Below, piece by piece: positions 1-64,000 of a stretch of 64,000 nucleotides of DNA (position 1 is its first letter; each line of letters opens with the position of its first letter). The translations under genes were made by a program, and so were the position numbers. This DNA is from a bacterium. Its GTDB lineage: Bacteria; UBA8248. Where the stretch lies: positions 1,920,001 through 1,984,000 of the forward strand of contig CBDBZU010000004.1 of the NCBI GenBank assembly GCA_965213625.1, in the 5' to 3' direction. Under the pieces are notes generated by a model. The model saw nothing but the letters and a program-made list of their open reading frames with translations. It was not told where the DNA came from and searched no databases.

Positions 1-2048
1 ACGCCGCCTGCGTAGATGCTGGTGATCGAGCCCTGAATGGTGCCTACTTCATCGTCGGCGGCATTTTCATCATCAGCCGTTCCAGGTGCGCCGAAGTTAG
101 CGGTAAGCGAAGCATCGCCCTCGAAGTAATCTACGCTGCTTCCTGCTGTGTACACGCCTGTAGCTTTACCATTGTAAGTCGCCGTTCCGGTGAGCGTGAC
201 ATAGTCAGCGAAACTTGCTATCGGCTCACCACCGTCGGCGAAGGCTGCGACACCGGGCGAGTCACCATCGTTGAGCCAGACGCCGAAGGCGAGATAGTCG
301 CTATCCGGAACCGGACCAGTTGCCGCAGTCAACTCAAAATCATCTTCAGTCACATTCACCACATATTTCACCAGCCTCGTCAGCTCCCCGTCTTCAATCT
401 CGAATTGGCAGTCGGTTGGTGTGGTCGAGCCGCATACGAACTCCGCCGGAACGGGATTCGTATCCTCATCGCCGTCATGGTCGTAGGCGGCGCCTGTCAG
501 ATCGGTTGCGCCGTCCGCCAGAACAACCTCAGATTTGGATACGGGCTTGTTGCTTATGGTCAAATCGATGGTTACAGCATCTTTTGCGGCTACCGTCTGC
601 TCGATATCGGTGAAGACAATAGCGTGATTGGAACCATCCGAGATGGAATACCCGTGCATGAAGCCGGACACGCCATCGATCCGGGTGGCCGTCTGCGGCA
701 TGGCCGAGATATTGTTGCCCGGGTCCGCCTCCACGGCCGTCGTCCTGAAGGTCAGCGCAACACCGGTGCTTGGGGTAACGATGATTTCAAATGCGCCGGC
801 CGCGAATTCCACAGGCGGGTCCGCCTGCGTGTCAGGCTCCCAGGAGGCCGTCGCCGTGGCGCCGCCGGAACCACCGGTTGTGGTGCTGTCGTTGTCGGCG
901 TCCGCAGGCGTGCCCGCCGCCGCGCCGATCGCCGCCGCAACGGCCATCACGCGGACAGCCCGGGCGCCTTCATCCGTCGATTCGTCTATGTCCTCGGTAT
1001 CTGGATTATCATCTGCATCTATCGCGGCTTCCACGTCGACGGCGTTCGCCGCCTTGAGCAATCCGAGCACGTGCGCAGCCACCGGGGTCCGGGGGGGCGG
1101 CATGGGGGTAACCGGAGCAGCAACGCCGGTATTTAGTCCGATTCCCATGCCGTTCAGGTTCAACAGGTAGGTCACGAGCGTTTCGTAATGCTCCTTGGCC
1201 TCATCCCGGGCGTCTCGCGCGTCCTCCGCCATCGTGGCGTTCTTCGCTTTGCGGGCCGCAGCTGCCGCGTCGGCCGCCGCTTTCCGTATGATGGGGAGCG
1301 CGGCTTCCGCACGTTTCAGTACCGCTTCCGCCTTTTTCGCTTCTTCCTCCGCCTGCGCGTAATCCAGCCTCGCGGCCTTGGCCCTGTCCGCAGCGTTTCG
1401 CGCCTCTTCGGCTTCCTCGCGGATCAATGCAATCCTGAGGGCCGCCCCGTGTCCGTTTTCTATGACGCTGCCGTCCCTGGGATCGATAATCCTTGTGAAA
1501 CCGTTCGCCAGGGCTCGCGCAGCGAGGTCTTTGTACATATCGGCCGCCTCCTGCGCGGACGCCAGGCTCGTCGCTCCGCCGTACTTGATGACTTCATCCC
1601 GCGCGGCCTCGGCATCTTCCCGGGCTTCTACCGCCATGTCCTTGTATTTCGTGGCGTCATTCAGCGTATCCGCGTCTTGCGCCTTGTCGGCCGCCTCCTG
1701 CGCATTCTCGTACGCGGTCTTGGCCCTGCCCAGCTCAGCCGTGGCCAGGGCGAAATGGATGGGGGCGGCGTCCCGGTCGCCGGCGGCGTTGCTCAGAGTC
1801 TCCTTCGCGGTTTCCAGCGCGGCATTGGCCAGCTTGGCCGCCTCATTGGCGTCGTCTTTCGCATCCATGATCATCTGGGCGATTTCCGCCTCCGTCGGTC
1901 CCGTCATGGGCGGGTCCACCGGATCCGCAGCACCGTCGTCGCCGCCGACTCCGCCGCCTCCGCCGCCGCAGCCCGCCAGCGTCAGCGCGAACACCGCCGC
2001 CAGCGCGAAAGCGGAGAACCTGCTTATGGATTTCGCTCTGAACATCAT
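1..2048 (-). CDS. Surface lipoprotein paralog 1 (TbpB-like/Slam-substrate-like), 3' end runs off the window
   Basis: Read manually; absent from the ORF track because no stop lies in the window. Starts MMFRAKSISRFSAFALAAVFALTLAGCGGGGG after AGGAGG; LAGC lipobox, Ala-rich helical stalk, then ...YLAFGVWL...GTATYNGKATGVY...FEGDASLTANFG as in the other paralogs. Confidence 0.85.
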   Translation of the reverse strand, partial: MMFRAKSISRFSAFALAAVFALTLAGCGGGGGGVGGDDGAADPVDPPMTGPTEAEIAQMIMDAKDDANEAAKLANAALETAKETLSNAAGDRDAAPIHFALATAELGRAKTAYENAQEAADKAQDADTLNDATKYKDMAVEAREDAEAARDEVIKYGGATSLASAQEAADMYKDLAARALANGFTRIIDPRDGSVIENGHGAALRIALIREEAEEARNAADRAKAARLDYAQAEEEAKKAEAVLKRAEAALPIIRKAAADAAAAARKAKNATMAEDARDARDEAKEHYETLVTYLLNLNGMGIGLNTGVAAPVTPMPPPRTPVAAHVLGLLKAANAVDVEAAIDADDNPDTEDIDESTDEGARAVRVMAVAAAIGAAAGTPADADNDSTTTGGSGGATATASWEPDTQADPPVEFAAGAFEIIVTPSTGVALTFRTTAVEADPGNNISAMPQTATRIDGVSGFMHGYSISDGSNHAIVFTDIEQTVAAKDAVTIDLTISNKPVSKSEVVLADGATDLTGAAYDHDGDEDTNPVPAEFVCGSTTPTDCQFEIEDGELTRLVKYVVNVTEDDFELTAATGPVPDSDYLAFGVWLNDGDSPGVAAFADGGEPIASFADYVTLTGTATYNGKATGVYTAGSSVDYFEGDASLTANFGAPGTADDENAADDEVGTIQGSITSIYAGG

Positions 2049-2217
2049 GAAGTGGGTCCTCCTGAATACGATAGAAAAAGGGATTTTCCGTTTCTTCCCG
2101 GCTTTTTAGGTGGAGGACTCTTTTGAAATAGCGTTGAATTCTTGTATCTATTTGATATTTATTTTGTTACAATTGTTTCATGATGGCGTGGATTCTGTGT
2201 ATCAAGGCCCGTAATCA
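2049..2217 (-). repeat. Conserved lipoprotein leader, copy 1 (truncated)
   Basis: Aligns by eye with the proximal half of the leaders at 20870-21236, 22355-22717 and 39115-39465; similarity stops at ~2217. Confidence 0.85.
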
Positions 2218-2257
2218 AAACGAAAGCAGGTTCGTTAAAACGCCTGCGTATCTAGGG

Positions 2258-2441
2258 GTGCGCCTGTCGCGGGAGGTGCCTGTTGCTTGAAGCCGTTCCC
2301 GGGGAAAACCCGACGTACGGAATTTAAGGGGGGGCGGCTGGAAACGTGGCTCAAGGCGGAACTGTGACCCCACCCTGCAACCGAAAGGGCAGGGCTGGAA
2401 ACCCTCCGCCTGAAGGTGCGCGCGCCAGTGCTCTACCCGAC
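2258..2441 (+). mobile_element. Internally deleted group II intron remnant (5' end plus domains V-VI)
   Basis: Starts GTGCGCC. DV-like AAGCCGTTCCCGGGGAAAACCCGACGTACGGAATTT at ~2290-2325 with an AGC triad. DVI GGGGGGCGGCTGG...CCAGTGCTCTACCCGAC with a bulged A and an AC end. Confidence 0.75.
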
Positions 2442-2689
2442 AGAAGGCCAGCCACCACCTCCATCCCGAGTCATGGGCCGCTACCCGCGAGGGTGGGTGG
2501 CTAGCGTTGACAGGGGCGCGTGCGTGCGGGGCTATTGAACACCGAAAATGAATCATCATTTATCAACATTGGGGCTTTGCGCAGCGGATTGATCTGGTTA
2601 GCGGTAAATGGAGCAGATACGATGTAGGGGTGGCAGACAATTCTAACATTATAATTGAACATTAACATTAGATATGGTAGTGTTCGGGA

Positions 2690-3715
2690 ATGATGTTAGA
2701 TAGCTGTCATATCCCTTCAGACAGGGGCGAATATCGCGACCGGCTCGAAGCCTATCTCGAAGCCATTCTAAAGCGCGACGTTCCTTTGAAAGACTGGGGC
2801 GGGTATGAGGCGCTGCCTGTATTTCTGACCCGTTTCTACCAGTTTTTTGAGACGCGGATCGGTCAAACACCACTCCTCTTCATGTCGGCGAGCCAAGCCG
2901 CCGAACATACGCCAGCAGAGCTCAGGAAACACCTTGAGTTGGCGAAGGAGGGATTCGACGGAATAGTCGTATATTCAGTTGAACGACTTACAGCCGCCTT
3001 CCGCGCTCGGCTTATTGCAGCCGGCGTCGCTTTCGCCGTGCCCGGAAATCAGCTTTTTATTCCGGAACTCGCGATGGACTTGCGCGAACATTTCAGGGCG
3101 CCGAAACCGGAGCGGCCTGAAAAATTATCTCCGTCGGCTCAACTGGTTCTGTTTTTCCATCTCATCAAAGATGAGCAGGCTCGACCTTGGACGCCAACCG
3201 AGCTGACGGAACCACTTCGGTATTCGATCATGACCATGAGCCGGGCTTTTGATGAGCTTGCAGCTGTGGGCCTTGCCCGGATAGAGCGGCGTGGCCGCAG
3301 GAAGCTCTTGTCGTTCTGTTCCGAGGGGCGCTTGCTGATCGACGCTTCGAAGACACTTCTGATTCGTCCTGAACGCCGACTGGACCATGTCCGTTGGTTG
3401 AAGAGACCGCCTGGATTTCCGTTGGCCGGCGAGCACGCCCTCGCACGATTCAGCGATCTCAGCCCACCGGCCGCGCCACCGGTTTACGCAGTGACGCCGA
3501 AACAGATATGCGACCTGCTCGCGGCCGGGTGGGCGGAACAGAGAGAGGCTGACTATGACTCTGATGGTGCGCTTGCAATTTGGCGATACGATCCCGGGAT
3601 ATTGGCTCGGAACCAGATAGTCGATCCGCTCTCTCTCTTCGCGCAATTCTGGGACGACCCCGACGAACGCTTGTCCATGGCCGTCGACCAACTCCTGGAG
3701 CAATGGACATGGTGA
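2690..3715 (+). CDS. Winged-helix (MarR-like) protein, probable antitoxin of an AbiE-like pair
   Basis: 341 aa; central HTH (TPTELTEPLRYSIMTMSRAFDEL); C-terminal VDPLSL..DER motif; overlaps the downstream nucleotidyltransferase. Confidence 0.7.
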   Translation: MMLDSCHIPSDRGEYRDRLEAYLEAILKRDVPLKDWGGYEALPVFLTRFYQFFETRIGQTPLLFMSASQAAEHTPAELRKHLELAKEGFDGIVVYSVERLTAAFRARLIAAGVAFAVPGNQLFIPELAMDLREHFRAPKPERPEKLSPSAQLVLFFHLIKDEQARPWTPTELTEPLRYSIMTMSRAFDELAAVGLARIERRGRRKLLSFCSEGRLLIDASKTLLIRPERRLDHVRWLKRPPGFPLAGEHALARFSDLSPPAAPPVYAVTPKQICDLLAAGWAEQREADYDSDGALAIWRYDPGILARNQIVDPLSLFAQFWDDPDERLSMAVDQLLEQWTW

Positions 3716-4476
3716 AAGGACTTGACCGGTTCCGAGAGTATTTCGCCGGGCACGAAAATAGCTACGCGCTTATTGGCGGCGTTGCCTGCGATATTCTTTT
3801 CGGCGAAGCCGGACTTGCGTTTCGAGCCACCAAAGACTTCGACATTGTGCTGTGCGTCGAGGTGGTAGGTGTCGAGTTCGGTATGGTCTTTGCGGATTTC
3901 CTGGAAGCAGGCGGATATCAGGCCAGAGAGCGCTCGACCGGCAAGCGGGAATTCTGCCGCTTTCATCGACCATCCGACGAAACGTTCCCGGCGATGCTCG
4001 AACTCTTCGCCCGGCGACCGGATACACTGAAACTGCCCGGCGGAGCCAAGCTATCTCCGATACCTGTTGAAGAGAATGTGATCAGCCTTTCGGCCATCCT
4101 TATGGATGACGACTATTTCGAAGCGATTCAGAAAGCGCGGCGCGTTATCGACGACATAAGCCTTATCGACGAAACGATCCTTATCCCGTTTAAAGCACGC
4201 GCTTTTCTCGATCTTTCCAGACGCAAAGCAAATGGTGAAGACGTTGATGCCCGACACATACGAAAGCACCGCGCCGATGTGTTCCGGCTCGCCCAGCTAT
4301 TACCGGGTAGCGGTAACCTGCCCCTGGCCAGACCCATTCGGGCTGACTTGGCCGCGTTTCTTGAGCAGGTCGCAAGCGATTCGGACTTCGACTACAAGGC
4401 GTTGACGCTACCACTGACGTTGCCGGATGCGACGGCAATACTCGATGGATACTATCAGCTCGGCTCTTCTGCCTAG
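3709..4476 (+). CDS. Nucleotidyltransferase (AbiEii/AbiGii-like toxin)
   Basis: MVKGLDRFREYF...LIGGVAC...RATKDFDIV NTase motif, C-terminal KH..D; ATG overlaps the upstream stop. Confidence 0.75.
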   Translation: MVKGLDRFREYFAGHENSYALIGGVACDILFGEAGLAFRATKDFDIVLCVEVVGVEFGMVFADFLEAGGYQARERSTGKREFCRFHRPSDETFPAMLELFARRPDTLKLPGGAKLSPIPVEENVISLSAILMDDDYFEAIQKARRVIDDISLIDETILIPFKARAFLDLSRRKANGEDVDARHIRKHRADVFRLAQLLPGSGNLPLARPIRADLAAFLEQVASDSDFDYKALTLPLTLPDATAILDGYYQLGSSA

Positions 4477-4499
4477 GTTGAAATGTCTAAAAATCCTTG

Positions 4500-4604
4500 A
4501 TACGCAATTGGGAGTAGGGGAAGCGTTATCCGAACGGCACGGCGAGGGCCCTGCTGAAGTTACTCGACAAGGCTCCCGAAACCGCGCTGCGCCTGCTGAC
4601 CTGA
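4500..4604 (+). pseudogene. 3' fragment of an HTH antitoxin, duplicate of the end of 35220-35555
   Basis: IRNWE*GKRYPNGTARALLKLLDKAPETALRLLT matches the C-terminus of the gene at 35220-35555, with an internal stop. Confidence 0.75.
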
Positions 4605-4686
4605 GCGGGCTGCAACAAATCGCTCAGCAGTCGGCACGACATGCCCGGCAGTTGATCCTGAAATACAAGTTGGGAGGAGACAACTG

Positions 4687-4899
4687 ATGCACAAGTACGA
4701 GATCATCATCTATTGGAGCAACGAAGATCAGGAGTTCATCGCCGAGGCGCCCGAATTGCCCGGATGCACGGCTCACGGCGACGATCAGGAAACCGCGTTG
4801 CGGAATATCAAGGATGTCATGCAGTTCTGGATCGATCGGGCGAAGGAACTGGGACGGGCCGTTCCGCAGCCCAAGGGCGAGCGCCTGATGCTCGTATGA
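4687..4899 (+). CDS. hicB: HicB-family antitoxin (orphan, short form)
   Basis: YEIIIYWSNEDQEFIAEAPELPGCTAHGD...VPQPKG signature; GGAGGA RBS. Confidence 0.85.
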   Translation: MHKYEIIIYWSNEDQEFIAEAPELPGCTAHGDDQETALRNIKDVMQFWIDRAKELGRAVPQPKGERLMLV

Positions 4900-5059
4900 T
4901 CACAAGGCGCAAGGCTGTTCTACCGTCGAGATATCGTGACTGTGGACGAGAGGCATTGCGGGAGCGTCGGTGCACGGCAGTAATTCTGGTCGTGCCTGCC
5001 GGCCATCTCCATCTGCGGACTGTTGATAAAATTTGCAACCCAGCAGGCATGACATGACC

Positions 5060-5124
5060 ATGAGCACGATGAACATATCACAGCCAGAGATGCTGAAGTC
5101 CTTCGTTGACGACCAAGTCGGCAT
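5060..5124 (+). pseudogene. ParD-like RHH antitoxin N-terminal fragment, cut by an IS remnant
   Basis: MSTMNISQPEMLKSFVDDQVG, then abuts the IS1380 sequence. Confidence 0.55.
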
Positions 5125-5536
5125 AAACCGATTGCCCACCAGCAACGCCAACAAACTGTCGCGGCGCAAATACTCGTGGTCGTTCAGGTCCTCGTAGCCC
5201 AGCGCCAGTGCGTACACCCGCTGTGCCACCAGTGAGCGTACTAGACGCTCCACGCTGCTGGGCTTGCAGTATTCACGAAAACACCGCGCCAGACGAGCCA
5301 TCAGACCCAGGCGAAGATTTGTCTATCGAAACAGCACCCCGCCGGTGTCCGACGTGATTCGTCCGCCGTCGAATCGAGCGACGATATCACGTCTTCCGTG
5401 GGCGTGAAAGAGAAGCTGTTCGGGTATATAATGTGTATTTATGGGACCTCTCTGTTGGACGGGTGTAAGATGTTCATCCAATTCATATTATCCGACAATC
5501 AGAAGTCCCATGCCATTTGCCGGTGAAATATCCGGG
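5125..5536 (-). mobile_element. IS1380-family remnant (left end and transposase N-terminus)
   Basis: FDGGRITSDTGG...LVAQRVYALALGYEDLNDHEYLRRD with an internal stop; end-like CCCGGATATTTCAC at ~5523-5536. Confidence 0.8.
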
Positions 5537-6014
5537 CTAGAAACGAATCGAAAAAGGCCGCAAAAAAGCGAGAGATTCTCCCGGGTTGCTTGGAGACTTC
5601 GTTGGCGCTCGAAACGATCGAGGGGCGAGAATGGCCGCAAACGGAAACCGAAACTAACTTCTTCGTTCTGCGAAGTTCACCGCACGGGACATCTTTCGAG
5701 ACATAGAGAGGGTCTAAGAGAAGAAGAGATTGATCGAATCAGACTTAATATCCCCGAAATTGCCGAAATAATCGGCGAAATACCTGCGAGACCAGGCGTA
5801 ATCGGAGAGCGAAAATATAGAGATACAGTCCTGCCTGACGACCATAGTGAACAATCTATATCGGCTCTCCGCCGTTCTTTTTGTTCGATTATGCGCTCTC
5901 TGGAGAACCCTCTGGATACCCGTGGCAAGCACAAATTCCACCATGTCCCCGGTGTGAGCCAAGCCGCCTGAACCTGAATACGAAACATTCCCTAACCCGA
6001 TTCTTCAGCAAACC

Positions 6015-6212
6015 CTATTCTGAAATTGACGATTCGTTAAATTCATCAATTGTACGGCGCGGCGGATAGTTTACATAGCTGCGGTTGGAAGTCTCCTGCC
6101 TGTCCCTGATGTCGCGAAAGATCGCACCCAAATCATAGCTGAATCGGGCAGCGTATTCGTCACGAATCGCCCGAACTTCGGCGATGATAGGGTCAGTCGT
6201 TATCGGATTCAT
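6015..6212 (-). CDS. Small hypothetical protein of a type often found beside PIN toxins
   Basis: MNPITTDPIIAEVRAIRDEYAARFSYDLGAIFRDIR; 65 aa. Confidence 0.55.
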   Translation of the reverse strand: MNPITTDPIIAEVRAIRDEYAARFSYDLGAIFRDIRDRQETSNRSYVNYPPRRTIDEFNESSISE

Positions 6213-6516
6213 GCCGTGCCTCTTTGTTGTGGGAGTTACGATCACAGGTGCACGGTACGTGCGGTGAAGAAAATTATGTTGCCTTCGAACTCTTCAAGAA
6301 CCCCGCTTGGAAGAGGTTATTGAGATCAACGAAACATAATTTGCTGCGCAACATAAAATATGTAATGTGTTACTCAATATAACCACTCGATGAACGATGG
6401 CGACATCCGCCCCTGCCCGCCGGGGGACGGACGCCTAAGGACCGGCGCGAAACGAGGCCGTTCATATGGTGGCAGAACATTCAGTCAATAATTTTCGTGT
6501 TGACAATATCGTGTGC

Positions 6517-6744
6517 ATGACAAATAATTTCCCGAAGTTAGACGTCACGAAAAGAAAGAAAGAAGAATTCAAGAGTACTCACAATGAAATCAAAATGGCT
6601 CAAGAAGAATTCGATAAGTTTAATGATCGCTGATTGCACGGACAAAGAATCAATAAATGGTTCTTTAGAATTTACCATCAAGGCACTGCAATGGAAGCAA
6701 GGATAGACGCCCTTGATGATATGGTAACTGCTCTCGAAAAGTAA
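6517..6744 (+). pseudogene. AT-rich small coiled-coil ORF with one in-frame stop
   Basis: MTNNFPKLD...DKFNDR*LHGQ...MEARIDALDDMVTALEK*; ends 4 nt before the structured element at 6749. Confidence 0.35.
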
Positions 6745-6748
6745 TATT

Positions 6749-6855
6749 GGGGTTGTCCGTTGGTTGCCTCTACATCGTCGGGAGGCAAATTGTACCGCAT
6801 TCCTGGGCAAGAGTTTGAGTCCTCTCACCGGGATTCGGGAACAATGGGCAACCCC
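6749..6855 (+). ncRNA. Divergent orphan copy of the lipoprotein-trailer three-way-junction element
   Basis: GGGGTTGTCCGTTG...TGTACCGC...GAGTTTGAGTCCTC...CGGGAACAATGGGCAACCCC; same architecture as 41299-41398, with compensatory changes. Confidence 0.6.
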
Positions 6856-7714
6856 ACTTTTTGTAGCCGCTTCTTAGGAATCCCTCCTGCCAGGGCGACC
6901 GTGGTGAGAAGCGGCGAATCGCCCCTTCCGACTTCATAAGTCGTGCAGTCATAGTCGCGAGAAACTGAATATGATTGGAAAAATGAAGTCTCTCCTCATA
7001 CACAAGGCACCTCCAAGCGGGAGGGGAGACGACTCAAAAAGAATTATGATGGACGATGAAACCAGACAGGCATTCGAGAGGCTCGGCAAGGAAATGCGCT
7101 TAGGTTGCATGTGAATGGAAGGCCGAATACAGAACCTAGGGAGCCGGGTGTCCACTCTGGTGGCGCACGTTTATAAAGTGGAAAAGAGCCAAGATGCTTT
7201 CGGCAAGGCGTTTGCCGATTTTAGGCTCGAAATGCTTGACCTCATCCGTGAACGGATCCAGTTATAATGAGCTCCGAGATTTAGAACCACGCCTATGCAT
7301 TCATGGCGCTTATCGCCGCTCAACTGAGCCGCCAGCAAAAGGCAAATCTTAAATACGTCCTGGACAACTACAAGCAGCAGGAATCCGTCGACGATACCGT
7401 GACGGAAGCCAACCTGCGCTTTAGGAAACTCCTGCTCTTCCTGGACGAAAACCTCTGTTGTGTATGAGTCGAATTGAAGAAGGCACCGCACGAACCATTG
7501 CTTGCCGAGCGACATTCCAGGACAAGTCGCCAATATTGACGATGCCTGTCCATGGTGGACACAATCCGCCGCCATGTCAAATTTCCGGATTCGTCAAAGG
7601 TGCTGCCTATCCGGAGGAGAAAAGGTGTTTGCCAACGATGGGAAAACGCGTAAAATCGGCTTAATGTCTACTTAAATATACTTTACAATAGATTCTGTCT
7701 GCAGGAGAAGACAA

Positions 7715-8056
7715 ATGCCCGGAAGAATTGAAAACACGCTGCCGATTCCGGTTCGCCGCGCCCTGAGGAAACTCGGCGAGGAAATCCGCGACGCACGCCG
7801 GCGGCGGCGTATTTCGACGGCGGTGATGGCCGAACGCGCGCTCATCAGCCGGATGTCCTTGTACAAAATCGAAAGGGGCGATCCGGGCGTGTCGCTCGGG
7901 CTCTACGCCTCGGTCCTCTTCGTGCTCGGGATGAACGAGCGGCTCGCCGATCTCGCAGACCCGCGGCACGACCCCGTGGGCTTGAGCCTTCAGGATGCAT
8001 TGCTGCCCAGGCGCATCCGTTCGCCCCGTTCCGGCAAGCCCGGGGGCGGCGCGTAA
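7715..8056 (+). CDS. XRE HTH antitoxin (HipB-like)
   Basis: IRDARRRRRISTAVMAERALISRMSLYKIERGDPGVS; stop/start overlap with hipA. Confidence 0.85.
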   Translation: MPGRIENTLPIPVRRALRKLGEEIRDARRRRRISTAVMAERALISRMSLYKIERGDPGVSLGLYASVLFVLGMNERLADLADPRHDPVGLSLQDALLPRRIRSPRSGKPGGGA

Positions 8057-9312
8057 TGGAGCGGGAGATTCTCGTCCATATCGACCTGCATGGCTCGCCC
8101 GTCCTCGCCGGGCGATTGTGGACCCGCATCCTCCGGGGACGCGAAAGCGCTTCCTTCGAGTACGACGCCGCCTGGCTGGCGCACCCCGAGCGTTTCGCTC
8201 TGGAGCCGGCTCTGACACTTGCGCCCGGCCCATTCCACAAGCCGCCTGAAAGGGCGCTCTTCGGCGCCATCGGAGACTCTGCGCCCGATCGGTGGGGCCG
8301 TATGCTCATGCGGCGCGCGGCGCGCCGGCGCGTCGGACAAGAGGGCCTCTCGCCCCGGACCCTGTTCGAAGCGGATTTCCTGCTACGCGTGGATGATGAG
8401 GCGCGCCAGGGCGCGTTGCGCTTCGCTGAGGATGCTGGCGGGCCGTTCCTCGCCCCGGCCTCCGAACTGCGCATCCCGCCGCTCGTCCGGCTTCCCCGGC
8501 TTCTCTCCGCCGCCGAGAGGTTCACTGAAGATGAAGACGATGACGATGACCTGAAACAGTTGCTGGCACCGGGCTCCTCCCTCGGCGGGGCGAGACCGAA
8601 GGCATCCGTTCGCGACCACGATGGACACCTGGCCCTCGCCAAGTTTCCCCACAGAGGGGACGACGTCGACATCGTCCTCTGGGAGGCCGTTGTCCTGGCG
8701 CTAGCCGCCAGGGCGGGTATCCCCGTTCCCGATTGGCGAATCGAGACGATCAATGGAAAGGCGGTGCTCCTCACCCGCCGGTTCGACCGAGAAGCCGGGC
8801 GGCGCATCCCGTTCCTCTCGGCCATGAGCATGCTGGGCGCAAACGACCGCGAGACGCGCTCCTATCTGGAGATCGCCGATGCCCTCCGCCGCTACGGGGC
8901 GGCGGCGAAAGAGGACCTTGCGCAGCTTTGGCGGCGCATCGTGTTCAACGTGCTTGTTTCGAACACGGACGACCATCTGCGGAACCATGGATTCCTGTAC
9001 GCGGGTCAAGGCGGCTGGCGCCTTTCTCCTGCCTATGACCTGAATCCCGTTCCCATCGATCTGGGCCCGCGCCTGCTCTCTACGGCCATCGATCTCGACG
9101 ACCCGGCGGCCTCGATCGAAGCGGCTCTGGGCACGGCCGAATATTATGGCCTCCGGACGGTGGAGGCGTCGTCCGTTGCAGGGCAAGTGGCGCGTTCCGT
9201 ATCGGGTTGGCGCAAAGAGGCGACAGGCCTCGGGATTCGTGCCCGCGAGATCGAACGCATGTCCTCGGCTTTTGAGCACGCGGATCTGGGATTTGCCCTC
9301 AAACTCACATGA
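8056..9312 (+). CDS. hipA: HipA-family kinase toxin
   Basis: DSAPDRWGR, GSSLGGARPKAS, NTDDHLRNHGF and LSPAYDLNP motifs. Confidence 0.92.
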   Translation: MEREILVHIDLHGSPVLAGRLWTRILRGRESASFEYDAAWLAHPERFALEPALTLAPGPFHKPPERALFGAIGDSAPDRWGRMLMRRAARRRVGQEGLSPRTLFEADFLLRVDDEARQGALRFAEDAGGPFLAPASELRIPPLVRLPRLLSAAERFTEDEDDDDDLKQLLAPGSSLGGARPKASVRDHDGHLALAKFPHRGDDVDIVLWEAVVLALAARAGIPVPDWRIETINGKAVLLTRRFDREAGRRIPFLSAMSMLGANDRETRSYLEIADALRRYGAAAKEDLAQLWRRIVFNVLVSNTDDHLRNHGFLYAGQGGWRLSPAYDLNPVPIDLGPRLLSTAIDLDDPAASIEAALGTAEYYGLRTVEASSVAGQVARSVSGWRKEATGLGIRAREIERMSSAFEHADLGFALKLT

Positions 9313-9523
9313 CTCCATTATCTGTTCTCCGTCTTCATGGGCCACATGATGCAGGAGACACGTTCCATCTTGCCGGTCAAGTGAAGGCGAATGAAGGGAT
9401 TGGATGCACGTCCTGGGAGGGGAACCGGAACCACGAGGCGGGAAACCGCTTAAGGAGAAGCCCTCGGCCGATATGCGCCAAATGAAATTTCGGACTTCTG
9501 TAGTCGCTCTCTAGATGGGCTCA

Positions 9524-9588
9524 AAACACAATCCGGCATACGGCATTCATGTCGGCACGAGGATTCGACAGGAAGAAGTTCAGGAGCT
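9524..9588 (+). repeat. Short dispersed repeat, also at ~21308-21372
   Basis: AAAACACAATCCGGCAT...TTCATG...GGATTCGACAGGAA...GTTCAGGAG occurs at both sites. Confidence 0.6.
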
Positions 9589-9887
9589 TTCGTTGATCGA
9601 GAGGAGAGGCGTCCGGAGGACACCTGCCAGTGAAGCGGCGACATTCCCGGGGGCGCAGCGGCGTTCGCCGGTCGAGCGTGATTCGGTCGTATTGATTCCG
9701 CTCACTTGCGCTCTCTCCTTGTCGGTATAATCGGGAGCATCCCTTGCTCCTGCTTTGTTAGCACGTGAAGAGTTAGCGCCCACGACGATATTCGCTCGAT
9801 TTCCAATCGGAGCTCTGGAGACTTTGGATCCATCTTGCCGCATGGCCTATTGCAGGTTATATTACTCGCAATACAGGGAAGTCTATC

Positions 9888-10190
9888 ATGAGTAATATAT
9901 CCCAAAGACGTGCGACAAAAAAATATCGAAGCCGTTTGGCTGAACGCGGTATGGCCCGCTTCGAGGTCCTCGGTCGCGAAGCCGACCGGGATCTTATCCG
10001 CTCGCTGGCCAGGCGTTTAGCCGAGGACTGTCCGGAAGCCGATCGTCTGAGGACCGTCGTCAGCCAGAGCGTCGCCGGCAAACCGCCACGGAAAGGCGGA
10101 ATCCTCGAAGCGCTGCGCCGCTCGCCGCTCGTCGGCGCCGAAGCTATTGCATCCCGTCCATTCGAGTCCGGTCGCAAGGTTGATCTGTGA
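9888..10190 (+). CDS. Antitoxin of a VapBC-type pair
   Basis: 100 aa (RFEVLGREADRDLIRSLARRL); GTGA overlap with the PIN gene. Confidence 0.7.
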   Translation: MSNISQRRATKKYRSRLAERGMARFEVLGREADRDLIRSLARRLAEDCPEADRLRTVVSQSVAGKPPRKGGILEALRRSPLVGAEAIASRPFESGRKVDL

Positions 10191-10622
10191 GCCGGTATCT
10201 TCTTGACACCAATATCATCAGCAGTGTGACGAAACCAGTACCACCGGAGTCTCTGGCTGGCCTGGATGGCCGATCAGGATGATGAAAACCTCTTCATTTC
10301 CGCGCTCACCATCGCCGAGGTAAGACGCGGCGTGCTGGAGAAGCCTGCCGGTCGCAAACGTGATCAACTTGAAGCGTGGTTCGCTGGTCCCGAAGGTCCA
10401 TCAGCTCTTTTTGCCGGTCGTGTCCTCCCCTTCGACGAGAAGGCCGGTCTCGTCTGGGCAAGACTAATGGCGGAAGGCAAGGGGCAAGGCCGTTCCCGCA
10501 GCGCGATCGACACAATCATCGCGGCGACTGCGGAAGTTAATGAATGTATCGTCGTGACCGACAATGAAAGGGACTTCATCGGCGTCGAGACGTTCAACCC
10601 GCTTCGAAACGCGGCGCGATAA
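10187..10622 (+). pseudogene. vapC: VapC PIN toxin, frameshifted near 10255-10265
   Basis: VSRYLLDTNIIS in one frame; FISALTIAEVRRG...DTIIAATA...VVTDNERDF in another. Confidence 0.8.
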
Positions 10623-10676
10623 ACCAGCGAGTGCTCAGCGTTCAGTTCGTTATGGCGAGTTATCAAGGAGAAGAAG

Positions 10677-11121
10677 ATGTCGGAAACCCGGATAGAGTGG
10701 ACGGATGCAACCTGTAATCTCGTGGCGATGATGCGCTGTCACACTTTGCTCAGAAGACATCGGGATGAAGCTGGTCATACGCTTTTTGCGGCAGTGGGAT
10801 TGATGTATGGCCTGTTCGCTTTCCCCGCAAATGCTCGTCGGCCTGATCGTCAAAACCGAGACCAACCCCTTCTTCGTGAAGATGAAAGAATCCGCTCTCG
10901 GAAGAACCCGCGCGCTCTGCGCGACCGCCATGTGTTTTCCCGTCAGGATGGCACGCTTAGGGGTCGAGGCGGTCTTCGAGTTTGTCATCACGGGCAGGAA
11001 GCCTGAGAACACGCCCGGCCTCGATTTCCACGACACGGGCGTTGTACTGGTCACCTATGAACCGGTTCAGGGCATTCCATCCATCTCAACAGAGCGTGCT
11101 TTGAAGGATTGCTGGGGATAA
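10677..11121 (+). pseudogene. Fused fragments: phage Gp37/Gp68 (DUF5131) N-terminus plus a deleted sugar ABC substrate-binding protein (FrcB-like)
   Basis: MSETRIEWTDATCN; then LIVKTETNPFFVKMKE and GLDFHDTGVVLVT...ALKDCWG with the middle missing. Confidence 0.6.
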
Positions 11122-11216
11122 TCCTTCGGGGCAAGTAGAGTGCGCACTGCGGATGAAGCGTTGGTTTCTGGATGATCGCACAGACGCTGGCGCCATCCCC
11201 GTCCGGGCTTTCGAAC

Positions 11217-13661
11217 TCACGTGGCGGTTGCGACACCGGGCCGCTCGACCGTGTAGCCGAGGCTCTCGTAGCCCTTGACGCGCTTACCGCACATACGCCT
11301 GAGCGCCGGCACGGCGTCGTCGAGATAATCATAGACCAGCACTTCGCGCTTCTCCGGATGGAGCCTGTGCAGGCGGCCGACGTACTGGGCCAGCGTCCCC
11401 TTCCACGACACGGGCATAGCCAGAAACAGCGTGTCGAGACGGGCATCGTCGAATCCCTCTCCGATATAGCGGCCGGTCGCGACGAGTACCCGTTCCTCTC
11501 CGTCGGGAATATCTTCCAGGCGCTTCATGATCTCGCGGCGCCCTCTCGTCCCCATGCCACCTCTGAAAAGCAGGACGTTTCGCGCGAAGCGCCGGAGCCT
11601 CCAGGCAAGTTCGCCGGCGTGGTCCTTGCGCTCTGTGAGAACGAGGGGGGAGCGTCGCGCCTCAAGCGCCGCCAGCACGTCATCGATGATCAGTGCGTTG
11701 CGCTCTTCGTCACCTGCCAGCGCGGAATATACCTCCTGGATCGGCGGGCGTTCGGATTGAACGCCCGCTGGCAGCCGGAACTGCGTCGGACGCAGGATTG
11801 CCCGGTGCCGGAAAGGGTGGCGTCGCGCCTCCGCCTTCGCACTTGCCCGGTAGCGGATCGGACCGCACTGCATGAAGACGATCGGGTGATGCCCGTCCTT
11901 GCGCGTGAGGGTCGCCGAGAGCCCGAGCAAATACCTCGCCCTGGCGCGCCGTGCCACCGCTTCGAAGCTGACCGCCGAGAGGTGATGGCACTCGTCAATC
12001 ACGAGATGACCGTAGTCGGAGACGAGATCGTCCACTACGCTTTTGCGCTTCAGACTCTGGAGCATGGCGACGTCGACGATACCGCCAGGCTTGCGGACGC
12101 CGCCCCCGATTCGGCCGATGGCGGACGCGGGAAGATCGAGAAAAACCCCGAGCCGCGCGATCCATTGCTCCATCAGCTGACGCCGATGAACGAGGACGAG
12201 CGTGTTCACGCCGCGCGCGGCTATCATCGATGCCGCCACGACAGTCTTGCCGAACCCGGTCGCCGCCGAGAGCACGCCGGTCTCATGCGCGAGCAGGGAA
12301 TCAGCGGCTGATCTCTGCTCCCGGGTCAATTCGCCGAGAAATGCCGCATCGACGGGGTGGCCGGGACTTCGCTCATCACACAGTGCCAGACCGACCCCGA
12401 GTTCTTCGAGCAGTTGCCGGGTCGCCTCGAGACAGCCGCGCGGAAGCGCAACGTGGTGGGAGAGGAGCTCCGCACAGGCGATGACGCGCGGGGTGCCAAA
12501 AGTCGAACGCCGCATCGCCTGCGCCCGGTAGAACTCGGGGTTCTGGAACGCCGCCAAGCGAATGAGCCGGTTGACCAGGCCCGTGGGCAGACCGGCGCGC
12601 GGGATATAGAGCTGGTCCGCCAGGACGGCCTCGATCCGCTCCGGCAGCGTGCCTGCGATCGGAAGCGCGGGCCTTCGCCTCGAGGGCGATGCGCTCCAGG
12701 GCTCCTCGTCCTCCTCCTCGAGCGGCAGGCGCAGACCGACGACCCGGCCCCCCTCGCCGGCCGCCTCAACGATTGCCGTGGCTTCCACAGGCGTCAAGCG
12801 GCGGAGCGAGGAGAGGAACGCCCATTGGTCCTGATATGGCGTAAAATCCTCGCCCAGGAACACGCTGTTGCCGCGCTTTCTGGGACCGCCCTGTAAGGGC
12901 AGCGCAATGAGGTTCCCGAAACCGCCCTCGGGCAGGGTGTCCTGGCTGGGGAAAAGCCGGTCGTAGGACTCGAACCCGATCTCGGGATTGTTCTCCATCG
13001 CTTGGGTCAAGAGATATGAACCCAGCCGGCGGGCCAGTGGCGCGGGCACGGGTTCGGTGAAGAATATCCAGACGTGCCCGCCGTTTCCTGAACGCGAGCG
13101 CTCCAGCGCCGCCGGTACCCGCTTCGACCGGCAGGCGGCGAGGAACGCGCCCGCATCGCTCCGCCAAGTCGCCTTGTCGAAATCGATGGCCAGAAACTTG
13201 CATTTGCCATCCGTCAACATGGGGTAGACGCCGAGCGTCTCGCGGCCGCGCAGGTGAGAATCGATCGCCTCGTCCGTAACGAGGCGAAAGGCCTGGTTCG
13301 GACAGGCGCCGCACCTCACCTTTGGCTTCTCGCACAGGCGTGGCTTCCATTCGTTGTCGCATACCGGCGCGTAGCCGGCTTTTCGGGTGCGGGCGTTCTC
13401 CCAGCGTTTGGGGTAGACGTCGTCGCGACCGCGAAAGAGCGAGCGAAAAAACGCTATTTTCTCTGATGCCGGGGAGCGATCGTTCACGGCAGGCCCGCCT
13501 GGGCGAATGTCCCTCCCGGCTGTCGCCCCGGCATCGAACTCCGCCAGGCGCGCCTCGAGGGCCTCCCGTTCGGTCGCGAGAAGCGCGAGACGCTCGCGAA
13601 TCCGAGCAGCTTCTTCGACCTCGCCGGCTTCGGGAGTCAAAGGGGTCTCTGTATTATGCAT
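11217..13661 (-). CDS. AEP primase-like domain fused to an SF2 (ResIII/DEAD-type) helicase, TOTE-type
   Basis: 814 aa. N-terminus: LFRGRDDVY, AIDFD, ERSRSGNGGHVW, GNLIALPLQ. Helicase: ATGFGKT, IDECHH, LSAT, GEGFD, QYVGRLHR. Confidence 0.85.
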   Translation of the reverse strand: MHNTETPLTPEAGEVEEAARIRERLALLATEREALEARLAEFDAGATAGRDIRPGGPAVNDRSPASEKIAFFRSLFRGRDDVYPKRWENARTRKAGYAPVCDNEWKPRLCEKPKVRCGACPNQAFRLVTDEAIDSHLRGRETLGVYPMLTDGKCKFLAIDFDKATWRSDAGAFLAACRSKRVPAALERSRSGNGGHVWIFFTEPVPAPLARRLGSYLLTQAMENNPEIGFESYDRLFPSQDTLPEGGFGNLIALPLQGGPRKRGNSVFLGEDFTPYQDQWAFLSSLRRLTPVEATAIVEAAGEGGRVVGLRLPLEEEDEEPWSASPSRRRPALPIAGTLPERIEAVLADQLYIPRAGLPTGLVNRLIRLAAFQNPEFYRAQAMRRSTFGTPRVIACAELLSHHVALPRGCLEATRQLLEELGVGLALCDERSPGHPVDAAFLGELTREQRSAADSLLAHETGVLSAATGFGKTVVAASMIAARGVNTLVLVHRRQLMEQWIARLGVFLDLPASAIGRIGGGVRKPGGIVDVAMLQSLKRKSVVDDLVSDYGHLVIDECHHLSAVSFEAVARRARARYLLGLSATLTRKDGHHPIVFMQCGPIRYRASAKAEARRHPFRHRAILRPTQFRLPAGVQSERPPIQEVYSALAGDEERNALIIDDVLAALEARRSPLVLTERKDHAGELAWRLRRFARNVLLFRGGMGTRGRREIMKRLEDIPDGEERVLVATGRYIGEGFDDARLDTLFLAMPVSWKGTLAQYVGRLHRLHPEKREVLVYDYLDDAVPALRRMCGKRVKGYESLGYTVERPGVATAT

Positions 13662-14194
13662 TCAGCGTTCCCGCCATGGATTGTTCCTCAAGGAAACTCT
13701 ACCGGTCCCCAAGCCGATTCCAGACAATAAAACTGAAACTCGGATGGATGTCCACATACGCTTCACGGCGCATCCCTTATGCGATGAATCACCGGGCTCC
13801 TGAAAATCCCATCTCAGCAGGAATGCACCATATCTTACAATACAGCCAATATATCATTTCTGAAAACTCTTGGACGTGAGGGTGGCGAAGGCCGAGGTGG
13901 TTTGCACAGGCGCCCGGCTGATTCTTGTGGAAGGGAGTTGGAAGAACTGATGGAACATCACATGGACAAGAAGATGGTTCGGGAGCATATGCGCACGCGG
14001 GTTTCTTCCTCCTCCTCTGGGCGGGAGTAATCCCAGGCAGACCTCTCCCCAGATACGTATAACCACCGGACCCGAGGCCGTATCCATACATCCTGAAAAA
14101 AGCTACAATTCTACTCTCAGAAATCGGGCCGGGGAGTACGTGACGATCCCCCGACGCGGGCCCGATGGGGGACGTGCAGGAGTTGGAATCAAAT

Positions 14195-14450
14195 AGCGGG
14201 AATCATTCCCCAGGGACCGAACGCCTGCATGAGCGCGGGGATGTGAACAGGGTGGGGCCCGAGATGTCGGAGCTTGTCGCGGTTGCGCGGGCCGACCTCG
14301 ATGATGCCCGCAAGCCCTCGGACCTCGCTCTGCCCGGCTAGCGGCTTCACCCGCTGAAAGGCGATCTCAAGGGGTACCGGGGCATCTCGGTTTCTGGAAA
14401 TTGGCGAGTCACGTTTCGCCTCGTGGAAGGTGACGCTTACGACGTCGACC
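14195..14450 (+). pseudogene. HigB/killer toxin remnant
   Basis: DLALPG*RLHPLKGDLKGYRGISVSGNWRVTFRLVEGDAYDVD with an internal stop. Confidence 0.7.
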
Positions 14451-14645
14451 CGGAATTCCGGAGTGAGGTAGTCCACGCCATCCGGCGGGGCGGGAACGCC
14501 CAGGTCCACCGGCCGGAAATCGAGTCCAACCGGATTCGGTGCGTGAGGCGCCGGCTCGCTGATAATCGCGGCGCCGCCACCCACGTCGCCGCCGCAACCG
14601 GCCGCCATAAGCAGGAAACACAACAGTATAAACAACCTCAATGAT
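14450..14645 (-). pseudogene. N-terminal fragment of an unrelated lipoprotein
   Basis: LFILLCFLLMAAGCGGDVGGG lipobox-like segment; truncated at the HigB remnant. Confidence 0.4.
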
Positions 14646-15109
14646 GTAACCCTGGCGATAGATGCGCGGCGCGTGACTTTCTGTGAAGGGTCAAATCCAA
14701 GAGATACCAGGAGTGCGGAATTACATCGTCTCTTTTCGAGCGAGGAAGGGACTAGGCATTTCAGCCTTCCGAGTCTCCTCCTCCGGGTCTTTCTTGCGGA
14801 TAAGTTTGCTCGACCGCCATGAAATTCATACTCCGATCGATCATCCATATCGATGTCCTTTGTTCGGTGCTGCTTTGATTATGCCGATAACCTGGTGTCG
14901 CATAACAGGCCAGATGCGATCCCTCTGGTGAAGTGAAGATTGGAACGCAGCCCCTTTGAGTTTATTGACCACCTTTATGGTTATATACCAAATAAGGGAC
15001 CAGAATCGCCAGATCGGAGCACTATGCTACGAGGAAATTTCCACGTTCCATTGTTGTTTTCAACCTCGCGCGTCATTGCCTCTTAAATTGATGCGGTTTC
15101 CGCGCGCAA

Positions 15110-15420
15110 TGTATGCACCCAGGAGGTTCCGGGACTTGCCGGGCCTGCCTTTTCTCGGAAACCTCCACCAGGTCCGCTTTGAGAGGCTCCACCTGGTTAT
15201 CTAGGAATGGGCGCTACGTTACGGGCCCATTTACCGGATCGCCATGGGCCCGCGCCGGCAGGCGGTGGTTTCGGATCTCGGCGCCATCCGGCGTATGCTG
15301 GGCCCTCGGCTCCACGGTTTCAGACGCGCGAGCCCGCTCGGCCCCGTGGCCGAAGAGATGGACCTCCTCGGCATCTTCGCCGCTGAGGGAGAAGGCTAGC
15401 GCCGCCAGCGGCGCATCCTC
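15110..15420 (+). pseudogene. Cytochrome P450 N-terminal fragment
   Basis: LPGLPFLGNLHQV...*EWALRYGPIYRI...GIFAAEGEG*RRQRR. Confidence 0.65.
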
Positions 15421-15439
15421 TTTCTCGAATTGGAGTTCG

Positions 15440-15830
15440 AGAATCGACGCACCCCTCACCCAAAAAATCGCGTATCACCACCCCTGCCATCTGTTTCACG
15501 CGCTCAAGGTCCGCAGGGAGCCACTCGAGGTTCTCTCCGCGATCCGAAACGCCGAAATTGCACCCCTTGAGGAGAGCGACTGGTGCTGCGGCTCCGCGGG
15601 AAGCTACAACCTCACTAATACGGAGGTTTCCATGCGGCTTCTCGACAGAAAGATGGGTCACGTGAAAGACTCGGGTGCGCCCGTAGTCTGCGTGTAACCC
15701 CGGTTGCCAGATTCAGATCGCTTTTGGCGCACGTAAGCTCGACATGGACCTTCGGGTGGCGCATCCCGTCGTCCTGCTCGACGAGGCGTATGAGGCTGAA
15801 GGCGTATACCGAGGCGCGACGCTTCCATGA
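15440..15830 (+). pseudogene. (Fe-S)-binding CCG-domain protein (GlcF-like), C-terminal fragment
   Basis: AYHHPCHL, WCCGSAGSYN, NPGCQIQI and HPVVLLDEAY, with a frameshift at ~15695. Confidence 0.7.
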
Positions 15831-16204
15831 TCTGATAACCAGCGAGAAGCACAGCCCATGAGGCAACGGGGAGATTGCGATGTGTCTTGACTTCATCAAA
15901 TTCTTCCTCGATGAAGTCGAGATCATGGTCGACGCGCCTATCATGGCCACGTTAAACGAATACAGAGCGCTGTTAGCCGGCCACTCTGCGTACATCCTGC
16001 GGGTAGCCGACTGGCCCAAGCCCGGCTATCCGAGTCATCAGGGAGTGTGAATAGTTTCCCCGTCTGGGCGCATGCCTTGGGTTCAGAATTTCCATTGCGG
16101 ACTATTCCGGTCCGGCTCTGCATTTTGCGTTGTGTGCCGTGCGGGCGCAACCTAGGGTTTAAGAGGACGTGAGTACCGTAAAGCGCAGACCGAACTGGAA
16201 ACCG

Positions 16205-16957
16205 CTAGTAAATACTGAACGGGAAATACCGCTTGTTAATCTTCTCGTAAGTGCCGTCGGCGAGAATCGCTCGGAGCGCCATATTCAAATGGCGGCGCAG
16301 CGCCCTATCCTCCTTGCGTACCGCGATGCCGATGCCCTCATCGAGGCGATATCCTTTGCCCACGAAATCGAAGCGGGCGCCTTTCGGGCTCTGGAGCCAG
16401 TTCCAGAACCCGAGCCCGTCGCCGAATACCGCGTCCACCTTGTTCTCATAAAGCGCACGCAAGAGCGCTTCATGTTCCGTGAACAGCCTAACCGTGACAA
16501 CACTCGAGAAATTGTCTTCCAGCCAGTCCGAGGCAATCGTTGCGCGCGCCACGCCGATTGTCCGTCCCGCCGGAGCGGAAGGATCGAAGCCAGCGCCCTT
16601 GGGCGTCACGAACCGTACGACGTTGCTGTAGTATCTGTCGGTGAACGCGACAAGCTCCCGGCGCTTCTCGGTGATCGACATGCTGGACACGATGGCGTCG
16701 TACTTGCCGGCTTGTAAGCCGGGTATCAGATTCTCCCAGTCCTGTCGGACGAACTTGCACTCGGTTTTCAACTTAGCGCAGAGCGCCAGGGCGATATCGA
16801 TGTCGAAACCCTTGAGAGCGCCCCCATCGTCGATATAGCTGAAGGGCGGATAGCCAGCGTCGACGCCGATACGCAGATTACTTGGCGCAGCGTCGACGAA
16901 GAGAACCGGACAATGCAAAAGAAGAAAAAAGAAAAACGTCTTGGCAAATATTTTCAT
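16205..16957 (-). CDS. Amino-acid ABC transporter substrate-binding protein (ArgT/HisJ family), orphan
   Basis: Signal peptide; YPPFSY...GFDIDIA...SMSITEKR...ADGTYEKINKRYFPFSIY. Confidence 0.9.
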   Translation of the reverse strand: MKIFAKTFFFFLLLHCPVLFVDAAPSNLRIGVDAGYPPFSYIDDGGALKGFDIDIALALCAKLKTECKFVRQDWENLIPGLQAGKYDAIVSSMSITEKRRELVAFTDRYYSNVVRFVTPKGAGFDPSAPAGRTIGVARATIASDWLEDNFSSVVTVRLFTEHEALLRALYENKVDAVFGDGLGFWNWLQSPKGARFDFVGKGYRLDEGIGIAVRKEDRALRRHLNMALRAILADGTYEKINKRYFPFSIY

Positions 16958-17206
16958 GAATGTCCCTTATCCGATATCAATACAGTTTAACCCAATTCTC
17001 CCGCGAGTGGAAAGAAGCCGAAAAAGAACACCCAATCTGGAGATTGGATGTTCGCGAAAAAATAAATCAAGAGAGTAAAATACCTCACAGGTAGAATGAT
17101 GCTCACCCTGTATCACCAATACATCGGCGAACACCCCCCTGTTTCATCCCACTGGGTGACTCGGCTCCTCGACGACCATGAGCGTTTTAACGGAAACACC
17201 ACGGCC

Positions 17207-18199
17207 AACGGGTTGAAAAGAGTTTGGAACGGAAAACCTTGGTGTACTAGTGCAGCTTCTGCGTGGACTGGAAGCAGAACGTCAATAGGGTTGCGCGTTG
17301 CTCTGGCGGGCCTGTAAAAATGAAAGCGGTGCGTCCACCGAAAAACGTAGGTGCGGACGCAGGACTTGGGTCCAAAGAAAGGTGAGGGGTTTCGAGTCGC
17401 CTGTGGTCAACGCCGCGCATGGCCGTACGGCGGGCGTGTGTGCCTGGACGGCCGGGCATGGCGAGGGAAATCGGATATGGTCTGGTGGTATTAATGGTCG
17501 ATGACGATCAACTGAGGGCGAAGCTCGCCAAGGTGGAGGCGCTGTTCCGGCGGGCCGGCAGCGAGGGAGAGCGAGCGGCGGCCGAAGCCGCGCTGGAGCG
17601 GCTGAGGGGCCGTCTGGGCGCATCGGATGAGGATCACGAGCCGGAAAACGAGTTTCAGTTCTCTCTGCCGGACATGTGGTCTGTCCGGTTGTTCGTGGCG
17701 GTCTGCCGCAAGCACGGCGTACGTCCCTACCGCTATGCGCGGCAGCGGCGGACGACCGTCATGGTACGCGCCCGCCAGGAGTTCTTCGAGCAAGTGGTGT
17801 GGCCGGAATTCAATCTCCTCCACGATGAGCTCGAGAGCTACTTCGAGGACGTCACCGATCAATTGATAGAGCGCGCCCTGGGTTCGGACGGCGACGACGG
17901 CTTCCCTGCTCCGCGCTAGCAGCCCGGCGGGACGAATTCGGGCGATTCCAGCGGCTTTCGGAATGGCCTCCCTGTGCCCATCAGGAGGTCGCCGAAAAGC
18001 TCGGTCGGACAGGGGCGGCATTGCCCAGTCCTGTTTGGCAACCTTTTTTTGGACACTGCAATGGCGACCGGCTTGCCGGATCAAACCATCAGCAGGAGTC
18101 TGGACGCCGCGCGATTTGGTTTTACATCGAGCCGCCTCACAACAAAAGGGTCACACACTGCCCGTTATCATGATGGGGTAAGTGTGCATTACCGCTTCC
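17207..18199 (+). repeat. Left arm of a ~1 kb inverted duplication (partner 25686-26623)
   Basis: High similarity to the reverse complement of 25686-26623, including the paired ORFs and the flanking non-coding DNA. Confidence 0.9.
17494..17919 (+). CDS. Hypothetical protein, DUF2786-like N-terminus (copy A)
   Basis: MVDDDQLRAKLAKVEALFRRAGSEGERAAAEAALERL; an intact paralog lies at 25966-26388. Confidence 0.7.
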   Translation: MVDDDQLRAKLAKVEALFRRAGSEGERAAAEAALERLRGRLGASDEDHEPENEFQFSLPDMWSVRLFVAVCRKHGVRPYRYARQRRTTVMVRARQEFFEQVVWPEFNLLHDELESYFEDVTDQLIERALGSDGDDGFPAPR

Positions 18200-18235
18200 A
18201 TCCGCTGGCGGGTTGTCGCGTGACTTGCCTTGAGC

Positions 18236-18340
18236 TTCCGGCAGTTCCTCTTGCGCGGTCTCGACAAGGTGGAGGGTGAATGGGTTCTGGTGATGCTGGC
18301 CTACAACTGCAAACGCTTGCACAATCTGACGTTGGCGTGA
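18236..18340 (+). mobile_element. IS1182-like transposase C-terminal scar
   Basis: FRQFLLRGLDKVEGEWVLVMLAYNCKRL. Confidence 0.65.
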
Positions 18341-18519
18341 TCGGGCTGTAAACGCCTTCATACCGTGGTCTGTTGGCGGCCATAACGACCGTCATCGGGC
18401 CGGTGAGGGGCCAATCGTGACTCATGGCGCCCCGAATCGCCGGCTAAAGCGAATCGATGACCGTGAGCCCCGGGAATCGCTTCCACGTCGGCGCTTCACC
18501 CCTTCCAGCAGTAATTACC

Positions 18520-18946
18520 TGATATCAAATACATCGATTCAAAAGGTTCGGCTTCGAAACCATGGATCAAATGGTAGGATGATATGCTCCCTTGAAATAA
18601 GGGATGCGAAAACCCGCCAAGAGGTTTCTGGTGTTCTTGCGACAAGGCAGGCACGAACAAGAAAAGGCATACTCGGCACGGGAGAAAGGAAGCGAGAGCG
18701 GAAAACTCCTGCATCTACACCGCATAGCTTGACAGATGTCCACATAAGAAAGGGACCACCCTCCCTCTCTATCCCGGGTTGTTCCTGGAGAGGGGGGCAG
18801 TCCCTTTTTCTCTTGGTTCATAAGAAGAACAGGGGTTGCTCGTTGTTCCCGTTCCCGGCTCGAGGACTCAAACTCATAGCCAGGAGCGGTACAGTTTACC
18901 CATCACGAGAGAGCAACCAACGAGCAACCCCCCTATTCGTTCTCCT
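18520..18946 (-). repeat. Conserved lipoprotein trailer, copy 2 (junction element at 18832-18931)
   Basis: Near-identical to the reverse complement of the trailers at 24835-25450 and 41281-41887. Confidence 0.9.
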
Positions 18947-20869
18947 TCATTTCGCCTTCTTGATGTTCACGCCGAACCCGCCCGCGGCGGTTCCGTCCGT
19001 GAAGTTTGCGTTGAACTCGCCAGTAACAGCGCTCGGCGCCGTGTTGATGGCGGGAGTACTACCATTGCTATCATGGTCAACTTGTCCCGCTGTGCCGAAG
19101 AAAGCGCCGCTCCAAGAGCCTGCGGCCGCCGAGCTGTCACCCGTGGCAGTGCCGCTGAAGGTATTTTCGAATTGACTTCCTGCTGCCTCTTTGCCCGGGC
19201 CCATGCCTGTCCTGCCGCTGAAGTCAGTGGCATTCAGCTTCACTGCCCAGTCGTTATCAGCCGCATTTGAATTACCGCCGTCATCAGTGGGGTGCAGGGT
19301 GAAGTTCTTGACCTCTCCGCTGATGACGAACTGGTTGTTGACGCCGATGTTGCCACCGCCGAAGTTCGCGTTAAGCTCAACGTCCGCCTCGAACTGGCCG
19401 GAAGTGGACGAGAGGGTAGCGCCCTGGTTATCGGTCACGTTTTTCACGTACACGCCGGCAGCGCCGCCTTCATACGTCGCGTCGCCTGTAACTTGCCCAA
19501 TGTTCTGAGCGTCGCTTCGAGCTATTCCGTCCGCCCTGGCGAAGGTTTCGACTTCGTTGTAGACGGTGCCGTCTTTCGCCGACATCGTCCGCTTCAGCCA
19601 GAAGCCGTAGGAGAGGTAGCTGGCATCCGCTACGTCGACGGTTTCACCATCACCGGGAATGAACACCCAACCAGCGCTCATTCCGACTATCTCGCCCTTC
19701 GCGTTGAGGTTCACCGTGCAATTGACGTTTGAATTACACTTGTACGTGCCATCCGCGCCGTTGTAGGTGCCGGCGGTTTCAAATGCCGCACGCGGCTGAT
19801 TTCCATCGGTTTCTGAGTCGTTGTCCGCTATGAAATGGTTGAAATTAAGATTGGTCCCCGAGCCGGCGCCGGGTACAAAGGCAGACGACCTGACCAGCTT
19901 AAGCTCCGCTGAATCCGGTGGCGAGTTGGAGTCTGCACCAACAGATTTAGCGGTGAAGTCGTCTTCGGCATTGCCGTCGTTATCGGCGTCCATGGTGGGC
20001 GCGAGATCAACGTTCAGCATATACACGCCTTTATTGTCTCCATCGACCGCGAACGGCCTGGCTGTGGGTTCGGCGATGTCCGTGCGGACCACCACGACTT
20101 CCGATTCGGTCTCGCCGTCGTCGTTCTCTTTCATCGTGCGGACCTGCATGCTGCCATTGGCGAAACCCACGACCTCCGAGAATTGCGGATCTTCGTCCGC
20201 ATCCGGATTTGCTGTGTCAGTTACCTTGACCGTTATGCCCATACGGTTGCGGCTGACGGTGTACGAGTAAGTGCTAACAACTACCCCATCAGCAAGGGTG
20301 CCACCCACATTGGCGTCGGTCGTCTGTGCGGCTTCTGCAGCGATGGCCTTCACTTTTGTTCCGGCCGATTTCGTAACCGCCGCTGCTGCTGCTTTCGCTA
20401 CTGCCGCCGTTTCCGCCAAACCCGACGCCGTCATGGCATGGCTACGCGCCGTGGCGGCATTACCTGCTTCGGCCTGGGCCTGAGCGGCGAGCGCTTCCGC
20501 CGCTGCCGGGTCCGTCGCATTTGCAGCTGCGTCCGCCGCAGCCTTGGCCGCCATGGCGGCTGCTTCCGCAGAAGCTACAGCCGCAGCCACGGCCGCGTCG
20601 CCTTGGTGGTCCAGCATAGCCGCCGCATCAGTGTCCGCACGCGCGTTGGTTGCCGCCGTATCAGCGTTTCCTTGCGCCGTCACAATTCTTTCCTCGGAAG
20701 TCGGGGGCGGATCCACGCAGGCCCCGTCCATCATGACTTGAGGCGCCGTGCACATCACCGTATCCATAGCAGTAGTGCCACCGCCGCCGCCGCAGCCCGC
20801 CAGCACCAGCGCGAAGACGCCCGCAAGTGCAAAAGCGTAAAGCTTGCTTGATTTATCTCTGAACTTCAT
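18947..20869 (-). CDS. Surface lipoprotein paralog 2 (TbpB-like C-terminal barrel)
   Basis: 640 aa; LAGC lipobox; YLSYGFWL, ATYEGGAAGVY, GQFEADVELNANFG; C-terminal GEFNANFTDGTAAGGFG. Confidence 0.88.
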   Translation of the reverse strand: MKFRDKSSKLYAFALAGVFALVLAGCGGGGGTTAMDTVMCTAPQVMMDGACVDPPPTSEERIVTAQGNADTAATNARADTDAAAMLDHQGDAAVAAAVASAEAAAMAAKAAADAAANATDPAAAEALAAQAQAEAGNAATARSHAMTASGLAETAAVAKAAAAAVTKSAGTKVKAIAAEAAQTTDANVGGTLADGVVVSTYSYTVSRNRMGITVKVTDTANPDADEDPQFSEVVGFANGSMQVRTMKENDDGETESEVVVVRTDIAEPTARPFAVDGDNKGVYMLNVDLAPTMDADNDGNAEDDFTAKSVGADSNSPPDSAELKLVRSSAFVPGAGSGTNLNFNHFIADNDSETDGNQPRAAFETAGTYNGADGTYKCNSNVNCTVNLNAKGEIVGMSAGWVFIPGDGETVDVADASYLSYGFWLKRTMSAKDGTVYNEVETFARADGIARSDAQNIGQVTGDATYEGGAAGVYVKNVTDNQGATLSSTSGQFEADVELNANFGGGNIGVNNQFVISGEVKNFTLHPTDDGGNSNAADNDWAVKLNATDFSGRTGMGPGKEAAGSQFENTFSGTATGDSSAAAGSWSGAFFGTAGQVDHDSNGSTPAINTAPSAVTGEFNANFTDGTAAGGFGVNIKKAK

Positions 20870-21236
20870 TTAGTGAGTCCTCCTGAATACATAGAAAAAG
20901 GGATTTTCAGCGAATTTCCGACTTTTTAGGTTGAGGACTCATTTTGGGAAGCGTTGAATTCTTTTATCTAATTGATATTTAATTTATTACAATCGTTTCA
21001 TGATGGCGTGGATTCTGTGTTTCAAGGCTCGTAATCATAAAGATAGCGGATTCATTGTAAATTCTGCGAGTCCTATCGCGCCTGTGTCGGCTGGCCGCCC
21101 GTCGCGACGAAGCGGGCTTCACCGCCAATGAGATGCGGATGATTTTGTTGACCTATCAAAAAAATTGATCTTGCAGAACCGTTCATGCACCCAATGCCCC
21201 CGGATATTCTTCCGAATTGAATGGCGCCGTCAGCCT
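20870..21236 (-). repeat. Conserved lipoprotein leader, copy 2
   Basis: Inverted homolog of 22355-22717. Confidence 0.9.
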
Positions 21237-21479
21237 GTCGCCGCCGTCACGGCATGAGTGAACGAACGCCGGGGGAGTGTCGGCAAATGAGATTTTCGCG
21301 AGGGGCAGAAAACACAATCCGGCATGCGGGGTTCATGCCGCGCAAGGATTCGACAGGAACATGTTCAGGAGGCATTTTGGGGATGTATGCGCTCCAAACG
21401 TAGTGCGCCCAATGCAAGGAAAAGAAATTATTAAGCCCGATTGGAGACCAATCAGCGTGACAAACTTCACAAAAGGCCA

Positions 21480-21725
21480 CCTTGTCGCACGCCACCCTCA
21501 TCGAGGCCGTCTACCGCATGGTCTACGTGATGGCGACCCTGGATCGGCGTCGGTGAAGCTGAAACCGGCCTCGGACTGCGCGGCTCGCGGGAAGTACGCC
21601 GCTCGCCGCGTTCGGCCTCATGACACCAGACCAGCACCAGGCACAACAGCGCGCCGCCGAAGCCGCACCAGGCGCCGAGCTCGGCGGACCGCTTCGCCGT
21701 GCGGAAGAGTAGATACCGTCCGCCC
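21480..21725. pseudogene. Joined scraps of mobilisation genes (homologs of 47086-47472 on + and 42112-42672 on -)
   Basis: HATLIEAVYRMVYVMATLDR (+) abuts TAKRSAELGAWCGFGGALLCLVLVWCHEAERG (-). Confidence 0.75.
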
Positions 21726-21729
21726 ATAG

Positions 21730-22344
21730 ATATACGAACTCCTCGCCATGCCACGCCCGCTTGTGTCACGCGGCGTACGCGCGGTCCCAGCCCTCCTTGA
21801 GACGCGCGATGCTCGACGGGGACAATCCCCCCACCGATTCGCCGAACAGCGCCCGCAGCGCCCCGAAGTCGTTCGTCGATACCCCCTTCAGCTACAACCA
21901 CGGGATCACCGCCTCCACACGATTCGTCTTCTTCAGGTACCGAGGCAACAACTCCGAGCGGAAGCGCCGGCCAGAACCCGAGCGGTCCCGCGTCCGCGGC
22001 ACCTGGACCTCGACCGGGCCCACACCCGTCAATACCTCCCGCGACGGAAGATAACCGTTGCGTACCACCGCGCGGCGGCCCTGCGCGTCATGCTCGCCTG
22101 CATGTTCTCCCAGAAAGGCCTTCAACTCCGCTTCCACCGCCTGGCGGATGATTCGCTGCGCGCCCGCGCGCACCAGATCGCTCAACTCGTCACGGAACGC
22201 TGGACTTACAAAGGGTATCGTCTTATCTTCTCTCATGGTGGCGCATCTCCTTGTGCTGAATGACCGGGCTCTTTGACAAACCCATTTCAGCAGGATGCGC
22301 CGCCTTTTTCAATTCAGCTCATACACAACTTCTGACAGTAACTC
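21730..22344 (-). mobile_element. IS256-family remnant
   Basis: VRNGYLPSREVLTGVGPVEVQVPRTRDR...PWL*LKGVSTNDF; end-like GAGTTACTGTCAGAAGTTGTGT at ~22323-22344. Confidence 0.85.
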
Positions 22345-22354
22345 GGCGCCCCAT

Positions 22355-22717
22355 GCTGACGGCGCCATTCAAATCGGAAGAAGATCCGGGCGCTTTGGGT
22401 GCATAAAGGGCTCTTTAAGATCGATTTTTATTGAGAGAACAACAAAATCATCCGTATCTGGTCGGCGGTGAGGCCCGCTTCGTCACAGCCCGCCGGCCGA
22501 CACCGGCGCGACAGGCCGCGCAGAATTTGCAATGAATCCGCTATCTTTATGATTACGGGCCTTGAAACACAGAATCCACGCCATCATGAAATAATTGTAA
22601 CAAATTAAATATCAATTAGATAAAAGAATTCAACGCTTCCCAAAATGAGTCCTCAACCCAAAAAGTCGGAAATTCGCTGAAAATCCCTTTTTCTATGTAT
22701 TCAGGAGGACTCACTAA
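22355..22717 (+). repeat. Conserved lipoprotein leader, copy 3
   Basis: Ends ...AAAATCCCTTTTTCTATGTATTCAGGAGGACTCACTAA-ATG, identical in copies 2-5. Confidence 0.9.
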
Positions 22718-24769
22718 ATGAAGTTCAGAGAGAAATCGATAAGCAAGCTTTACGCTTTTGCCCTGGCGGCGGTTTTCGCACTGACGCTGGCCGGCTGCGG
22801 CGGCGGCGGTGGCACGGCTGAGGAGCCGCCCCCGATGCCGACTCCGCAGGAGATGTGCGCGGATGCGGGCAATAGCTGGGTGGACGGTGCGTGCCTGACG
22901 CCCGCACAGGTGAAGTTCAATGAGACGCTCGCGGCCATCATGGCGGCCACCACGGCGGAAGCTGCCCAGGCGGCTTACGATGTGGTAAAGGACGATGTTA
23001 GCGCCTCGGATGGCGAGAAGCTTCAAGCTGCGGTCGATGAAAGAGTGGGTGCGCTTGCAATGATGGCGCGGGCCGAAGAGCAGAAGATGGCGCTGACGAT
23101 GGCCGCCGCCGACCTTGGCGCGATCGATCTTGAAGATCTGGACACGGCAGAAAAGATCGCCGCGGCCAACGATGCTATTGAGGCACTCAAAATGGCGTTG
23201 GCTAACGCGGCCGACGTGAGCGACGAAGACAAGGCCATGTACCAGACACAACTCGACGAGGCGGGCGCCGACGTGCGGATGGCGCAGACCGGTCTCAATA
23301 CCCAAGAGCGCATGGCGGCGCAGCGCACGGAGATCAACAATGCGGCCTCGATGGCCCGGACTGCGGTCGCCGGGGTGAGCGACACCTCCACCGATAGCGA
23401 GGTTGCTGCGGCGGACGCGGCGGTCCAGGCCGTCAAGGACGCGATCGCAGCCGCAGCGGATCTGTCGGAGGACGATGCCGCCATCATCGCTGCCAACGCC
23501 GTGCTTGAGACGATCGAGCCGCTCCTTGCCAAGGCCAAGACGAGCCGCATGGAGTATTTGGCCAAGAAGGGCGACGAGGACATGAAGGCCAATACCGCTC
23601 TGGGCAAGGCGCTGCACGCGGCGCTGGGAGGGCCCCAAGCAGGTGGTAACGCGCTGGCCAACATCGCCCCACCGACCCTGTCGGCGACCGGCCTCGACAT
23701 TGATGCTGCCCAAGGTGCGGGAGCTCTCGGAGACAGCGATGACGACCCTCGCCTCGCGACCCTCAAGGCCGGCGATTCCGCCGGAGCGTTGGGCAGCTGG
23801 AACGGCATGGACTATGCTCAATCCTCGGGTACCGGCGACGACAAGGTCACGAACGAAGCCAGGGTGTACACCAACCGGGGTCCGGCGGGGACGCAACCCT
23901 TCAGCGGGACAGGCGGAAAATACAACCTCGACGAAAACGGTTCGGTGGCGGTGAGTAACACAGCGCTAGTCATGGCCGCCGCATTCACGCACCAGGGAAA
24001 GCAGGATCACGCGGTGCCGAAACAACAAGATGCGGTGTACATTAAAGGCACATACGACGGTGCGCCGGGGACATTCAGATGCCAAACCGGTTGTTCATCG
24101 ACCAATGACGGCAAGGGCAGCCCGAATGAATTGGGCGGAATCTGGACGTTCGAGCCCGAAAAGGGCGCGATGGCGTCCAAGCCCGATGCCAACTACCTGT
24201 ACTACGGCTGGTGGGTGAGCAAGGACAATGACGGCGAGCCGACGGCCGCCAGCGCGTTCACCGGGATAGTGGGCAATGTCGACGGCGACCAGGCCGCTGT
24301 TAACGGTATTAATCTGACCGGCTCGGCGACCTATGTCGGCAAAGCCGTCGGCAAGTTCGCCATGAGCAATCCACTTGACGGCACGGGCAACGGCGGCCAC
24401 TTCACGGCGGACGCCGAACTGAAGGCCACGTTTGGGTCTGGCGCGACTGCAGGTATGACTGGCACGATCGACAACTTCCGGCTGAACGACGGGTCCGAGG
24501 ATCCAGGCTGGGGCGTGTCGCTGGCCCGCGGCACTTGGGCTGCCAACGGAGAAATCACAGCTCCCTCTGAGAAACCCACGGTCTGGTCGATCAACGGCAA
24601 CAAGGCGCCGGCGTCCGGCACCTGGAGCGGTAGGATGTACGACGAAATGCCCGGAGGCGCACCGGACGGCGACGGCAACAACATCCCGACCACTGTGACC
24701 GGCACCTTCTATTCCGAGTTCAGCACGATTGGCCGGATGGTCGGCGCGTTCGGCGCGAACAAGCAGTAG
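22718..24769 (+). CDS. Surface lipoprotein paralog 3 (TbpB-like C-terminal barrel)
   Basis: 683 aa; LAGC lipobox; long Ala-rich stalk; YLYYGWW, ATYVGKAVGKF, GHFTADAELKATFG; C-terminal GRMVGAFGA. Confidence 0.88.
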   Translation: MKFREKSISKLYAFALAAVFALTLAGCGGGGGTAEEPPPMPTPQEMCADAGNSWVDGACLTPAQVKFNETLAAIMAATTAEAAQAAYDVVKDDVSASDGEKLQAAVDERVGALAMMARAEEQKMALTMAAADLGAIDLEDLDTAEKIAAANDAIEALKMALANAADVSDEDKAMYQTQLDEAGADVRMAQTGLNTQERMAAQRTEINNAASMARTAVAGVSDTSTDSEVAAADAAVQAVKDAIAAAADLSEDDAAIIAANAVLETIEPLLAKAKTSRMEYLAKKGDEDMKANTALGKALHAALGGPQAGGNALANIAPPTLSATGLDIDAAQGAGALGDSDDDPRLATLKAGDSAGALGSWNGMDYAQSSGTGDDKVTNEARVYTNRGPAGTQPFSGTGGKYNLDENGSVAVSNTALVMAAAFTHQGKQDHAVPKQQDAVYIKGTYDGAPGTFRCQTGCSSTNDGKGSPNELGGIWTFEPEKGAMASKPDANYLYYGWWVSKDNDGEPTAASAFTGIVGNVDGDQAAVNGINLTGSATYVGKAVGKFAMSNPLDGTGNGGHFTADAELKATFGSGATAGMTGTIDNFRLNDGSEDPGWGVSLARGTWAANGEITAPSEKPTVWSINGNKAPASGTWSGRMYDEMPGGAPDGDGNNIPTTVTGTFYSEFSTIGRMVGAFGANKQ

Positions 24770-24834
24770 TAGCGAAGAGCAACGACGCCTCAGGCCTTCG
24801 GGGCTTAACGGCCCCGGGGCCCAAGGCGAATGGA

Positions 24835-25450
24835 GGAAGCGAAAAGGGGGTTGCCCGTTGGTTGCTCTCTCGTGATGGGTAAACTGTACCGCTCCTGGCT
24901 ATGAGTTTGAGTCCTCGAGCCGGGAACGGGAACAACGAGCAACCCCTGTTCTTCTTTCTACGCGACTCGGATGTGCTTGAAATAAGAGAAAAAGGGACTA
25001 CCCCCCTCTCCAGGAACAACCCGGGATAGAGAGGGAGGGTAGTCCCTTTCTTATGTGGACATCTTTCAAGCTATTCGGTGTAGATTCAGGAGTTTTCCGC
25101 TCTCGCTGCCGTTCTCCCGTGCCGAGTATGCTTTTTCTTATTCGTGTCTGCCTGTCGCAAGAGCACCAGAAACCTCCTTGGCGGGTTTTTGCATCCCTTA
25201 TTTCAAGGGAGCATATCATCCTACCATTTGATCCATGGTTTCGAAGCCGACCCTCTTGAATCGATGAATTTGACTTTAGGTATTTACTGATTCATGTTCC
25301 CGCCAGCGCGGAGATGAAGAGGGGAAGCCGGAGGATTCACTCGGAAACCCCCACCAAGAAAGCAAATTAAGCTGCTTTCGCCGGGAGACGACGGCGCATC
25401 CAGCGTTCCAGCCCCCCGGTATCCGGTTCCAGCGGAAGATGCATGTCCTT
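24835..25450 (+). repeat. Conserved lipoprotein trailer, copy 3 (junction element at 24847-24946)
   Basis: Aligns with 41281-41887 over ~600 bp. Confidence 0.9.
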
Positions 25451-25685
25451 CGTCGCAGGCCTGCGCGTGTCCGGCTCATCAGGGGATCAAGTTCATCCGG
25501 CCGGGTTTCACGGATCAAGTCAAGGACCAATTCGGGTAAGAGCGCGCGGCACGGTCGAAGACTTCGACCGAAATCGCTCCTGCTCATTCTCAAGTCGGTG
25601 CGCTTGGATAACGGTCTCGAAAGCGGTTGCACCGGTCTTCCTGATGGTCTTCATTCGAACTCCGAGCGGGGCAAACCGGATTGGC

Positions 25686-26623
25686 GGAAGCGGTAATGCA
25701 CACTTACCCCATCATGATAACGGGCAGTGTGTGACCCTTTTGTTGTGAGGCGGCTCGGAGTAAAACCAAATCGCGCGGCGTCCAGACTCCTGTTGATGGT
25801 TTGATCCGGCAAGCCGGTCGCCATTGCAGTGTCCAAAAAAAGGTTGCCAAACAGGACTGGGCAATGCCGCCCCTGTCCGACCGAGCTTTTCGGCGACCTC
25901 CTGATGGGCACAGTGAGGCCATTCCGAAAGCCGCTGGAATCGCCCGAATTCGTCCCGCCGTGCTGCTAGCGCGAATCGAGGACGTCGTCGCCGTCCGAAC
26001 CCAGGGTGCGTTCGATCAATTGATCGGTGACGTCCTCGAAGTAGCTCTCGAGTTCATCGTGAAGGAGATTGAATTCCGGCCACACCACTTGCTCGAAGAA
26101 CTCCTGGCGGGCGCGTACCATGACGGTCGTCCGCCGCTGCCGCGCATGGCGGTAGGGACGTACGCCGTGCTTGCGGCAGACCGCCACGAACAACCGGACA
26201 GACCACATGTCCGGCAGAGAGAACTGAAACTCGATTCCCGGCTCGCGGTCCTCATCCGATGCGCCCAGACGGCCCCTCAGCCGCTCCAGCGCGGCTTCGG
26301 CCGCCGCCCGTTCCCCCTCGCTGCCGGCCCGCCGGAACAGCGCCTCCACCTTGCCGAGCTTCGCCCTCAGTTGTTCGTCGTCGACCATCGGATACGATTT
26401 CAATCGCCAGGCGCGGCGTCGACCAAGGGCGGCCGAAACCCTTCGCCCTCCCTTGGACCCAAGTCCTGAGTCCGTACCTACGTTTTTCGGTGGACGCACC
26501 GCTTACGCTTTTACACGTCCGTACGAGCACCGCGCAACCCTATTGACGTACCGTTTCCAGCCCACGTAAAAGCCTTCACTGGTATGCCAGGGTTTTCCGT
26601 TCCAAACTCTTTTCTACCCGTTA
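25686..26623 (-). repeat. Right arm of the inverted duplication (partner 17207-18199)
   Basis: See the left arm. Confidence 0.9.
25966..26388 (-). CDS. Hypothetical protein, DUF2786-like N-terminus (copy B)
   Basis: Near-identical to 17494-17919. Confidence 0.7.
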   Translation of the reverse strand: MVDDEQLRAKLGKVEALFRRAGSEGERAAAEAALERLRGRLGASDEDREPGIEFQFSLPDMWSVRLFVAVCRKHGVRPYRHARQRRTTVMVRARQEFFEQVVWPEFNLLHDELESYFEDVTDQLIERTLGSDGDDVLDSR

Positions 26624-26753
26624 GCTGTGATGCTTACCCGCGGTAAACAACGGCGCGAGACTTCAGGCGCTTCAGACAATCGACAGACGGGCGCTTGCTT
26701 GCCTGCCCACGACATGATAACAAATTGCTATCGGATATTTGGAGGAGATGGCG

Positions 26754-27011
26754 ATGGCTACGATCAATGTGCGGCAACTTGACGACAGCGTTGTGGACCG
26801 GCTCAAGCGGCGTGCTTCACTGAACAACCGCTCTCTGGAAGGCGAGGCGCGCCATATTCTGGAATGCGCCGCCGACAACGACATGGCGGCCAGACGCGCC
26901 GCGTTCCTGGCGGCTTCGGACCGACTGCGGCGAAAGACGGAGGGCCGCAAGCATACTCCGGCGGAAGTACTGATCCGCGAAGATCGCGACCACGGGCATC
27001 GTGACTTCTGA
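26754..27011 (+). CDS. FitA-like RHH antitoxin
   Basis: MATINVRQLDDSVVDRLKRRASLNNRSLEGEARHIL; GGAGGAG RBS. Confidence 0.85.
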   Translation: MATINVRQLDDSVVDRLKRRASLNNRSLEGEARHILECAADNDMAARRAAFLAASDRLRRKTEGRKHTPAEVLIREDRDHGHRDF

Positions 27012-27439
27012 TGCGGCTCGTCGTCGATGCAAGCGTGACGCTCAAGTGGCTGATTGGGGAAGCGGACTCTAGTTTTGCGCGAGACCTGGCGAAGAGCGGC
27101 GACGAGTTGCACGCGCCGCGCTTGATGGCCTGTGAAATCGCCAACGCCCTTTGGCGCAAGGCGCGCCTGGGCGAGATCGAGCGCGGCGACGTGGGCGCCA
27201 TGCTGGCTTTGGTGCCGGACATGCCGGTGCGCTGGGGCTCCGACGAGGCGGTATCCGCCGATGCGGCGCGTCTGGCGCTTGCACTCGATCACCCGGTCTA
27301 CGATTGCGTATATCTCGCGCTCGCGTACCGTATCGGCGCGGTGGTGGTGACGGCGGACTTGAGGTTCGCCAATATGCTGACGTCAACCGAACATGGCGAG
27401 GCCGTGCTAACACTGACCGATTATTCCAGGACACGATAG
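27011..27439 (+). CDS. vapC: VapC PIN-domain toxin
   Basis: LVVDASVTLKW...EIANAL...YDCVYLALA...VVTAD. Confidence 0.88.
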   Translation: MRLVVDASVTLKWLIGEADSSFARDLAKSGDELHAPRLMACEIANALWRKARLGEIERGDVGAMLALVPDMPVRWGSDEAVSADAARLALALDHPVYDCVYLALAYRIGAVVVTADLRFANMLTSTEHGEAVLTLTDYSRTR

Positions 27440-27704
27440 CGAAATATTTCAGGTAACCCTAAAGGGGTGTCCTGTCCGGACGAAAAGAACTTCAAGGGAC
27501 GAGCTTATGATTCCAAGCGGGAAGCCCCTTACCCGGTCGTTTGACATCGACCCGTTCACAGATTCAAATCCGCCTCCATGAGAGATAGAGGAGTGGTCTA
27601 GCGGTCGGACATCCAGGCGTTTCCAGAAGACACAAGACCGGGGCAATCTGGAATTACGGTCGTGGAGGTGCCCGATCGAGTGAGCGGGAACCTTGCGAAC
27701 GTGG

Positions 27705-29035
27705 CGTCGCCGACGAGTACGAGCTTGGGTATGCGCAGGGCGCCCGCGCTCCGGAGCAGGTCGCGGGCCTGGACGGTGGAGGCCAGCGATCCCTCATCAA
27801 CCACCAGCACGGTCTTGGCGAAGGCCGCGTGCATCTTTCTGGCGGCCCCTTTCGTGAGGCGGCCCTGGGCGACGCTGGCGTTGCGCGCCAGGAACCGCTG
27901 CAGGGTCTCGCTCTCAATCCCCGATTCCGCCTCCAGCCTGCGCACCACGGACGCCGAGGGGGCGAGGCCCGCTACGCGCCAGCCCTTCTTCCCCGCAATC
28001 GTTCGCGAGCGATCGAGCATCCGCGTCTTGCCCGCGCCGGCGTAGCCCTGCACGCCAACGGTCCGGTCCTTTTCTGTAAGGATGAGTTTCACCGCCCGCT
28101 TCTGCTCGGCCGTGAGCGGCCCCTTGCGCAGCTACCGGTCCACCATCCAGCCGCGCATCGCCGCACCACCCCGGCCCGAGCTCGCACGCATGAACGCGAT
28201 CGTCTCGCGCTACCGGGTGGCGGCCACATCTGTGGTGAGCCCGTCGCCTCCCTTGAGCGCAGGCGCATCGTGAACGCGGCCCTCGCGCGTGTGGTCCCCG
28301 ACGACCCGCTCGATGGCCCCGATGGACACGGAGCCGGGGCCGTGGGCGAGTGCTGCGGCGAGAATATCCGTCCTCGCGAACACCGCATAACGCTCCGAGA
28401 GATGGGCGAGCGCCCACTCGACGGCCTCCTTCGCGGGGTCCGTCCCGGGCGAAATATCCCCGCCCGCTTCCCGCGCCCACTCTTTCTTCAGGCCATGTAA
28501 CGCCCGTTGGCGGCCGATGCGACGAACGCTTTCGATTCGAGGCCGAGTTCCGACGCCTGTTTTTCCCAGATCCCGCGCAGCGCCTCCCTGTCGACCTCGC
28601 GCTTGTGCTCGCGGGTCATCAGGGCCGCCCGCCGGGCGAGGTGCTGGTTCTCCGCCGTGGCGCCGTGGCCCCGGCCCTCCATCGCCGCCTCGATCTCGGC
28701 GCGGCGCGAGGAGAACGCCTCGATGGTTTCGCGCGAGACGCCACCGATCTCGAACCGCCCGTCGGCGTGGGTCTTCTCGATGTCTCGTGCCGGAACGTGG
28801 CGATCACGGCCTTCTGGCCGCCGGCCCGGACCATGCGTCCGCTCGCCTGGTCCCGCATCCTGGTCTCGGCGGCGTTTCGCTCGAACTCCCCGAGCGCCTG
28901 GGTGACGGCGCGATCGTGGGCGGCTACGATGCGCGCATCCCCGCCGATGAGCGCGACCAGGGATACGGATTTGGGTGCGGAGAAGGTGAGGTCGCGCCCG
29001 GGCCGGTGGTGAATCTCTCCCTCCCGGGTCCTGCG
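27705..29035 (-). pseudogene. Degraded second copy of the MOBF relaxase-helicase
   Basis: Segments match 42672-45614 (HHRPGRDLTFSAPKSVS; GVQGYAGAGKT; VVDEGSL) with frameshifts and deletions; fused to trailer copy 4 at ~29036. Confidence 0.9.
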
Positions 29036-29261
29036 GCTTGAAAGATGTCCACATAAGAAAGGGACTACCCTCCCTCTCTATCCCGGGTTGTTCCTGGAGA
29101 GGGGGGCAGTCCCTTTTTCTCTTGGTGCATAAAGAAGAACAGGGGTTGCTCGTTGTTCCCGTTCCCGGATCGAGGACTCAAACTCATAGCCAGGAGCGGT
29201 ACAGTTTACCCATCACGAGAGAGGCAACCAACGGGCAACCCCCTATTCGTTCTCCTTCATT
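29036..29261 (-). repeat. Conserved lipoprotein trailer, copy 4 (truncated; junction element at 29142-29242)
   Basis: Matches the first ~230 bp of the other trailers. Confidence 0.9.
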
Positions 29262-29298
29262 CGCCTTTGGCGATGGGGCAAGCCCATCGCCAAAGGCG
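29262..29298 (-). terminator. Perfect 16-bp hairpin just after the paralog 4 stop
   Basis: CGCCTTTGGCGATGGG-5 nt-CCCATCGCCAAAGGCG. No U-tract, so a terminator role is uncertain. Confidence 0.45.
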
Positions 29299-29312
29299 TC
29301 TTGCTCCGCTGA

Positions 29313-31064
29313 CTAATCCTTTAACCGCGCGCCGAACGCGCCGGTAGCGCTTCCGTTGACGAAAGTGGTGTTGAACTCGCCAACCAATACTTCAGGAGCA
29401 TCTGCAGGAGCTCTACCATTAGGAGCGTGGAATTGCCCGGTCAGGGAACGGGAACCCTCATTCCCCTTCATGCCGGAAGCTACTCCATTTTCTAGCACAA
29501 ATTCACTTGTGATGCCTGCTGTAATACCTACATTCCAGTTATGGCTTTCGCCATGCTCCAATTGAAAATTGGAAATACTACCGTGGATCGAGTTTTCTTT
29601 CCGGGTTGTGCTTCCATCGAAGGCAACATTCAGAGACACGTCCGCAGTGAACCTGCCGGATGTTTTAACAGCTACAGTTGAATCCGGATTTAACGTGTTG
29701 TGAACGTAAACTCCCGCGGCCCCCCCGGAATATTCCGCCGTTCCAGTAACTTCATCCAATGTTCCGGCTGCATCTGGAAGTGAAGAGAAAGCAAAAGTTT
29801 GAACGGTGTCGTAAGATGAGACAGCCCCATCTTTTGTCGTTGTTTCCAACCAGAAGCCGTAGTGCATATAGTCCTTATCCGCAACATCAACCATGGCTCC
29901 GGAATCTGGAGTGAACGTCCATGTTCCCGTCATAGCTGTTGCCTTACCTTTATCGTTAATTGTTACTACACAATCGGCATCGGTACACAGATATGTGCCC
30001 ATCGCACCATCGAAGCTGCCTCTGTGCATACCCTCATTTACAGCTGGAGTTGTACCATCGTCATTATCGAATTCTTTCCTTGTTGTGGCGCCTTCGTCAG
30101 GTATCGTTAAACCCAGGTCCACATGCGCCAAATGGTCGGTAGTGTTTACTTGAAGTGCTCTGAAATCATCTGCAGTGGTGTCCGTGTCGTTGTTTGCATC
30201 CAACCTATAGACCTTGGAAAACGCGGTCGGTTTGGGAGCCTCAATATCCGTGTGAACGACGATAATCTCCCTGCTGCTTCCGATATCTCGTGTAAGCATC
30301 TGACCATCGCCGAACCTGGCAACGCTGGAGAATTTCGGGTCGCCTTTGGCAAGGTTCTGCTCGTCAAGGACACCAACAGTTGCCATTGTCCCATCGTGCT
30401 TTACTGTAAGCCTATAATTGGTGGTAGCATCTGCATTAGGTTCAGCTTCATCTCCTATATCGGTGTCACCATCGAATGGCCGATCTTGTCCAGTACCGGA
30501 ATTTGCTTCTGCTGCGATAGCATCTTCCTTTGTTCCTGCGACCTTGTTGGCAGCCGCTTGCGCCGCCGCCGCCGCTGCCGCCGCATCGTCATCCGCCTTG
30601 GCCTGATTCACCATGCCGGCATACGCCACAGCGTCATCCCTGGCGGCTTCCGCATCCGCCTGAGCAGCTTCTGCCGCTCCTGACGTGGTGGCGGCCTGGG
30701 CAGCGCTGTTCGCCGCCTCCGCCGCACCGAGAGCCCGCAGAGCGGCGTCGTAGGAATCAGAGTCGGAATCACGATTCGCCGCCGCTGCGTTCACAGCCGC
30801 CATAGCCGCATTGTAAGCAGCCTGCGCTGCTGCTTGTGCATCTGTCAGTTTCATGGCTTCCAGTTCCGCAGCCGTGGTGCATGTGTTGTCCGCATTCCAG
30901 CGGCCGCCCGCATCCACGCATTCCATCTGCGGATCAGGCATCGGGGGCGGCTCTTCAACGGCAGCAGTCCCGCCGCCGCCGCCGCAGCCGGCCAGCGTCA
31001 GCGCGAACACCGCCGCCAGGGCAAAAGCGTAAAGCTTGCTTATCGATTTCTCTCTGAACTTCAT
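29313..31064 (-). CDS. Surface lipoprotein paralog 4 (TbpB-like C-terminal barrel)
   Basis: 583 aa; first ~174 aa nearly identical to paralog 5; YMHYGFWL, AEYSGGAAGVY; C-terminal GEFNTTFVNGSATGAFGA. Confidence 0.88.
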   Translation of the reverse strand: MKFREKSISKLYAFALAAVFALTLAGCGGGGGTAAVEEPPPMPDPQMECVDAGGRWNADNTCTTAAELEAMKLTDAQAAAQAAYNAAMAAVNAAAANRDSDSDSYDAALRALGAAEAANSAAQAATTSGAAEAAQADAEAARDDAVAYAGMVNQAKADDDAAAAAAAAQAAANKVAGTKEDAIAAEANSGTGQDRPFDGDTDIGDEAEPNADATTNYRLTVKHDGTMATVGVLDEQNLAKGDPKFSSVARFGDGQMLTRDIGSSREIIVVHTDIEAPKPTAFSKVYRLDANNDTDTTADDFRALQVNTTDHLAHVDLGLTIPDEGATTRKEFDNDDGTTPAVNEGMHRGSFDGAMGTYLCTDADCVVTINDKGKATAMTGTWTFTPDSGAMVDVADKDYMHYGFWLETTTKDGAVSSYDTVQTFAFSSLPDAAGTLDEVTGTAEYSGGAAGVYVHNTLNPDSTVAVKTSGRFTADVSLNVAFDGSTTRKENSIHGSISNFQLEHGESHNWNVGITAGITSEFVLENGVASGMKGNEGSRSLTGQFHAPNGRAPADAPEVLVGEFNTTFVNGSATGAFGARLKD

Positions 31065-31120
31065 TTAGTGAGTCCTCCTGAATACATAGAAAAAGGGATT
31101 TTCAGCGAATTTCCGACTTT
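31065..31120 (-). repeat. Conserved lipoprotein leader, copy 4 (proximal ~55 bp only)
   Basis: Identity to the other leaders ends after AAAGTCGGAAATTCGCTG. Confidence 0.85.
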
Positions 31121-31515
31121 CTGTAAATTCTCACATCCTCCTTTCTTATCATTGAAATCCATTATCTAACCCTGGGTCATTGTCTTCCAATTAATGGAGG
31201 GCGGATACTACCGGGCACGCCATCCGGACTTCATGGGACACGATTCCTGATTCAAAAAAAATTGTTTGGTCCATTAAGCTTCATTATCTTGAACCCGTCT
31301 CCTTTTTCAGGCGACGACCACTCCGTTCGAGAACCCTTCCATTGAACCAGCACAACCTCAATACCGACATGCGTTCGGGGTCGGCTACAACGTTTGCCAC
31401 GAGGCCCGAACTACCAATGTAGGCCCCCGCCTGTTCCGATCCTCATGAGAGGACCATATCCTACCCAGCGAGCATCCCCGAGTCAATCGTGCCTCTTGAT
31501 TTCTTCTGCTACATT

Positions 31516-31560
31516 GATATTGCTACAGCTTTTTCCGTTTTGTCAAGGTGATTTTCTCGG
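31516..31560 (-). promoter_or_regulatory. Promoter-like repeat (TTGACA...TGTAGCAAT), also at 58126-58169
   Basis: CGAGAAAATCACCTTGACAAAAC-N8-TGTAGCAATATC-like sequence at both loci. Confidence 0.55.
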
Positions 31561-32120
31561 TTGATTCGGCCTTGGGTGAGAAGACCGCAATCGGCGGGCG
31601 GGCAAAACATAAAACCATCACCTTATTAACTATCATTATATGAATATGAAGTGAATCCCGGCAGATTGTCAAGTTATTCCTTTTGCCCAGCGGGCTATTG
31701 CCGAACCCGGCGTGCCGACCCTGTCTCATCAAACGTTTGCCCCTTGATTTTTTTCCGGCCTGCCATCGTTCCTGTGTCATTCGCTCCAGGGTAGCTCGGG
31801 TGCTCGGGGATACCCTCGAGTTTCTCCCCGCCCCGAAACGCAATTCCCCTGGTCCGCAGGCGCATGCACGATGAGCGCAGCGCCGGAACAGCGACGATTC
31901 GAGCGTTTCGAGCGGCATTTTCGCCGCGAGTTGCGTCGCCGCTCATACGAAGTGATGACGGAAAAACCCTCGGGGAGGCGCGCCGGCGATGGCGGGCCGC
32001 ACTGGCCCGGATGCCTGGATCCCGAAGCACCGAACCACAAAACCTGTAGGTTGCGGCAGCCCCGTTGACGGCGGATGACGGCATGACGATGAAGGCCGTT
32101 TTCCGGATCGAGTCCTCGAC

Positions 32121-32573
32121 TCATCCACGGGCTTGGGGTTTCTCTCTTATCGGCGAGCGAGACGGCGTGATAATGTCGCAGGCCGGACCCGTAGCGCGGC
32201 CGAGCTTCCGGTCAAGCGTAATCAGCGGAGAGCCCAGCGCCTGGGGACGCGGGATTTCCCCGGATTGCTCCAGGTGGCACAGTATGTTGAACGTCTCGGC
32301 CAACACGAATTCAGGGGCGGCCAGGGAACCATCGGCGAGCGTCACGTCCGGTCCGCATCACGCGCATGCAAGATGGTGGCAGGTCGAGCGCGGGCGCCTG
32401 ACGCCTCCTTGCGGTCGCGAACGCCTTACAGCCATACCCCAATAGATGGCCGCGCAGCGATTCGCTCCAACTCGCAGGAATTCCTGCATGGATTGACGTT
32501 ACGACGCCGCGCGCGCGGCAAGCTCGTCTCGCACATCCTCGGGAACGCCTCTGATGGTGATTTGCACAGACAT
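32121..32573 (-). pseudogene. Degraded FitA/VapC-type TA pair
   Basis: ITIRGVPEDVRDELAARAAS*RQSMQEFL (antitoxin); APEFVLAETFNIL...PLITLDRKL (PIN domain with an internal deletion). Confidence 0.7.
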
Positions 32574-33456
32574 GAGATTATTATGCCATCATAAGACAAT
32601 GCTAGGTAACGGCGGCAGATAGCCGGATACGATGGGAAACCCGCGGAAAAGACGTCTTCCTTGAAGAACGATTTCGTCCGGGGAGAGCAACTCCCGCTGC
32701 GAGTTACGCCATATCAGGCGCATGGGGGTTGAGTCGTTGCGATCTCGGTGTGGAGTCCAGACGTATTATAATAAAGGAGACGACCCCGACCGCGCCAGGG
32801 TCTCACCTGGAATCTAGTTGAAATTCATGAATTTTGCAGATTTTCATGAAGACAGACAGAAACTCCATCACGGACATGGGTATGATGCGCATCTTGTTTG
32901 CCATGGTGCCTGACAATGGCCGGATATGCGTATTCTTCTGGCGAATCTCTCGCCGGTACGGAACAGAATACCGGGACTCCGATCGCGCAAGCAGCGTAGT
33001 CGGGAAATTAACGGAATGCCCGTTCGATATCCTTACAGTTCTCCCGTTCGGTGAATATCGATTCCTGTATGGGGAATGGGAACCATTATCACCAGGCGGG
33101 GAGAGAAGCCGAACGTATCCAACCGGAGCGTCGCAACTCATCGCCGGGTAAACGCTCTCGGGCGCCGCGCGTCACCGAATCATGCATGGGACGCTTCTAT
33201 CTCGAAAAAAGCCGCCCACGACTTTATATCAGGCCAAACCGTGCAATCGGTGACGGATGCAGGACAACCCGATTCGTCCGCCGATATGGTGCGGGAGAAA
33301 CGGTGCGAGACCCGCAGCGTGGTGCAGGGAGAAACATTACCCGCACTCGGATCAGGTTCGCTCAAAACGGGATTCGACAAGTTGCGCCGCAAGAGTTGCG
33401 CTGACACGCTTTCCTGCTAGAATCGCTCATTCCCCCCGAGAAATACCCCGCCCTGG

Positions 33457-34511
33457 ATGACCCGTAACGAGACGGAAGAATCGATGATGGCGACTGGATA
33501 TACCGGCGAGGCCTGGAACACGAAGGAATTCTTTGAGTGCGCTGGCGCGGCGGATACTCTACGCCGCCTGCAGGACGGAGCCGATGTCAACGCGCGGGAT
33601 GAGAGAGGATGGACGCCTCTTCACAGGGCGGCGGCGTTCGGCAAGACGCCCGGGGTCGTGACCGCCTTGGTCGAAGCCGGGTCCAATCCGAATGCGCGGG
33701 ATGAAGACGGAGCAACTCCCCTGCACGCAGCGGCGCTTGGCGCGACTCCCGGTGTCGTAACGGCTCTGGTTCAGGCCGGGGCCGATCCGAACGCAGGAGA
33801 AAAAACCGGATGGACCCCGCTGCACGCGGTGGCGGCGCGAAGCGCGAGCCCCGGAGTCGTGACGGCCCTGGTGCGGAGCGGGGCCGACCCGGACGCCCGG
33901 TCCATCAAGGGAGAGACGCCCCTGCACGAAGCTGCCGCCAGCTGCAGGACTCCCGGCGTCGTGCTCGCGCTGCTTCGGTCCGGCGCCGACGCGCGCGCAC
34001 GGAATCGGGAGGGAATGACGCCTCTGCACCGCACCGCTGGCTCCGGCGCGATCCCCGGCGTCGTGACGGTTCTGGCGCAGGCGGGCGCCGACGTGAACGA
34101 TTGCTTTGACGGAGTGACCCCCTGCACTGGGCGGCGGCGAACGGCGAAACCCCCGAGATGGCGAAGGCTCTCGTCCGGGCGGGCGCCGACCCAAACGCGC
34201 GCACCGGAGAGGGCGTGACTCCCCTGCGCTCTACGGCGGGCTCCGGCGCAACCCCCCGGATCGTAACGCTCCTCATCGACGCCGGGGCCGAGCCGAACGC
34301 CCGGGACCGGAAAGGGCGCACGCCCCTGCACGTGGCGGCGTGTTTCGGCAAGGCCGTCCCTGCCGTCGCGCAGGCCCTGCTTGCCGCCGGCGCCGAGCCG
34401 GCGACAAGGGAGGAGAACGAGGAAACGCTCCGGGATATCGTAAGGATTCTCCGCACAGGGGAACGGACGTTTTCCGGCGCTTTAAGGATGAACGGCGTCC
34501 ATAGCCGATAG
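33457..34511 (+). pseudogene. Ankyrin-repeat protein, frameshifted at a C5 run (34118-34122)
   Basis: Repeated GADPNAR..G.TPLH.AA units across ORFs 33457-34218 and 34158-34511. Confidence 0.85.
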
Positions 34512-35219
34512 AAATTGCGCGCGCGGCGTCACGCGAGGGGTTACTGTCCTTTTCGACCGCCCTCACCGGTTCCGCCCCTGAAATCGTGCCGAGGCGAGCA
34601 GGGGTGGACGCAGCACTTTCTACTTGTCCTGCCGAATGCGGCATCGGGCGCGCTCCCCCCTTTTATTTTTTCGTTTTCCCGCCAATTACGCGGTGAACAA
34701 CCCGGCGCGTAGCGCGCCCGGCCGCATCACGCAAGAACACGCTCCGGCGCCCAACTTCGAGTAAAATCGCCGCAGACGTCGTACGGACTCAGGTCCTTCA
34801 CGACGGGTCCGGGAAAAAAAAACCCTCCATACTCGAAACCGAATCATGAGCCGCCCCGACCCGCGCGCAAGGGCGAGAAGCTTTTCTTCCGCCGCACAAT
34901 AATTTCCTTTCCGGCCTACAGAACGGCGAATTCACCATCCCTTACTATGGCAATCCTTTGATTTGACGGCTCCAGCGCTCGTTCCCAAGTAAATTTTTCC
35001 AATAGGGCCCCAGTTTTTTGAATAACACCCTTGAGCGATCATGGTGGCAACTTTCCTATTGGGCATTCATGCGCAAAAGCGCAAGATACCTGAATCTTCA
35101 AAAGCATTTATCTCAGAGATGTTCAGATAACTTTATTGCCAAAATACTACCTCATCCTGAAATTTGACCCAATGCTCCACGATTCCCTGGAGACTCCTGA
35201 CTGATTTGTTTGAGCCCTC

Positions 35220-35555
35220 TCAGGTTAGTAGGCGTAGCGCGGTTTCAGGAGCCTTGTCGAGCAACTTCAGCAGGGCTCGCGCCGCGCCGGTCGGATAACG
35301 CTTCCCCTGCTCCCAATTTCGGATGGTCTCATGCGGCACGTCGATACGACGCGCCAGCTCGACTTGAGAGAGCCCCAGACGTCGCCGGACCCGGCGCGCG
35401 TACCGCGCCATGTCCTGCATTGCCTCGGCGTCGTCTTCCTGAATCTGCAAGGCGATCTCCGCCTCGGTAGTGGCGTCAACCACTGCAGGGTCGAACTGCC
35501 CCTTGGGGAAGGTTACCGGGTCGTCAGGATTAATCCTGACCTTTCTTATACTCAT
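35220..35555 (-). CDS. XRE HTH antitoxin (HigA/MqsA-like C-terminus)
   Basis: VRRRLGLSQVELARRIDVPHETIRNWEQGKRYPTGAARALL. Confidence 0.85.
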   Translation of the reverse strand: MSIRKVRINPDDPVTFPKGQFDPAVVDATTEAEIALQIQEDDAEAMQDMARYARRVRRRLGLSQVELARRIDVPHETIRNWEQGKRYPTGAARALLKLLDKAPETALRLLT

Positions 35556-35675
35556 AGTCCTCGACCTCCTTCTGGTTGGCCTTGCGGGCCGAAATGATGC
35601 GGATCGCAGAACCCCGGATCGTGTATATGACGACATACGCTCTCCCGTCGATCATGCCGAGCAGCCGAGTTCCAG
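35530..35675 (-). pseudogene. BrnT-like toxin C-terminal fragment
   Basis: LLGMIDGRAYVVIYTIRGSAIRIISARKANQKEVEDY. Confidence 0.75.
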
Positions 35676-36036
35676 CGGAGCTGTCAACTTGCTGTTTCGA
35701 CAAGCGAATCCGCTGGAATTACGGAGACGTGGCAGAGCGGTTCGGGAAAGCAATCGCCGGAGCCTGACGTGCTCGATATGCGCGGAGCATGAGTAAACCA
35801 GGCAATGATAGACGGCGAAATGGCTGGGCTGATTGGTCCACAGAAGGCTGATTTAATCCGTCGTCCTCTACCGGCTTTCTATTCAAGTGTCCATACAAGT
35901 GCCCCGGTCTCTTGTTTTGATTTAGCGTGATATGCTATCCGCTACATTTGTATTATTTTTAATTCGTCATCGTCAGTCTTGTTACAGCACGAAAAAATGC
36001 AATACGATTGCGAAAGCAATCATTAAATGATACTTT

Positions 36037-36846
36037 ATGTGCATGATAATGAATTCCCGTCGGCTAAACACCAAAGATTATATCAGAAACCTTCTCGCTG
36101 GCGGGCGCCATCACTTTACTTCAAGCGACGCTCGCGAGGCGCTCGGCGTATCAGCAGCAGCCGCCAAACTCGCTCTTTACCGGCTGTCCAGGCAAAACAT
36201 AATCGCCCAGCCCGCTAGAGGCTTCTACGTAATCGTTCCTCCGGAATACCTCTCTCTGGAGTGTCTGCCGGCGGACCAGTTTATCCCGGCGCTGATGGAG
36301 CACCTGGGGCAAACCTACTATTCAGGTTTGCTTTCAGCCGCGCAATACCACGGCGCGGCCCATCACCGGCCCCAGGAATTCCAGGTGCTGCTCGACAAGG
36401 CCCGTCGGCCGATCCGCTGCGGCCGGGTGCGCGTGGTCTTCATCGTCCGCAAGCATCTTCGGAACGTACCCGTACAAACCTTCAACACGCCCCGGGGCAC
36501 GATTCGGGTGTCGACGCCGGAAGCGACGGCCGTCGATCTCGTCGGCTATTATCACCATACAGGTGGACTCGACCAGGTGGCGACCGTTCTCTCAGAACTC
36601 GCAGGGCAGATCGACCCAGAGAAACTGGTGACGGCCGCGCAGACCGCGCCGATCACCTGGGCGCAAAGACTTGGATACCTGCTCACGTTCGTCAATGCCC
36701 GCGAACGGGTCGTCCCTCTGAAGGATTATGTCAGGAGAGAAGCCCGGCGAACGGTTCCGCTTCTCCCCGGCGCATCAAGCGAAGAAGCGCCTCGCGATGC
36801 GGACTGGAAGCTCCTCGTAAACACGGACGTGGAACCGGACCTGTGA
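36037..36846 (+). CDS. abiEi: Type IV TA antitoxin AbiEi
   Basis: RGFYVIVPPEY, YYSGLLSAAQYHGAAH, VSTPEATAVDLV and QRLGYLL motifs. Confidence 0.85.
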   Translation: MCMIMNSRRLNTKDYIRNLLAGGRHHFTSSDAREALGVSAAAAKLALYRLSRQNIIAQPARGFYVIVPPEYLSLECLPADQFIPALMEHLGQTYYSGLLSAAQYHGAAHHRPQEFQVLLDKARRPIRCGRVRVVFIVRKHLRNVPVQTFNTPRGTIRVSTPEATAVDLVGYYHHTGGLDQVATVLSELAGQIDPEKLVTAAQTAPITWAQRLGYLLTFVNARERVVPLKDYVRREARRTVPLLPGASSEEAPRDADWKLLVNTDVEPDL

Positions 36847-37682
36847 TCCCGCGCGACTATATCACCGAGTGGCGGGCGCAGGCGCCATGGGTGCAGGATT
36901 TCCAGGTCGAGCAAGACCTCGTCATCAGCCGGGCTTTGATAGCGATTTTTACTCACCCGACCCTGGGAGAAGCGCTGGCCTTCCGGGGAGGTACGGCGCT
37001 CTACAAACTCCACATTCATCCCCCGGCCCGCTATTCGGAGGACATCGACCTCGTACAGGTCAGGACCGAGCCGGCCGGGCCGATGATGGGAGCGGTTCGG
37101 GAAGCCCTCGATCCATGGCTCGGGAAACCGCAATACAAACAGACCAAAGGACGCGTGACATTCAATTACCGCTTTCAGTCCGAGGATGCGCCGCCCCTTC
37201 CGCTGCGGCTGAAAGTGGAAATCAATTCACGGGAACACTTTGCGGTCTACGGATTCACCCGGCTGCCCCTTACCGTGTCTTCGCGCTGGTTCGAGGGCAG
37301 TTGCGCGATCACCACGTATACGCTCAAGGAGTTGCTGGCCACCAAGCTGCGCGCCCTCTACCAGCGTCGTAAAGGCCGGGATCTTTTCGATCTTGCGGTC
37401 GCGCTCGAAACAGGGACTCTCGACCCGGATCGGGTCGTCGCCGCGTTTGTGAAGTATATGGAGCGAGACGGCCACGACGTGACGAGAGCCCGGTTTGAGC
37501 AGAACCTCCAGGCGAAACTGCGCGACCCGCGGTTCAACGCCGATATCGGCCCGCTTCTGGCGACCGGATTTTCCTGGGACGCCGATCAAGCTGCGGCAAT
37601 CGTCCGCTCCAGGCTGATTGCGCGATTGCCGGGTGAGCCGTGGCAGGGCGGCAAAGATAGCAAGGGAAACGCGGAGGGGTAA
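36843..37682 (+). CDS. abiEii: Type IV TA toxin AbiEii nucleotidyltransferase
   Basis: GTGA overlap; QVEQDLVISRAL, FRGGTALYK, RYSEDIDL, KVEIN and KGRDLFDL motifs. Confidence 0.9.
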   Translation: MIPRDYITEWRAQAPWVQDFQVEQDLVISRALIAIFTHPTLGEALAFRGGTALYKLHIHPPARYSEDIDLVQVRTEPAGPMMGAVREALDPWLGKPQYKQTKGRVTFNYRFQSEDAPPLPLRLKVEINSREHFAVYGFTRLPLTVSSRWFEGSCAITTYTLKELLATKLRALYQRRKGRDLFDLAVALETGTLDPDRVVAAFVKYMERDGHDVTRARFEQNLQAKLRDPRFNADIGPLLATGFSWDADQAAAIVRSRLIARLPGEPWQGGKDSKGNAEG

Positions 37683-38419
37683 AGGAGCGCGCAACCTGCG
37701 AGGATGGCTCGTTACTTTAGTCGGGGATGGGGTGACGGGCCTGTCTGCAAGTACTTGCCCCTCAACGATTTCTTGCCGGCAGCCATTCTTTACTCTCCAA
37801 GCGCCTCATCCTCAAGAATCTTTTCTTGATTCGATGTGTCGACACGCTCTCTTTTCATCGCCCACCAAGTATCGATTTCATTTTATAATCATTCCTGTGA
37901 TTGTGAATCCTGTTCTGAATTCGGCTTCAGGAACATGTGCTCAAGACGGAACGGGAATCGTTAAATTTCCGTATATATCCCGATTAACCTTGGTGAGCAG
38001 AGTGCGCAGCCCTTCCCAAAAGCCGGTTCGCGACAGCTTATCTTCGGGTATGCTACCCGGCCCTCAGAATCCCCTGATGAACATTAGGCCCACGCACTTC
38101 ACGACCCCGGTTTGCACCTGCTGTGCCGTTTACAAAAATGACGATCTTTTTGACTGTTACTGCGACCGTGATCCAAAAAGTGCTGCTCCGCTCCGTCGCG
38201 GACTGGCAACAGAATCGCCGGGGGATTTACTGGAGAGCCTCTTGCAAAACCCCATTGGAGCAGGGGATAAGTTGTGAAGGTTGGAGCGATTCAAGTGGAC
38301 AAGGGGGCGTTCCCTGCTATGTTGTGGTTATGAGCCCTACAACATCCTGAAGCGGAGGGAACGCCCCATGTCCCTGGTATCGAGTTTAAGAGAAGCCCGA
38401 ACCCAAAGACGAGAAGGCG

Positions 38420-38790
38420 AAACGGCCGAGCCGGCTGCAGCGGCAGTTGCGCATGGACCGCGACACGATGCTGGATGAGTTGCCGACGGCCCCGACGGTT
38501 GGCTTGAGGAAAAACGCGAAGGGCTTTCTTGAGACCTGGAGGGGTTACAAGCTGCATGTGGACGCCGCCGACTCCGGGGTTCCCATTAGCTGCCTGTTGA
38601 CCTCGGCCTCCCTGCATGACAGCTAGGCGGCCATCCCCCTGGCGACCCTGAGCACGGAACGGGTGACATACCTCTATGAACTGATGGATGCGGCCTACGA
38701 CAGCAAAGAGATCGGCCGGCACAGCTACCTCTCAGGTCATGTTCCGACCATCGACGTCAACACCCGCCGGGACAAGGAGCGTAAGAAACC
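38420..38790 (+). mobile_element. IS5/IS4-like DDE transposase remnant
   Basis: KNAKGFLETWRGYKLHVDAADSGVPISCLLTSASLHDS*AAIPL...LMDAAYDS. Confidence 0.75.
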
Positions 38791-39114
38791 GACATCTCCA
38801 ACAGCCGCACCAGCCGGGCGCCCAACCCGACGGGCAACGCCGCGATTTCGTCATCGACTCCAGATACGGTCTCGACCGTCCATTCTACATCTTCCATTTA
38901 TAGCACATATCCGCTATAATATCTCAATCCGGAGCAGAACGCTGCTTGCGGAGTTCCACGCCACAAGAACATGGAGTACTTCCCCATCGCCTCGAAATTG
39001 GAACGACCTCCGGAGAAACAAGTGCGACGGAAATTCTGCCGTATCGGGCAAGAACCGAATCTACATCGAAAAGGGTTCCCGAAAAACCCATGACCCCGGT
39101 CCGTTTTTTTCCGG

Positions 39115-39465
39115 GGCCATTCAAGTCGGCGGAAGATTGGGTCGCCCGGGGCGCATGAGCGCCACTCAAGATTGATTTTTTCTCGTAAAAATAATCTGCA
39201 TCCGGTCGGCGGTGAGACCCGCTTCGTCGCGGCCCGCCGGCAGACACCGGCGCGACGGGGTGCGCAGAACTTGTAATGAATCCGCTATCTTTATGATTAC
39301 GGGCCTTGAAACACAGAATCCACGCCATCTTGAAACAATAATAATAGGATATATATCAATTAGTTATAAGAATTCAACGCTATTCCAAATGAGTCCTCGA
39401 TCTAAAAAGTCGGAAAGAAATTCACTGAAAATCCCTTTTTCTATGTATTCAGGAGGACTCACTAA
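39115..39465 (+). repeat. Conserved lipoprotein leader, copy 5
   Basis: Aligns with 22355-22717. Confidence 0.9.
39354..39366 (+). promoter_or_regulatory. IHF-consensus site in the leader
   Basis: TATCAATTAGTTA fits WATCAANNNNTTR, with an upstream AT tract; one-mismatch versions in leaders 1-3. Confidence 0.45.
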
Positions 39466-41220
39466 ATGAAGTTCAGAGAGAAATCGATAAGCAAGCTTTA
39501 CGCTTTTGCCCTGGCGGCGGTCTTCGCGCTGACGCTGGCTGGCTGCGGCGGCGGCGGCGGAACTGCTGCCGTTGAAGAGCCGCCCCCGATGCCTGATCCG
39601 CAGATGGAATGCGTGGATGCGGGCGGCCGCTGGAATGCGGACAACACATGCACCACGGCTGCGCAACTGGAAGCCATGAAACTGACAGATGCACAAGCAG
39701 CAGCGCAGGCTGCTTACAATGCGGCAAAAGCTGCGGTTGACGCAGCGGAGGCGAATCGCGATTCCGACCCTGATTCCTACGATGCCGCTCAGCGGGCTCT
39801 CGGTGCGGCGGAGGCGGCGAACAGCGCTGCCCAGGCCGCCACCATGTCAGGAGCGGCAGAAGCTGCTCAGGCGGATGCGGAAGACGCCAGGGATAACGCT
39901 GTGGCGTATGCCGGCATGGTGAATCAGGCCAAGGCGGATGACGATGCGGTGGCGGCGGCTGCGGCGGCGCAAGCGGCGCATAACAAGATGGTGGAGACGA
40001 AAATAAAAGCCATTTCGAGTGAGGCCGGCTCTGCGGTTCGAGCTGCTGGTCAGCCGTTTGACGACAACGATGAGGGTGATGATAATGACAACTATGCCGT
40101 CAAAATTTCGCACAAGGACGGCTCGGTGTCGATTGAAATAGATGACCCCGAAATGCCTGCGAAAAACGATCCCCAATTCACAATGTCGGACGGCAAATAC
40201 GTTCGCGACAACGGCGGCGGGGTAACGGAAATCATCAGCGTCATGACCGATATCGATGCGCCCGTGGATACGCCGTTCGGCAAGGAGCATAAACTCACGC
40301 TTGGCGATGCCGACGAGGATAGGACTGGCGATCAATTTACCACTTATGCTGTCAAAGATACGGACAATGGCAAAGTTGCGTCGTCTGAATTTCCGTCAAC
40401 ACCGAACACAGAGAGAAGATTTGACGTTAACGAAGACGGTACAGATAAAAACGAAGGCCAGTTCAGAGGCACCTTCGACGGCGCCTCGGGAACGTTTGAG
40501 TGCGTTGCCAGTAGTGGAAATTGTGATGTTACGACAGACGCCAAGGGTAAGTTAGAGGCGTTGACTCCTGGTGACTGGGAGTTCACACCGGACGCCGGCG
40601 AAACGGTCTCAGTCGCGGATAACGACTTCATGCACTATGGCTTCTGGATCAAGAAATCCACCAAGGACGGGGTGACCACTTATGACGAGGTGCAGACCTT
40701 CGCCGGTCATAGTAAGCCTAGGACCACGAATTACGCCCAAGTCGTAGACGGTTCCGCCAAGTACGAAGGCGGCGCACACGGGGTATACACGTACAATACC
40801 TTCAACGCCGACTCTTCTGTTGACGCCAGATCTGCCGGAACGTTCACGGCGGACGTTGCCCTTACGGCGTACTTCGGCGCGCAAAGTTCCGTGGCAGCGG
40901 ATAAGCACAATAAATTGGAAGGCACCGTGTCGAATTTTGAACTATCCGGTGGCGAACCCAACAAATGGGAACTCACATTGAGATCATCGGCAGAAGCCAA
41001 TATTTCAAATTCTGCCAGATTTACTGACGGCGTAGCGTCAGTAAAGGGACAGGCAGATGCCGCATCATGGTCCGCCTCATTCCATGGCGATGGAGCAGCC
41101 GTGGATGGCAATAATACGGGAACTGTAGCGCCGCCCCCGGCTGTGGTGGGTGAGTTCAACGGTAACTTTGCCAACGGAAGCGTGGCCGGCGCATACGGCG
41201 CAACCTACCAGAAGGACTAG
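39466..41220 (+). CDS. Surface lipoprotein paralog 5 (TbpB-like C-terminal barrel)
   Basis: 584 aa; LAGC lipobox; FMHYGFWI, AKYEGGAHGVY, GTFTADVALTAYFG; C-terminal GEFNGNFANGSVAGAYGA. Confidence 0.88.
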   Translation: MKFREKSISKLYAFALAAVFALTLAGCGGGGGTAAVEEPPPMPDPQMECVDAGGRWNADNTCTTAAQLEAMKLTDAQAAAQAAYNAAKAAVDAAEANRDSDPDSYDAAQRALGAAEAANSAAQAATMSGAAEAAQADAEDARDNAVAYAGMVNQAKADDDAVAAAAAAQAAHNKMVETKIKAISSEAGSAVRAAGQPFDDNDEGDDNDNYAVKISHKDGSVSIEIDDPEMPAKNDPQFTMSDGKYVRDNGGGVTEIISVMTDIDAPVDTPFGKEHKLTLGDADEDRTGDQFTTYAVKDTDNGKVASSEFPSTPNTERRFDVNEDGTDKNEGQFRGTFDGASGTFECVASSGNCDVTTDAKGKLEALTPGDWEFTPDAGETVSVADNDFMHYGFWIKKSTKDGVTTYDEVQTFAGHSKPRTTNYAQVVDGSAKYEGGAHGVYTYNTFNADSSVDARSAGTFTADVALTAYFGAQSSVAADKHNKLEGTVSNFELSGGEPNKWELTLRSSAEANISNSARFTDGVASVKGQADAASWSASFHGDGAAVDGNNTGTVAPPPAVVGEFNGNFANGSVAGAYGATYQKD

Positions 41221-41280
41221 TAATAAAGCAGGACACCTTGAGTCTCCGGGGCTTCACGGCCCCGGGGCCGGGGCGAGTTG

Positions 41281-41887
41281 TGAAGGAGAACGAATAGGGG
41301 GGTTGCTCGTTGGTTGCTCTCTCGTGATGGGTAAACTGTACCGCTCCTGGCTATGAGTTTGAGTCCTCGAGCCGGGAACGGGAACAACGAGCAACCCCTG
41401 TTCTTCTTCATGCACCAAGAGAAAAAGGGACTGCCCCCCTCTCCAGGAACAACCCGGGATAGAGAGGGCGGGCGGTCCCTTTCTTATGTGGACATCTTTC
41501 AAGCTATTCGGTGTAGATGCAGGAGTTTTCCGCTCTCGCTTCCGTTCTCCCGTGCCACGTATGTCTTTTCTTATTTGTGTCTGTCTGTCGCAAGAACACC
41601 AGAAAACCCCTGGCGGGTTTTCGCATCCCCCATCTCAAGGGAGCATATCATCGCACCATTTGATCCATGTCTTCGAAGCCTACCTCATGAATCGATTAAT
41701 TTGACTTTAGGAATTTACTGATTCATGTTCCCGCCAGCGCGGAGATGAAGCGGGGAAGCCTGAGGATGTATTCACTGGGAAACCACCTAACCTAGCGCGG
41801 AAAGAGTCTGCTTTCGCCGGGAGGCGACGGCGCATCCTGCGTTCCCGCCCCCTAGGTATCCGGTTCCGGCGGAAGACGCATGCCTTG
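41281..41887 (+). repeat. Conserved lipoprotein trailer, copy 5
   Basis: Full-length copy with the junction element (41299-41398) and a long hairpin (~41424-41482). Confidence 0.9.
41299..41398 (+). ncRNA. Candidate three-way-junction structured RNA (also 18832-18931, 24847-24946, 29142-29242, 6749-6855)
   Basis: Closing stem GGGGTTGCTCGTTG/CAACGAGCAACCCC with two internal stems and an invariant loop TTTGAGTC. Confidence 0.6.
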
Positions 41888-42111
41888 ATCGCATGTCTGA
41901 GCGTGTCTGTCGTAAAACGTCGAAATTCCGTTTTCTATCTGGTTGAAATCCTCATGTTTTCGTATTATATTCGTAATTAAGGACCGACAGGAGCGCGGCG
42001 GGAAATCCCCGCCGCCGCTCCCGCGACACGCATGATGGGGAGAACACTTCTTTGGGAATCTGCACACGAGACAGAAACCGCACCGGCTGGAGGGTCTTCC
42101 TCGATCCCGGA

Positions 42112-42672
42112 ATGTGGTTCCGCTCCCTGCTCCTGACGGCTGTCTTCGTCGTTTCCTTGTCGGCGCTGGCCTGCGTAGTGGGGCTTGCGCGTGACACGAC
42201 GGGCCATGACTGGCATGCGAGCGGCAAGCTCTTTTGGGCGGAAACGCTGCTCGCACTCCACTTCGACCGCCGGGCGCCGGTCAGGTACCGGACGAGGAAG
42301 GGCGCGGAAGTAACACTCCCTCGCGGCGAACTCCTGTTCAATGGCGAGGCGCTGCTGGCGCGTGACCGTCTCCTCTACACGGCGAAGCGGTCCGCCGAGT
42401 TGGGCGCCTGGTGCGGCCTGGGCGGCGCGTTGATATGCCTCGCGCTGGTCTGGTGTTATGAGGCCGAACGCGGCGATCGGCGCACGCCGCAGGAGCCCCG
42501 CAGGAGGAGCCCGGGCTCAGCTTCACCGACGCCCGAGGCCATGGCGCCCGTCCCTACACCGACTGGACCGGATGCTCCCCGGCCCCGGAAACAACAGCCT
42601 GCCGGCGCGAACCGCAGGGAAGAAGCGCCTGCGCCCGCACCTCGTAAGCGCAACTACGGCCGCTGGATCTGA
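42112..42672 (+). CDS. Two-TM membrane protein resembling the N-terminus of a TraD/TrwB coupling protein, without an ATPase domain
   Basis: Two hydrophobic segments and a Pro-rich tail; TGATG coupling to the relaxase; no Walker A motif. Confidence 0.5.
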   Translation: MWFRSLLLTAVFVVSLSALACVVGLARDTTGHDWHASGKLFWAETLLALHFDRRAPVRYRTRKGAEVTLPRGELLFNGEALLARDRLLYTAKRSAELGAWCGLGGALICLALVWCYEAERGDRRTPQEPRRRSPGSASPTPEAMAPVPTPTGPDAPRPRKQQPAGANRREEAPAPAPRKRNYGRWI

Positions 42673-45614
42673 TGGTCGCCTCGATCGGAGCGGTGGCGAG
42701 CCCCTCGCAAGGTGCTAATTACTACGAGCGGGATGGCTACTACGCGAAGGACTCGGCAGAGCACCTTGCCTCAAGCGCCTGGGCCGGCAAGGGCGCCGAA
42801 GCCCTGGGGCTCGAGGGACCGGTCGACCCGGACTTGTTCCGGGCGGTGCTCGAGGGCTGTGTGCCCGACGGCTCAGGGCGGCGTCTCGGCCGAAGGACCC
42901 GGGAGGGAGGGATTCACCACCGGCCCGGGCGCGACATCACCTTCTCGGCACCCAAGTCCGTGTCCCTGGTCGCGCTCATCGGCGGGGACGCGCGCGTCGT
43001 CGACGCCCACGACCGCGCCGTCACGAGGGCGCTCGACTGGTTCGAGCGAAACGCCGCCGAGACGAGGATGAAGGACCCTGAGACGGGACGTATAGTCCGG
43101 GCCGGCGGCCAGAAGGCCGTGATCGCGACGTTCCGCCACGAGACGTCGAGAAACCTCGACCCGGCGCTGCATACCCACTCTGTCATCGCCAACATGCTGC
43201 TCGGCGCGGAGGGCAAGTGGAGGACGATGGCGAACGAGCGCCTCTACGCGTCGAAGATGCTGCTGGGCGCGCTCTACCGGAGCGAACTCGCGGGTGAGCT
43301 AATGAGACTCGGGTACCGGATCGAGAAGACCCACGCCGACGGGCGGTTCGAGATCGGGGGCGTCTCGCGCGAAACCATCGAGGCGTTCTCCTCGCGCCGC
43401 ACGGAGATCGAGGCGGCGATGGAAAGCCGGGGCCACGGCGCCACGGCGGAGAACCAGCACCTCGCCCGGCGGGCGGCCCTGATGACCCGCGCGCACAAGC
43501 GCGACGTGGACAAGGAGGCGCTGCGTGGGATCTGGGCCAAACAGGCATCGGAACTCGGTCTTGACGCGAAAGCGCTCGTCGCCTCGGCCACCGAACGGGC
43601 GTTGCACGTCCCTGGGAAAGAGAGGGCACGGGAAGCGGGCAGGGACTTTTCGCCCGGGGCGGACCCCTCGAAGGAGGCCGTCGAGTGGGCGCTCGCCCAC
43701 CTCTCGGAGCGCGATGCGGTGTTCGCGAGGACGGATCTACTCGCCGCAACGCTCGCCCACGGCCCAGGCTCCGCATCCATCGGGGCCATCGAGCGGGTCG
43801 TCGAGGGCCTCAAGCGCGAGGGCCGCCTGTACGATGCGCCGGCGCTCAAGGGAGGCGGCGGGCTGACCACCGATCTGGCCGTGGCCCGCGAGCGCGAGAC
43901 GATCACACTCATGCGAATGGGTGCTGGCCGGGGCAAGGCGGCGATGCGCGGCTGGATGGTGGAGCGGCACCTGCGCAAGGGGCCGCTCACGGACGGTCAG
44001 AAACAGGCGGTGAAACTCATCTTATCGGAGAAGGACCGGACTGTCGGCGTGCAGGGCTACGCCGGTGTTGGCAAGACGCGGATGCTCGATCGCGCGCGAA
44101 CGATTGCCGCGAAGAAGAGCTGGCGCGTCATGGGACTCGCCCCATCGGCGTCCGCGGTACGCACGCTGGAGGCGGAATCGGGGATTAAGAGCGAGACTTT
44201 GCAGCGGTTCCTGGCGAGGAACGCAGGATTGGCCCAAGGCCGCCTCACGAAAGGGGCCGCCAGAAAGATGCACGCCGCCTTCGCGAAGACAGTGCTGGTG
44301 GTCGATGAGGGCTCGCTGGCGTCCACCGCCCAGGCCCGCGACCTGCTTGAAATCGCGAGCGTCCTGCGCATACCGAAGCTGGTACTCGTCGGAGACGCTA
44401 AACAACTCGAAGCCGTAGACGCCGGTAAACCATTCGCCCAGTTCCAGGCCGCGGGTATGAAGACCGCGGTGATGGACGAAATACTGCGCCAGCGCGCCCC
44501 CGATCTCAAGGCTGCGGTCGAGGCCACTCTCGCGGGCGAGATCGGGCGCGCATTTCAAAAACTGGGAGACAACGTCGCAGAAGTAAACCCTAAAAACATC
44601 GCAGGCGCCGTGGCGGCAAGGTGGCTGAAACTCTCCCCCGACATGCGCGAGCGCACCGGGGTGATGTCGCCTGGCCATGAACTGCGCGAGGCGATCAACG
44701 CCCACATCCGTGAACGCCTGGTGCGCGAGGGCCGCATCGCGGGTCCGGCGCTCCTGACGAAGCGGCTGGTGTCTAAGGGCTACACGAACGCCGAGAAGGC
44801 GCTCGCGGCCAACTACGCGCCCGGCGACGTGGTCGCCTTCCACCGATCCTACAAGAGGCTCGGCGTCGAAAAGGGCGAGGAGCGGCGCGTTCTGGGCGTG
44901 GATCGCGAGCGTGGAACCGTCCGGCTCGAAGCCCCTGGCGGCTCGATTGTGGACTGGAAGCCGGCCCGGATCGGCGGAAGGCGGGGCGGGACCGAGGTCT
45001 ACCGCCCCGAAACCATCGAGCTTCGCGCCGGCGACCGGGTGCGCTGGACCCGGAACGACAAGGGTCTGGGACTCGTGAACAGCGCCACAGCGGAGGTTTT
45101 AGGGGTCCGCAACGGGCGGGTGACGTTCACCCTCGAGGAAGGCCGCAAGCTCGTCCTCACCCGGGGCGACCCGCAACTGCGCCATCTCGATCGCGCCTGG
45201 GCCTCGACCGTGCACGCCTTTCAGGGGCGCACGGTGGACAACGTCATCGCCGCGATGGAGGCGAACCACCCCCACCTGACCACGGCGAAAGCGTTTTACG
45301 TCGAGATATCGCGCGCCCGGGACAGGGCCGAACTCGTCACCGACGACGCGAAGGCGCTCAAGGAGCGGCTCGAAACCGTCACCGGCGAGCGCATCTCCGC
45401 ACTCGAAGGCATCGGGGAGACCGTCCAACCGGCACACGGACGTGAGCACGGGAAGGATGGGAAAGCGTCGCCGAGCCTCGTACAGCGGAGCGCGGAGGCA
45501 TCGACGCCACCTTCGCCGGAGAGAGAAATCAAGCCAAAACTCACACGCGACAGGATGCCGGAGCCCGGGCCGTCCGCGCGCGAGAAGCGCATCGATATGG
45601 ATTTGGGGCTCTGA
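42672..45614 (+). CDS. trwC: MOBF conjugative relaxase-helicase (TrwC/TraI type)
   Basis: 980 aa; YY..DGYY, DITFSAPKSVS, HETSRNLDPALHTH; helicase GYAGVGKT, VDEGS, TVHAFQGRT, FYVEISRAR. Confidence 0.95.
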   Translation: MVASIGAVASPSQGANYYERDGYYAKDSAEHLASSAWAGKGAEALGLEGPVDPDLFRAVLEGCVPDGSGRRLGRRTREGGIHHRPGRDITFSAPKSVSLVALIGGDARVVDAHDRAVTRALDWFERNAAETRMKDPETGRIVRAGGQKAVIATFRHETSRNLDPALHTHSVIANMLLGAEGKWRTMANERLYASKMLLGALYRSELAGELMRLGYRIEKTHADGRFEIGGVSRETIEAFSSRRTEIEAAMESRGHGATAENQHLARRAALMTRAHKRDVDKEALRGIWAKQASELGLDAKALVASATERALHVPGKERAREAGRDFSPGADPSKEAVEWALAHLSERDAVFARTDLLAATLAHGPGSASIGAIERVVEGLKREGRLYDAPALKGGGGLTTDLAVARERETITLMRMGAGRGKAAMRGWMVERHLRKGPLTDGQKQAVKLILSEKDRTVGVQGYAGVGKTRMLDRARTIAAKKSWRVMGLAPSASAVRTLEAESGIKSETLQRFLARNAGLAQGRLTKGAARKMHAAFAKTVLVVDEGSLASTAQARDLLEIASVLRIPKLVLVGDAKQLEAVDAGKPFAQFQAAGMKTAVMDEILRQRAPDLKAAVEATLAGEIGRAFQKLGDNVAEVNPKNIAGAVAARWLKLSPDMRERTGVMSPGHELREAINAHIRERLVREGRIAGPALLTKRLVSKGYTNAEKALAANYAPGDVVAFHRSYKRLGVEKGEERRVLGVDRERGTVRLEAPGGSIVDWKPARIGGRRGGTEVYRPETIELRAGDRVRWTRNDKGLGLVNSATAEVLGVRNGRVTFTLEEGRKLVLTRGDPQLRHLDRAWASTVHAFQGRTVDNVIAAMEANHPHLTTAKAFYVEISRARDRAELVTDDAKALKERLETVTGERISALEGIGETVQPAHGREHGKDGKASPSLVQRSAEASTPPSPEREIKPKLTRDRMPEPGPSAREKRIDMDLGL

Positions 45615-45689
45615 GCATGGACATGCTTTGCCGCTGACAGGAGTTCGTAAGCCGGAGCCGCGTAAAAGCCGCTATGGAGGTCGATAGGT

Positions 45690-47033
45690 TCACGAGCGCA
45701 GGCGCCACCGCAACCGTCCGGCCTGGAAGGGCCGGGGTTTCTTTTCCCAGCGCTCCAAGCCGGCCAACCAGTAGCAGGCGTAACTGATCTGGTCGTTCTC
45801 GTCGGTCGTCGGTTCTGCCTTAACGGCGCGTTCGTGGATTCGGGGCCAGTCAGCCACGTATTCCCGAACGAACCAGCCCAGCGCGAGAAGCGCCGCACGC
45901 TCATCCCCGGTCAAATCGCGGAACATGTCCTGAAGGTCCACGTAGGACGGCAATCTGTCATACTCCGCGAGATCTTCAGCCGACCGGAATACAAACCTGT
46001 CGTGCTGATCCTCGGCTTTGTCCGCCTCACGCGCATCGACATCACTCTGCCAAGCCGTATAGGCGTCGTTCAATTTCTCGACCTTCGATCGGGAAATCGC
46101 GGGAGCCGGGTCGCGTCTCGCATCAGTCTCCATGATCCACTTTACGGTCAGCTCTCGTTCTTCGCGCAATCCGTCTAGGTCGTCGTCGTCGGGGCGCGGC
46201 TCCCTTATCGTCAGCGGCCACAACGGATATGGCCAGTGCCGTGCGATGAAACGTGCGTCCGATTCTTCGATGGCGCCGCAATGCTGTGCGAGACGGTTCA
46301 GCGTTTCGGCGATCAGGTGGTGCAATTCCCCGCGATCTGTGTGCGGCTCGGGCGCAAAGTCTCTCCAGACATGAGCGATTTCGGCGAGGCCGTCGGCCGA
46401 AACAGCGCCCGCTCGGGACAAGGATTGGACAAGCATGACACAATCTGACGTCATATATTACGACTGGGAATCGTACGGATTGGCCGGAGCAATCCAGAAG
46501 CACGCGCCTGCGCCGTCGGTCACATCCTGGACATAATCGACATAGAGGTCGCGTTCACGTTTCTCCGAAACCGCGTTCGGGAAGATCGAGTCGATCTCGT
46601 TCGGTCCGTCGAGATACCAAGGGCGGCACTCGCGCTCGACCAAGTCCGAGACTTCACCGAACGATGCGATCCTCGGATATTCGCATGCCATGGCATGGAT
46701 TCGCTTCGCAACATGGCCGTAGAAGCGGTCCAACACCTGCGATCTTTGTCCTGATTTCCTCGAACATCGAACATAGTCGATGAGGATCTGTACCTTTGCG
46801 GCCTCCTCCTCGGCGAAGCCACGCATGACCTCCGAAGCGCGGAACTCCCCGTCCCGGTATAGTCGCTGGGCGATTTCATCGAGGCTCGTCGCATTGTCGA
46901 CGATAAGCGGCATGCCCTCCGACAACGTCTCCAGGAGATCGATGTCGGAAAGCTGCTCCAGATTGCGTATTGCCCGTCTCACTCGATGCCTCCCATCCGA
47001 TACGATTGCGACGCGTATATCTTCTTTTACCAT
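45690..47033 (-). pseudogene. AbiV-like protein with a DUF3775-like C-terminus, split by one in-frame TAA at 46458-46460
   Basis: FAEEEAAKVQILID...FYGHVAK in the N-terminal half; ORFs 46458-47045 and 45690-46454 are in the same frame. Confidence 0.55.
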
Positions 47034-47085
47034 GGCTTGAAGCAATCCCTGACGAAGGGATAGGAGCTTCCGGCGACGGAGTTAC

Positions 47086-47472
47086 TCACGCAGTGCCTTC
47101 GTCCATGGTCTCTGCCATTGTTCTTCGGGCCGCGGCGATGAGGTCCTCGAGCTCTTTCCCGCGCCCGGCGTCGATCAATCGTCCCCGATCCAGGGTCGCC
47201 ATCACGTATACCATGCGGTAGACGGACTCAATGAGGGCGGCATGACCGTGTGACAGGGTGGCCTTTGGAGGCTCGTCGAGCAGTTCCTCGACGACGGCCA
47301 TCGCGCCGTTGCGGACGAGTTCACCGGCCGGGATGCCGTGCAACTCGGCGGCCCGTTGAACCAGACTCCACTCCTTACCGGTGAAGCGAATCGAGTGCGG
47401 CGCTCGCGGATCGCCCGGTTTTTCCGTCGGCTTATTGCCCTTTCGGGGCTGATTCGGATCGTTTCGCGTCAT
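47086..47472 (-). CDS. RHH relaxosome accessory protein (TrwA/MobC-like)
   Basis: HSIRFTGKEWSLVQRAAELHGIPAGELVR; GAGGAA RBS; next to the oriT candidate. Confidence 0.6.
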   Translation of the reverse strand: MTRNDPNQPRKGNKPTEKPGDPRAPHSIRFTGKEWSLVQRAAELHGIPAGELVRNGAMAVVEELLDEPPKATLSHGHAALIESVYRMVYVMATLDRGRLIDAGRGKELEDLIAAARRTMAETMDEGTA

Positions 47473-47629
47473 CTTTTTCACTTCCTCAGGACAAGATCGG
47501 GTGGCGATACGGACCGCATCGATCGCATAACCGGGCTCTGACACGGTTCGTTTGAGGTGAAAACACGGGCGTATGCGGGGCCGTAGAGGCTTGATTGAAC
47601 GTCCCGCCTTCAGGGTCTTGCAGCCATTC

Positions 47630-47740
47630 GCGAGGAGTGCTCCGCATAGGTGGTGGCCCTTGCGCAGCGCGAAAAAGCCGGAATCGGGAGCATTCGAACG
47701 CATTGCGCATCGTAATACGTCGTATTACGATGCGCCACCA
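47630..47740. other. oriT candidate region
   Basis: Perfect 15-bp inverted repeat at 47705-47735 (GCGCATCGTAATACG-T-CGTATTACGATGCGC) and a nic-like CCGCATAGGTGGTGG, between the RHH gene and the leading region. Confidence 0.4.
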
Positions 47741-48177
47741 ATTACTACCAAACTGGTATCCATGCACGACATGCGCAGCCATGCGCCCTCGGGGATGAGA
47801 AAGATTGCGTATGCTATGAGCATACATGTTATCCGCCATGCGCCTGGCGCCCCGTGTCGTCCACAGGAGACGGGATAGCAACCAGGTCGTCGTATGCCGG
47901 AGCCTTGCAGCCCGCTGCGTTCCGGTGTGTAACCCGAAGCGCCGAAGGGCGTCAGATGGTCGAGTTCGTGAGAACAGACGATGGGGGAATCTTGCCGGCG
48001 ATAATGGCGAGCGGGAGCCGCCGCGGCGATTGAGCGTTAGGAGCAATGCGGGGAGATGTTCCTGCGGCAAGACCAGCGGAGTCTTCATCGTTGCCGGCGC
48101 AAGCGTTGCTCGACGAGACGCAACGGGCCGCGACGCCACCGGGCGGGGTGGCGACGCGACCGGTCAGGTGCTTCACA

Positions 48178-49098
48178 TCAGGCGGCCACGCGTTGCACGG
48201 GTATGCCGAGGGTTTTAGCCTTGTCGACGAGGTTGTCGGTGATGCCCGAGCCGGGGAACGCGATCACGCCCTTGGGCAGGAGTGCCAGGAGTTCGTCGTT
48301 GCGCCGGAATGGAGCGGCCCGTCCGTGGGCATCCCAATCCGGCTTGCAGACGACCTGGTGGACGCCGTTTCTCTCGGCCCATCCCGCCGCTATCTTCTCC
48401 GCACCGGGGCCGCCGCCGTGGACGAGAACGACGTCGGCGTACTTGGCCTTAACCTTGTCGAGGTGGCCGATGATTTTACCCGCATCGTTCGCCTCCTTGC
48501 CTCCCGCGACGGCGACGAGGGTTCCCTGGGGAAGATGAGCCGTGTTCTCGCGGTCCTTTCTGGCACGCTGGAAGTCGCGCGCCTCGATCACGGCGGAGGT
48601 CAGTTTGCCGGTCTGCGAGACGTGTGATCCTCGCCTCGGCCGCCATACCTCGCCGGTCTCGATGCGGTAGGCCTCTGCGGCCGTGTCGCGCAACCCTTCG
48701 AAGGCGTCGCGGCGTTCCGTGAGGTTGTTGGCCCGGTCGGTCTTGAGTTCGAGTTCGCGGGAGCGGATCTCGGAGCCGTCCTGCTCGCGCTGCAGTTCGC
48801 GGATGCCGGGGATGAGTTTTTCGGCGGCGCGGTCGAGCCTCTGGGTCTGGGCGTCGAGGGTGTTGACGAATCCCCACAGGAGGTTTCTTCGCTCATCGGC
48901 GAGTTGCGTGCCGTCGGGCGCTGCTTCCGCGAGTGCGCCGAAGGCCTTGATGACGGCGGCGGTGGCCTCGCCCTCGTCCCACACGGGGCGGTTGTCGAAC
49001 TCATCCGGCCCAGGTGTTGCGCCGAACAGGGCGGCCTGCTCGCAGACCATGGCGGTGAATGATTCATTCTGCGCTTCGTGTTCCGTGTGCTCGTTCAT
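48178..49098 (-). CDS. DUF2493 (SLOG-family) domain protein
   Basis: C-terminal VLVHGGGPGAEKIA...AAPFRRNDELL...AFPGSGITDNLVDKA; AAGGAG RBS. Confidence 0.8.
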   Translation of the reverse strand: MNEHTEHEAQNESFTAMVCEQAALFGATPGPDEFDNRPVWDEGEATAAVIKAFGALAEAAPDGTQLADERRNLLWGFVNTLDAQTQRLDRAAEKLIPGIRELQREQDGSEIRSRELELKTDRANNLTERRDAFEGLRDTAAEAYRIETGEVWRPRRGSHVSQTGKLTSAVIEARDFQRARKDRENTAHLPQGTLVAVAGGKEANDAGKIIGHLDKVKAKYADVVLVHGGGPGAEKIAAGWAERNGVHQVVCKPDWDAHGRAAPFRRNDELLALLPKGVIAFPGSGITDNLVDKAKTLGIPVQRVAA

Positions 49099-49152
49099 GT
49101 TCATCTCCTTGTGGTCGTGTATAGCGGTCATCGTTCGCTCCTTTGGTAGTCC

Positions 49153-49524
49153 TCAAGCGAGGGGATGGTTGAATTCGGGAAGAGCGTAGCCACGCTCGTT
49201 GCGCCCCACTTCCCTGGGCATCTCGTCGAGATACCTTGCTGCCCACTCGGCGGCGCGCGCGAGGACGTCGCCGTGGCACGGGAGGGGATGGCAGTGGCAG
49301 CCGAGCTCGCAGCCCTGGAGGTCGGCGAGTTCGTAGAGGTCCAGTTCCTCCTGTCGGATTTTTCTCCACAGCCATCGCCGGTATTTCTCGATGACGTCGT
49401 CGCGGTCGCCGTCGGTGCCGAGCCGGAAGGGGTTTCCCCACTTCGTCATGCGGTCGATCCTCACCAGCAAGCCACTGCCGTTTTCTGCGACATAGTCGTT
49501 CAGGTTCACCACGGTGGTTTCCAT
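49153..49524 (-). CDS. DUF4326 domain protein
   Basis: RIDRMTKWGNPF...LGCHCHPLPCHGDVL. Confidence 0.85.
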   Translation of the reverse strand: METTVVNLNDYVAENGSGLLVRIDRMTKWGNPFRLGTDGDRDDVIEKYRRWLWRKIRQEELDLYELADLQGCELGCHCHPLPCHGDVLARAAEWAARYLDEMPREVGRNERGYALPEFNHPLA

Positions 49525-49561
49525 GCCTTACTCCTTTCCAGAGAGTTAACGGATGCGCTTT

Positions 49562-49750
49562 TTAGCGCCTCATTTTCAGCACGTGCTAGGCGTGGGTGTC
49601 AGGGGCGGTTTTCAGTCTTTTTTTCACCCGGAGGGCGCGTAGCGGAAAAAATCCATGCTTCACCGATTTTTTCTGAAAAAAAGATGCTTTTGCGTTATTT
49701 GCAAAAGCACCCTTGACCCCGCGCCGTTCGTGCTAAAATGAGGACGCTAA
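49562..49750. promoter_or_regulatory. Long imperfect hairpin, Frpo/ssi-like
   Basis: TTAGCGCCTCATTTTCAGCACG...GGCGTGGG..TCAGGGG pairs with CCCTTGA.CCCGCGCC...CGTGCTAAAATGAGGACGCTAA; TTGACC and TAAAAT lie in one arm. Confidence 0.55.
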
Positions 49751-50081
49751 GAGAGAGACATCAGTACCGCCACCGGGACACAAGAGTTTTTGGGTGTTTC
49801 ACGATGAAGGCGAAGCTCATCGGGAAACATCCCTTCATGCTGCGGAAAGGGTCATTCCGGGCCGTTATTCGGCCCGGAATTCCCGCAGCGGGGGGTAGAC
49901 TGAGCCACTGTCTTGAATACGGGATGATTGCAGGCGCAAGTCGATCTTCCGTGAACACGGTTTACCGTTCACGGAATAGGAGATTCTTCAGGAGTTCCCG
50001 GTAGACGAGAGAAGCCTACAGGGCGGGAAAGGCGCGGGAGAGGGTGTTCGGGGCATAATGGGCCTCCTCGGGATCCGGAGC

Positions 50082-50119
50082 AAAAAAGAAGGGGGTCAGC
50101 GCGTGGCGCCGACCCCCCG
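50082..50119 (-). terminator. Intrinsic terminator after ssb
   Basis: GGGGGTCGGCGC-loop-GCGCTGACCCCC followed by TTCTTTTTT. Confidence 0.75.
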
Positions 50120-50125
50120 AGGTGA

Positions 50126-50566
50126 TCAGAATGGAATCTCCTGCCCGGCTACGCCCGCGCTCACCGCCACGTCGGCCGTCTCGGGGTGTGCGTCGTTACC
50201 GTTGCCATTGCCGTTCATCTTCTCCAAAAACTGCACCCGCCCGCCAGGAGCGATGAGGATCTCGGTCGAGAACCGGTCCGAGTCTTCCTCCTCCTTCTTC
50301 CAGCGGCGGGTCTGGAGCTTGCCCGCGACGTAGACCAGGCGTCCCTTCTTCGCGTGCTTCTCGAACATGTCCACCAGGCCGGGCTGGAAGGTGACGACCC
50401 GGTGCCACTCCGTCTTGTCGATGCGGTCACCGGATTGTCGGTCCACGTAGCCCTCATCGGTCGCAATGGATAGATTCGCGACACGCCCCCCGCTCGCGAG
50501 ATGGTTGATGGTGACGTCGGCGCCGAGACGCCCGATCAGTTCCGCACGGTTCAGTCCGAATGCCAT
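50126..50566 (-). CDS. ssb: Single-stranded DNA-binding protein
   Basis: LNRAELIGRLGAD, TEWHRVV, KGRLVYVAGKLQTRRW; C-terminal EIPF. Confidence 0.95.
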   Translation of the reverse strand: MAFGLNRAELIGRLGADVTINHLASGGRVANLSIATDEGYVDRQSGDRIDKTEWHRVVTFQPGLVDMFEKHAKKGRLVYVAGKLQTRRWKKEEEDSDRFSTEILIAPGGRVQFLEKMNGNGNGNDAHPETADVAVSAGVAGQEIPF

Positions 50567-50643
50567 TGTAGTACTCCTTCGTGGTGAGAGTGTGAAAAAG
50601 TGACGGGAGGTAGAGAGCCTTTCTCTCCACTCCTCCGGTTCGC

Positions 50644-50778
50644 CTACACGCTACAGAACTCCTCCGCCTCGCCTTGCGCCTCGTCGCGCAGCTTGCTGAT
50701 CGTGTACGCGTCGAGTCCGAGTTCTGCGAGCAACTCATCCGCGGTGGGAACGTCGACGTCGTAGTCGTTCTCGTACAT
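50644..50778 (-). CDS. 44-aa acidic small protein
   Basis: MYENDYDVDVPTADELLAELGLDAYTISKLRDEAQGEAEEFCSV; GAGGAGG RBS; too short for the ORF track. Confidence 0.55.
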   Translation of the reverse strand: MYENDYDVDVPTADELLAELGLDAYTISKLRDEAQGEAEEFCSV

Positions 50779-50980
50779 GGCCGTGCCTCCTCTCGGGTTG
50801 TCGCCGGCGGCGGGAGCTGGAGACCGTCTCCCTCTCCCCTGCCGGGCCTTTGCCCGGCTCCCCGCTTCCCTTTCACTCTCGAGAGGAGGTCCTCACCCGG
50901 CGGGAACCACTTGCGGAGGGCGCTTGCCATTGCCGCGGATTCGTGGCAGACAGCGCGCGGAGGTGAGGAAGGGAGGAGGT

Positions 50981-51430
50981 ATGGAACGACTCAAGCTCTG
51001 GTTGCCGGCGCTGCTGTGGCTGCCGGCGGGGATTATGGCGGAAGAGGTTTTGCGCGCGGGGTCCATGGAGGGTGTGAATACGCCGCTCGCCGTCCTGGAG
51101 TTGCTGCCCGCCGCTCCGTGCGGCATCCCGCTCGCGCTCGCCTGTAAGCGTCTCGCCCTCTCGGGCTATCCGGGTCCCGCCCTGTTGGCGTGGGTCTCGC
51201 TCGGCGCCGTCTCAGTCGCGGGCTTTTTCGGTCCGCTCCCTGTGGGCGTCCAGGCGATCCTGGTCTCTCTGCCGGTCTGGCTGGCGGCCTGGCGCATTGA
51301 GCGAAGGTCCCGCCGCCCGGGACTCGCCTTGCCTCGGGAATGGCGCGGGCGTTCGCCCGGCAGGTTCCTCCTCCGGGCGGTGAATGACCTGGAAGCCCCC
51401 CGCCGAAAACGCTTCCGGCAGACGCCCTGA
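50981..51430 (+). CDS. Hypothetical membrane protein
   Basis: GGAGGAGG RBS; several hydrophobic segments. Confidence 0.55.
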   Translation: MERLKLWLPALLWLPAGIMAEEVLRAGSMEGVNTPLAVLELLPAAPCGIPLALACKRLALSGYPGPALLAWVSLGAVSVAGFFGPLPVGVQAILVSLPVWLAAWRIERRSRRPGLALPREWRGRSPGRFLLRAVNDLEAPRRKRFRQTP

Positions 51431-51531
51431 GGTCGACGGGCCGGCGGCGCAGCAGGGCGGCGCCGAACCCTCCCCCCTCCGTCGTCGGCCCGACGGCGGT
51501 ACGTGCCCCGCCGCGATGGCTCAGGCGACGC

Positions 51532-52341
51532 TCACCACCCGGCGAGCCTGGAGATCGCGGGCGCGTCCTCGATGACCTCCACTTCCTCCCGGGAGAGCCT
51601 CTTGAAGGCGAGGCACATCGCCACCTCCTCCCAGGAGTCGAGGGGTCCGTGCTCTGCGCCCGTATTGAGTTCCACCACGGTGAACCGCGCCGGAAAGACC
51701 GGCATCCCCCTGTGCTCGCCGGAGGAGTGGTATGATCGTCGTGCGCACGGTGCGCACCTCGATGCTCCTTGTGTGTCGGATGAGCAGTCCACGCAGATCT
51801 CGCGGGCGCGTCTTTCGCGATAGCGCGCCCGGCTCGCGGCGTTCTTCCGCGGTCGGCGTTTCACGTCCCTTGCGGCGCACGAGGCGCACGTCGAAGCCCC
51901 CGCGAGGACCTCTCCTCCGCATCTTCGGCAAAGTCCCCCGGCGCGCCTTTTTTCATAAAGCTTCTTCTCCGCCGCGCGGCGCGAATCCTTGCAATTTTCG
52001 CAGACGGTGGCGCCCTCGGCGGGTTCTCGTTCGCCGCAAGTCGTGCAGAGCCCGGCTTCGAGACGATCGTCCCGGCGCTTCCTCGCCCTCACACGCGCCA
52101 TGCGGCGGCGGCTCTCTGGAGAGCGTCCTCCGTATCGAGCCCCCTCTCCCCGGGCTTTGGCGTACCGGGCGCGTTCGGCGGCCCGGTTTCTCGCGAGGCA
52201 GGATTCGCAGTGGCTTCGCCCGGGTGCGGGATAATCCCGGCCGCATTTTGGACATAAATTCCGCGCGCGGCGTTCGTCCGCTCTCCGCCTGTGGCGTTTG
52301 CGATCATAAGCGCGTCGCTTCTCCGGGTCCTTATGGGGCAT
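51532..52341 (-). CDS. Arg-rich protein with four tandem CxxC...CxxC zinc-ribbon repeats
   Basis: CPKC..CESC, CTTC..CENC, CRRC..CASC, CVDC..CAPC; AGGAGG RBS. Confidence 0.7.
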   Translation of the reverse strand: MPHKDPEKRRAYDRKRHRRRADERRARNLCPKCGRDYPAPGRSHCESCLARNRAAERARYAKARGEGARYGGRSPESRRRMARVRARKRRDDRLEAGLCTTCGEREPAEGATVCENCKDSRRAAEKKLYEKRRAGGLCRRCGGEVLAGASTCASCAARDVKRRPRKNAASRARYRERRAREICVDCSSDTQGASRCAPCARRSYHSSGEHRGMPVFPARFTVVELNTGAEHGPLDSWEEVAMCLAFKRLSREEVEVIEDAPAISRLAGW

Positions 52342-52426
52342 GGTTTCCCTCCTTTTGGCGACTGGAGTCCGCACGGACGGCAGTGGCGAGATGTCTTGCG
52401 GGCGGAAATGCTTCCCAGGAGGGACT

Positions 52427-52729
52427 TCATCCCCTGCTCATCATCCGGCCCCAGACGAGGTGTTCGCCCCAGAGCTGCAGTCCGCTCCCGGGGACCTTGA
52501 TCCCCGTACAGACGATGAGCTCGTCACGTGCGGGACGCATCTCCCGGACCGCCCGGCGCGAGGCCGTCACGCGTTTTCTTCTGGGCTTCCCGCTCTCAGG
52601 AGAGGGCGCGGGCCTGATGTCGCCCTCTCCCGTGGCTTTATAGCGCTTGACTTCGTATCGCTCGTCCGCCAGGCCAGGGCCCAGGAGATGGGTGAGAAAG
52701 GTGTTCGCTTCGGGTTTCGGTTTACGCAT
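52427..52729 (-). CDS. Hypothetical protein
   Basis: AAGGAGG RBS before MRKPKPEANTFL. Confidence 0.4.
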   Translation of the reverse strand: MRKPKPEANTFLTHLLGPGLADERYEVKRYKATGEGDIRPAPSPESGKPRRKRVTASRRAVREMRPARDELIVCTGIKVPGSGLQLWGEHLVWGRMMSRG

Positions 52730-53127
52730 CGCGCCGCCTCCTTGTACGGGTGGGTGATGGCGGCGGAAGTGAACCTCGACCGGGAGAGCCTCCCTCCCGG
52801 ACCTTTCCGCCGCCCCCTCCCGGCCCGGCTCCGCCTCCCGGCGGGGCGGGGCGCGCCTGTGGAGGAAGAGAGGGATGCGGCTCGTATTCGCGCATTTTTT
52901 GTCGAATTTTTTTATCAAACCCCGGCGCGTGGAATGGTGGTCGTGAGCGCGTACGGCGGCAAGGCGCAGGAAATCCGCTACAAAATTTCCTTGCACGCGG
53001 ATTGATTTCGGATAATATGGGCGTCCGTGTAGAGGACCGGACGCCGCGGCGAACAAGCAGGGGGGTAGGCCGGGATACGGGGCGCGTGCCGCCGCATGAG
53101 CGGGAGAGAGCGGAGTTCATCGCGCGC

Positions 53128-53475
53128 TCAGGCGATGGGGCCGTGACCGTAGGGATAATCGTCGTCGTATATCTCGCCCTCCTCAAAATCCCTTCGCCAG
53201 GAGTAACGCCCCGTGCGGGTCTCCCAATCGAAGCGATCCTCGTCTTTCTCGGGGAGGGTGTAGGCGGTGAAGGCGGACCGGTCGCCGCGGTACGCCCGCC
53301 ACAGGGCGCCCGAGAGTGCTGTGAGGAATACCCAGAGCGCGGCGAGGAGCCAGGCCGCGGAGATGAAGCGGACGCCCATCCCGCCGCTTATGGCGATAAG
53401 GGTGAAGAGCAGCGCGAGAGCGGGTCCCGCCAGGACGAACAAGTGCGCCGCAGCGGATGGTTTCGGGTTTTTCAT
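53128..53475 (-). CDS. Hypothetical two-TM protein with an acidic tail
   Basis: GGAGGA RBS; MKNPKPSAAAHLFVLAG... Confidence 0.55.
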   Translation of the reverse strand: MKNPKPSAAAHLFVLAGPALALLFTLIAISGGMGVRFISAAWLLAALWVFLTALSGALWRAYRGDRSAFTAYTLPEKDEDRFDWETRTGRYSWRRDFEEGEIYDDDYPYGHGPIA

Positions 53476-53736
53476 GGAAAATCCTCCCGGGTCGTGGGTC
53501 GATGGCGGAGGGGCGCGGCGGCCTCTCTCCACCCCGCGCCCTCGGCCCCGGGCTTCTCTCCCCGGCCTCCACCTCTCGCCGGCGGGCGGCGGGATGACGG
53601 CGACTCGGCGCGGCCTCATCGGGGAGGTTCCGGTGGTTTCGCCCGGCCGGCGGCGTTGTCCGGCGGCGCGGCTCGCAGGCGCGTGATTCGAACCCTCCGG
53701 GGAGAAGCGGGCGAAAATATCGAGAGGAGACGCGGG

Positions 53737-54078
53737 ATGGCGAAACAGGCGAAACGAAAGGAAACGGCGCTACGGGCGGCGATGAAAAAATCCGAACTGC
53801 TGGGTGCACTGTCCGATTCGACGGGGCTTCACAAAAAAGACGTGGCCCTGGTGCTCGATGAACTCGGAACTCTCATTGCGCGTCACCTCAAAAGACGCGC
53901 CGTGGGCGTATTCACGCTTCCGGGCCTTTTGAAGATCGAAGTCGCGCGCAAGCCGGCGAGAAAGGCGCGCCGGATGATCCTGCCCTTCAGCGGCGAGGAG
54001 ATCAGCGTGCCCGCGAAGCCCGCCTCGCGGACGGTCCGCCTCCGGCCGCTCACGGGGCTCAGGCGCATGGCGGAATAG
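53737..54078 (+). CDS. HU-family DNA-binding protein
   Basis: MKKSELLGALSDSTGLHKKDV...FTLPGLLKIEV..KPAR...EEISVPAKPAS. Confidence 0.85.
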   Translation: MAKQAKRKETALRAAMKKSELLGALSDSTGLHKKDVALVLDELGTLIARHLKRRAVGVFTLPGLLKIEVARKPARKARRMILPFSGEEISVPAKPASRTVRLRPLTGLRRMAE

Positions 54079-54269
54079 AGAGCGATTCACCGGCCGGAGG
54101 GCGCCGATGCGCCCTCATCGCTTCCCGGCAAGGTCCGGACGATGGCGGTGGCCGCTCCCGTGCGGGGCGGCGCCCGGGGTTCAGGCGCCATCATTCGGAA
54201 GGAAGGGGAAGATGCGGAAACCGGGCATCCCGGTTGCAATCCGAACGGCGTTGCCGTACATATGGATAC

Positions 54270-54560
54270 ATGATCATTCGTTCTGTTCGTCATCGGGGAC
54301 TGCGTCGCCTGCTTGAAAATGATTCTTCCCGATTCCTGCGTCAGGATTTGGTGGACAGGGCGCGAAACATCATGACGGCGCTGATTCTTGCCGAAGACAT
54401 GGACGGGTTCATCGCCGAAGCGCCTCCCGGTTGGCGCATACACCGGCTTGGGGGAGCGCGTCGGGGCGTGTGGAGCGTTGCGGTGTCCGGCAACTGGCGA
54501 ATCACTTTTTCCGAAGAAGACGGCCGCCTAGACCATCTCAATCTGGAGGATTACCACTGA
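54270..54560 (+). CDS. higB: HigB-family (RelE-like) toxin
   Basis: MIIRSVRHRGLRRL...WSVAVSGNWRITF...LNLEDYH. Confidence 0.9.
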   Translation: MIIRSVRHRGLRRLLENDSSRFLRQDLVDRARNIMTALILAEDMDGFIAEAPPGWRIHRLGGARRGVWSVAVSGNWRITFSEEDGRLDHLNLEDYH

Positions 54561-54865
54561 TGGCGAGAGACGGTATCGAGGTGCGCATGACCCCGTCGCA
54601 TCCCGGAAGGTTCATACGCACGGAGGTGCTCGAAACGCTGGGCTTGAGCGTGACGAGGAGCGCCGAGATTCTCGGTGTTCGCCGGGCGACGCTTTCGGCC
54701 CTGCTGAACGGCAACGCGTCGCTGTCGCCGGAGATGGCGCTACGTATCGAGCAGGCTTTCGGCGTAAGCATGGACATGTTGTTGCGGATGCAGGCCTGGT
54801 GCGACGCCTCGCGCATGCGGGTGCGGGCGGGCGAGATAAACGTGAAGCGTTATCACCCCGCATAG
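54560..54865 (+). CDS. higA: HigA antitoxin
   Basis: PSHPGRFIRTEVL...LSPEMALRIEQAFG...LLRMQ. Confidence 0.9.
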   Translation: MARDGIEVRMTPSHPGRFIRTEVLETLGLSVTRSAEILGVRRATLSALLNGNASLSPEMALRIEQAFGVSMDMLLRMQAWCDASRMRVRAGEINVKRYHPA

Positions 54866-55008
54866 CCTGCGGAAGCGCGGGAGTGAATGGTTTTCCGGAC
54901 CCGGTCGCGCATCATGCGGATATGAGAACTGGCGTCGATTCTCCGGGGAGCGAGTGAGCGCGAGAAGCCTTGCGTATCAGGGAGGTCGGAAGGACGCGGC
55001 CCGCGCCG

Positions 55009-56214
55009 CTACGGGGCGTGTTCTGAATCGAGAGCCCGCCTCCAGTCATCCTCCAATATGTCGTCGGCGATGCTCGCGGCGACGCGCTCGGCCGACTCGC
55101 GCACCGACTCGCGCGCGAGGTGCGCGTAGCGCGACGTGGTCTTGATCTGGGAGTGCCCCAGGAGTTTTCCGATCATCGTGAGGCTCTCGCCCAGGGCCAG
55201 GGCGCGCGAGGCGTAGGAATGCCTGAGGTCGTGGATCCGCACGTTCTCAAGACCAGCGCGCGAGCAGACGCTCTTCCAGATATGGTTGATGGAGCCGAGG
55301 TGCTCGCCGGGGTTCCTGGCAGGAAACACCCACGGGCTCCCGGGCGTCCTGGGCAGGGCGGAGAGGAGCTTGAGCGCCGGCGGCGATAAGGATACCACCC
55401 GTGCGCCCGTCTTGGCGTCGGGCAACCTGAATTCACGAGCCTCAAGCGAGACGTTCTCCCAGCGGAGCGAGAGTATCTCGCTCTTCCGGCACCCGGTCAG
55501 CATCAGAAGGCGGATGGCCGCCACCGCTCCCGCCGAACCGCGCCTGTTTTGGGCCTCCTCCAGGATGCGCCCCAGGCGGGTGTACTCCTTATCGGTCAGG
55601 AAGCGTTCGCGCTTGCGGTCGGGATACTTCACGATGGCGCGGCACGGGTTGCATTCCCCGGGGACCATGCCCCAGCCCTCGCCCAGCCTGTACATCAGCT
55701 TCAGGGTGCGGATCACCATGTTCGCCATGCAGGGTGTCCTGCCCAGCCGCTGGTGCAACTCCACGACCTGCGCGCGCTTGAGCGCCGCAAGCGGCGCCCT
55801 GCCCAGGGCCGGGAGGATGTGCTTGTACACCACCGCGCGGGCGAGATCCCCGGTGCTCGGCTTGCAGCGGACCGCCACGTGCTCCTCCATGTAGCGCCTC
55901 GCGAGATCGGCCACCGTGGGGTCTCCCGCGGGCTTCGCCGGTCTGGACGCTACTTCCTCGCCCGCCTTCACCCGCGCGATGACCGAGGCCGCGCGCTTCC
56001 TCGCCTCATCCGCGTTGATCACCCCGTGCCGACCCACCGTCACGCGCCTGGGACCCTTCGGCCCCCGGACCTGGGCGACGTAGACCTTGCTCCCCGTGGG
56101 GTAGACACGCACACCGAAGCCCGTGAGGTCGCGATCCCAGAAAACAGAGTCTTTTTCGACGACAAGCTTCTCCACCATGCGGTTCGAGAGCGTCCCGCCC
56201 TGCAGCTTCGCCAT
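55009..56214 (-). CDS. Tyrosine integrase A (arm-binding DUF4102-type N-terminus)
   Basis: FWDRDLTGFGVRV; TGCRKSE, DAKTG, HDLRHS and LGH..TTSRYAH all intact. Confidence 0.93.
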   Translation of the reverse strand: MAKLQGGTLSNRMVEKLVVEKDSVFWDRDLTGFGVRVYPTGSKVYVAQVRGPKGPRRVTVGRHGVINADEARKRAASVIARVKAGEEVASRPAKPAGDPTVADLARRYMEEHVAVRCKPSTGDLARAVVYKHILPALGRAPLAALKRAQVVELHQRLGRTPCMANMVIRTLKLMYRLGEGWGMVPGECNPCRAIVKYPDRKRERFLTDKEYTRLGRILEEAQNRRGSAGAVAAIRLLMLTGCRKSEILSLRWENVSLEAREFRLPDAKTGARVVSLSPPALKLLSALPRTPGSPWVFPARNPGEHLGSINHIWKSVCSRAGLENVRIHDLRHSYASRALALGESLTMIGKLLGHSQIKTTSRYAHLARESVRESAERVAASIADDILEDDWRRALDSEHAP

Positions 56215-56230
56215 CTCCGGTGCCTCCCCG

Positions 56231-57412
56231 TTATTCCGCCCGGGCTTCCGTGGCCCGTGGCTCCAGATGGACCCCAATGCTCTCCCCCACCCGGGCGGCC
56301 GCCGTCTTCTCCGCCTCGCGCATCAGGTGCGCGTAGCGCGCCGTCGTCGATATCCCTGCGTGTCCGAGCAGCTTCGCTATTGTGGGCAGCCCCTCGCCCA
56401 GCGCGAGCGCCCGGCTGGCGTAGGAGTGTCTCAGGTCGTGGACCCTTACGTCTTCGAGTCCCGCGCGCGCCCGCACCCGCCGCCAGACCAGTTCGAAGTA
56501 GGGCTTGTGGCTCCTCCCTTCCCGCCCGGGGAACACGCGGGCTTCCCCCGGCGTGCGCGGGACTTGACCGAGCACCACGAGTGCGGGAACCGTCAGGTGG
56601 ACCATGCGTGGCCCCGACTTCGCGTCCCTGAGCCTGAGCTCCCCCGCCGTGAGGTCCACGTCGTCCCAGCTGAGTTCCAGAATCTCGCATTTCCTGCACC
56701 CGGTCAGCATCACGAGGCGGAGCGCCGCAATCGTGGACGGCCGGGCCGACCCCTCCGCCTCCGCTTCGCGCAGCGCACGGCCCAGGCGGCGGAACTCCTC
56801 GGGCGTCAGAAAACGTTCGCGGGGGCGCCTTCGGTAGCGGCGCACCGCCCGACAAGGATTGCTCCCGGGCGGTATGAGGTCCCACGCCTCGGCCAGCACG
56901 TACATTCTAGAGAGCACGTCGACCGCTATGTCGGCCGCCTTGGGCGTCTCGCGCATGCGGTGGTGCATGGCCATGACGTCGCCTCCCGTGACCTCGCCGA
57001 TCCCCATCTCGCCAAAAGTCGGCAGGACGTGCTTCTCCAGCGTGCCTCCGTACGAAACGGCGGTGATCGGTTTGCAGTGCGCCGATACGTGGACGCGCAT
57101 GAAGCGCTCCGCCAGCCCCGCCACGGTGAGCTCCGCATCTGGTGCGGGGTTCTCCCCCCGCTTGATGCGGTCGATGAGGGCGGCGGCAAGCTTGCGCGCC
57201 TCGTCGCACGATATATCCCCGTGACGGCCCAGCGTCTTGCGATTCAGCCCGCCCGGCCCCCTCGACTGCACCACGTAGACCTTCCGACCCGTGGGATAGA
57301 CGCGCACACCGAAACCGGCCAGATCCCTGTCCCAGAAGACCACGTCCTTCCCCTCGACTTTGAGCGCGTCGACGGCGCGCTTCGTGAGCCTGCTCTTGCT
57401 TCTTTTCGGCAT
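56231..57412 (-). CDS. Tyrosine integrase B (paralog of A)
   Basis: FWDRDLAGFGVRV; TGCRKCE, DAKSG, HDLRHS and LGH..TTARYAH all intact. Confidence 0.93.
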   Translation of the reverse strand: MPKRSKSRLTKRAVDALKVEGKDVVFWDRDLAGFGVRVYPTGRKVYVVQSRGPGGLNRKTLGRHGDISCDEARKLAAALIDRIKRGENPAPDAELTVAGLAERFMRVHVSAHCKPITAVSYGGTLEKHVLPTFGEMGIGEVTGGDVMAMHHRMRETPKAADIAVDVLSRMYVLAEAWDLIPPGSNPCRAVRRYRRRPRERFLTPEEFRRLGRALREAEAEGSARPSTIAALRLVMLTGCRKCEILELSWDDVDLTAGELRLRDAKSGPRMVHLTVPALVVLGQVPRTPGEARVFPGREGRSHKPYFELVWRRVRARAGLEDVRVHDLRHSYASRALALGEGLPTIAKLLGHAGISTTARYAHLMREAEKTAAARVGESIGVHLEPRATEARAE

Positions 57413-57578
57413 GGTTCCTCCCCTGAAACCGTGATCAAATCGTAAACGCGCGGCATCAAACAGGCGCGTATTGGAGCACACGCCTGACGAGGTTGCAAGC
57501 ACCGGGGAAGGTGGAGATAGAGTTAAACATGAATTAAATCAGTTATTTATCGTATCAGAGCGCGTTCTGTGGGGTGAC

Positions 57579-57590
57579 TGGCGGGGAGAG
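57579..57590 (-). other. Candidate att core resembling a tRNA 3' end (CTCTCCCCGCCA)
   Basis: 12-mer ending in CCA, ~170 bp upstream of integrase B and beyond an IHF-like AT tract (57537-57549); no tRNA body follows. Confidence 0.4.
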
Positions 57591-57725
57591 AAATTTTAAC
57601 GTGTACTTGCCGGCTTTCTCCGAGTAACCTCCTTTCCTTGGCTTTATTTGGGCCGTTAAACCTGGTTGTGTGTTTTCATGGTGGACCGGAGAGCGGGAGC
57701 TTCTCGGGCTCGCCGTCCGGGCCGA

Positions 57726-57843
57726 TTCAAAACACCATTCAGGAGGAGTGCTCTTCAGGTGGGTTTCCCGCCTGTCGGAGGGTGGGTCTTTTTTTTTCCG
57801 CCGTCACCTGGTGGTGACCGCTCCTCGTGAACCGTGTCGCAAA
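57726..57843 (-). ncRNA. Structured element, degenerate copy B
   Basis: TTTGCGACAC..TTCACGAGGAG...AGGCGGGAAACCCACCTGAAGA..CTCCTCCTGAA.GGTGTTTTGAA. Confidence 0.4.
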
Positions 57844-57991
57844 CTCGGGTCAATCAAGTATTTCAGCGCAATTGCGCTTCGTCCGGTGCTTCTCCTCTCT
57901 TCTTTTATATATACGGGCAGTGACTTAGCCGTTTTGTGATCGCATTCGGCAGCGCCGGAGGGCGAACCCCAGTCGACTCGCAGTCCGGGCT

Positions 57992-58123
57992 GGTTGCGAC
58001 ACAATCCACGAGGTATAGGTTCTTGAGGTGGGTTCCCGCCTATTTCGCTCCCCCAGGAGGGGACCGTTTTGTATTCAGCGGGCAGCCCGAAGTCGACTGC
58101 ACCTCATGGAGTGTGTCGCAACC
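57992..58123 (-). ncRNA. Structured element, copy A, directly behind a promoter-like sequence
   Basis: Closing stem GGTTGCGACACA.TCCATGAGGT/ACCTCGTGGA.TGTGTCGCAACC enclosing three small hairpins. Confidence 0.5.
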
Positions 58124-58125
58124 TC

Positions 58126-58169
58126 GATATTGCTACACCCTTTTGGGTTTTGTCAAGGTGATTTTCTCG
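58126..58169 (-). promoter_or_regulatory. Promoter-like repeat (also 31516-31560)
   Basis: TTGACA followed by TGTAGCAAT, a few nt before copy A. Confidence 0.55.
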
Positions 58170-58345
58170 CCGTAATCGACCTTTTGTGAAAGGCCGCCTC
58201 GTGGTTGGCGAACAGCCGAAGCCTCATCACCTCGCGGATTGTGTCGCACGAATCCATCTTGGGGGAATTGTGAAGATTTTGTCAAGACGAAGTTTTTGGT
58301 CAGTTCCGACCGGGGAAGGAGGAACTGCGGGCGAGGAGGGGGTTT

Positions 58346-58540
58346 GTAGGGACAGGCCTCCGTGCCTGTCCTCATGGCAACCATCCTGAAAAAGGACAGG
58401 CGCGGAGGCCTCGGACAGGTCGCGACCTGTCCCTACGGATTCGTTTCGCGATGGATTTGCAGGTCGGACATATATTTCCGACATATATGCGGCTCACATG
58501 CCGCAAACCAGACGGGCCGCAAAGATGCGGCCCCTACACG
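58346..58540. repeat. GTAG-type REP cluster left of the RAYT
   Basis: GTAGGGACAGGC..GCCTGTCC, GGACAGGTCGCGACCTGTCCCTAC and GTCGGACATATATTTCCGAC. Confidence 0.75.
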
Positions 58541-58565
58541 CGTATGTTGTATGAGGGGGACGTCC

Positions 58566-59099
58566 TTACAGGCGGGTTGCGGTGTTGTACCTGTCGAACG
58601 CCCATTTGAGGGGATTGTTGCGGATGTATTCCCGGATGCGGTTCAGATTTTCTTCGTTGCGGATAATGTGGTCGTAAAACGAGCGTTGCCACCCGAAAGC
58701 GTTCTTGCTCCGGCGTTTTCGCACTTTTCGGGTTACGGATGATTTGAACCCCTGAATGATTTTCGGCAAAACCATTTTCGAGCGGTCGATGTTTTGTCGT
58801 TTCGATTGTAGGGGACGCATATATGCGTCCCGCTCGGGGTTGTTATCCCCAACGATAATCACGATCCCGTGTATATGATTCGGCATCACGACGTAATCAT
58901 CGATGTCCGTATTCGGAAAATGACCGGGGATTGCCAGCCAACATTCTTGCGCAATCATTCCGGTTGCATTCAACTGCATTTTCTCGTCCAAGATCTCGCC
59001 GAAGCAACGGGTGTGATTCCGCGTGCAGATTGTGACGAAATAGTATCCTTGCCGAGAATAATCACGTTCTTGAAGTCTGTTTTCCTTTCTGGATTTCAT
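58566..59099 (-). CDS. REP-associated tyrosine transposase (RAYT, Y1 HUH)
   Basis: YFVTICTRN, VVMPNHIHG, WQRSFYDHIIR and YIRNNP motifs. Confidence 0.9.
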   Translation of the reverse strand: MKSRKENRLQERDYSRQGYYFVTICTRNHTRCFGEILDEKMQLNATGMIAQECWLAIPGHFPNTDIDDYVVMPNHIHGIVIIVGDNNPERDAYMRPLQSKRQNIDRSKMVLPKIIQGFKSSVTRKVRKRRSKNAFGWQRSFYDHIIRNEENLNRIREYIRNNPLKWAFDRYNTATRL

Positions 59100-59169
59100 T
59101 TCTCAAAAATAATCCCTTACTGTGAACCCGTTCGGCGGCGCTATTGTTTACATCATATAGAAACCTGGA

Positions 59170-59440
59170 ACCGGACGCATGTATGTGACCGTAGCCGGAC
59201 AGTCCCACGTGCCTGTGCGGCCTCTGCGCCTGTCCCTACGAAAAACCCAAACCCTCATTCATCAATCGGTCTGAATCAATTCCCCCATGGCCGGGATGTC
59301 AATACGCGTGTAGGTCGGACATATATGTCCGACATACATGCGGCCCTGATTATTATGTCCAAGAGGCGGGTCGCATATATGCGACCCCTACACAGGCGTG
59401 GCGATCTTACTATAGGGTCTGACATATATGCGTGGGACAA
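59170..59440. repeat. REP cluster right of the RAYT
   Basis: GTAGGTCGGACATATATGTCCGAC, GGGTCGCATATATGCGACCCCTAC and CCTGTCCCTAC. Confidence 0.75.
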
Positions 59441-59460
59441 TCCAGAGGAGGAATTGTCCC

Positions 59461-60486
59461 CTACGCATCATACGCCCCGTGCACCGCCCGGCTCGCCCCG
59501 TTCCAGCCGGGCATCACCGCGCCGAGCGGCCCGTTGCCGCCCGCGACGATGAGGTGCAAATCTTCCGGCTCGTTCACGGCGCGGATGAAGAAATCGTCGT
59601 TATCCCGCTCCACCGGGTACTCCCACCGCCCGTTCGGCCTGTCCGCCCGCCAGGGGCCGCCGCGCTTGAGCTCGCCCACCTTGCGCCCCGCGTTCTCGCA
59701 AACGTACGCGTGCACGTCCGCGCGCGAATATCCCGCCCGCCCGCAAAGCCGCGCGTGTTCTGGGGACAAGACGAGCACGGTGTCCGACCGCACCCAGATG
59801 GGCCACGAACCCATCGCCGCCATGTTGTCCATGTGGGAGACGAGCAGGCGCTTTGGGTCGCGGTCCACGTCGTTGAAGATGATGTGGGGGTTCTCCACCA
59901 TGACGGCGGTAATGACGTCCTCCTCCGCCCGGTAGCCGCGCGAGACGGCCAGCGACTCCCAGGGGCTCTCCTCCTCGTTCTCCGCCACGCAGAAGGTGAA
60001 GCGCGACGGCTGGCTGTAGATGCTCATGCACGCCACGCGCGCGATTCCGCCCCCCAGGTTCAGCAGCAGGAGCCTGACCGCGCGGCCGATGGTGGCGTTC
60101 GCCCGGAAGCCTGGGCCGAAGCAGCCCTGGCCCCCCGTGACGCCAATCTTCTTCGCATACGGGCCGTTCACGATGAGGAGCGGCGCCACGCTGTGCATGG
60201 TGGCTTGCACCCCGCGCAGGTTGAGCGGTTCCTCGACGATGAGCTCGAGCGCCGCGATGACGACGGGGAGGTATTCCGGCTTGCAGCCCGCCATCACGGC
60301 GTGGGTGGCGACGTCGCGCACCGTGGCGACCGCGTCCAGCGGCGGGACGGGCGTCACCACCGCATCGGGCGAGCGCTTCGTCCCCGCCAGCATGCGCTCG
60401 ATGCGCGCTTCCGTCGGCGTCACGACGGGCAGGCCGTCCGACCAGGGTTTCTCCAGAAAAAATTCGAATTCATCCATCTCGTTCAT
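59461..60486 (-). CDS. UGSC-associated conserved protein
   Basis: WSDGLPVVTPT, AVMAGCKPEYLPVVIAA, GFRANATIGRAVRL and CVAENEEESPW motifs. Confidence 0.75.
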   Translation of the reverse strand: MNEMDEFEFFLEKPWSDGLPVVTPTEARIERMLAGTKRSPDAVVTPVPPLDAVATVRDVATHAVMAGCKPEYLPVVIAALELIVEEPLNLRGVQATMHSVAPLLIVNGPYAKKIGVTGGQGCFGPGFRANATIGRAVRLLLLNLGGGIARVACMSIYSQPSRFTFCVAENEEESPWESLAVSRGYRAEEDVITAVMVENPHIIFNDVDRDPKRLLVSHMDNMAAMGSWPIWVRSDTVLVLSPEHARLCGRAGYSRADVHAYVCENAGRKVGELKRGGPWRADRPNGRWEYPVERDNDDFFIRAVNEPEDLHLIVAGGNGPLGAVMPGWNGASRAVHGAYDA

Positions 60487-60581
60487 GGGAGGCTCTCCGG
60501 TGTTGGGTTTATGGCGAAAGGGTCCGGCGGTTTGCGATATTAGGAGCCTATCACGCCGGGCGTTGCCGATCATGGGGCGTG

Positions 60582-60685
60582 CGTAGCGAACAGGCCCTTG
60601 CGCCTGTCCGGCCTCCGTGCCTGTCCGCCGACCTTGTAGCGGACAAGCCCCTGCGCCTGTCCGTGGTCGCGACCTGTGCCTACGG
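60582..60685. repeat. REP cluster
   Basis: GTAGCGAACAGGC..GCCTGTCC, GTAGCGGACAAGC..GCCTGTCC and GGTCGCGACCTGTGCCTAC. Confidence 0.7.
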
Positions 60686-60705
60686 AAACAGAAGCCGACC
60701 CCCCA

Positions 60706-61092
60706 TCACTCCGCCTTGTTCTTCTCAATCGCGCTCTTCGCCGCCGCGAGGGCGTGGTTCGTTTTCGGAAAGCCGATGTAGGGCGCGAGCGACACGATGG
60801 CCTCAATCAGCTCCTCGGGACGCAAGCCCTGGTTCAGCACCCCGCGCGAGTGAATCTCCACCTCGCCGTAGAGGTCCTGCGCGGCGGCGGCGGCGACGAT
60901 GAGCATCTCGCGCGTCTTGTTGTCGAGGAGCGGCTGGCTCCAGCAGGTGCCGAAGACGTATTCCACGATGGCGCGCGTGTGCGTGGGCGTGAGTTCGTTC
61001 ATCTCGGTGAACGTGCCCGCGAGGCCGTCCTCCCCGTAGATGCCGAGTTTTTTCCGGATGGCCAGGCCTCGTTCGTAGCGTTCCTCGTTCAT
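60706..61092 (-). CDS. Carboxymuconolactone decarboxylase-family protein
   Basis: YERGLAIR...YVFGTCWSQPLLDNKTREM...APYIGFP. Confidence 0.85.
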   Translation of the reverse strand: MNEERYERGLAIRKKLGIYGEDGLAGTFTEMNELTPTHTRAIVEYVFGTCWSQPLLDNKTREMLIVAAAAAQDLYGEVEIHSRGVLNQGLRPEELIEAIVSLAPYIGFPKTNHALAAAKSAIEKNKAE

Positions 61093-61244
61093 GTGGTTCT
61101 CCTTTGGATGTGGGAATGCGTACCTTATATAGAGGCGGATGATGAATTGATTTTCAAAACCATTCCCCCTTGAGGGTCATACGCGAGTGAGGTGGGTCTG
61201 TTAAAAAAGACCTTGTTTTCTCCCGATCGGTGACATGATGATTC

Positions 61245-61640
61245 CGTAGGGACAGGCCTCTGTGCCTGTCCGGGGTCCCTAAGCATTACCCCCCCCTACC
61301 CCCCCTTGTCAGGGGTCAAACGCGAGTGAGGAACGAGCGTTTGCAGATTTTCCCAACGAACGAGAGAAGCAATTCATTCCCCCCTTGCGTGTTAAAATCG
61401 ACCGAGTAGAGAAGCGATTCACTCCCCCCTTGAGGGTTCTTGCAAATCAAGCAGATGTGGTTGACTCCCCCCTTTGAGGGGGAGTCAACGCGGCAAGGAC
61501 AATGTCCGCAGTCGCGTTGGTGGGGGGTAGAATGCGTTTTATCGCCACTCCGAGTTATACCCCCCACCGAATCGCTTGCGGGCTTGCGCCCTTAGCTCCT
61601 CGACTCCCCCTCAAGGGGGGAGTGAATTTCAAACCCTCCA
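61245..61640. repeat. Composite palindromic repeat cluster (CTCCCCCTTGAGGGGGAG family)
   Basis: Homologous to 62130-62450, including GGTGGGGGGTAGAATGCGTTTTATCGCCACTCCGAGTT. Confidence 0.7.
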
Positions 61641-61677
61641 AAACCCGCAAACCCTCGCTCCTCGCTCGGGTTTGACC

Positions 61678-62067
61678 TCACTCCCCATCCCCCGGAATCG
61701 TCCCCGGCCGCGTCACGATAAAGCACACCACGCACGCGCAAATCGCCGCCAGCAGGACCTTCGCGTATACCGGCGCGCTCATGAGATAAATCGAAGGCCC
61801 CGCGAGGACCGCGATGAACGAGACGGAAATCCACTTCGCCCGGGGGCGGATGACGCCGTGGCGCTGCCAGTTCGTGATGAGCGGCCCGTAGAGCCTGTGG
61901 CCGAGCAGCCACCCGTGGAGGCGTTCCGAGCTTTTGGAGAAGGCGAACGCCGCCACGAGGATGAACGGCGTCGTCGGCAGCACGGGCAGCAGCAGGCCGA
62001 TGAAGCCCAGGCCCAGGCAGACGCAGCCCAGCGCCAGGTAGAATGAACGCGATATCTTTGCCCACAT
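61678..62067 (-). CDS. ybaN: YbaN (DUF454) inner-membrane protein
   Basis: GLLLPVLPTTPFILVAAFAFSKSSERLHGWL. Confidence 0.88.
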   Translation of the reverse strand: MWAKISRSFYLALGCVCLGLGFIGLLLPVLPTTPFILVAAFAFSKSSERLHGWLLGHRLYGPLITNWQRHGVIRPRAKWISVSFIAVLAGPSIYLMSAPVYAKVLLAAICACVVCFIVTRPGTIPGDGE

Positions 62068-62129
62068 GAACGTCGTTCCCTTATGGGGTCAAACCCGACC
62101 GATGCGGGAGGGATTGTGATTCCTCCCCC

Positions 62130-62450
62130 TCGCATGAACCCCCCTTATCAGGGGTCAATTCCGACCGGGGAGGGAGGAATTGCAAGCCGATGTGTTCCCC
62201 GCCAATGGCTTTTGCAAACGCTCGTTCCTCACTCGCGTTTGCAGATTATTCCAACGAACGAGAGAGGAATTTCACTCCCCCCTTGAGGGGGAGTCGAGGA
62301 AGCCGAACCGAAAGGTGAAGGCTGACTCGGTGGGGGGTAGAATGCGTTTTATCGCCACTCCGAGTTCTACCCCCCACCGGTTCGGTTTCGGGGGCAAACC
62401 CCCCTTACCTCACCGACTCCCCCTCAAGGGGGGAGTGATTTTCAAACCTT
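62130..62450. repeat. Composite palindromic repeat cluster (partner of 61245-61640)
   Basis: CACTCCCCCTTGAGGGGGAGTCG...CGACTCCCCCTCAAGGGGGGAGTG. Confidence 0.7.
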
Positions 62451-62602
62451 CTAAAATCGGCGCCCCCTCACTCCCCGGTGCGTGTCCCGCCGATTCTCCC
62501 CCGAAGCGGCGTTTTCCACAACGCGCTCGGGCGTAGGCTTCCGGGGGGCCGTTGTATTAGAATGCGCGCAAGCCACCCGCATACCTCTTATATGGAGCCG
62601 CC

Positions 62603-64000
62603 ATGTCCGTTCAGCAAAAAGTTGACGCCGATTCCCTGTGGAAAAACTTAGGAGAAATCTGCCGCTGGGAGCGCTACACCGGCACGGAGGGTGAGAACGA
62701 AGCCGTGCGCTACGTTGAGGCGGAGCTTGAGCGCCTCGGCATCGACGTGGAAGTCCACAAGTTCTGCTCGCTCATCAGCATACCGGGCGAGACGACGCTC
62801 CGGGTGCTCGGCGAAGGCGGGGAGACGATTCCCGCCATCACGGCCGTCTTCGGCGCATCCACGGGCGAGGCCGGCGTGCGCGGGCAGGCGGTCCACGTGG
62901 GAGAGGCCGGTCCGCCCGCGACGCCCTTCACAGATCCTCATTATCAGGGCGCACCGGAGGCGGCCCCCGTGGCGGGGCGCGTCGTCGTGGCCGAGGGGAT
63001 GCTGAGCCCCGGACGCTTTTATTATTTCGAGCGAAGGGGCGCCATCGCCCAGGTCTACGTCAACAAGGGGAACGCGCACGAGCTGACCGTCTCCACCATC
63101 TGGGGCGCGCCCACGCCCGAGAGCATCGGGCGGTTGCCGACAACGCCCGTCGTCACCCTCTCGCGCGAGCAGGGCGCTGCGCTGCTGGAGCGGCTAAAGC
63201 GCAGGGAGGAGGTCGAACTCCTCATCCATGCCGAGACGGACACCGCCTGGCGCGAGACCCTGATGCCCGTGGCAAGCATAATGCCTCCGAACGGGAGCGA
63301 TGAGTACGTCCTCGTCGGCGGGCACATCGACTCCTGGCACATCGGGGCGAACGACAACGCGGCGGGCGACGCCACGTTGATGGAACTCGCGCGGGTCGCG
63401 CATGAGACGCGGGGGGAACTCACGCGCGGCCTCAAGGTGGCCTGGTGGAACGGGCACTCGCACGGGCGCTTCTCGGGCTCCACCTGGTATGCGGATCACA
63501 AGTTTCACGAGCTGCGCCGGAACTGCGCCGCCTATCTCAACATCGACCAGCCCGGCTGCCGGGGCGCGACGCTCTACCGCCCCTTCTGCACGGCGGACAT
63601 ACGCGACTGGGTGCAGGGCGCCGTCTCGCGCATCGGCGGCCAGCGCACCGAGCCGGACCACCCTCGCAAGATGGCCGATCAGTCCCTCTGGGGCGTGGGC
63701 GTGCCCTCGTTCTCCTTCCTGCCCGTGCTCCCGCCCGGCCACCCGGAGCTTCGGAAGGATCACCCTGCGGACGGCTTTCCCGAGTACTGGCACCACCCCG
63801 CCGACACGCTCGACAAGATGGACAAGGCGCTCCTGGCCGAGCACACCCGCGTCTACGCGGGCGCGCTGCACGAGTTGTGTAGCCTGGAGTGCGTCCCCCT
63901 GAACCCCGCTGCGACGGCAGCCGTCGTGAACGAGGAGATAGACAGGCTCTCGGAATTGGGAGGCGAAGCCGTGGACCTGGGCGACCTGCGCGAGGCAGGC
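62603..64000 (+). CDS. M28-family metallopeptidase with a PA-like insert (runs off the window)
   Basis: MSVQQKVDADSLW...; VLVGGHIDSW, GANDNAAG, WNGHSHGRFSGSTWY, YLNIDQPG and YWHHPADTLDK motifs. Confidence 0.85.
   Translation, partial: MSVQQKVDADSLWKNLGEICRWERYTGTEGENEAVRYVEAELERLGIDVEVHKFCSLISIPGETTLRVLGEGGETIPAITAVFGASTGEAGVRGQAVHVGEAGPPATPFTDPHYQGAPEAAPVAGRVVVAEGMLSPGRFYYFERRGAIAQVYVNKGNAHELTVSTIWGAPTPESIGRLPTTPVVTLSREQGAALLERLKRREEVELLIHAETDTAWRETLMPVASIMPPNGSDEYVLVGGHIDSWHIGANDNAAGDATLMELARVAHETRGELTRGLKVAWWNGHSHGRFSGSTWYADHKFHELRRNCAAYLNIDQPGCRGATLYRPFCTADIRDWVQGAVSRIGGQRTEPDHPRKMADQSLWGVGVPSFSFLPVLPPGHPELRKDHPADGFPEYWHHPADTLDKMDKALLAEHTRVYAGALHELCSLECVPLNPAATAAVVNEEIDRLSELGGEAVDLGDLREAG

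Follow-up and report, generated by a model that had tools for sequence, protein, structure and literature searches.

Surface-lipoprotein paralogs of probable Slam type share a leader and a structured 3′ element on a relaxase-bearing island of a UBA8248 bacterium

The window analyzed here is a 64,000-nt stretch of contig CBDBZU010000004.1 (assembly GCA_965213625.1; forward-strand positions 1,920,001 to 1,984,000) from a bacterium of the lineage UBA8248. It belongs to a ∼61-kb variable island (window −1810 to ∼59450), which encodes integrases, a relaxase (TrwC), and SSB and is rich in toxin-antitoxin and defense genes. The features at issue are five paralogous surface-lipoprotein genes (c1 to c5), their leaders, and their trailers, in which hp1 denotes a structured 3′ element and hp2 a hairpin beyond it.

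1..2048 (ORF 3..2048), minus strand: c1, surface-lipoprotein paralog; matched in its N-terminal and C-terminal parts by the A1 profile
2049..2248, minus: c1 leader; ∼200 nt in common with the other leaders (83 to 85%)
6727..6875, plus: orphan hp1, a sixth trailer element; R1 model 101.7 bits; 77 to 79% identical to other copies
17194..18199, minus: backbone following c2; inverted duplicate of 25686-26635, which follows c3 (87.6% identity)
18509..18958, minus: c2 trailer, with hp1 (18813-18953) and hairpin hp2 (∼18726-18816)
18947..20869, minus: c2, surface-lipoprotein paralog, 640 aa
20870..21237, minus: c2 leader; 89% identical to the c3 leader in a 467-nt alignment that extends ∼95 nt into the coding sequence
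21546..21709, minus: fragment of orf206 (the gene preceding trwC) between the c2 and c3 leaders; 83.5% identical to 42370-42533
22352..22717, plus: c3 leader
22718..24769, plus: c3, surface-lipoprotein paralog, 683 aa
24770..25471, plus: c3 trailer, with hp1 (24827-24966), hp2 (∼24984-25072), and then relaxase-upstream backbone
27598..29054, minus: decayed trwC copy fused to the truncated c4 trailer; TrwC and AAA_30 Pfam pieces, internal stops
29036..29312, minus: c4 trailer, truncated, with hp1 (29122-29263) and hp2 (29036-29125)
29313..31064, minus: c4, surface-lipoprotein paralog, 583 aa; ∼170 N-terminal residues near-identical to c5
31065..31123, minus: c4 leader, core part only
39112..39465, plus: c5 leader, island specific at 39112-39416 and genus-wide core from 39417
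39466..41220, plus: c5, surface-lipoprotein paralog, 584 aa
41277..41418, plus: hp1 of c5; R1 model 143.9 bits
41415..41505, plus: hp2 of c5, a G+C-rich hairpin and then a T-rich run, resembling a terminator on inspection
41506..41907, plus: distal trailer of c5, which is the region preceding the relaxase operon; candidate oriT (16-nt inverted repeat, 41686-41727)
42052..45614, plus: orf206 (no Pfam family) and the intact MOBF relaxase-helicase gene trwC (980 aa)
55009..57502, minus: tandem pair of tyrosine integrase genes close to the right-hand island end

A sequence-only reading of this DNA had proposed five paralogs in a common leader and signal-peptide frame. This was borne out by blastn between the loci, which confirmed the shared leaders and trailers, and by the same signal peptide, lipobox (LAGC), and run of five glycines (GGGGG; Gly5) read from the sequence of all five paralogs. 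Sharing of a leader of up to ∼350 bp holds, with the exception that c4 retains only ∼60 nt. The long trailer said to follow each complete gene is likewise shared, with the c4 copy truncated at 29036, where it abuts the decayed trwC copy. The trailer is also not one unit; it is a composite that runs from hp1 through a terminator-like hairpin into the upstream region of the relaxase operon. c1 overruns the window edge (the whole gene encodes 785 aa, with its 3′ end at window −309), and no trailer was found downstream of it in the genome. The stop codon of c2 falls within the 5′ edge of hp1. Upstream of the orphan hp1, no barrel-type ORF that would represent a lipoprotein gene was found. A sigma-70 promoter scan gave no consensus site in the c5 leader and one site before orf206, where a promoter-like site lies at 41943-41971, past the distal trailer of c5.

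None of the five proteins matched the Pfam TbpB or fHbp family at an E value of ≤0.1, and a phmmer search of PDB sequences with c5 gave no matches at an E value of ≤10. NCBIfam returned only subthreshold "invert_tail" matches at the signal-peptide region of the five proteins. An AF2 model of c5 (pLDDT, 84) showed the lipobox Cys27, Gly5, a three-helix bundle (residues 45 to 188), a beta handle, and an eight-stranded barrel (residues 429 to 581). Foldseek gave 20 PDB matches at an E value of ≤0.001 out of at least 500 at an E value of ≤10, and those listed were HpuA, TbpB, NHBA, and fHbp chains. VIA-align scored c5 at Z 14.2 against the NHBA C-domain (146 aligned residues; rmsd, 2.8), Z 13.2 against the TbpB C-lobe (191 aligned), and Z 12.8 to 13.4 against fHbp. 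As modeled, c5 is a handle plus eight-stranded barrel of the TbpB/fHbp/NHBA type, the fold that had been suggested from motifs alone; c1 to c4 are placed by homology to c5, such that the family placement combines one predicted structure with paralog homology.

As the sequence-only reading stated, no Slam gene is present in the window. The genome contains a single match to Slam (PF04575/DUF560), at C4:1466180-1467049 (94.2 bits, with a cutoff of 22; positions 1 to 288 of 288). The gene (L070 3162-4553) begins 205 nt past the end of another paralog (L070 1197-2957); c1 to c5 lie ∼455 to 495 kb from Slam, and none adjoins it. Slam was found in 22 of the 23 genomes of the genus, usually in one copy, and the family profile matched 19 of the 23, in numbers reaching 31 per genome. 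A cargo gene adjoins about half of the Slams known. The window family resembles Slam/type 11 cargo (TbpB, LbpB, HpuA, fHbp, NHBA, and hemophilin) in having a lipobox, a beta-rich handle, and a C-terminal eight-stranded barrel and in the presence of a DUF560/Slam gene in the genome, adjoining one paralog. It differs in lacking a Pfam or PDB sequence match, in its added N-terminal three-helix bundle, in numbering ∼30 profile matches at most per genome with usually one Slam, and in the conserved 5′ module and putative 3′ RNA element around each gene. Lipobox, handle, eight-stranded barrel, and Slam are the traits of Slam-dependent surface lipoproteins given in the sections of Hooda et al. 2017 (PMC5449769) used here. 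The sections used of two further papers (PMC8406197, PMC12282271) describe the system as proteobacterial, whereas the genome here belongs to UBA8248. In the literature collection searched, no paper connecting Nitrospinota with TbpB was found, and the titles and abstracts listed on sponge symbionts, surface lipoproteins, and DUF560 contained no such family.

Comparison across the genus indicates that the frame is two-layered, with a genus-wide core independent of the relaxase and longer flanks that are module backbone. The 5′ core (∼150 nt) comprises the 5′ untranslated region (UTR) with its ribosome-binding site, the signal peptide, and Gly5; the 3′ core is hp1 (∼130 nt). Leader core and hp1 were found at many loci in 16 of the 22 other genomes of the genus. 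Among 51 genomes of the class, the hp1 model matched 17, every one of them in this genus (>100 matches over the 17), and it matched 0 of the 28 from other genera. The core frame stands directly upstream of a relaxase only in the present genome (G000) and in G020. The frame had been attributed to the MOBF element; since its core flanks the family at many loci in those 16 genomes, this attribution does not hold.

The longer flanks belong with the relaxase. TrwC (42672-45614) matched PF08751 (275.6 bits), AAA_30 (145.5 bits), and UvrD_C_2, and the decayed trwC copy is 88% identical to 42889-44398. By these alignments, the long flanks are the backbone of duplicated lipoprotein-relaxase (TrwC) modules and not core frame. 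At least five such modules occur in the single contig of a second genome, G020. The island resembles MOBF (TrwC-type) integrative mobilizable elements in its TrwC with relaxase, AAA_30, and UvrD_C_2, its tyrosine integrases, its SSB, and the lack of mating-pore genes among the 30 window ORFs scanned. It is unlike them in having a lipoprotein cassette immediately before the relaxase operon and in carrying repeated copies of the module. The position of c5 directly upstream of orf206-trwC and of c4 upstream of the decayed copy, with the same linkage in G020, would suit lipoproteins that serve the element as entry- or surface-exclusion specificity factors. This role, also raised in the sequence-only reading, found no support and is extremely unlikely: most family members and hp1 copies in the genus were not seen beside a relaxase; the distal trailer found with the close TrwC orthologs of G022 and G018 has no adjoining hp1 or lipoprotein match; the proteins (580 to 785 aa) have a TbpB-type ligand-binding architecture; and the window ORFs scanned include no mating-pore genes.

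The flanks and the genes differ greatly in conservation. In 100-nt windows, flanks were 85 to 100% identical, compared with 22 to 55% for coding interiors. At the third positions of 4-fold degenerate codons at conserved residues, 9 of 10 paralog pairs agreed at 23 to 45% of interior sites, where chance is 28%, and are saturated. The claim that the flanks are better conserved than the genes thus stood up to comparison with synonymous sites (85 to 100% versus 23 to 45%). The tenth pair, c4/c5, reached 55% at 4-fold sites solely through a shared 5′ third. The first ∼500 nt of coding sequence in this pair is 92 to 99% identical, and the proteins are 54 to 56% identical overall. Over residues 1 to 170, 160 of 170 residues and 77 of 86 4-fold sites are identical; beyond residue 170, the counts are 171 of 393 and 17 of 78. 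The 4-fold-site identity drops abruptly, from 90% to 22%, with the switch near codon 170, and by these counts the pair is a mosaic. The c2 and c3 flanks are 87 to 89% identical to >1 kb past the gene, and the proteins are only ∼32% identical.

Across the genus, hp1 identity was uncorrelated with the identity of the adjacent C termini (r = −0.01; 528 pairs). Mean hp1 identity was 93.5% for same-genome pairs versus 88.6% for other pairs, and comparison of the copies demonstrated homogenization of both core modules within genomes. At one chromosomal slot in G013, G002, G008, and G022, alleles were 24 to 30% identical (one pair, 71%), with hp1 85 to 98% identical; the G008 and G022 alleles are unrelated, and their hp1 copies are 98% identical. 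The place occupied by c5 in G000 holds a two-gene cassette in G020, upstream of the orthologous trwC. Cargo therefore differs at orthologous slots between species, as had been predicted and as was seen when genomes of the genus were compared. On this evidence, flanks and genes have separate histories. These separate histories, the c4/c5 mosaic, and the unrelated alleles at the same slot show that alleles have been exchanged, most likely by ordinary homologous recombination, presumably by a RecA route. The evidence for exchange is historical, between species and between paralogs.

The same contrast between flanks and genes could come from selection only, with functional flanks conserved, genes driven apart by diversifying selection after ancient duplications, and no part played by recombination. 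The conserved structure and invariant loops of hp1 are in keeping with this, as are the ribosome-binding site and signal peptide of the leader core, and purifying selection is expected on core and hp1 in any case. We nevertheless consider this explanation unlikely. It does not account for the homogenization of hp1 within genomes, the abrupt change inside c4/c5, the near-identical hp1 beside unrelated alleles in G008 and G022, or the nonfunctional backbone beyond c2 and c3, which is still 87 to 89% identical where the genes are saturated. In 22 distinct leader cores, mean column conservation was 91% in the UTR, 92% at codon positions 1 and 2, and 81% at position 3, and this conservation of signal-peptide third positions also speaks against selection only. 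Exchange by homologous recombination is the reading carried forward, with the core modules probably retained by selection for expression and export.

The 3′ core was characterized further. The c5 trailer (41221-41520) has a fold z score of −7.2. hp1 has 37 pairs, with 97.6% of 1,399 cells paired, and 11 pairs with compensatory changes compared with 3.6 ± 1.3 after shuffling, a number reached in 0 of 500 shuffles. The sense strand has 159 G-U versus 11 A-C cells, an excess somewhat favored by derivation of the structure on that strand. Sequence conservation between copies is 72 to 100%, and the loops are invariant. In 33 of 38 aligned copies, hp1 sits 16 to 138 nt (typically 60 to 95 nt) past a gene that ends in the barrel last-strand motif. 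Sense-strand G-U excess is typical of RNA. Given the covarying structure and the strong G-U excess, hp1 is more likely a 3′ UTR RNA than a DNA recombination site, and its position, strand, and G-U asymmetry suggest cotranscription with the lipoprotein gene. The idea that the flanks are arms or sites for swapping cargo was thus correct in that recombination has split flanks from cargo and not in the role of site, as hp1 is RNA-like. Rfam 15 gave no matches in the window at the gathering score, with only subthreshold hairpin-type matches in 41100-42100, and none at an E value of ≤0.01 for hp1 in loci L067 and L068.

Several other roles for hp1 were considered. A small ORF is ruled out by indels of 1 to 2 nt between copies, and an island attachment site is ruled out by the lack of a copy at the island ends. 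Pairing of hp1 with the leader as a whole duplex had an energy no better than that of shuffles (640 of 1,000 and 494 of 1,000 were as good). An invariant hp1 loop contains a 9-nt perfect complement to the conserved Shine-Dalgarno region of the family; 24 of 1,000 shuffles were as good, the match was noted post hoc, and the Shine-Dalgarno stretch is likewise conserved in two paralogs where no hp1 was seen. We treat this complementarity as a lead. A bolder proposal is that hp1 is a new 3′ UTR regulatory RNA acting with the shared leader, such that transcripts or fragments of one paralog set the translation of others, and that the modules are portable arms that land mobilized DNA in a resident locus. 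We regard this proposal as quite doubtful. If true, it would add a posttranscriptional layer of surface variation to allele exchange, and the portable arms would explain growth of the slot from ∼0.2 kb to 61 kb here and apparently up to ∼175 kb in G020.

Could the exchange instead be programmed, with a site-specific recombinase acting on hp1 or the leader, as in integrons and shufflons, or silent cassettes feeding an expression site? The same 5′ and 3′ elements bracket each cargo, which can comprise one or two genes; hp1, immediately 3′ of it, is an imperfect palindrome; and two tyrosine integrases are present on the island. In integrons, attC is an imperfect palindrome 3′ of the cargo that is conserved in structure and not in sequence, and an IntI-type integrase adjoins the array. 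The placement of hp1 is alike; the differences are that no integron integrase is adjacent, that the cassettes carry their own translation signals, and that hp1 is conserved in sequence, loops included, with a G-U excess that fits RNA and not a double-stranded DNA site. The only integrases (55009-57502) lie ∼14 kb from the nearest cassette, near the island end, as expected for integration of the island itself. Copies of hp1 occur at many single loci, and no recombinase was noticed beside them in the stretches inspected. In Neisseria pilE/pilS and Borrelia vlsE, conserved segments flank variable ones, and recombination moves the variable part from promoterless, truncated donor cassettes into one expression site. 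The window has the same arrangement of variable and conserved segments, but it has no single expression site, and c1 to c5 are all full-length ORFs, each with its own ribosome-binding site, ATG, and signal peptide, and are thus not silent cassettes. Breakpoints vary (c4/c5 near codon 170), and no conserved inverted repeats surround the leaders: the five leaders contain inverted repeats of 11 to 13 nt and two imperfect pairs (21 and 27 nt; 74 to 76%), none common to the copies, and the short-read contigs are blind to minority orientations. No dedicated recombinase, silent cassettes, or invertible promoter was found, and a programmed system appears very improbable.

The genome appears to be metagenome assembled (96.6% complete, 5.2% contamination), and numerous variant contigs and low-depth alternative joints show that the sample contains related strains, as would be expected if alleles of coexisting strains had been strung into one contig. 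We find such an artifact highly implausible. Unique genes separate the copies, both orientations occur, and independent short-read contigs (four runs, one sample) agree fully with c2, c3, and c4 over unique parts of these genes; the modules in the single G020 contig and multicopy families in 19 of 23 genomes point the same way. The long-range order of the repeats rests on this assembly, and no short-read contig spans a whole cassette. Low-depth joints with short sides were observed at 17921/25300 (opposite strands), 23762/30962, and 22484/25906; these may represent related strains or repeats.

Taken together, we think it probable that the window holds five members of a genus-wide surface-lipoprotein multigene family of the Slam/type 11 secretion kind, in a shared frame with cargo replaced by homologous recombination and with long flanks that are duplicated modules. 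The proteins would follow one plan (lipobox, Gly5 tether, helical bundle, beta handle, and C-terminal eight-stranded barrel); they would be lipidated, after which the one Slam of the genome, encoded beside a "core" paralog 455 kb away, would take them to the cell surface. Because the core modules bracket every gene, they would provide ready-made homology arms, and ordinary homologous recombination, or else gene conversion, could replace the mature-protein part within a locus, across loci, or from incoming mobile-element DNA. The repeated module would consist of lipoprotein gene, hp1, terminator, relaxase-upstream region, orf206, and trwC, of which intact, truncated, and rearranged copies would have accumulated in the island. 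This would likely yield a set of surface variants that differ in ligand or antigen specificity.

The closest analogy is the Erp (OspE/F-related; "upstream homology box") family of Borrelia burgdorferi, variable lipoproteins with an allelic place on multicopy cp32 prophages. According to the portions of the source used (PMC10016077), the promoter, the leader peptide, and the first residues of the mature protein are conserved among Erp genes, the remainders are of diverse origin, and past recombination was frequent; these portions describe no conserved 3′ structured element such as hp1. Fold and export route are unrelated to those of the window family. The Erp element is a prophage plasmid, and here it is an integrated relaxase island; Erp genes are on mobile elements, whereas most members of the present family lie outside them.

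Slam/type 11 cargo has been studied mostly in animal pathogens, with few genes per genome, each usually beside its translocon. In these uncultured bacteria, one translocon appears to serve a family with as many as ∼30 profile matches in a genome, every gene is surrounded by the same 5′ and 3′ frame, and exchange is demonstrable, partly on mobilizable islands. The arrangement would preserve the signals for expression and export and let the exposed region of the protein be swapped. With the barrel as the one constant part, the family may be a natural system for the question of how Slam recognizes its cargo. hp1 is a candidate new structured RNA that is directly testable by reporter fusions. The family would thus illustrate how a surface repertoire can diversify without a dedicated switch.

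The five surface-lipoprotein paralogs (c1 to c5) were placed as follows (negative window coordinates lie in the genome to the left of the window).

Paralogous ORFs of the window
3 to 2048, minus strand: c1, which runs past the window, has 785 amino acids in the genome, and ends at window −309
18947 to 20869, minus strand: c2
22718 to 24769, plus strand: c3
29313 to 31064, minus strand: c4
39466 to 41220, plus strand: c5

All five ORFs start identically: a signal peptide, a LAGC lipobox, and then five consecutive glycines. In blastn comparisons between loci, the leaders (the shared 5' flanks) of c2, c3, and c5 had ∼355 nt upstream and ∼100 nt of coding sequence in common at 81 to 89% identity; the c1 leader had ∼200 nt and the c4 leader only ∼60 nt in common with the others. 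The trailers (the shared 3' flanks) were common to c3 and c5 over ∼700 nt, to c2 over ∼450 nt, and to c4 over ∼275 nt. Identity per 100-nt window was 85 to 100% in the flanks and 22 to 55% in the coding interiors. For each paralog pair, synonymous agreement was counted at the third positions of 4-fold degenerate codons whose residue the two proteins share (4-fold sites). In the interiors it was 23 to 45% in 9 of the 10 pairs, versus 28% from base composition; the tenth pair, c4/c5, agreed at 55% overall. Because of the identity profile and this near-chance agreement, the coding interiors are saturated and the noncoding flanks nearly identical. Flank identity was thus above synonymous-site identity, as the sequence-only reading had proposed in describing flanks more conserved than the proteins.

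None of the five paralogs matched a relevant Pfam or NCBIfam model, and c5 had no match among PDB sequences. A search of a large protein collection returned 256 relatives at E ≤ 0.001 among 8,000 scored candidates; the only name found was "hypothetical protein," from MAGs labeled Nitrospinae/Nitrospinota or Defluviicoccus, and the 120 relatives listed all lacked a precomputed Pfam domain. The AlphaFold2 model built for c5 (mean pLDDT of 84, pTM of 0.71, 42-sequence alignment) contained, besides a disordered tether, a bundle of three helices (residues 45 to 188), a beta-rich region, and eight strands within residues 429 to 581. Foldseek of this model against the PDB gave 20 matches at E ≤ 0.001, and the matches listed were HpuA, TbpB, NHBA, and fHbp chains. 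VIA-align superposed c5 on the NHBA C-domain (Z of 14.2, 146 of 146 residues aligned, rmsd of 2.8), the TbpB C-lobe (Z of 13.2, 191 residues aligned), and fHbp (Z of 12.8 to 13.4). The modeled fold is that of Slam-type lipoproteins; structure was predicted for c5 alone, and c1 to c4 were placed by homology to c5 and by the family profile. The paralogs are presumably lipidated and displayed in a Slam-dependent manner. A similarity of the helical bundle to a trypanosome surface protein (Z of 13.8) was given no weight, the score being within the range warned of for helical folds.

The window holds no gene for Slam, the outer-membrane translocon (PF04575/DUF560), as had been noted at first reading; the genome search then gave exactly one PF04575 match (C4:1466180-1467049, 94 bits, full length). 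This gene starts 205 nt past the end of a further family paralog. Slam was present in 22 of the 23 genomes of the genus, mostly as a single copy and repeatedly adjoining a family member, and the family profile had matches (which are not copy numbers) in 19 of the 23, with up to 31 in one genome.

Further paralogs in the same genome
C4:∼3369.8 to 3373.4 kb: two-gene cassette
∼321 kb: family member
∼789 to 790 kb: small family member of 349 amino acids

The shared frame was then traced by a DNA search of 40 relatives, an hp1-specific BLAST search, and covariance-model searches, hp1 being a structured 3' element of ∼130 nt. Two parts of the frame recurred across the genus.

Frame parts recurring across the genus
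39417 to 39570: leader core, about −50 to +100 of the ATG
41277 to 41418: hp1 of c5

The leader core and hp1 were found many times in 16 of the 22 other genomes, typically 1.7 to 3.8 kb apart; 28 genomes from 14 other genera of the class gave no match to the hp1 model. Among 38 aligned hp1 copies, 33 lay 16 to 138 nt (typically 60 to 95 nt) past a gene ending in the barrel last-strand motif, 2 lay behind family genes missed by the strict pattern, and 3 were orphans. Over 22 distinct copies of the leader core, mean column conservation was 91% at −50 to −1 and 92% at signal-peptide codon positions 1 and 2, falling to 59% immediately past the glycines. Because position 3 of the signal-peptide codons was 81% conserved, synonymous positions there are kept far above the saturated level of the remaining gene. 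Two-gene cassettes (L026 5504-9201 and L069 1328-4901, both minus strand) carried the family leader on the first gene and hp1 after the second gene only; the second gene of the former had a different signal peptide.

The remainder of the long flanks had a narrower distribution. Among the relatives searched, the upstream leader part (39112 to 39416) occurred only in G020, and the distal trailer (41506 to 41907) occurred there and partly in G022 and G018. G020 contained at least five modules, each running from an extended leader through one or two lipoprotein genes to hp1 and hp2 (a G+C-rich hairpin); the distal trailer was present in four of the five, orf206, the gene preceding trwC, came next in three, and the TrwC relaxase-helicase was intact in one module and truncated in another. 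Close TrwC orthologs (86 to 90% identity) were found in six other genomes, among them G022 and G018, in which the distal trailer had no adjoining hp1 or lipoprotein match. Because of these two arrangements, the distal trailer belongs to the upstream region of the relaxase operon. It contains a 16-nt inverted repeat (41686 to 41727) and may include a candidate oriT; a promoter-like site (41943 to 41971) lies just past it, ahead of orf206, whereas a sigma-70 promoter scan gave no consensus match in the c5 leader. In the window, c5 stands directly ahead of an intact orf206-trwC pair, the c4 trailer ends at 29036 joined to a decayed trwC, and a piece of orf206 is found between the leaders of c2 and c3. 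These two paralogs stand on opposite arms of an inverted duplication, whose backbone is 87 to 89% identical for more than 1 kb past the trailers. That the lipoproteins act as entry-exclusion factors, which had also been suggested from the sequence, found little support and is extremely improbable.

The 300 nt past the c5 stop folded far better than shuffles (z of −7.2). An RNAalifold consensus of 38 hp1 copies from 17 genomes had a 15-pair closing stem and a branched interior, with 97.6% of 1,399 cells paired. Eleven of 37 pairs had changed on both sides, versus 3.6 ± 1.3 in shuffles (0 of 500 reached 11), and slid controls were all far below the real structure. The pair cells included 159 G-U versus 11 A-C; since an A-C cell would read as G-U on the opposite strand, this argues for a structure of the sense transcript (3' UTR), on whose strand the prediction was made, and not for a double-stranded DNA site. 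No Rfam family matched hp1, and a small ORF was ruled out by one- and two-base indels between copies. In island copies hp2 follows hp1 and, with its T-rich tail, looks like a terminator. We infer that hp1 is transcribed with the gene and has a role in stability, termination, or regulation.

Many genomes of the genus also have a conserved locus in which one, two, or three divergent hp1-like elements stand in tandem ∼185 nt apart; this locus may encode an independent small RNA or act as a 5' regulatory form of hp1. In the genome under study it lies ∼600 nt upstream of the small 349-amino-acid lipoprotein. Nine nucleotides of the invariant hp1 loop (41345 to 41365) could pair perfectly with the Shine-Dalgarno region conserved in the family leader, a match reached by 24 of 1,000 shuffles; the whole-duplex energy was not significant.

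Sites related to hp1
L067 2406-2733 (G000:C4:790905-791232), minus strand: tandem hp1-like locus of this genome
L068 1651-2161: tandem hp1-like locus of G006
39445 to 39460: ribosome-binding site of c5, candidate pairing partner of the hp1 loop, both sides invariant

The island, a variable region of ∼61 kb, occupies a defined chromosomal slot, with the conserved left flank ending near −1810 and the right flank starting near 59450. Pfam was run on 30 window ORFs, which included an HTH protein, HipA, a TOTE-type primase-helicase, a solute-binding protein, a PIN toxin, an ankyrin-repeat protein, AbiEi, AbiEii, an AbiV HEPN protein, a YspA-type SLOG protein, DUF4326, SSB, two tandem tyrosine integrases, and the TrwC relaxase. 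Given this content, with no mating-pore gene among the ORFs scanned and no tRNA gene in the window, the island is best described as an integrative, mobilizable defense island; mobilization would be by TrwC with a helper.

Other island features
7715 to 9312, 11217 to 13661, 27011 to 27439, 36037 to 37682, 46458 to 47045, and 48178 to 49524: dense defense/toxin-antitoxin stretches
33457 to 34218, plus strand: ankyrin-repeat protein with four or more repeats and internal DNA repeats
55009 to 57502, minus strand: two tandem tyrosine integrases, ∼64% identical in DNA, overlapping by ∼45 nt

In the defense stretches, a TOTE-type AEP primase is fused to a helicase, HipA occurs with an HTH protein, and YspA SLOG lies beside DUF4326. 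Ankyrin-repeat proteins are unusual in bacteria outside host-associated lineages. REP-like palindromic repeat clusters lie on both island sides (61193 to 62477 and window −892 to −423, left of c1), and units resembling them occur here and there in this genome and its relatives. The genus is very rich in TrwC-type relaxases, for which a single genome can have up to 10 matches; two orthologs (G000:C4:4076082-4078937 and G020:C1:2362336-2365191) have one in-frame TAG each.

All five cassettes lie in this one hypervariable slot, which was compared also in G011. The slot was empty in G019, G015, G007, and G001 (flanks 58 to 205 nt apart), held 6 to 10 kb with one lipoprotein cassette in G013, G002, G008, and G022, and held 1.3 to 1.8 kb with an orphan hp1 in G004 and G006; in G020 it may reach about 175 kb, if the record is circular. 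Resident alleles were 24 to 30% identical over the last 300 residues (one pair, 71%), with hp1 85 to 98% identical; between G008 and G022, hp1 was 98% and the genes 24% identical. The allele exchange at orthologous slots expected from the proposed swapping of cargo (the divergent coding interior) was therefore found. Low-depth alternative joints (17921/25300, 23762/30962, and 22484/25906) were seen in short-read contigs of one sample, none spanning a cassette; these may reflect related strains in which the shared signal peptide precedes other cargo, or may be repeat artifacts. An assembly artifact as the source of the arrangement itself had little support and is hardly credible.

Over 528 locus pairs, hp1 identity showed no correlation with identity over the last 150 residues of the adjacent protein (r = −0.01), and hp1 copies were 93.5% identical within genomes (36 pairs) versus 88.6% between genomes (492 pairs). 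An hp1 identity of 95% or more was reached by 53 pairs, 37 of which had less than 40% protein identity. The closest gene relatives of c3 (78 to 79%, C-terminal part) had hp1 only 85 to 86% identical to that of c3, which was 98% identical to c2 hp1 although the proteins were 30% identical. In c4/c5, residues 1 to 170 were identical at 160 of 170 positions and 77 of 86 4-fold sites, versus 171 of 393 residues and 17 of 78 4-fold sites in the remainder, so the pair is a mosaic. Flank and cargo histories are discordant, and the slot is polymorphic. Selection alone, with recombination having no role, is an unlikely account of the conserved frame: it fails to account for the drop in 4-fold-site agreement within c4/c5, the high identity of the backbone past c2 and c3, and the slot data. 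A programmed site-specific or silent-cassette system is very unlikely, there being no linked recombinase, silent copies, or fixed breakpoints. No inverted repeat was conserved among the five leaders.

Slam-dependent lipoproteins were defined structurally in the cited part of Hooda et al. 2017 (PMC5449769). By that text, the window proteins are alike in fold, in lipobox, and in having Slam in the genome, with display predicted; they differ in failing the sequence-model test. The Slam system is described as proteobacterial in passages of two papers (PMC8406197; PMC12282271). Among the species genomes searched, the exact 40-nt hp1 pattern occurred in 19 stretches of 7 assemblies, labeled "Nitrospinota bacterium" (2) or "bacterium" (5). 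The closest system in mode of working is the family of Erp lipoproteins on Borrelia cp32 prophages, whose genes, in the portion cited, occupy an allelic site of a multicopy mobile element with a common promoter, leader, and sorting sequence, the ORF remainders being of many origins and recombining (PMC10016077). The window family differs in its Slam-type fold, its conserved 3' RNA element, and its mostly chromosomal location, off elements.

The cassettes probably represent a Slam-type lipoprotein multigene family whose members sit in one conserved frame for expression and export. That frame would carry the expression and export signals for every family member, and its two conserved ends would double as homology arms for ordinary recombination, presumably by a RecA route; the long flanks in the window would be the backbone of a duplicated element. 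Such an arrangement would be expected to bring a selective benefit.

Follow-up and report, generated by a model that had tools for sequence, protein, structure and literature searches.

A covarying three-way-junction element, best read as a new structured 3′-UTR RNA module, downstream of predicted surface lipoprotein genes in sponge-associated Nitrospinota

The stretch of DNA analyzed here (64,000 nucleotides, referred to as the window) contains five copies of an approximately 100-nucleotide element, all of which had been located in the first-pass annotation. Copy 1 (41299..41398, plus strand; class I, 100 nt; 120.4 bits with covariance model R1) follows a surface-lipoprotein gene encoding 584 residues with a lipobox LAGC (39466..41220, plus strand). 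Copy 2 (18832..18931, minus strand; class I) is identical in sequence to copy 1, as part of a repeat with 100% identity over 128 nt, and follows a 640-residue surface-lipoprotein gene (18947..20869, minus strand). Copies 3 (24847..24946, plus strand; class I) and 4 (29142..29242, minus strand; class I, 101 nt) follow surface-lipoprotein genes of 683 residues (22718..24769, plus strand) and 583 residues (29313..31064, minus strand), respectively. The fifth copy (6749..6855, plus strand) is a 107-nt variant, termed Ib, with a homolog at L060:7756-7862. The earlier suggestion that the element lies after every complete lipoprotein gene thus holds for all four such genes found in the window. It is otherwise too strong: the copy at 6749 has no lipoprotein gene before it, and the element is missing from at least two family genes of the genome (C4:1463735-1465447, and a minus-strand gene starting at window position ~2054).

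In copy 1, the P1 strands (41299-41312 and 41385-41398, plus strand) enclose the P2 hairpin, the junction ACTGTA, a P3 hairpin with the cap GAGTTTGAGTCCTC (41355-41368, plus strand), and a last junction, GAA. The helices P1, P2, and capped P3 and the A[CT]TGTA and GAA junctions were correctly written in the first-pass annotation, as were a U-A to C-G replacement and two G-U wobbles in P1 of the copy at 6749, and the single C-A mismatch in P1 of copies 3 and 4. The 14-mer GAGTTTGAGTCCTC has five exact occurrences in the window. With up to two mismatches there are seven matches versus 0.33 expected, a number reached by none of 100 shuffles; the two-mismatch matches, at 17650 and 26219, are unrelated and belong to the coding sequence of a duplicated gene.

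The element is part of a 3′ module comprising, from 5′ to 3′, the stop codon, a hairpin (H0), a purine-rich tract, the P0/P1 helix, the three-way junction with P2 and P3, and a terminator-like hairpin. H0 (41228..41281, plus strand) directly follows the stop codon, is G+C-rich, and lacks a U tract; its sequence type is kept in most class I copies. In the fold of 41221-41500, an outer helix, P0, is formed by GAAGGAGAAC (41282..41291, plus strand) and GTTCTTCTTC (41400..41409, plus strand), and is separated from P1 by a 6-nt internal loop (41292-41297). P0 pairs a purine-rich 5′ flank with a pyrimidine-rich 3′ flank and often lengthens the 14-bp P1, although its register differs in other copies and it is clear in only part of them (mean z −1.1; 19 of 99 below −2). 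Downstream, a long hairpin followed by a U-rich run (41422..41492, plus strand) is terminator-like and recurs at each of the window's class I copies. A terminator-like hairpin with a T run is found within 260 nt downstream of 71 of 78 copies, versus 29 of 78 coding-sequence controls.

The genes upstream of the element carry lipoboxes and are predicted to encode TbpB/NHBA-like, Slam-type surface lipoproteins. The predicted model of the C-terminal domain is an eight-stranded barrel (pLDDT 81.8), for which Foldseek highlights the NHBA C-domain as the best match (E 7e-4), followed by TbpB, LbpB, and HpuA with probabilities of 0.96–1.0 but TM scores of only 0.37–0.48. Pfam searches with 24 C-terminal domains gave weak matches to TbpB_B_D (three) and FHBP_C (two), and a neighboring gene scores 29.2 bits against a Pfam cut-off of 26. 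For the four full-length window lipoproteins, Pfam gave no match even when E values up to 5 were allowed. Neither a single protein nor a 24-sequence profile retrieved anything relevant from the PDB sequences, and no relatives were found in the contigs of named genomes. It is from the domain-wise Pfam matches and the predicted model that the fold link derives. The genome contains one Slam gene (PF04575, 94 bits), which adjoins a family member.

A covariance model searched against genomes, as proposed in the first-pass annotation, recovered a family with 104 matches in 17 of the 23 genomes of the genus, which consists of sponge-associated Nitrospinota MAGs, and in one genome of another family (G047), where the same pairing of gene and element occurs. 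There are up to 16 copies per genome. Of the 17 genus genomes that carry the element, 16 have the lipoprotein family; of the six that do not, five lack the family with the query used. In 63 of 65 class I and all 13 class II copies, the C-terminal motif of the lipoprotein family has its end no more than 360 nt upstream of the element, compared to control rates of 3 of 99 for downstream flanks and 23 of 2000 for random windows. The distance between stop codon and element is constant, typically 62–125 nt. The motif precedes 6 of 20 class III copies and one of the nine members of a low-scoring group (eight class IV copies and L023), the one being L023. The copies of classes III and IV form a tandem at a single conserved locus, and in most genomes only short remnants of the upstream gene are left there. 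Orphan copies are the one at window position 6749, its homolog at L060:7756, and a second copy in L144.

The minimum-free-energy folds of the copies at 41299 and 6749 are three-way junctions (z −6.4 and −4.5 versus shuffles), and the same topology is the minimum-energy fold of 74 of 83 distinct sequences. The covariation proposed from five copies is strong in a larger alignment of 84 distinct sequences and likewise in an alignment of class III copies. In the former, which was fitted to the covariance-model structure, 96.1% of cells are paired and both sides change in 24 of 35 pairs. For these sequences, which come from metagenome-assembled relatives, are not independent, and are homogenized among the copies of a genome, none of 500 shuffles matches the observed alignment on all five measures, and slid controls reach at most 66% paired cells and nine double-change pairs. 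A MAFFT alignment of class III (16 copies, 14 genomes, in most cases a single locus in each) is also 96.1% paired, with five double-change pairs, and none of 500 shuffles equals its percentage paired or covariation score. Comparative sequence evidence thus indicates that the structure of the element is under selection. Among P1 cells, G-U outnumbers A-C by 82 to 5, and 80 of 83 sequences fold more stably as the sense strand than as the antisense strand, with a mean difference of 7.3 kcal/mol. The sense-strand fold makes RNA likelier than duplex DNA as the acting form.

Unpaired positions are also conserved: UCGU in the P2 loop (83/83), NGUA (80/83; AGUA in 20, UGUA in 54), and GAA (69/83), the last two being junction strands directly on either side of P3. 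Conserved unpaired nucleotides of this kind are typical of RNA modules. P3 is capped by GAG-UUUGAGUC-CUC, with a loop of 8 nt, or 7 nt in class III. Bulged-G (sarcin-ricin/loop E) modules combine an AGUA strand 5′ of a helix with a GAA strand 3′ of it, and with its AGUA/GAA-type strands the base of P3 appears compatible with such a module. By inspection, a kissing interaction between the P2 and P3 loops (CUCG/UGAG) is possible in classes I and III and not preserved in class II or the distant copy of G047. The elements are 98–107 nt long with indels that are not multiples of three, and therefore have no conserved reading frame. A small ORF starting from the AAGGAG tract was likewise rejected by inspection, because the 100- and 102-nt forms shift its frame.

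The statement in the first-pass annotation that no known riboswitch or ribozyme is recognizable holds against Rfam 15 at gathering and at permissive thresholds. The whole window gave no matches at gathering thresholds. At E values up to 10, nothing on the element in 41200-41650 came near a gathering score; a weak row on the element is MIR844 (20.2 bits versus a gathering score of 70), and the best rows fall on the terminator hairpin. Searches at E up to 0.1 with the class II–IV loci and the distant copy, and a search with a class I 3′ UTR from another genome, gave no matches. ARAGORN found no tRNA or tmRNA in the window. T-loops follow a rule of U54-A58-type residues, and a tRNA-like element was rejected given that the class III cap loop has G where a T-loop needs A. 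No description of such an RNA was found in the literature on Nitrospinota, sponges, and lipoproteins or on Slam surface lipoproteins. Structured, covarying RNA domains are rare in bacterial 3′ UTRs, and to our knowledge none has been described that accompanies an entire family of variable surface lipoproteins.

No previously catalogued RNA family fits, and the element is best read as a new structured 3′-UTR RNA module. The first-pass proposal of a new 3′-UTR or small-RNA motif is supported by the Rfam results, the covariation, the sense-strand fold, the non-coding lengths, and the terminator-like hairpin, and on this comparative evidence the element is very probably a functional RNA module of the sense strand. 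We favor, with somewhat less assurance, a structured 3′-UTR domain of the surface-lipoprotein genes that acts in mRNA stability or processing. Such a module would decide the fate of the lipoprotein mRNA: the 24–25 bp P0/P1 helix would set 3′-end stability or processing by a double-strand RNase, and the invariant apical loop would serve as a recognition surface.

A candidate partner for the loop lies in the ribosome-binding regions of the same genes. The ribosome-binding region of the copy 1 lipoprotein gene, GAGGACTCA (39453..39461, plus strand), is a 9-nt complement of TGAGTCCTC within the P3 cap (41360-41368, plus strand). In the predicted fold, the ribosome-binding region is paired with a second TGAGTCCTC box, located in the 5′ leader (39390..39398, plus strand). 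Three of the four window genes have such a second leader box, and 5′-leader folds are no better than shuffles (z +1.2 to −1.75). Across the family, a complementarity noticed post hoc joins the loop to GAGGACUCA in 17 of 32 linked genes; it spans 9 nt, and extends to 11 nt with GAGGACUCAAA of class II genes. Three nucleotides of the complementary stretch fall within the P3 cap helix. The pattern AGGAGGACTCR...ATG is present 1 to 26 times in each element-bearing genus genome (at least six times in 8 of 17), versus 0–1 in the other genomes searched and 0–2 per strand for a reversed control. Among 31 linked genes with a complete 5′ region, 15 have another type of ribosome-binding site and lack GACUCA within 120 nt, and pairing in cis between 5′ and 3′ ends is therefore not general. 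Covariation between loop and gene starts was rejected: for the class III loop variant, UGGGUCCUC, a gene start that fits was found only in this genome, at one gene, and the 14-mer tested for such a match is absent from all 22 other genus genomes.

It is tempting to speculate that pairing occurs between the loop UGAGUCCUC and GAGGACUCA, the ribosome-binding region common to the largest surface-lipoprotein subgroup, in cis or, after release of the RNA, in trans, and that this would damp translation of the paralog family. We regard this as the most specific lead, though a tentative one and less likely than not. An extension of it, which we consider improbable, is a family-wide RNA “governor” of the hypervariable lipoproteins in which one conserved block is also a recombination bookend. 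The loop UGAGUCCUC in the 3′ UTR of each paralog would pair with GAGGACUCA of its own and sister mRNAs, and cleavage of P0/P1 would release an RNA by which one locus throttles translation from others. If true, the variable surface antigens of an animal symbiont would in this way be subject to dosage control or mutual exclusion.

Were the element to act exclusively in trans, as a free-standing sRNA gene or as an RNA cut from the 3′ UTR, its position behind lipoprotein genes would be an accident of co-duplication. Orphan copies exist, and at the tandem class III/IV locus, where the upstream gene has mostly decayed, class III P3 still carries compensatory changes, both as such an RNA would allow. 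However, the element keeps a constant placement behind the stop codon, copy 1 has no promoter-like site in the interval that separates it from the stop codon, and the orphan copies are accompanied by decayed C-terminal coding remnants, as expected of leftover gene 3′ ends. A role in trans only is accordingly judged unlikely.

The 3′ module can also be viewed as DNA. It is a conserved “bookend” of diverged paralogs, and a side role in recombination homology is therefore possible. When the four window gene units are compared with one another, all six pairs show identities of 0.84–0.99 at the 5′ end and 0.78–0.97 in the 3′ module, versus 0.42–0.69 in the gene body. Copies within one genome share genome-specific variants; for example, the three distinct class I sequences found in this genome are the only alignment rows with the P2 form ending GGGTAA. 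Tandem arrays hold C-terminal coding remnants between elements (L051, L044, L035, and L144). If DNA homology of the 3′ module and the conserved gene 5′ end were primary and the RNA fold secondary, variable lipoprotein gene bodies would be exchanged or converted between loci. Homology alone has no need of helices, yet 24 of 35 pairs show pairing-preserving double changes, the G-U bias over A-C cells is pronounced, and the stems vary while loop and junction residues are invariant. Nor is a recombinase linked: among 80 downstream flanks, integrases occur in none and TrwC in four. We therefore consider a primarily DNA-level bookend to be rather improbable, noting that bookend and RNA roles are not mutually exclusive. 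The ssDNA recombination signal raised in the first-pass annotation is not supported as a primary role, as there is neither association with a recombinase or relaxase nor a cassette array.

A self-cleaving ribozyme or ligand-binding aptamer in the 3′ UTR is suggested by the combination of covarying stems with invariant unpaired nucleotides, and by the many copies in regions rich in mobile elements. The closest likeness is to the type III hammerhead (Rfam RF00008 and related models), which shares a three-way junction closed by the 5′/3′ helix, similar junction-strand lengths (0–1, 5–6, and 3 nt in the element), and a GAA strand following the second hairpin. In hammerheads, stems I and II are joined by a conserved CUGANGA core, GAA precedes stem III, and the cleavage-site residue is unpaired and not G. 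The element lacks the CUGANGA core, its long junction being NNUGUA or NAGUA (UGUA, AGUA, or CGUA after one to two variable bases), and the unpaired base after P1, equivalent to the cleavage site, is G or missing. A type III hammerhead was rejected on these grounds, and no Rfam hammerhead, twister, pistol, hatchet, or riboswitch model matched the element even at E up to 10. The gene downstream of copies 2 and 3 is convergent, which argues against a 5′ riboswitch; a riboswitch for the downstream gene was also rejected because the neighbors vary, with a same-strand lipoprotein start within 1 kb in only 5 of 76 cases. A ribozyme or aptamer is thus very unlikely.

Least plausible, and in our estimate highly improbable, is a Correia-like miniature inverted-repeat transposable element with P1 as its terminal inverted repeats. 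The length of about 100 nt, the 14-bp repeats, the copy number, the use of both strands, and a region full of mobile genes would all fit. However, the context is non-random, with one gene family at 76 of 78 class I and II copies, and the orientation is always sense. The flanks show no visible target-site duplication, differences between the arms are G-U-compatible rather than symmetric, the internal helices covary, and a search of 2.9 million viral contigs gave no matches. Integron attC sites form one-orientation cassette arrays through the integron integrase, with RYYYAAC/GTTRRRY cores and a bottom-strand fold. They were rejected here, as the copies alternate in strand with other genes between them, the arms misfit the core sites by inspection, and the coding-strand fold is favored; the window encodes a single integrase, a phage-type enzyme that has an arm-binding domain. 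An oriT or relaxase nic site was dismissed given the TrwC homologs in just four of 80 downstream flanks, as was a diversity-generating retroelement or retron, there being no reverse transcriptase among the 68 window ORFs scanned.

The element defines a compact family with good comparative support, and its upstream genes, as predicted Slam-type lipoproteins, would extend such systems to Nitrospinota. Control of surface-protein repertoires has been studied mainly in pathogens such as Neisseria. If the proposed control of stability or translation is true, the element would offer a handle on the mosaic Slam-type surface-protein repertoire of an uncultivated symbiont.

Known Slam-dependent surface lipoproteins include TbpB, LbpB, HpuA, fHbp, and NHBA (Front Cell Infect Microbiol 2017, PMC5449769). 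The predicted C-terminal barrel of the upstream genes is closest to those of NHBA, TbpB, LbpB, and HpuA, but the present genes belong to Nitrospinota, not Proteobacteria, and form a large mosaic paralog family. A literature search aimed at Slam and surface lipoproteins brought up no structured 3′ RNA.

The Correia repeat enclosed elements (CREE) of Neisseria are likewise multi-copy, approximately 100–150 nt long, bounded by terminal inverted repeats, and co-transcribed with their neighbors; RNase III is reported to bind their hairpin and to cleave or protect it (BMC Genomics 2009, PMC2649163). This resembles the role proposed here for P0/P1. In contrast to CREE, which are mobile and occupy many unrelated contexts, the element accompanies one gene family in one orientation, with a sense-strand G-U bias, internal covariation, and no visible target duplication.

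For the proposed loop pairing, the model by analogy is the anti-Shine-Dalgarno element in the icaR mRNA 3′ UTR of Staphylococcus aureus (PLoS Genet 2013, PMC3868564). In each, a 3′-UTR motif is complementary to a ribosome-binding site. The icaR case concerns a single gene, whereas here a 100-nt covarying three-way junction accompanies up to 16 paralogs per genome, and the sequence complementarity holds in about half of the linked genes. In icaR, a short pyrimidine-rich UCCCC motif within a structured 3′ UTR is said to complement the ribosome-binding site of its own mRNA, and RNase III reportedly acts on the duplex.

The upstream and downstream homology sequences of Borrelia vsp/vlp genes and the 3′ repeat of Neisseria pilin loci are DNA recombination substrates. 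As in the lipoprotein genes described here, a conserved 5′ end and a 3′ block bracket a hypervariable coding body. We know of no conserved RNA fold reported for the Borrelia and Neisseria blocks; the 3′ block of the present genes differs from them in being a covarying, strand-specific RNA structure.

The element is a strand-specific, covarying RNA fold found at the 3' ends of genes of a single family, with a terminator-like hairpin after it. Read back from the window, the sequence at 41299-41398(+) is as the first-pass annotation described it, and the five window copies (copy 1, 41299-41398(+); copy 2, 18832-18931(-); copy 3, 24847-24946(+); copy 4, 29142-29242(-); copy 5, 6749-6855(+)) can be aligned across 100-107 nt. 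The proposed fold of a 14-bp P1, a P2 and a long P3 was obtained for each copy singly and for the consensus. The details reported for P1 were likewise correct, both for the copy at 6749 (a C-G in place of one U-A pair, plus two wobbles) and for the single C-A mismatch in two copies. The cap motif GAGTTTGAGTCCTC has five exact matches in the window, at 6811(+), 18862(-), 24903(+), 29172(-) and 41355(+). Allowing two mismatches gives seven matches against 0.33 expected, a number reached by none of 100 shuffles.

The three-way junction is the element's own minimum-energy fold in 74 of 83 distinct sequences. When 102 matches (84 distinct) were aligned by fitting them to the covariance model, standard pairs filled 96.1% of cells and both-side changes occurred at 24 of 35 pairs. 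Sliding the 3' partners by 1-3 columns as a control lowered pairing to 28-66%, and none of 500 column shuffles of the 84 distinct sequences attained the observed value on any of five measures. As this alignment leans towards the model, pairs were counted again after plain MAFFT alignment of 16 class III copies; these come from 14 genomes, in most cases with a single locus each. Pairing was again 96.1%, with double changes at five pairs, four of them in P3, and two P3 pairs occur as at least three different standard pairs among the species. The percentage paired and the covariation score were matched by none of 500 shuffles, the number of double-change pairs by 147 of 500. The covariation first read from five copies is strong in both larger alignments. 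P1 cells contain 82 G-U against 5 A-C combinations, and the sense fold outperforms the antisense fold in 80 of 83 sequences (mean difference 7.3 kcal/mol); the fold is a property of the gene's sense strand. A conserved reading frame within the element is excluded by its lengths of 98-107 nt and its one- and two-base indels. The P2 loop is UCGU in 83/83 sequences, the junction with the NGUA end is found in 80/83 and the GAA junction strand in 69/83, and the P3 cap is GAGUUUGAGUCCUC in 61/83 and GAGUUGGGUCCUC in 15/83. The placement of NGUA and GAA on either side of P3 is reminiscent of the strand pair that borders a helix in bulged-G (loop E) modules.

Three further copies are present in the window's own genome (4.15 Mb, 4 contigs), one at C4:3369696-3369799 and a tandem pair at C4:790924-791021 and C4:791116-791210 on contig C4. 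A covariance model built from six copies gave 104 matches in 18 of 151 related genomes. At genus level it found the element in 17 of 23 genomes (the window's own counted), with 2 to 16 matches each; outside the genus, a single weak match came from a genome that belongs to a different family in the same class. A second model, from 78 sequences, returned the identical 18 genomes among 51 of the phylum. An exact-pattern scan of 185,579 species, one genome each, yielded 58 stretches in records titled Nitrospinota, Nitrospinaceae or unclassified 'bacterium' MAGs. The sole exception, a 5.4-kb contig of a Binatia-labelled MAG, has the same gene-plus-element architecture and may be mis-binned. With a looser pattern, 16 stretches were found in metagenome contigs, 15 of which score 75-110 bits with the covariance model, and none in viral contigs.

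Five classes can be told apart by sequence. Class I (100-104 nt, mostly 100-102) has many copies per genome and includes the four window copies behind lipoprotein genes; variant Ib (107 nt) comprises window 6749 and L060:7756, a locus in a related genome. Class II (104 nt) has about one copy per genome, and class III measures 98-99 nt. Class IV (95-97 nt) has the P1 and P2 region in common with the other classes and a different third arm. Classes III and IV stand in tandem at one conserved locus. Five of the class III loci scanned (L036, L042, L046, L047 and L049) encode a conserved 154-residue protein (beginning MLEKKSSAFTTYCRGYENV) on the same strand, ~530-565 nt 3' of the element. Tandem arrays of two or three elements occur at L051:3001-3471, L044:3001-3284, L035:3001-3287 and L144:270-815, with spacers of about 85-340 nt in which the last lipoprotein codons are repeated; these arrays look as if gene 3' ends had been stacked through successive replacement or duplication.

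The genes ahead of the element encode TbpB/NHBA-like, Slam-type surface lipoproteins (SLPs). The stop codon of a reading frame that has the family's C-terminal motif at its end lies no more than 360 nt ahead of 63/65 class I copies (one further copy, with too short a flank, was left out) and 13/13 class II copies, compared with 3/99 downstream flanks and 23/2000 random genome windows. By inspection, the two class I exceptions have a diverged form of the motif at the gene end. The two Ib copies (6749 and L060:7756) have no such motif ahead of them; it is present at 6/20 class III copies and 1/9 of a low-scoring group (eight class IV copies and L023, the sole match). Upstream reading frames at these class III and low-scoring loci are remnants of 19-75 codons, still with ...AFGTHRRR-like tails. 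Within the genus, a single query detected the lipoprotein family in 16 of 17 genomes with the element and gave no match in 5 of 6 without it. The distant genome G047, of another family, has both, the element lying 285 nt behind the gene.

Linked proteins have lipoboxes and, at full length, no match in Pfam or among PDB sequences. Among 24 C-terminal domains, TbpB_B_D matches three and FHBP_C two, and a neighbouring family member lies above the TbpB_B_D cut-off. The last 170 residues were modelled with AlphaFold (pLDDT 81.8, eight strands), and the best structural matches of the model were the NHBA C-domain, TbpB, LbpB and HpuA (probability 0.96-1.0, TM 0.37-0.48). The window's own genome has one Slam homologue (PF04575, 94 bits), directly 3' of a family member in a canonical operon-like pair (C4:1463735-1467049); this lipoprotein gene has a plain hairpin and no three-way-junction element. 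With this pair, Slam-type systems extend beyond Proteobacteria to Nitrospinota.

The four window genes are mosaics: their 5' ends (identity 0.84-0.99) and 3' modules, the conserved blocks after the stop codon (0.78-0.97), are more alike than their bodies (0.42-0.69). Paralogue promoter, leader and first ~190 codons (22444-22820, 39188-39568, 30543-31113 and 20850-21107) are 84-99% identical, the bodies about 50-65%. Other genomes have leaders in which a long conserved stretch includes a T-arm-like GGGTTCAAGTCC and one more AAAGGAGG box. Upstream of the class II-linked gene in the window's own genome, C4:3373405-3373921(-) holds four tandem leader-segment repeats, each GAGGACTCA followed by a short ORF; a similar doubled leader occurs at C4:1463487 and 1463701. 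Integrative and mobilisable elements form a patchwork across the window, which also carries toxin-antitoxin and defence genes. This cargo (11217-13661(-), 8056-9312(+), 36261-37682(+) and 46458-47045(-)) comprises an AEP-TOTE primase-helicase fusion (TOTE conflict system), HipA, an AbiEii nucleotidyltransferase and an AbiV-like HEPN protein; an ankyrin-repeat protein is encoded at 33457-34218. A gene duplicated in inverted orientation (17419-17919(+) and 25966-26499(-); 96% identical over ~700 nt) is convergent to the lipoprotein units, and its alanine/arginine-rich product has no Pfam match. The inexact cap-motif matches at 17650 and 26219, both within the duplicated protein-coding region, are unrelated to the element.

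In its predicted fold, copy 1 is part of a longer structured 3' region. A G+C-rich hairpin directly follows the stop codon. The purine-rich tract GAAGGAGAAC and a pyrimidine-rich tract just 3' of P1 form a 10-bp outer helix, P0, which together with P1 spans about 25 bp, and the 3'-most part is a long hairpin, then a U-rich run. By inspection, the purine/pyrimidine flanks of other copies pair in different registers (GAGCGAAAA/UUUUCGCUU, AAGGAGAG/CUCUCCUU, GAGUG/CACUC), and statistics for P0 are modest (mean z -1.1; z below -2 in 19/99). With a lenient scan applied identically to coding controls, a terminator-like hairpin and T run lie within 260 nt of 71/78 class I, Ib and II copies versus 29/78 controls. 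No promoter-like site was found between stop codon and element at copy 1. No gene is consistent in the downstream flanks (TrwC 4/80, integrase 0/80); a same-strand lipoprotein start lies within 1 kb downstream in 5/76, and the genes downstream of copies 2 and 3 are convergent.

Many genomes (loci L031, L009, L011, L144 and others) have, ~20-160 nt beyond the 3' end of class I elements, a second conserved module of ~130 nt. Its start lies near GCCGACACCCCGACTCGGCC, its end is GAGGGGTGTCGGCCCTTTC, the two ends pair long-range, and the tail is U-rich; Rfam gave no match for this module, which may be a structured terminator or another RNA. A truncated, frame-broken TrwC relaxase copy (27598-29054(-)) begins directly behind the 3' module of copy 4; it matches the intact relaxase (42672-45614(+)) from about 42889 (repeats I1, I5 and I7), which suggests that a deletion joined module and relaxase.

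It is highly probable that the element works as an RNA module on the sense strand, within the 3' UTR. Since the evidence consists of element sequences, all from related MAGs, we infer its function; the best explanation as a whole, mechanism included, is slightly favoured. The element would belong to the SLP mRNA and govern its fate. A P0/P1 duplex of 24-25 bp could be cut by double-strand-specific RNases or stand in the way of 3' exonucleases; according to the abstract of a study of Correia elements, their hairpin can bind RNase III and be either cleaved or protected by it (PMC2649163).

A second mechanistic clue may be the invariant P3 apical sequence UGAGUCCUC; the largest SLP subgroup has a complementary ribosome-binding region, GAGGACUCA. 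All six SLP genes of the window's own genome with GAGGACUCA immediately ahead of the start codon belong to this subgroup, which makes up 17 of the 32 element-linked genes whose 5' ends are complete in the loci examined; for GAGGACUCAAA of class II genes, complementarity reaches 11 nt by inspection. Each element-bearing genus genome contains 1 to 26 instances of the start pattern AGGAGGACTCR...ATG (at least 6 in 8/17), against 0-1 in the other genomes searched and 0-2 per strand for a reversed control. In the window's own genome, the same ribosome-binding-region 9-mer recurs 75 nt before the start codon; according to the predicted folds, it pairs with the ribosome-binding region in 3/4 leaders. 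The complementarity was noticed post hoc, the 15 linked genes whose start regions differ do not have even GACUCA within 120 nt, a start complementary to the class III loop variant exists in the window's own genome only, and leader folds are no better than shuffles; pairing of the P3 loop with these regions is therefore considered rather unlikely.

No known riboswitch or ribozyme had been recognised in the first-pass annotation, and no Rfam family matches the element. Readings as a MITE, attC, oriT or tRNA-like element each fail a defining feature. The junction layout resembles that of the hammerhead ribozyme and fails the test for its core. Searches of openly available articles on Nitrospinota and sponge lipoproteins and on Slam surface lipoproteins returned nothing on such an RNA. 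The closest genomic analogue is presumably the conserved flanking blocks of variable surface-protein genes. On sequence grounds, we rate the element as a probable new structured-RNA family of a known general kind, the cis-encoded 3'-UTR element, with unusual features. Its closest working analogues are the anti-Shine-Dalgarno element of the icaR 3' UTR (PMC3868564) and the Correia hairpins targeted by RNase III (PMC2649163).
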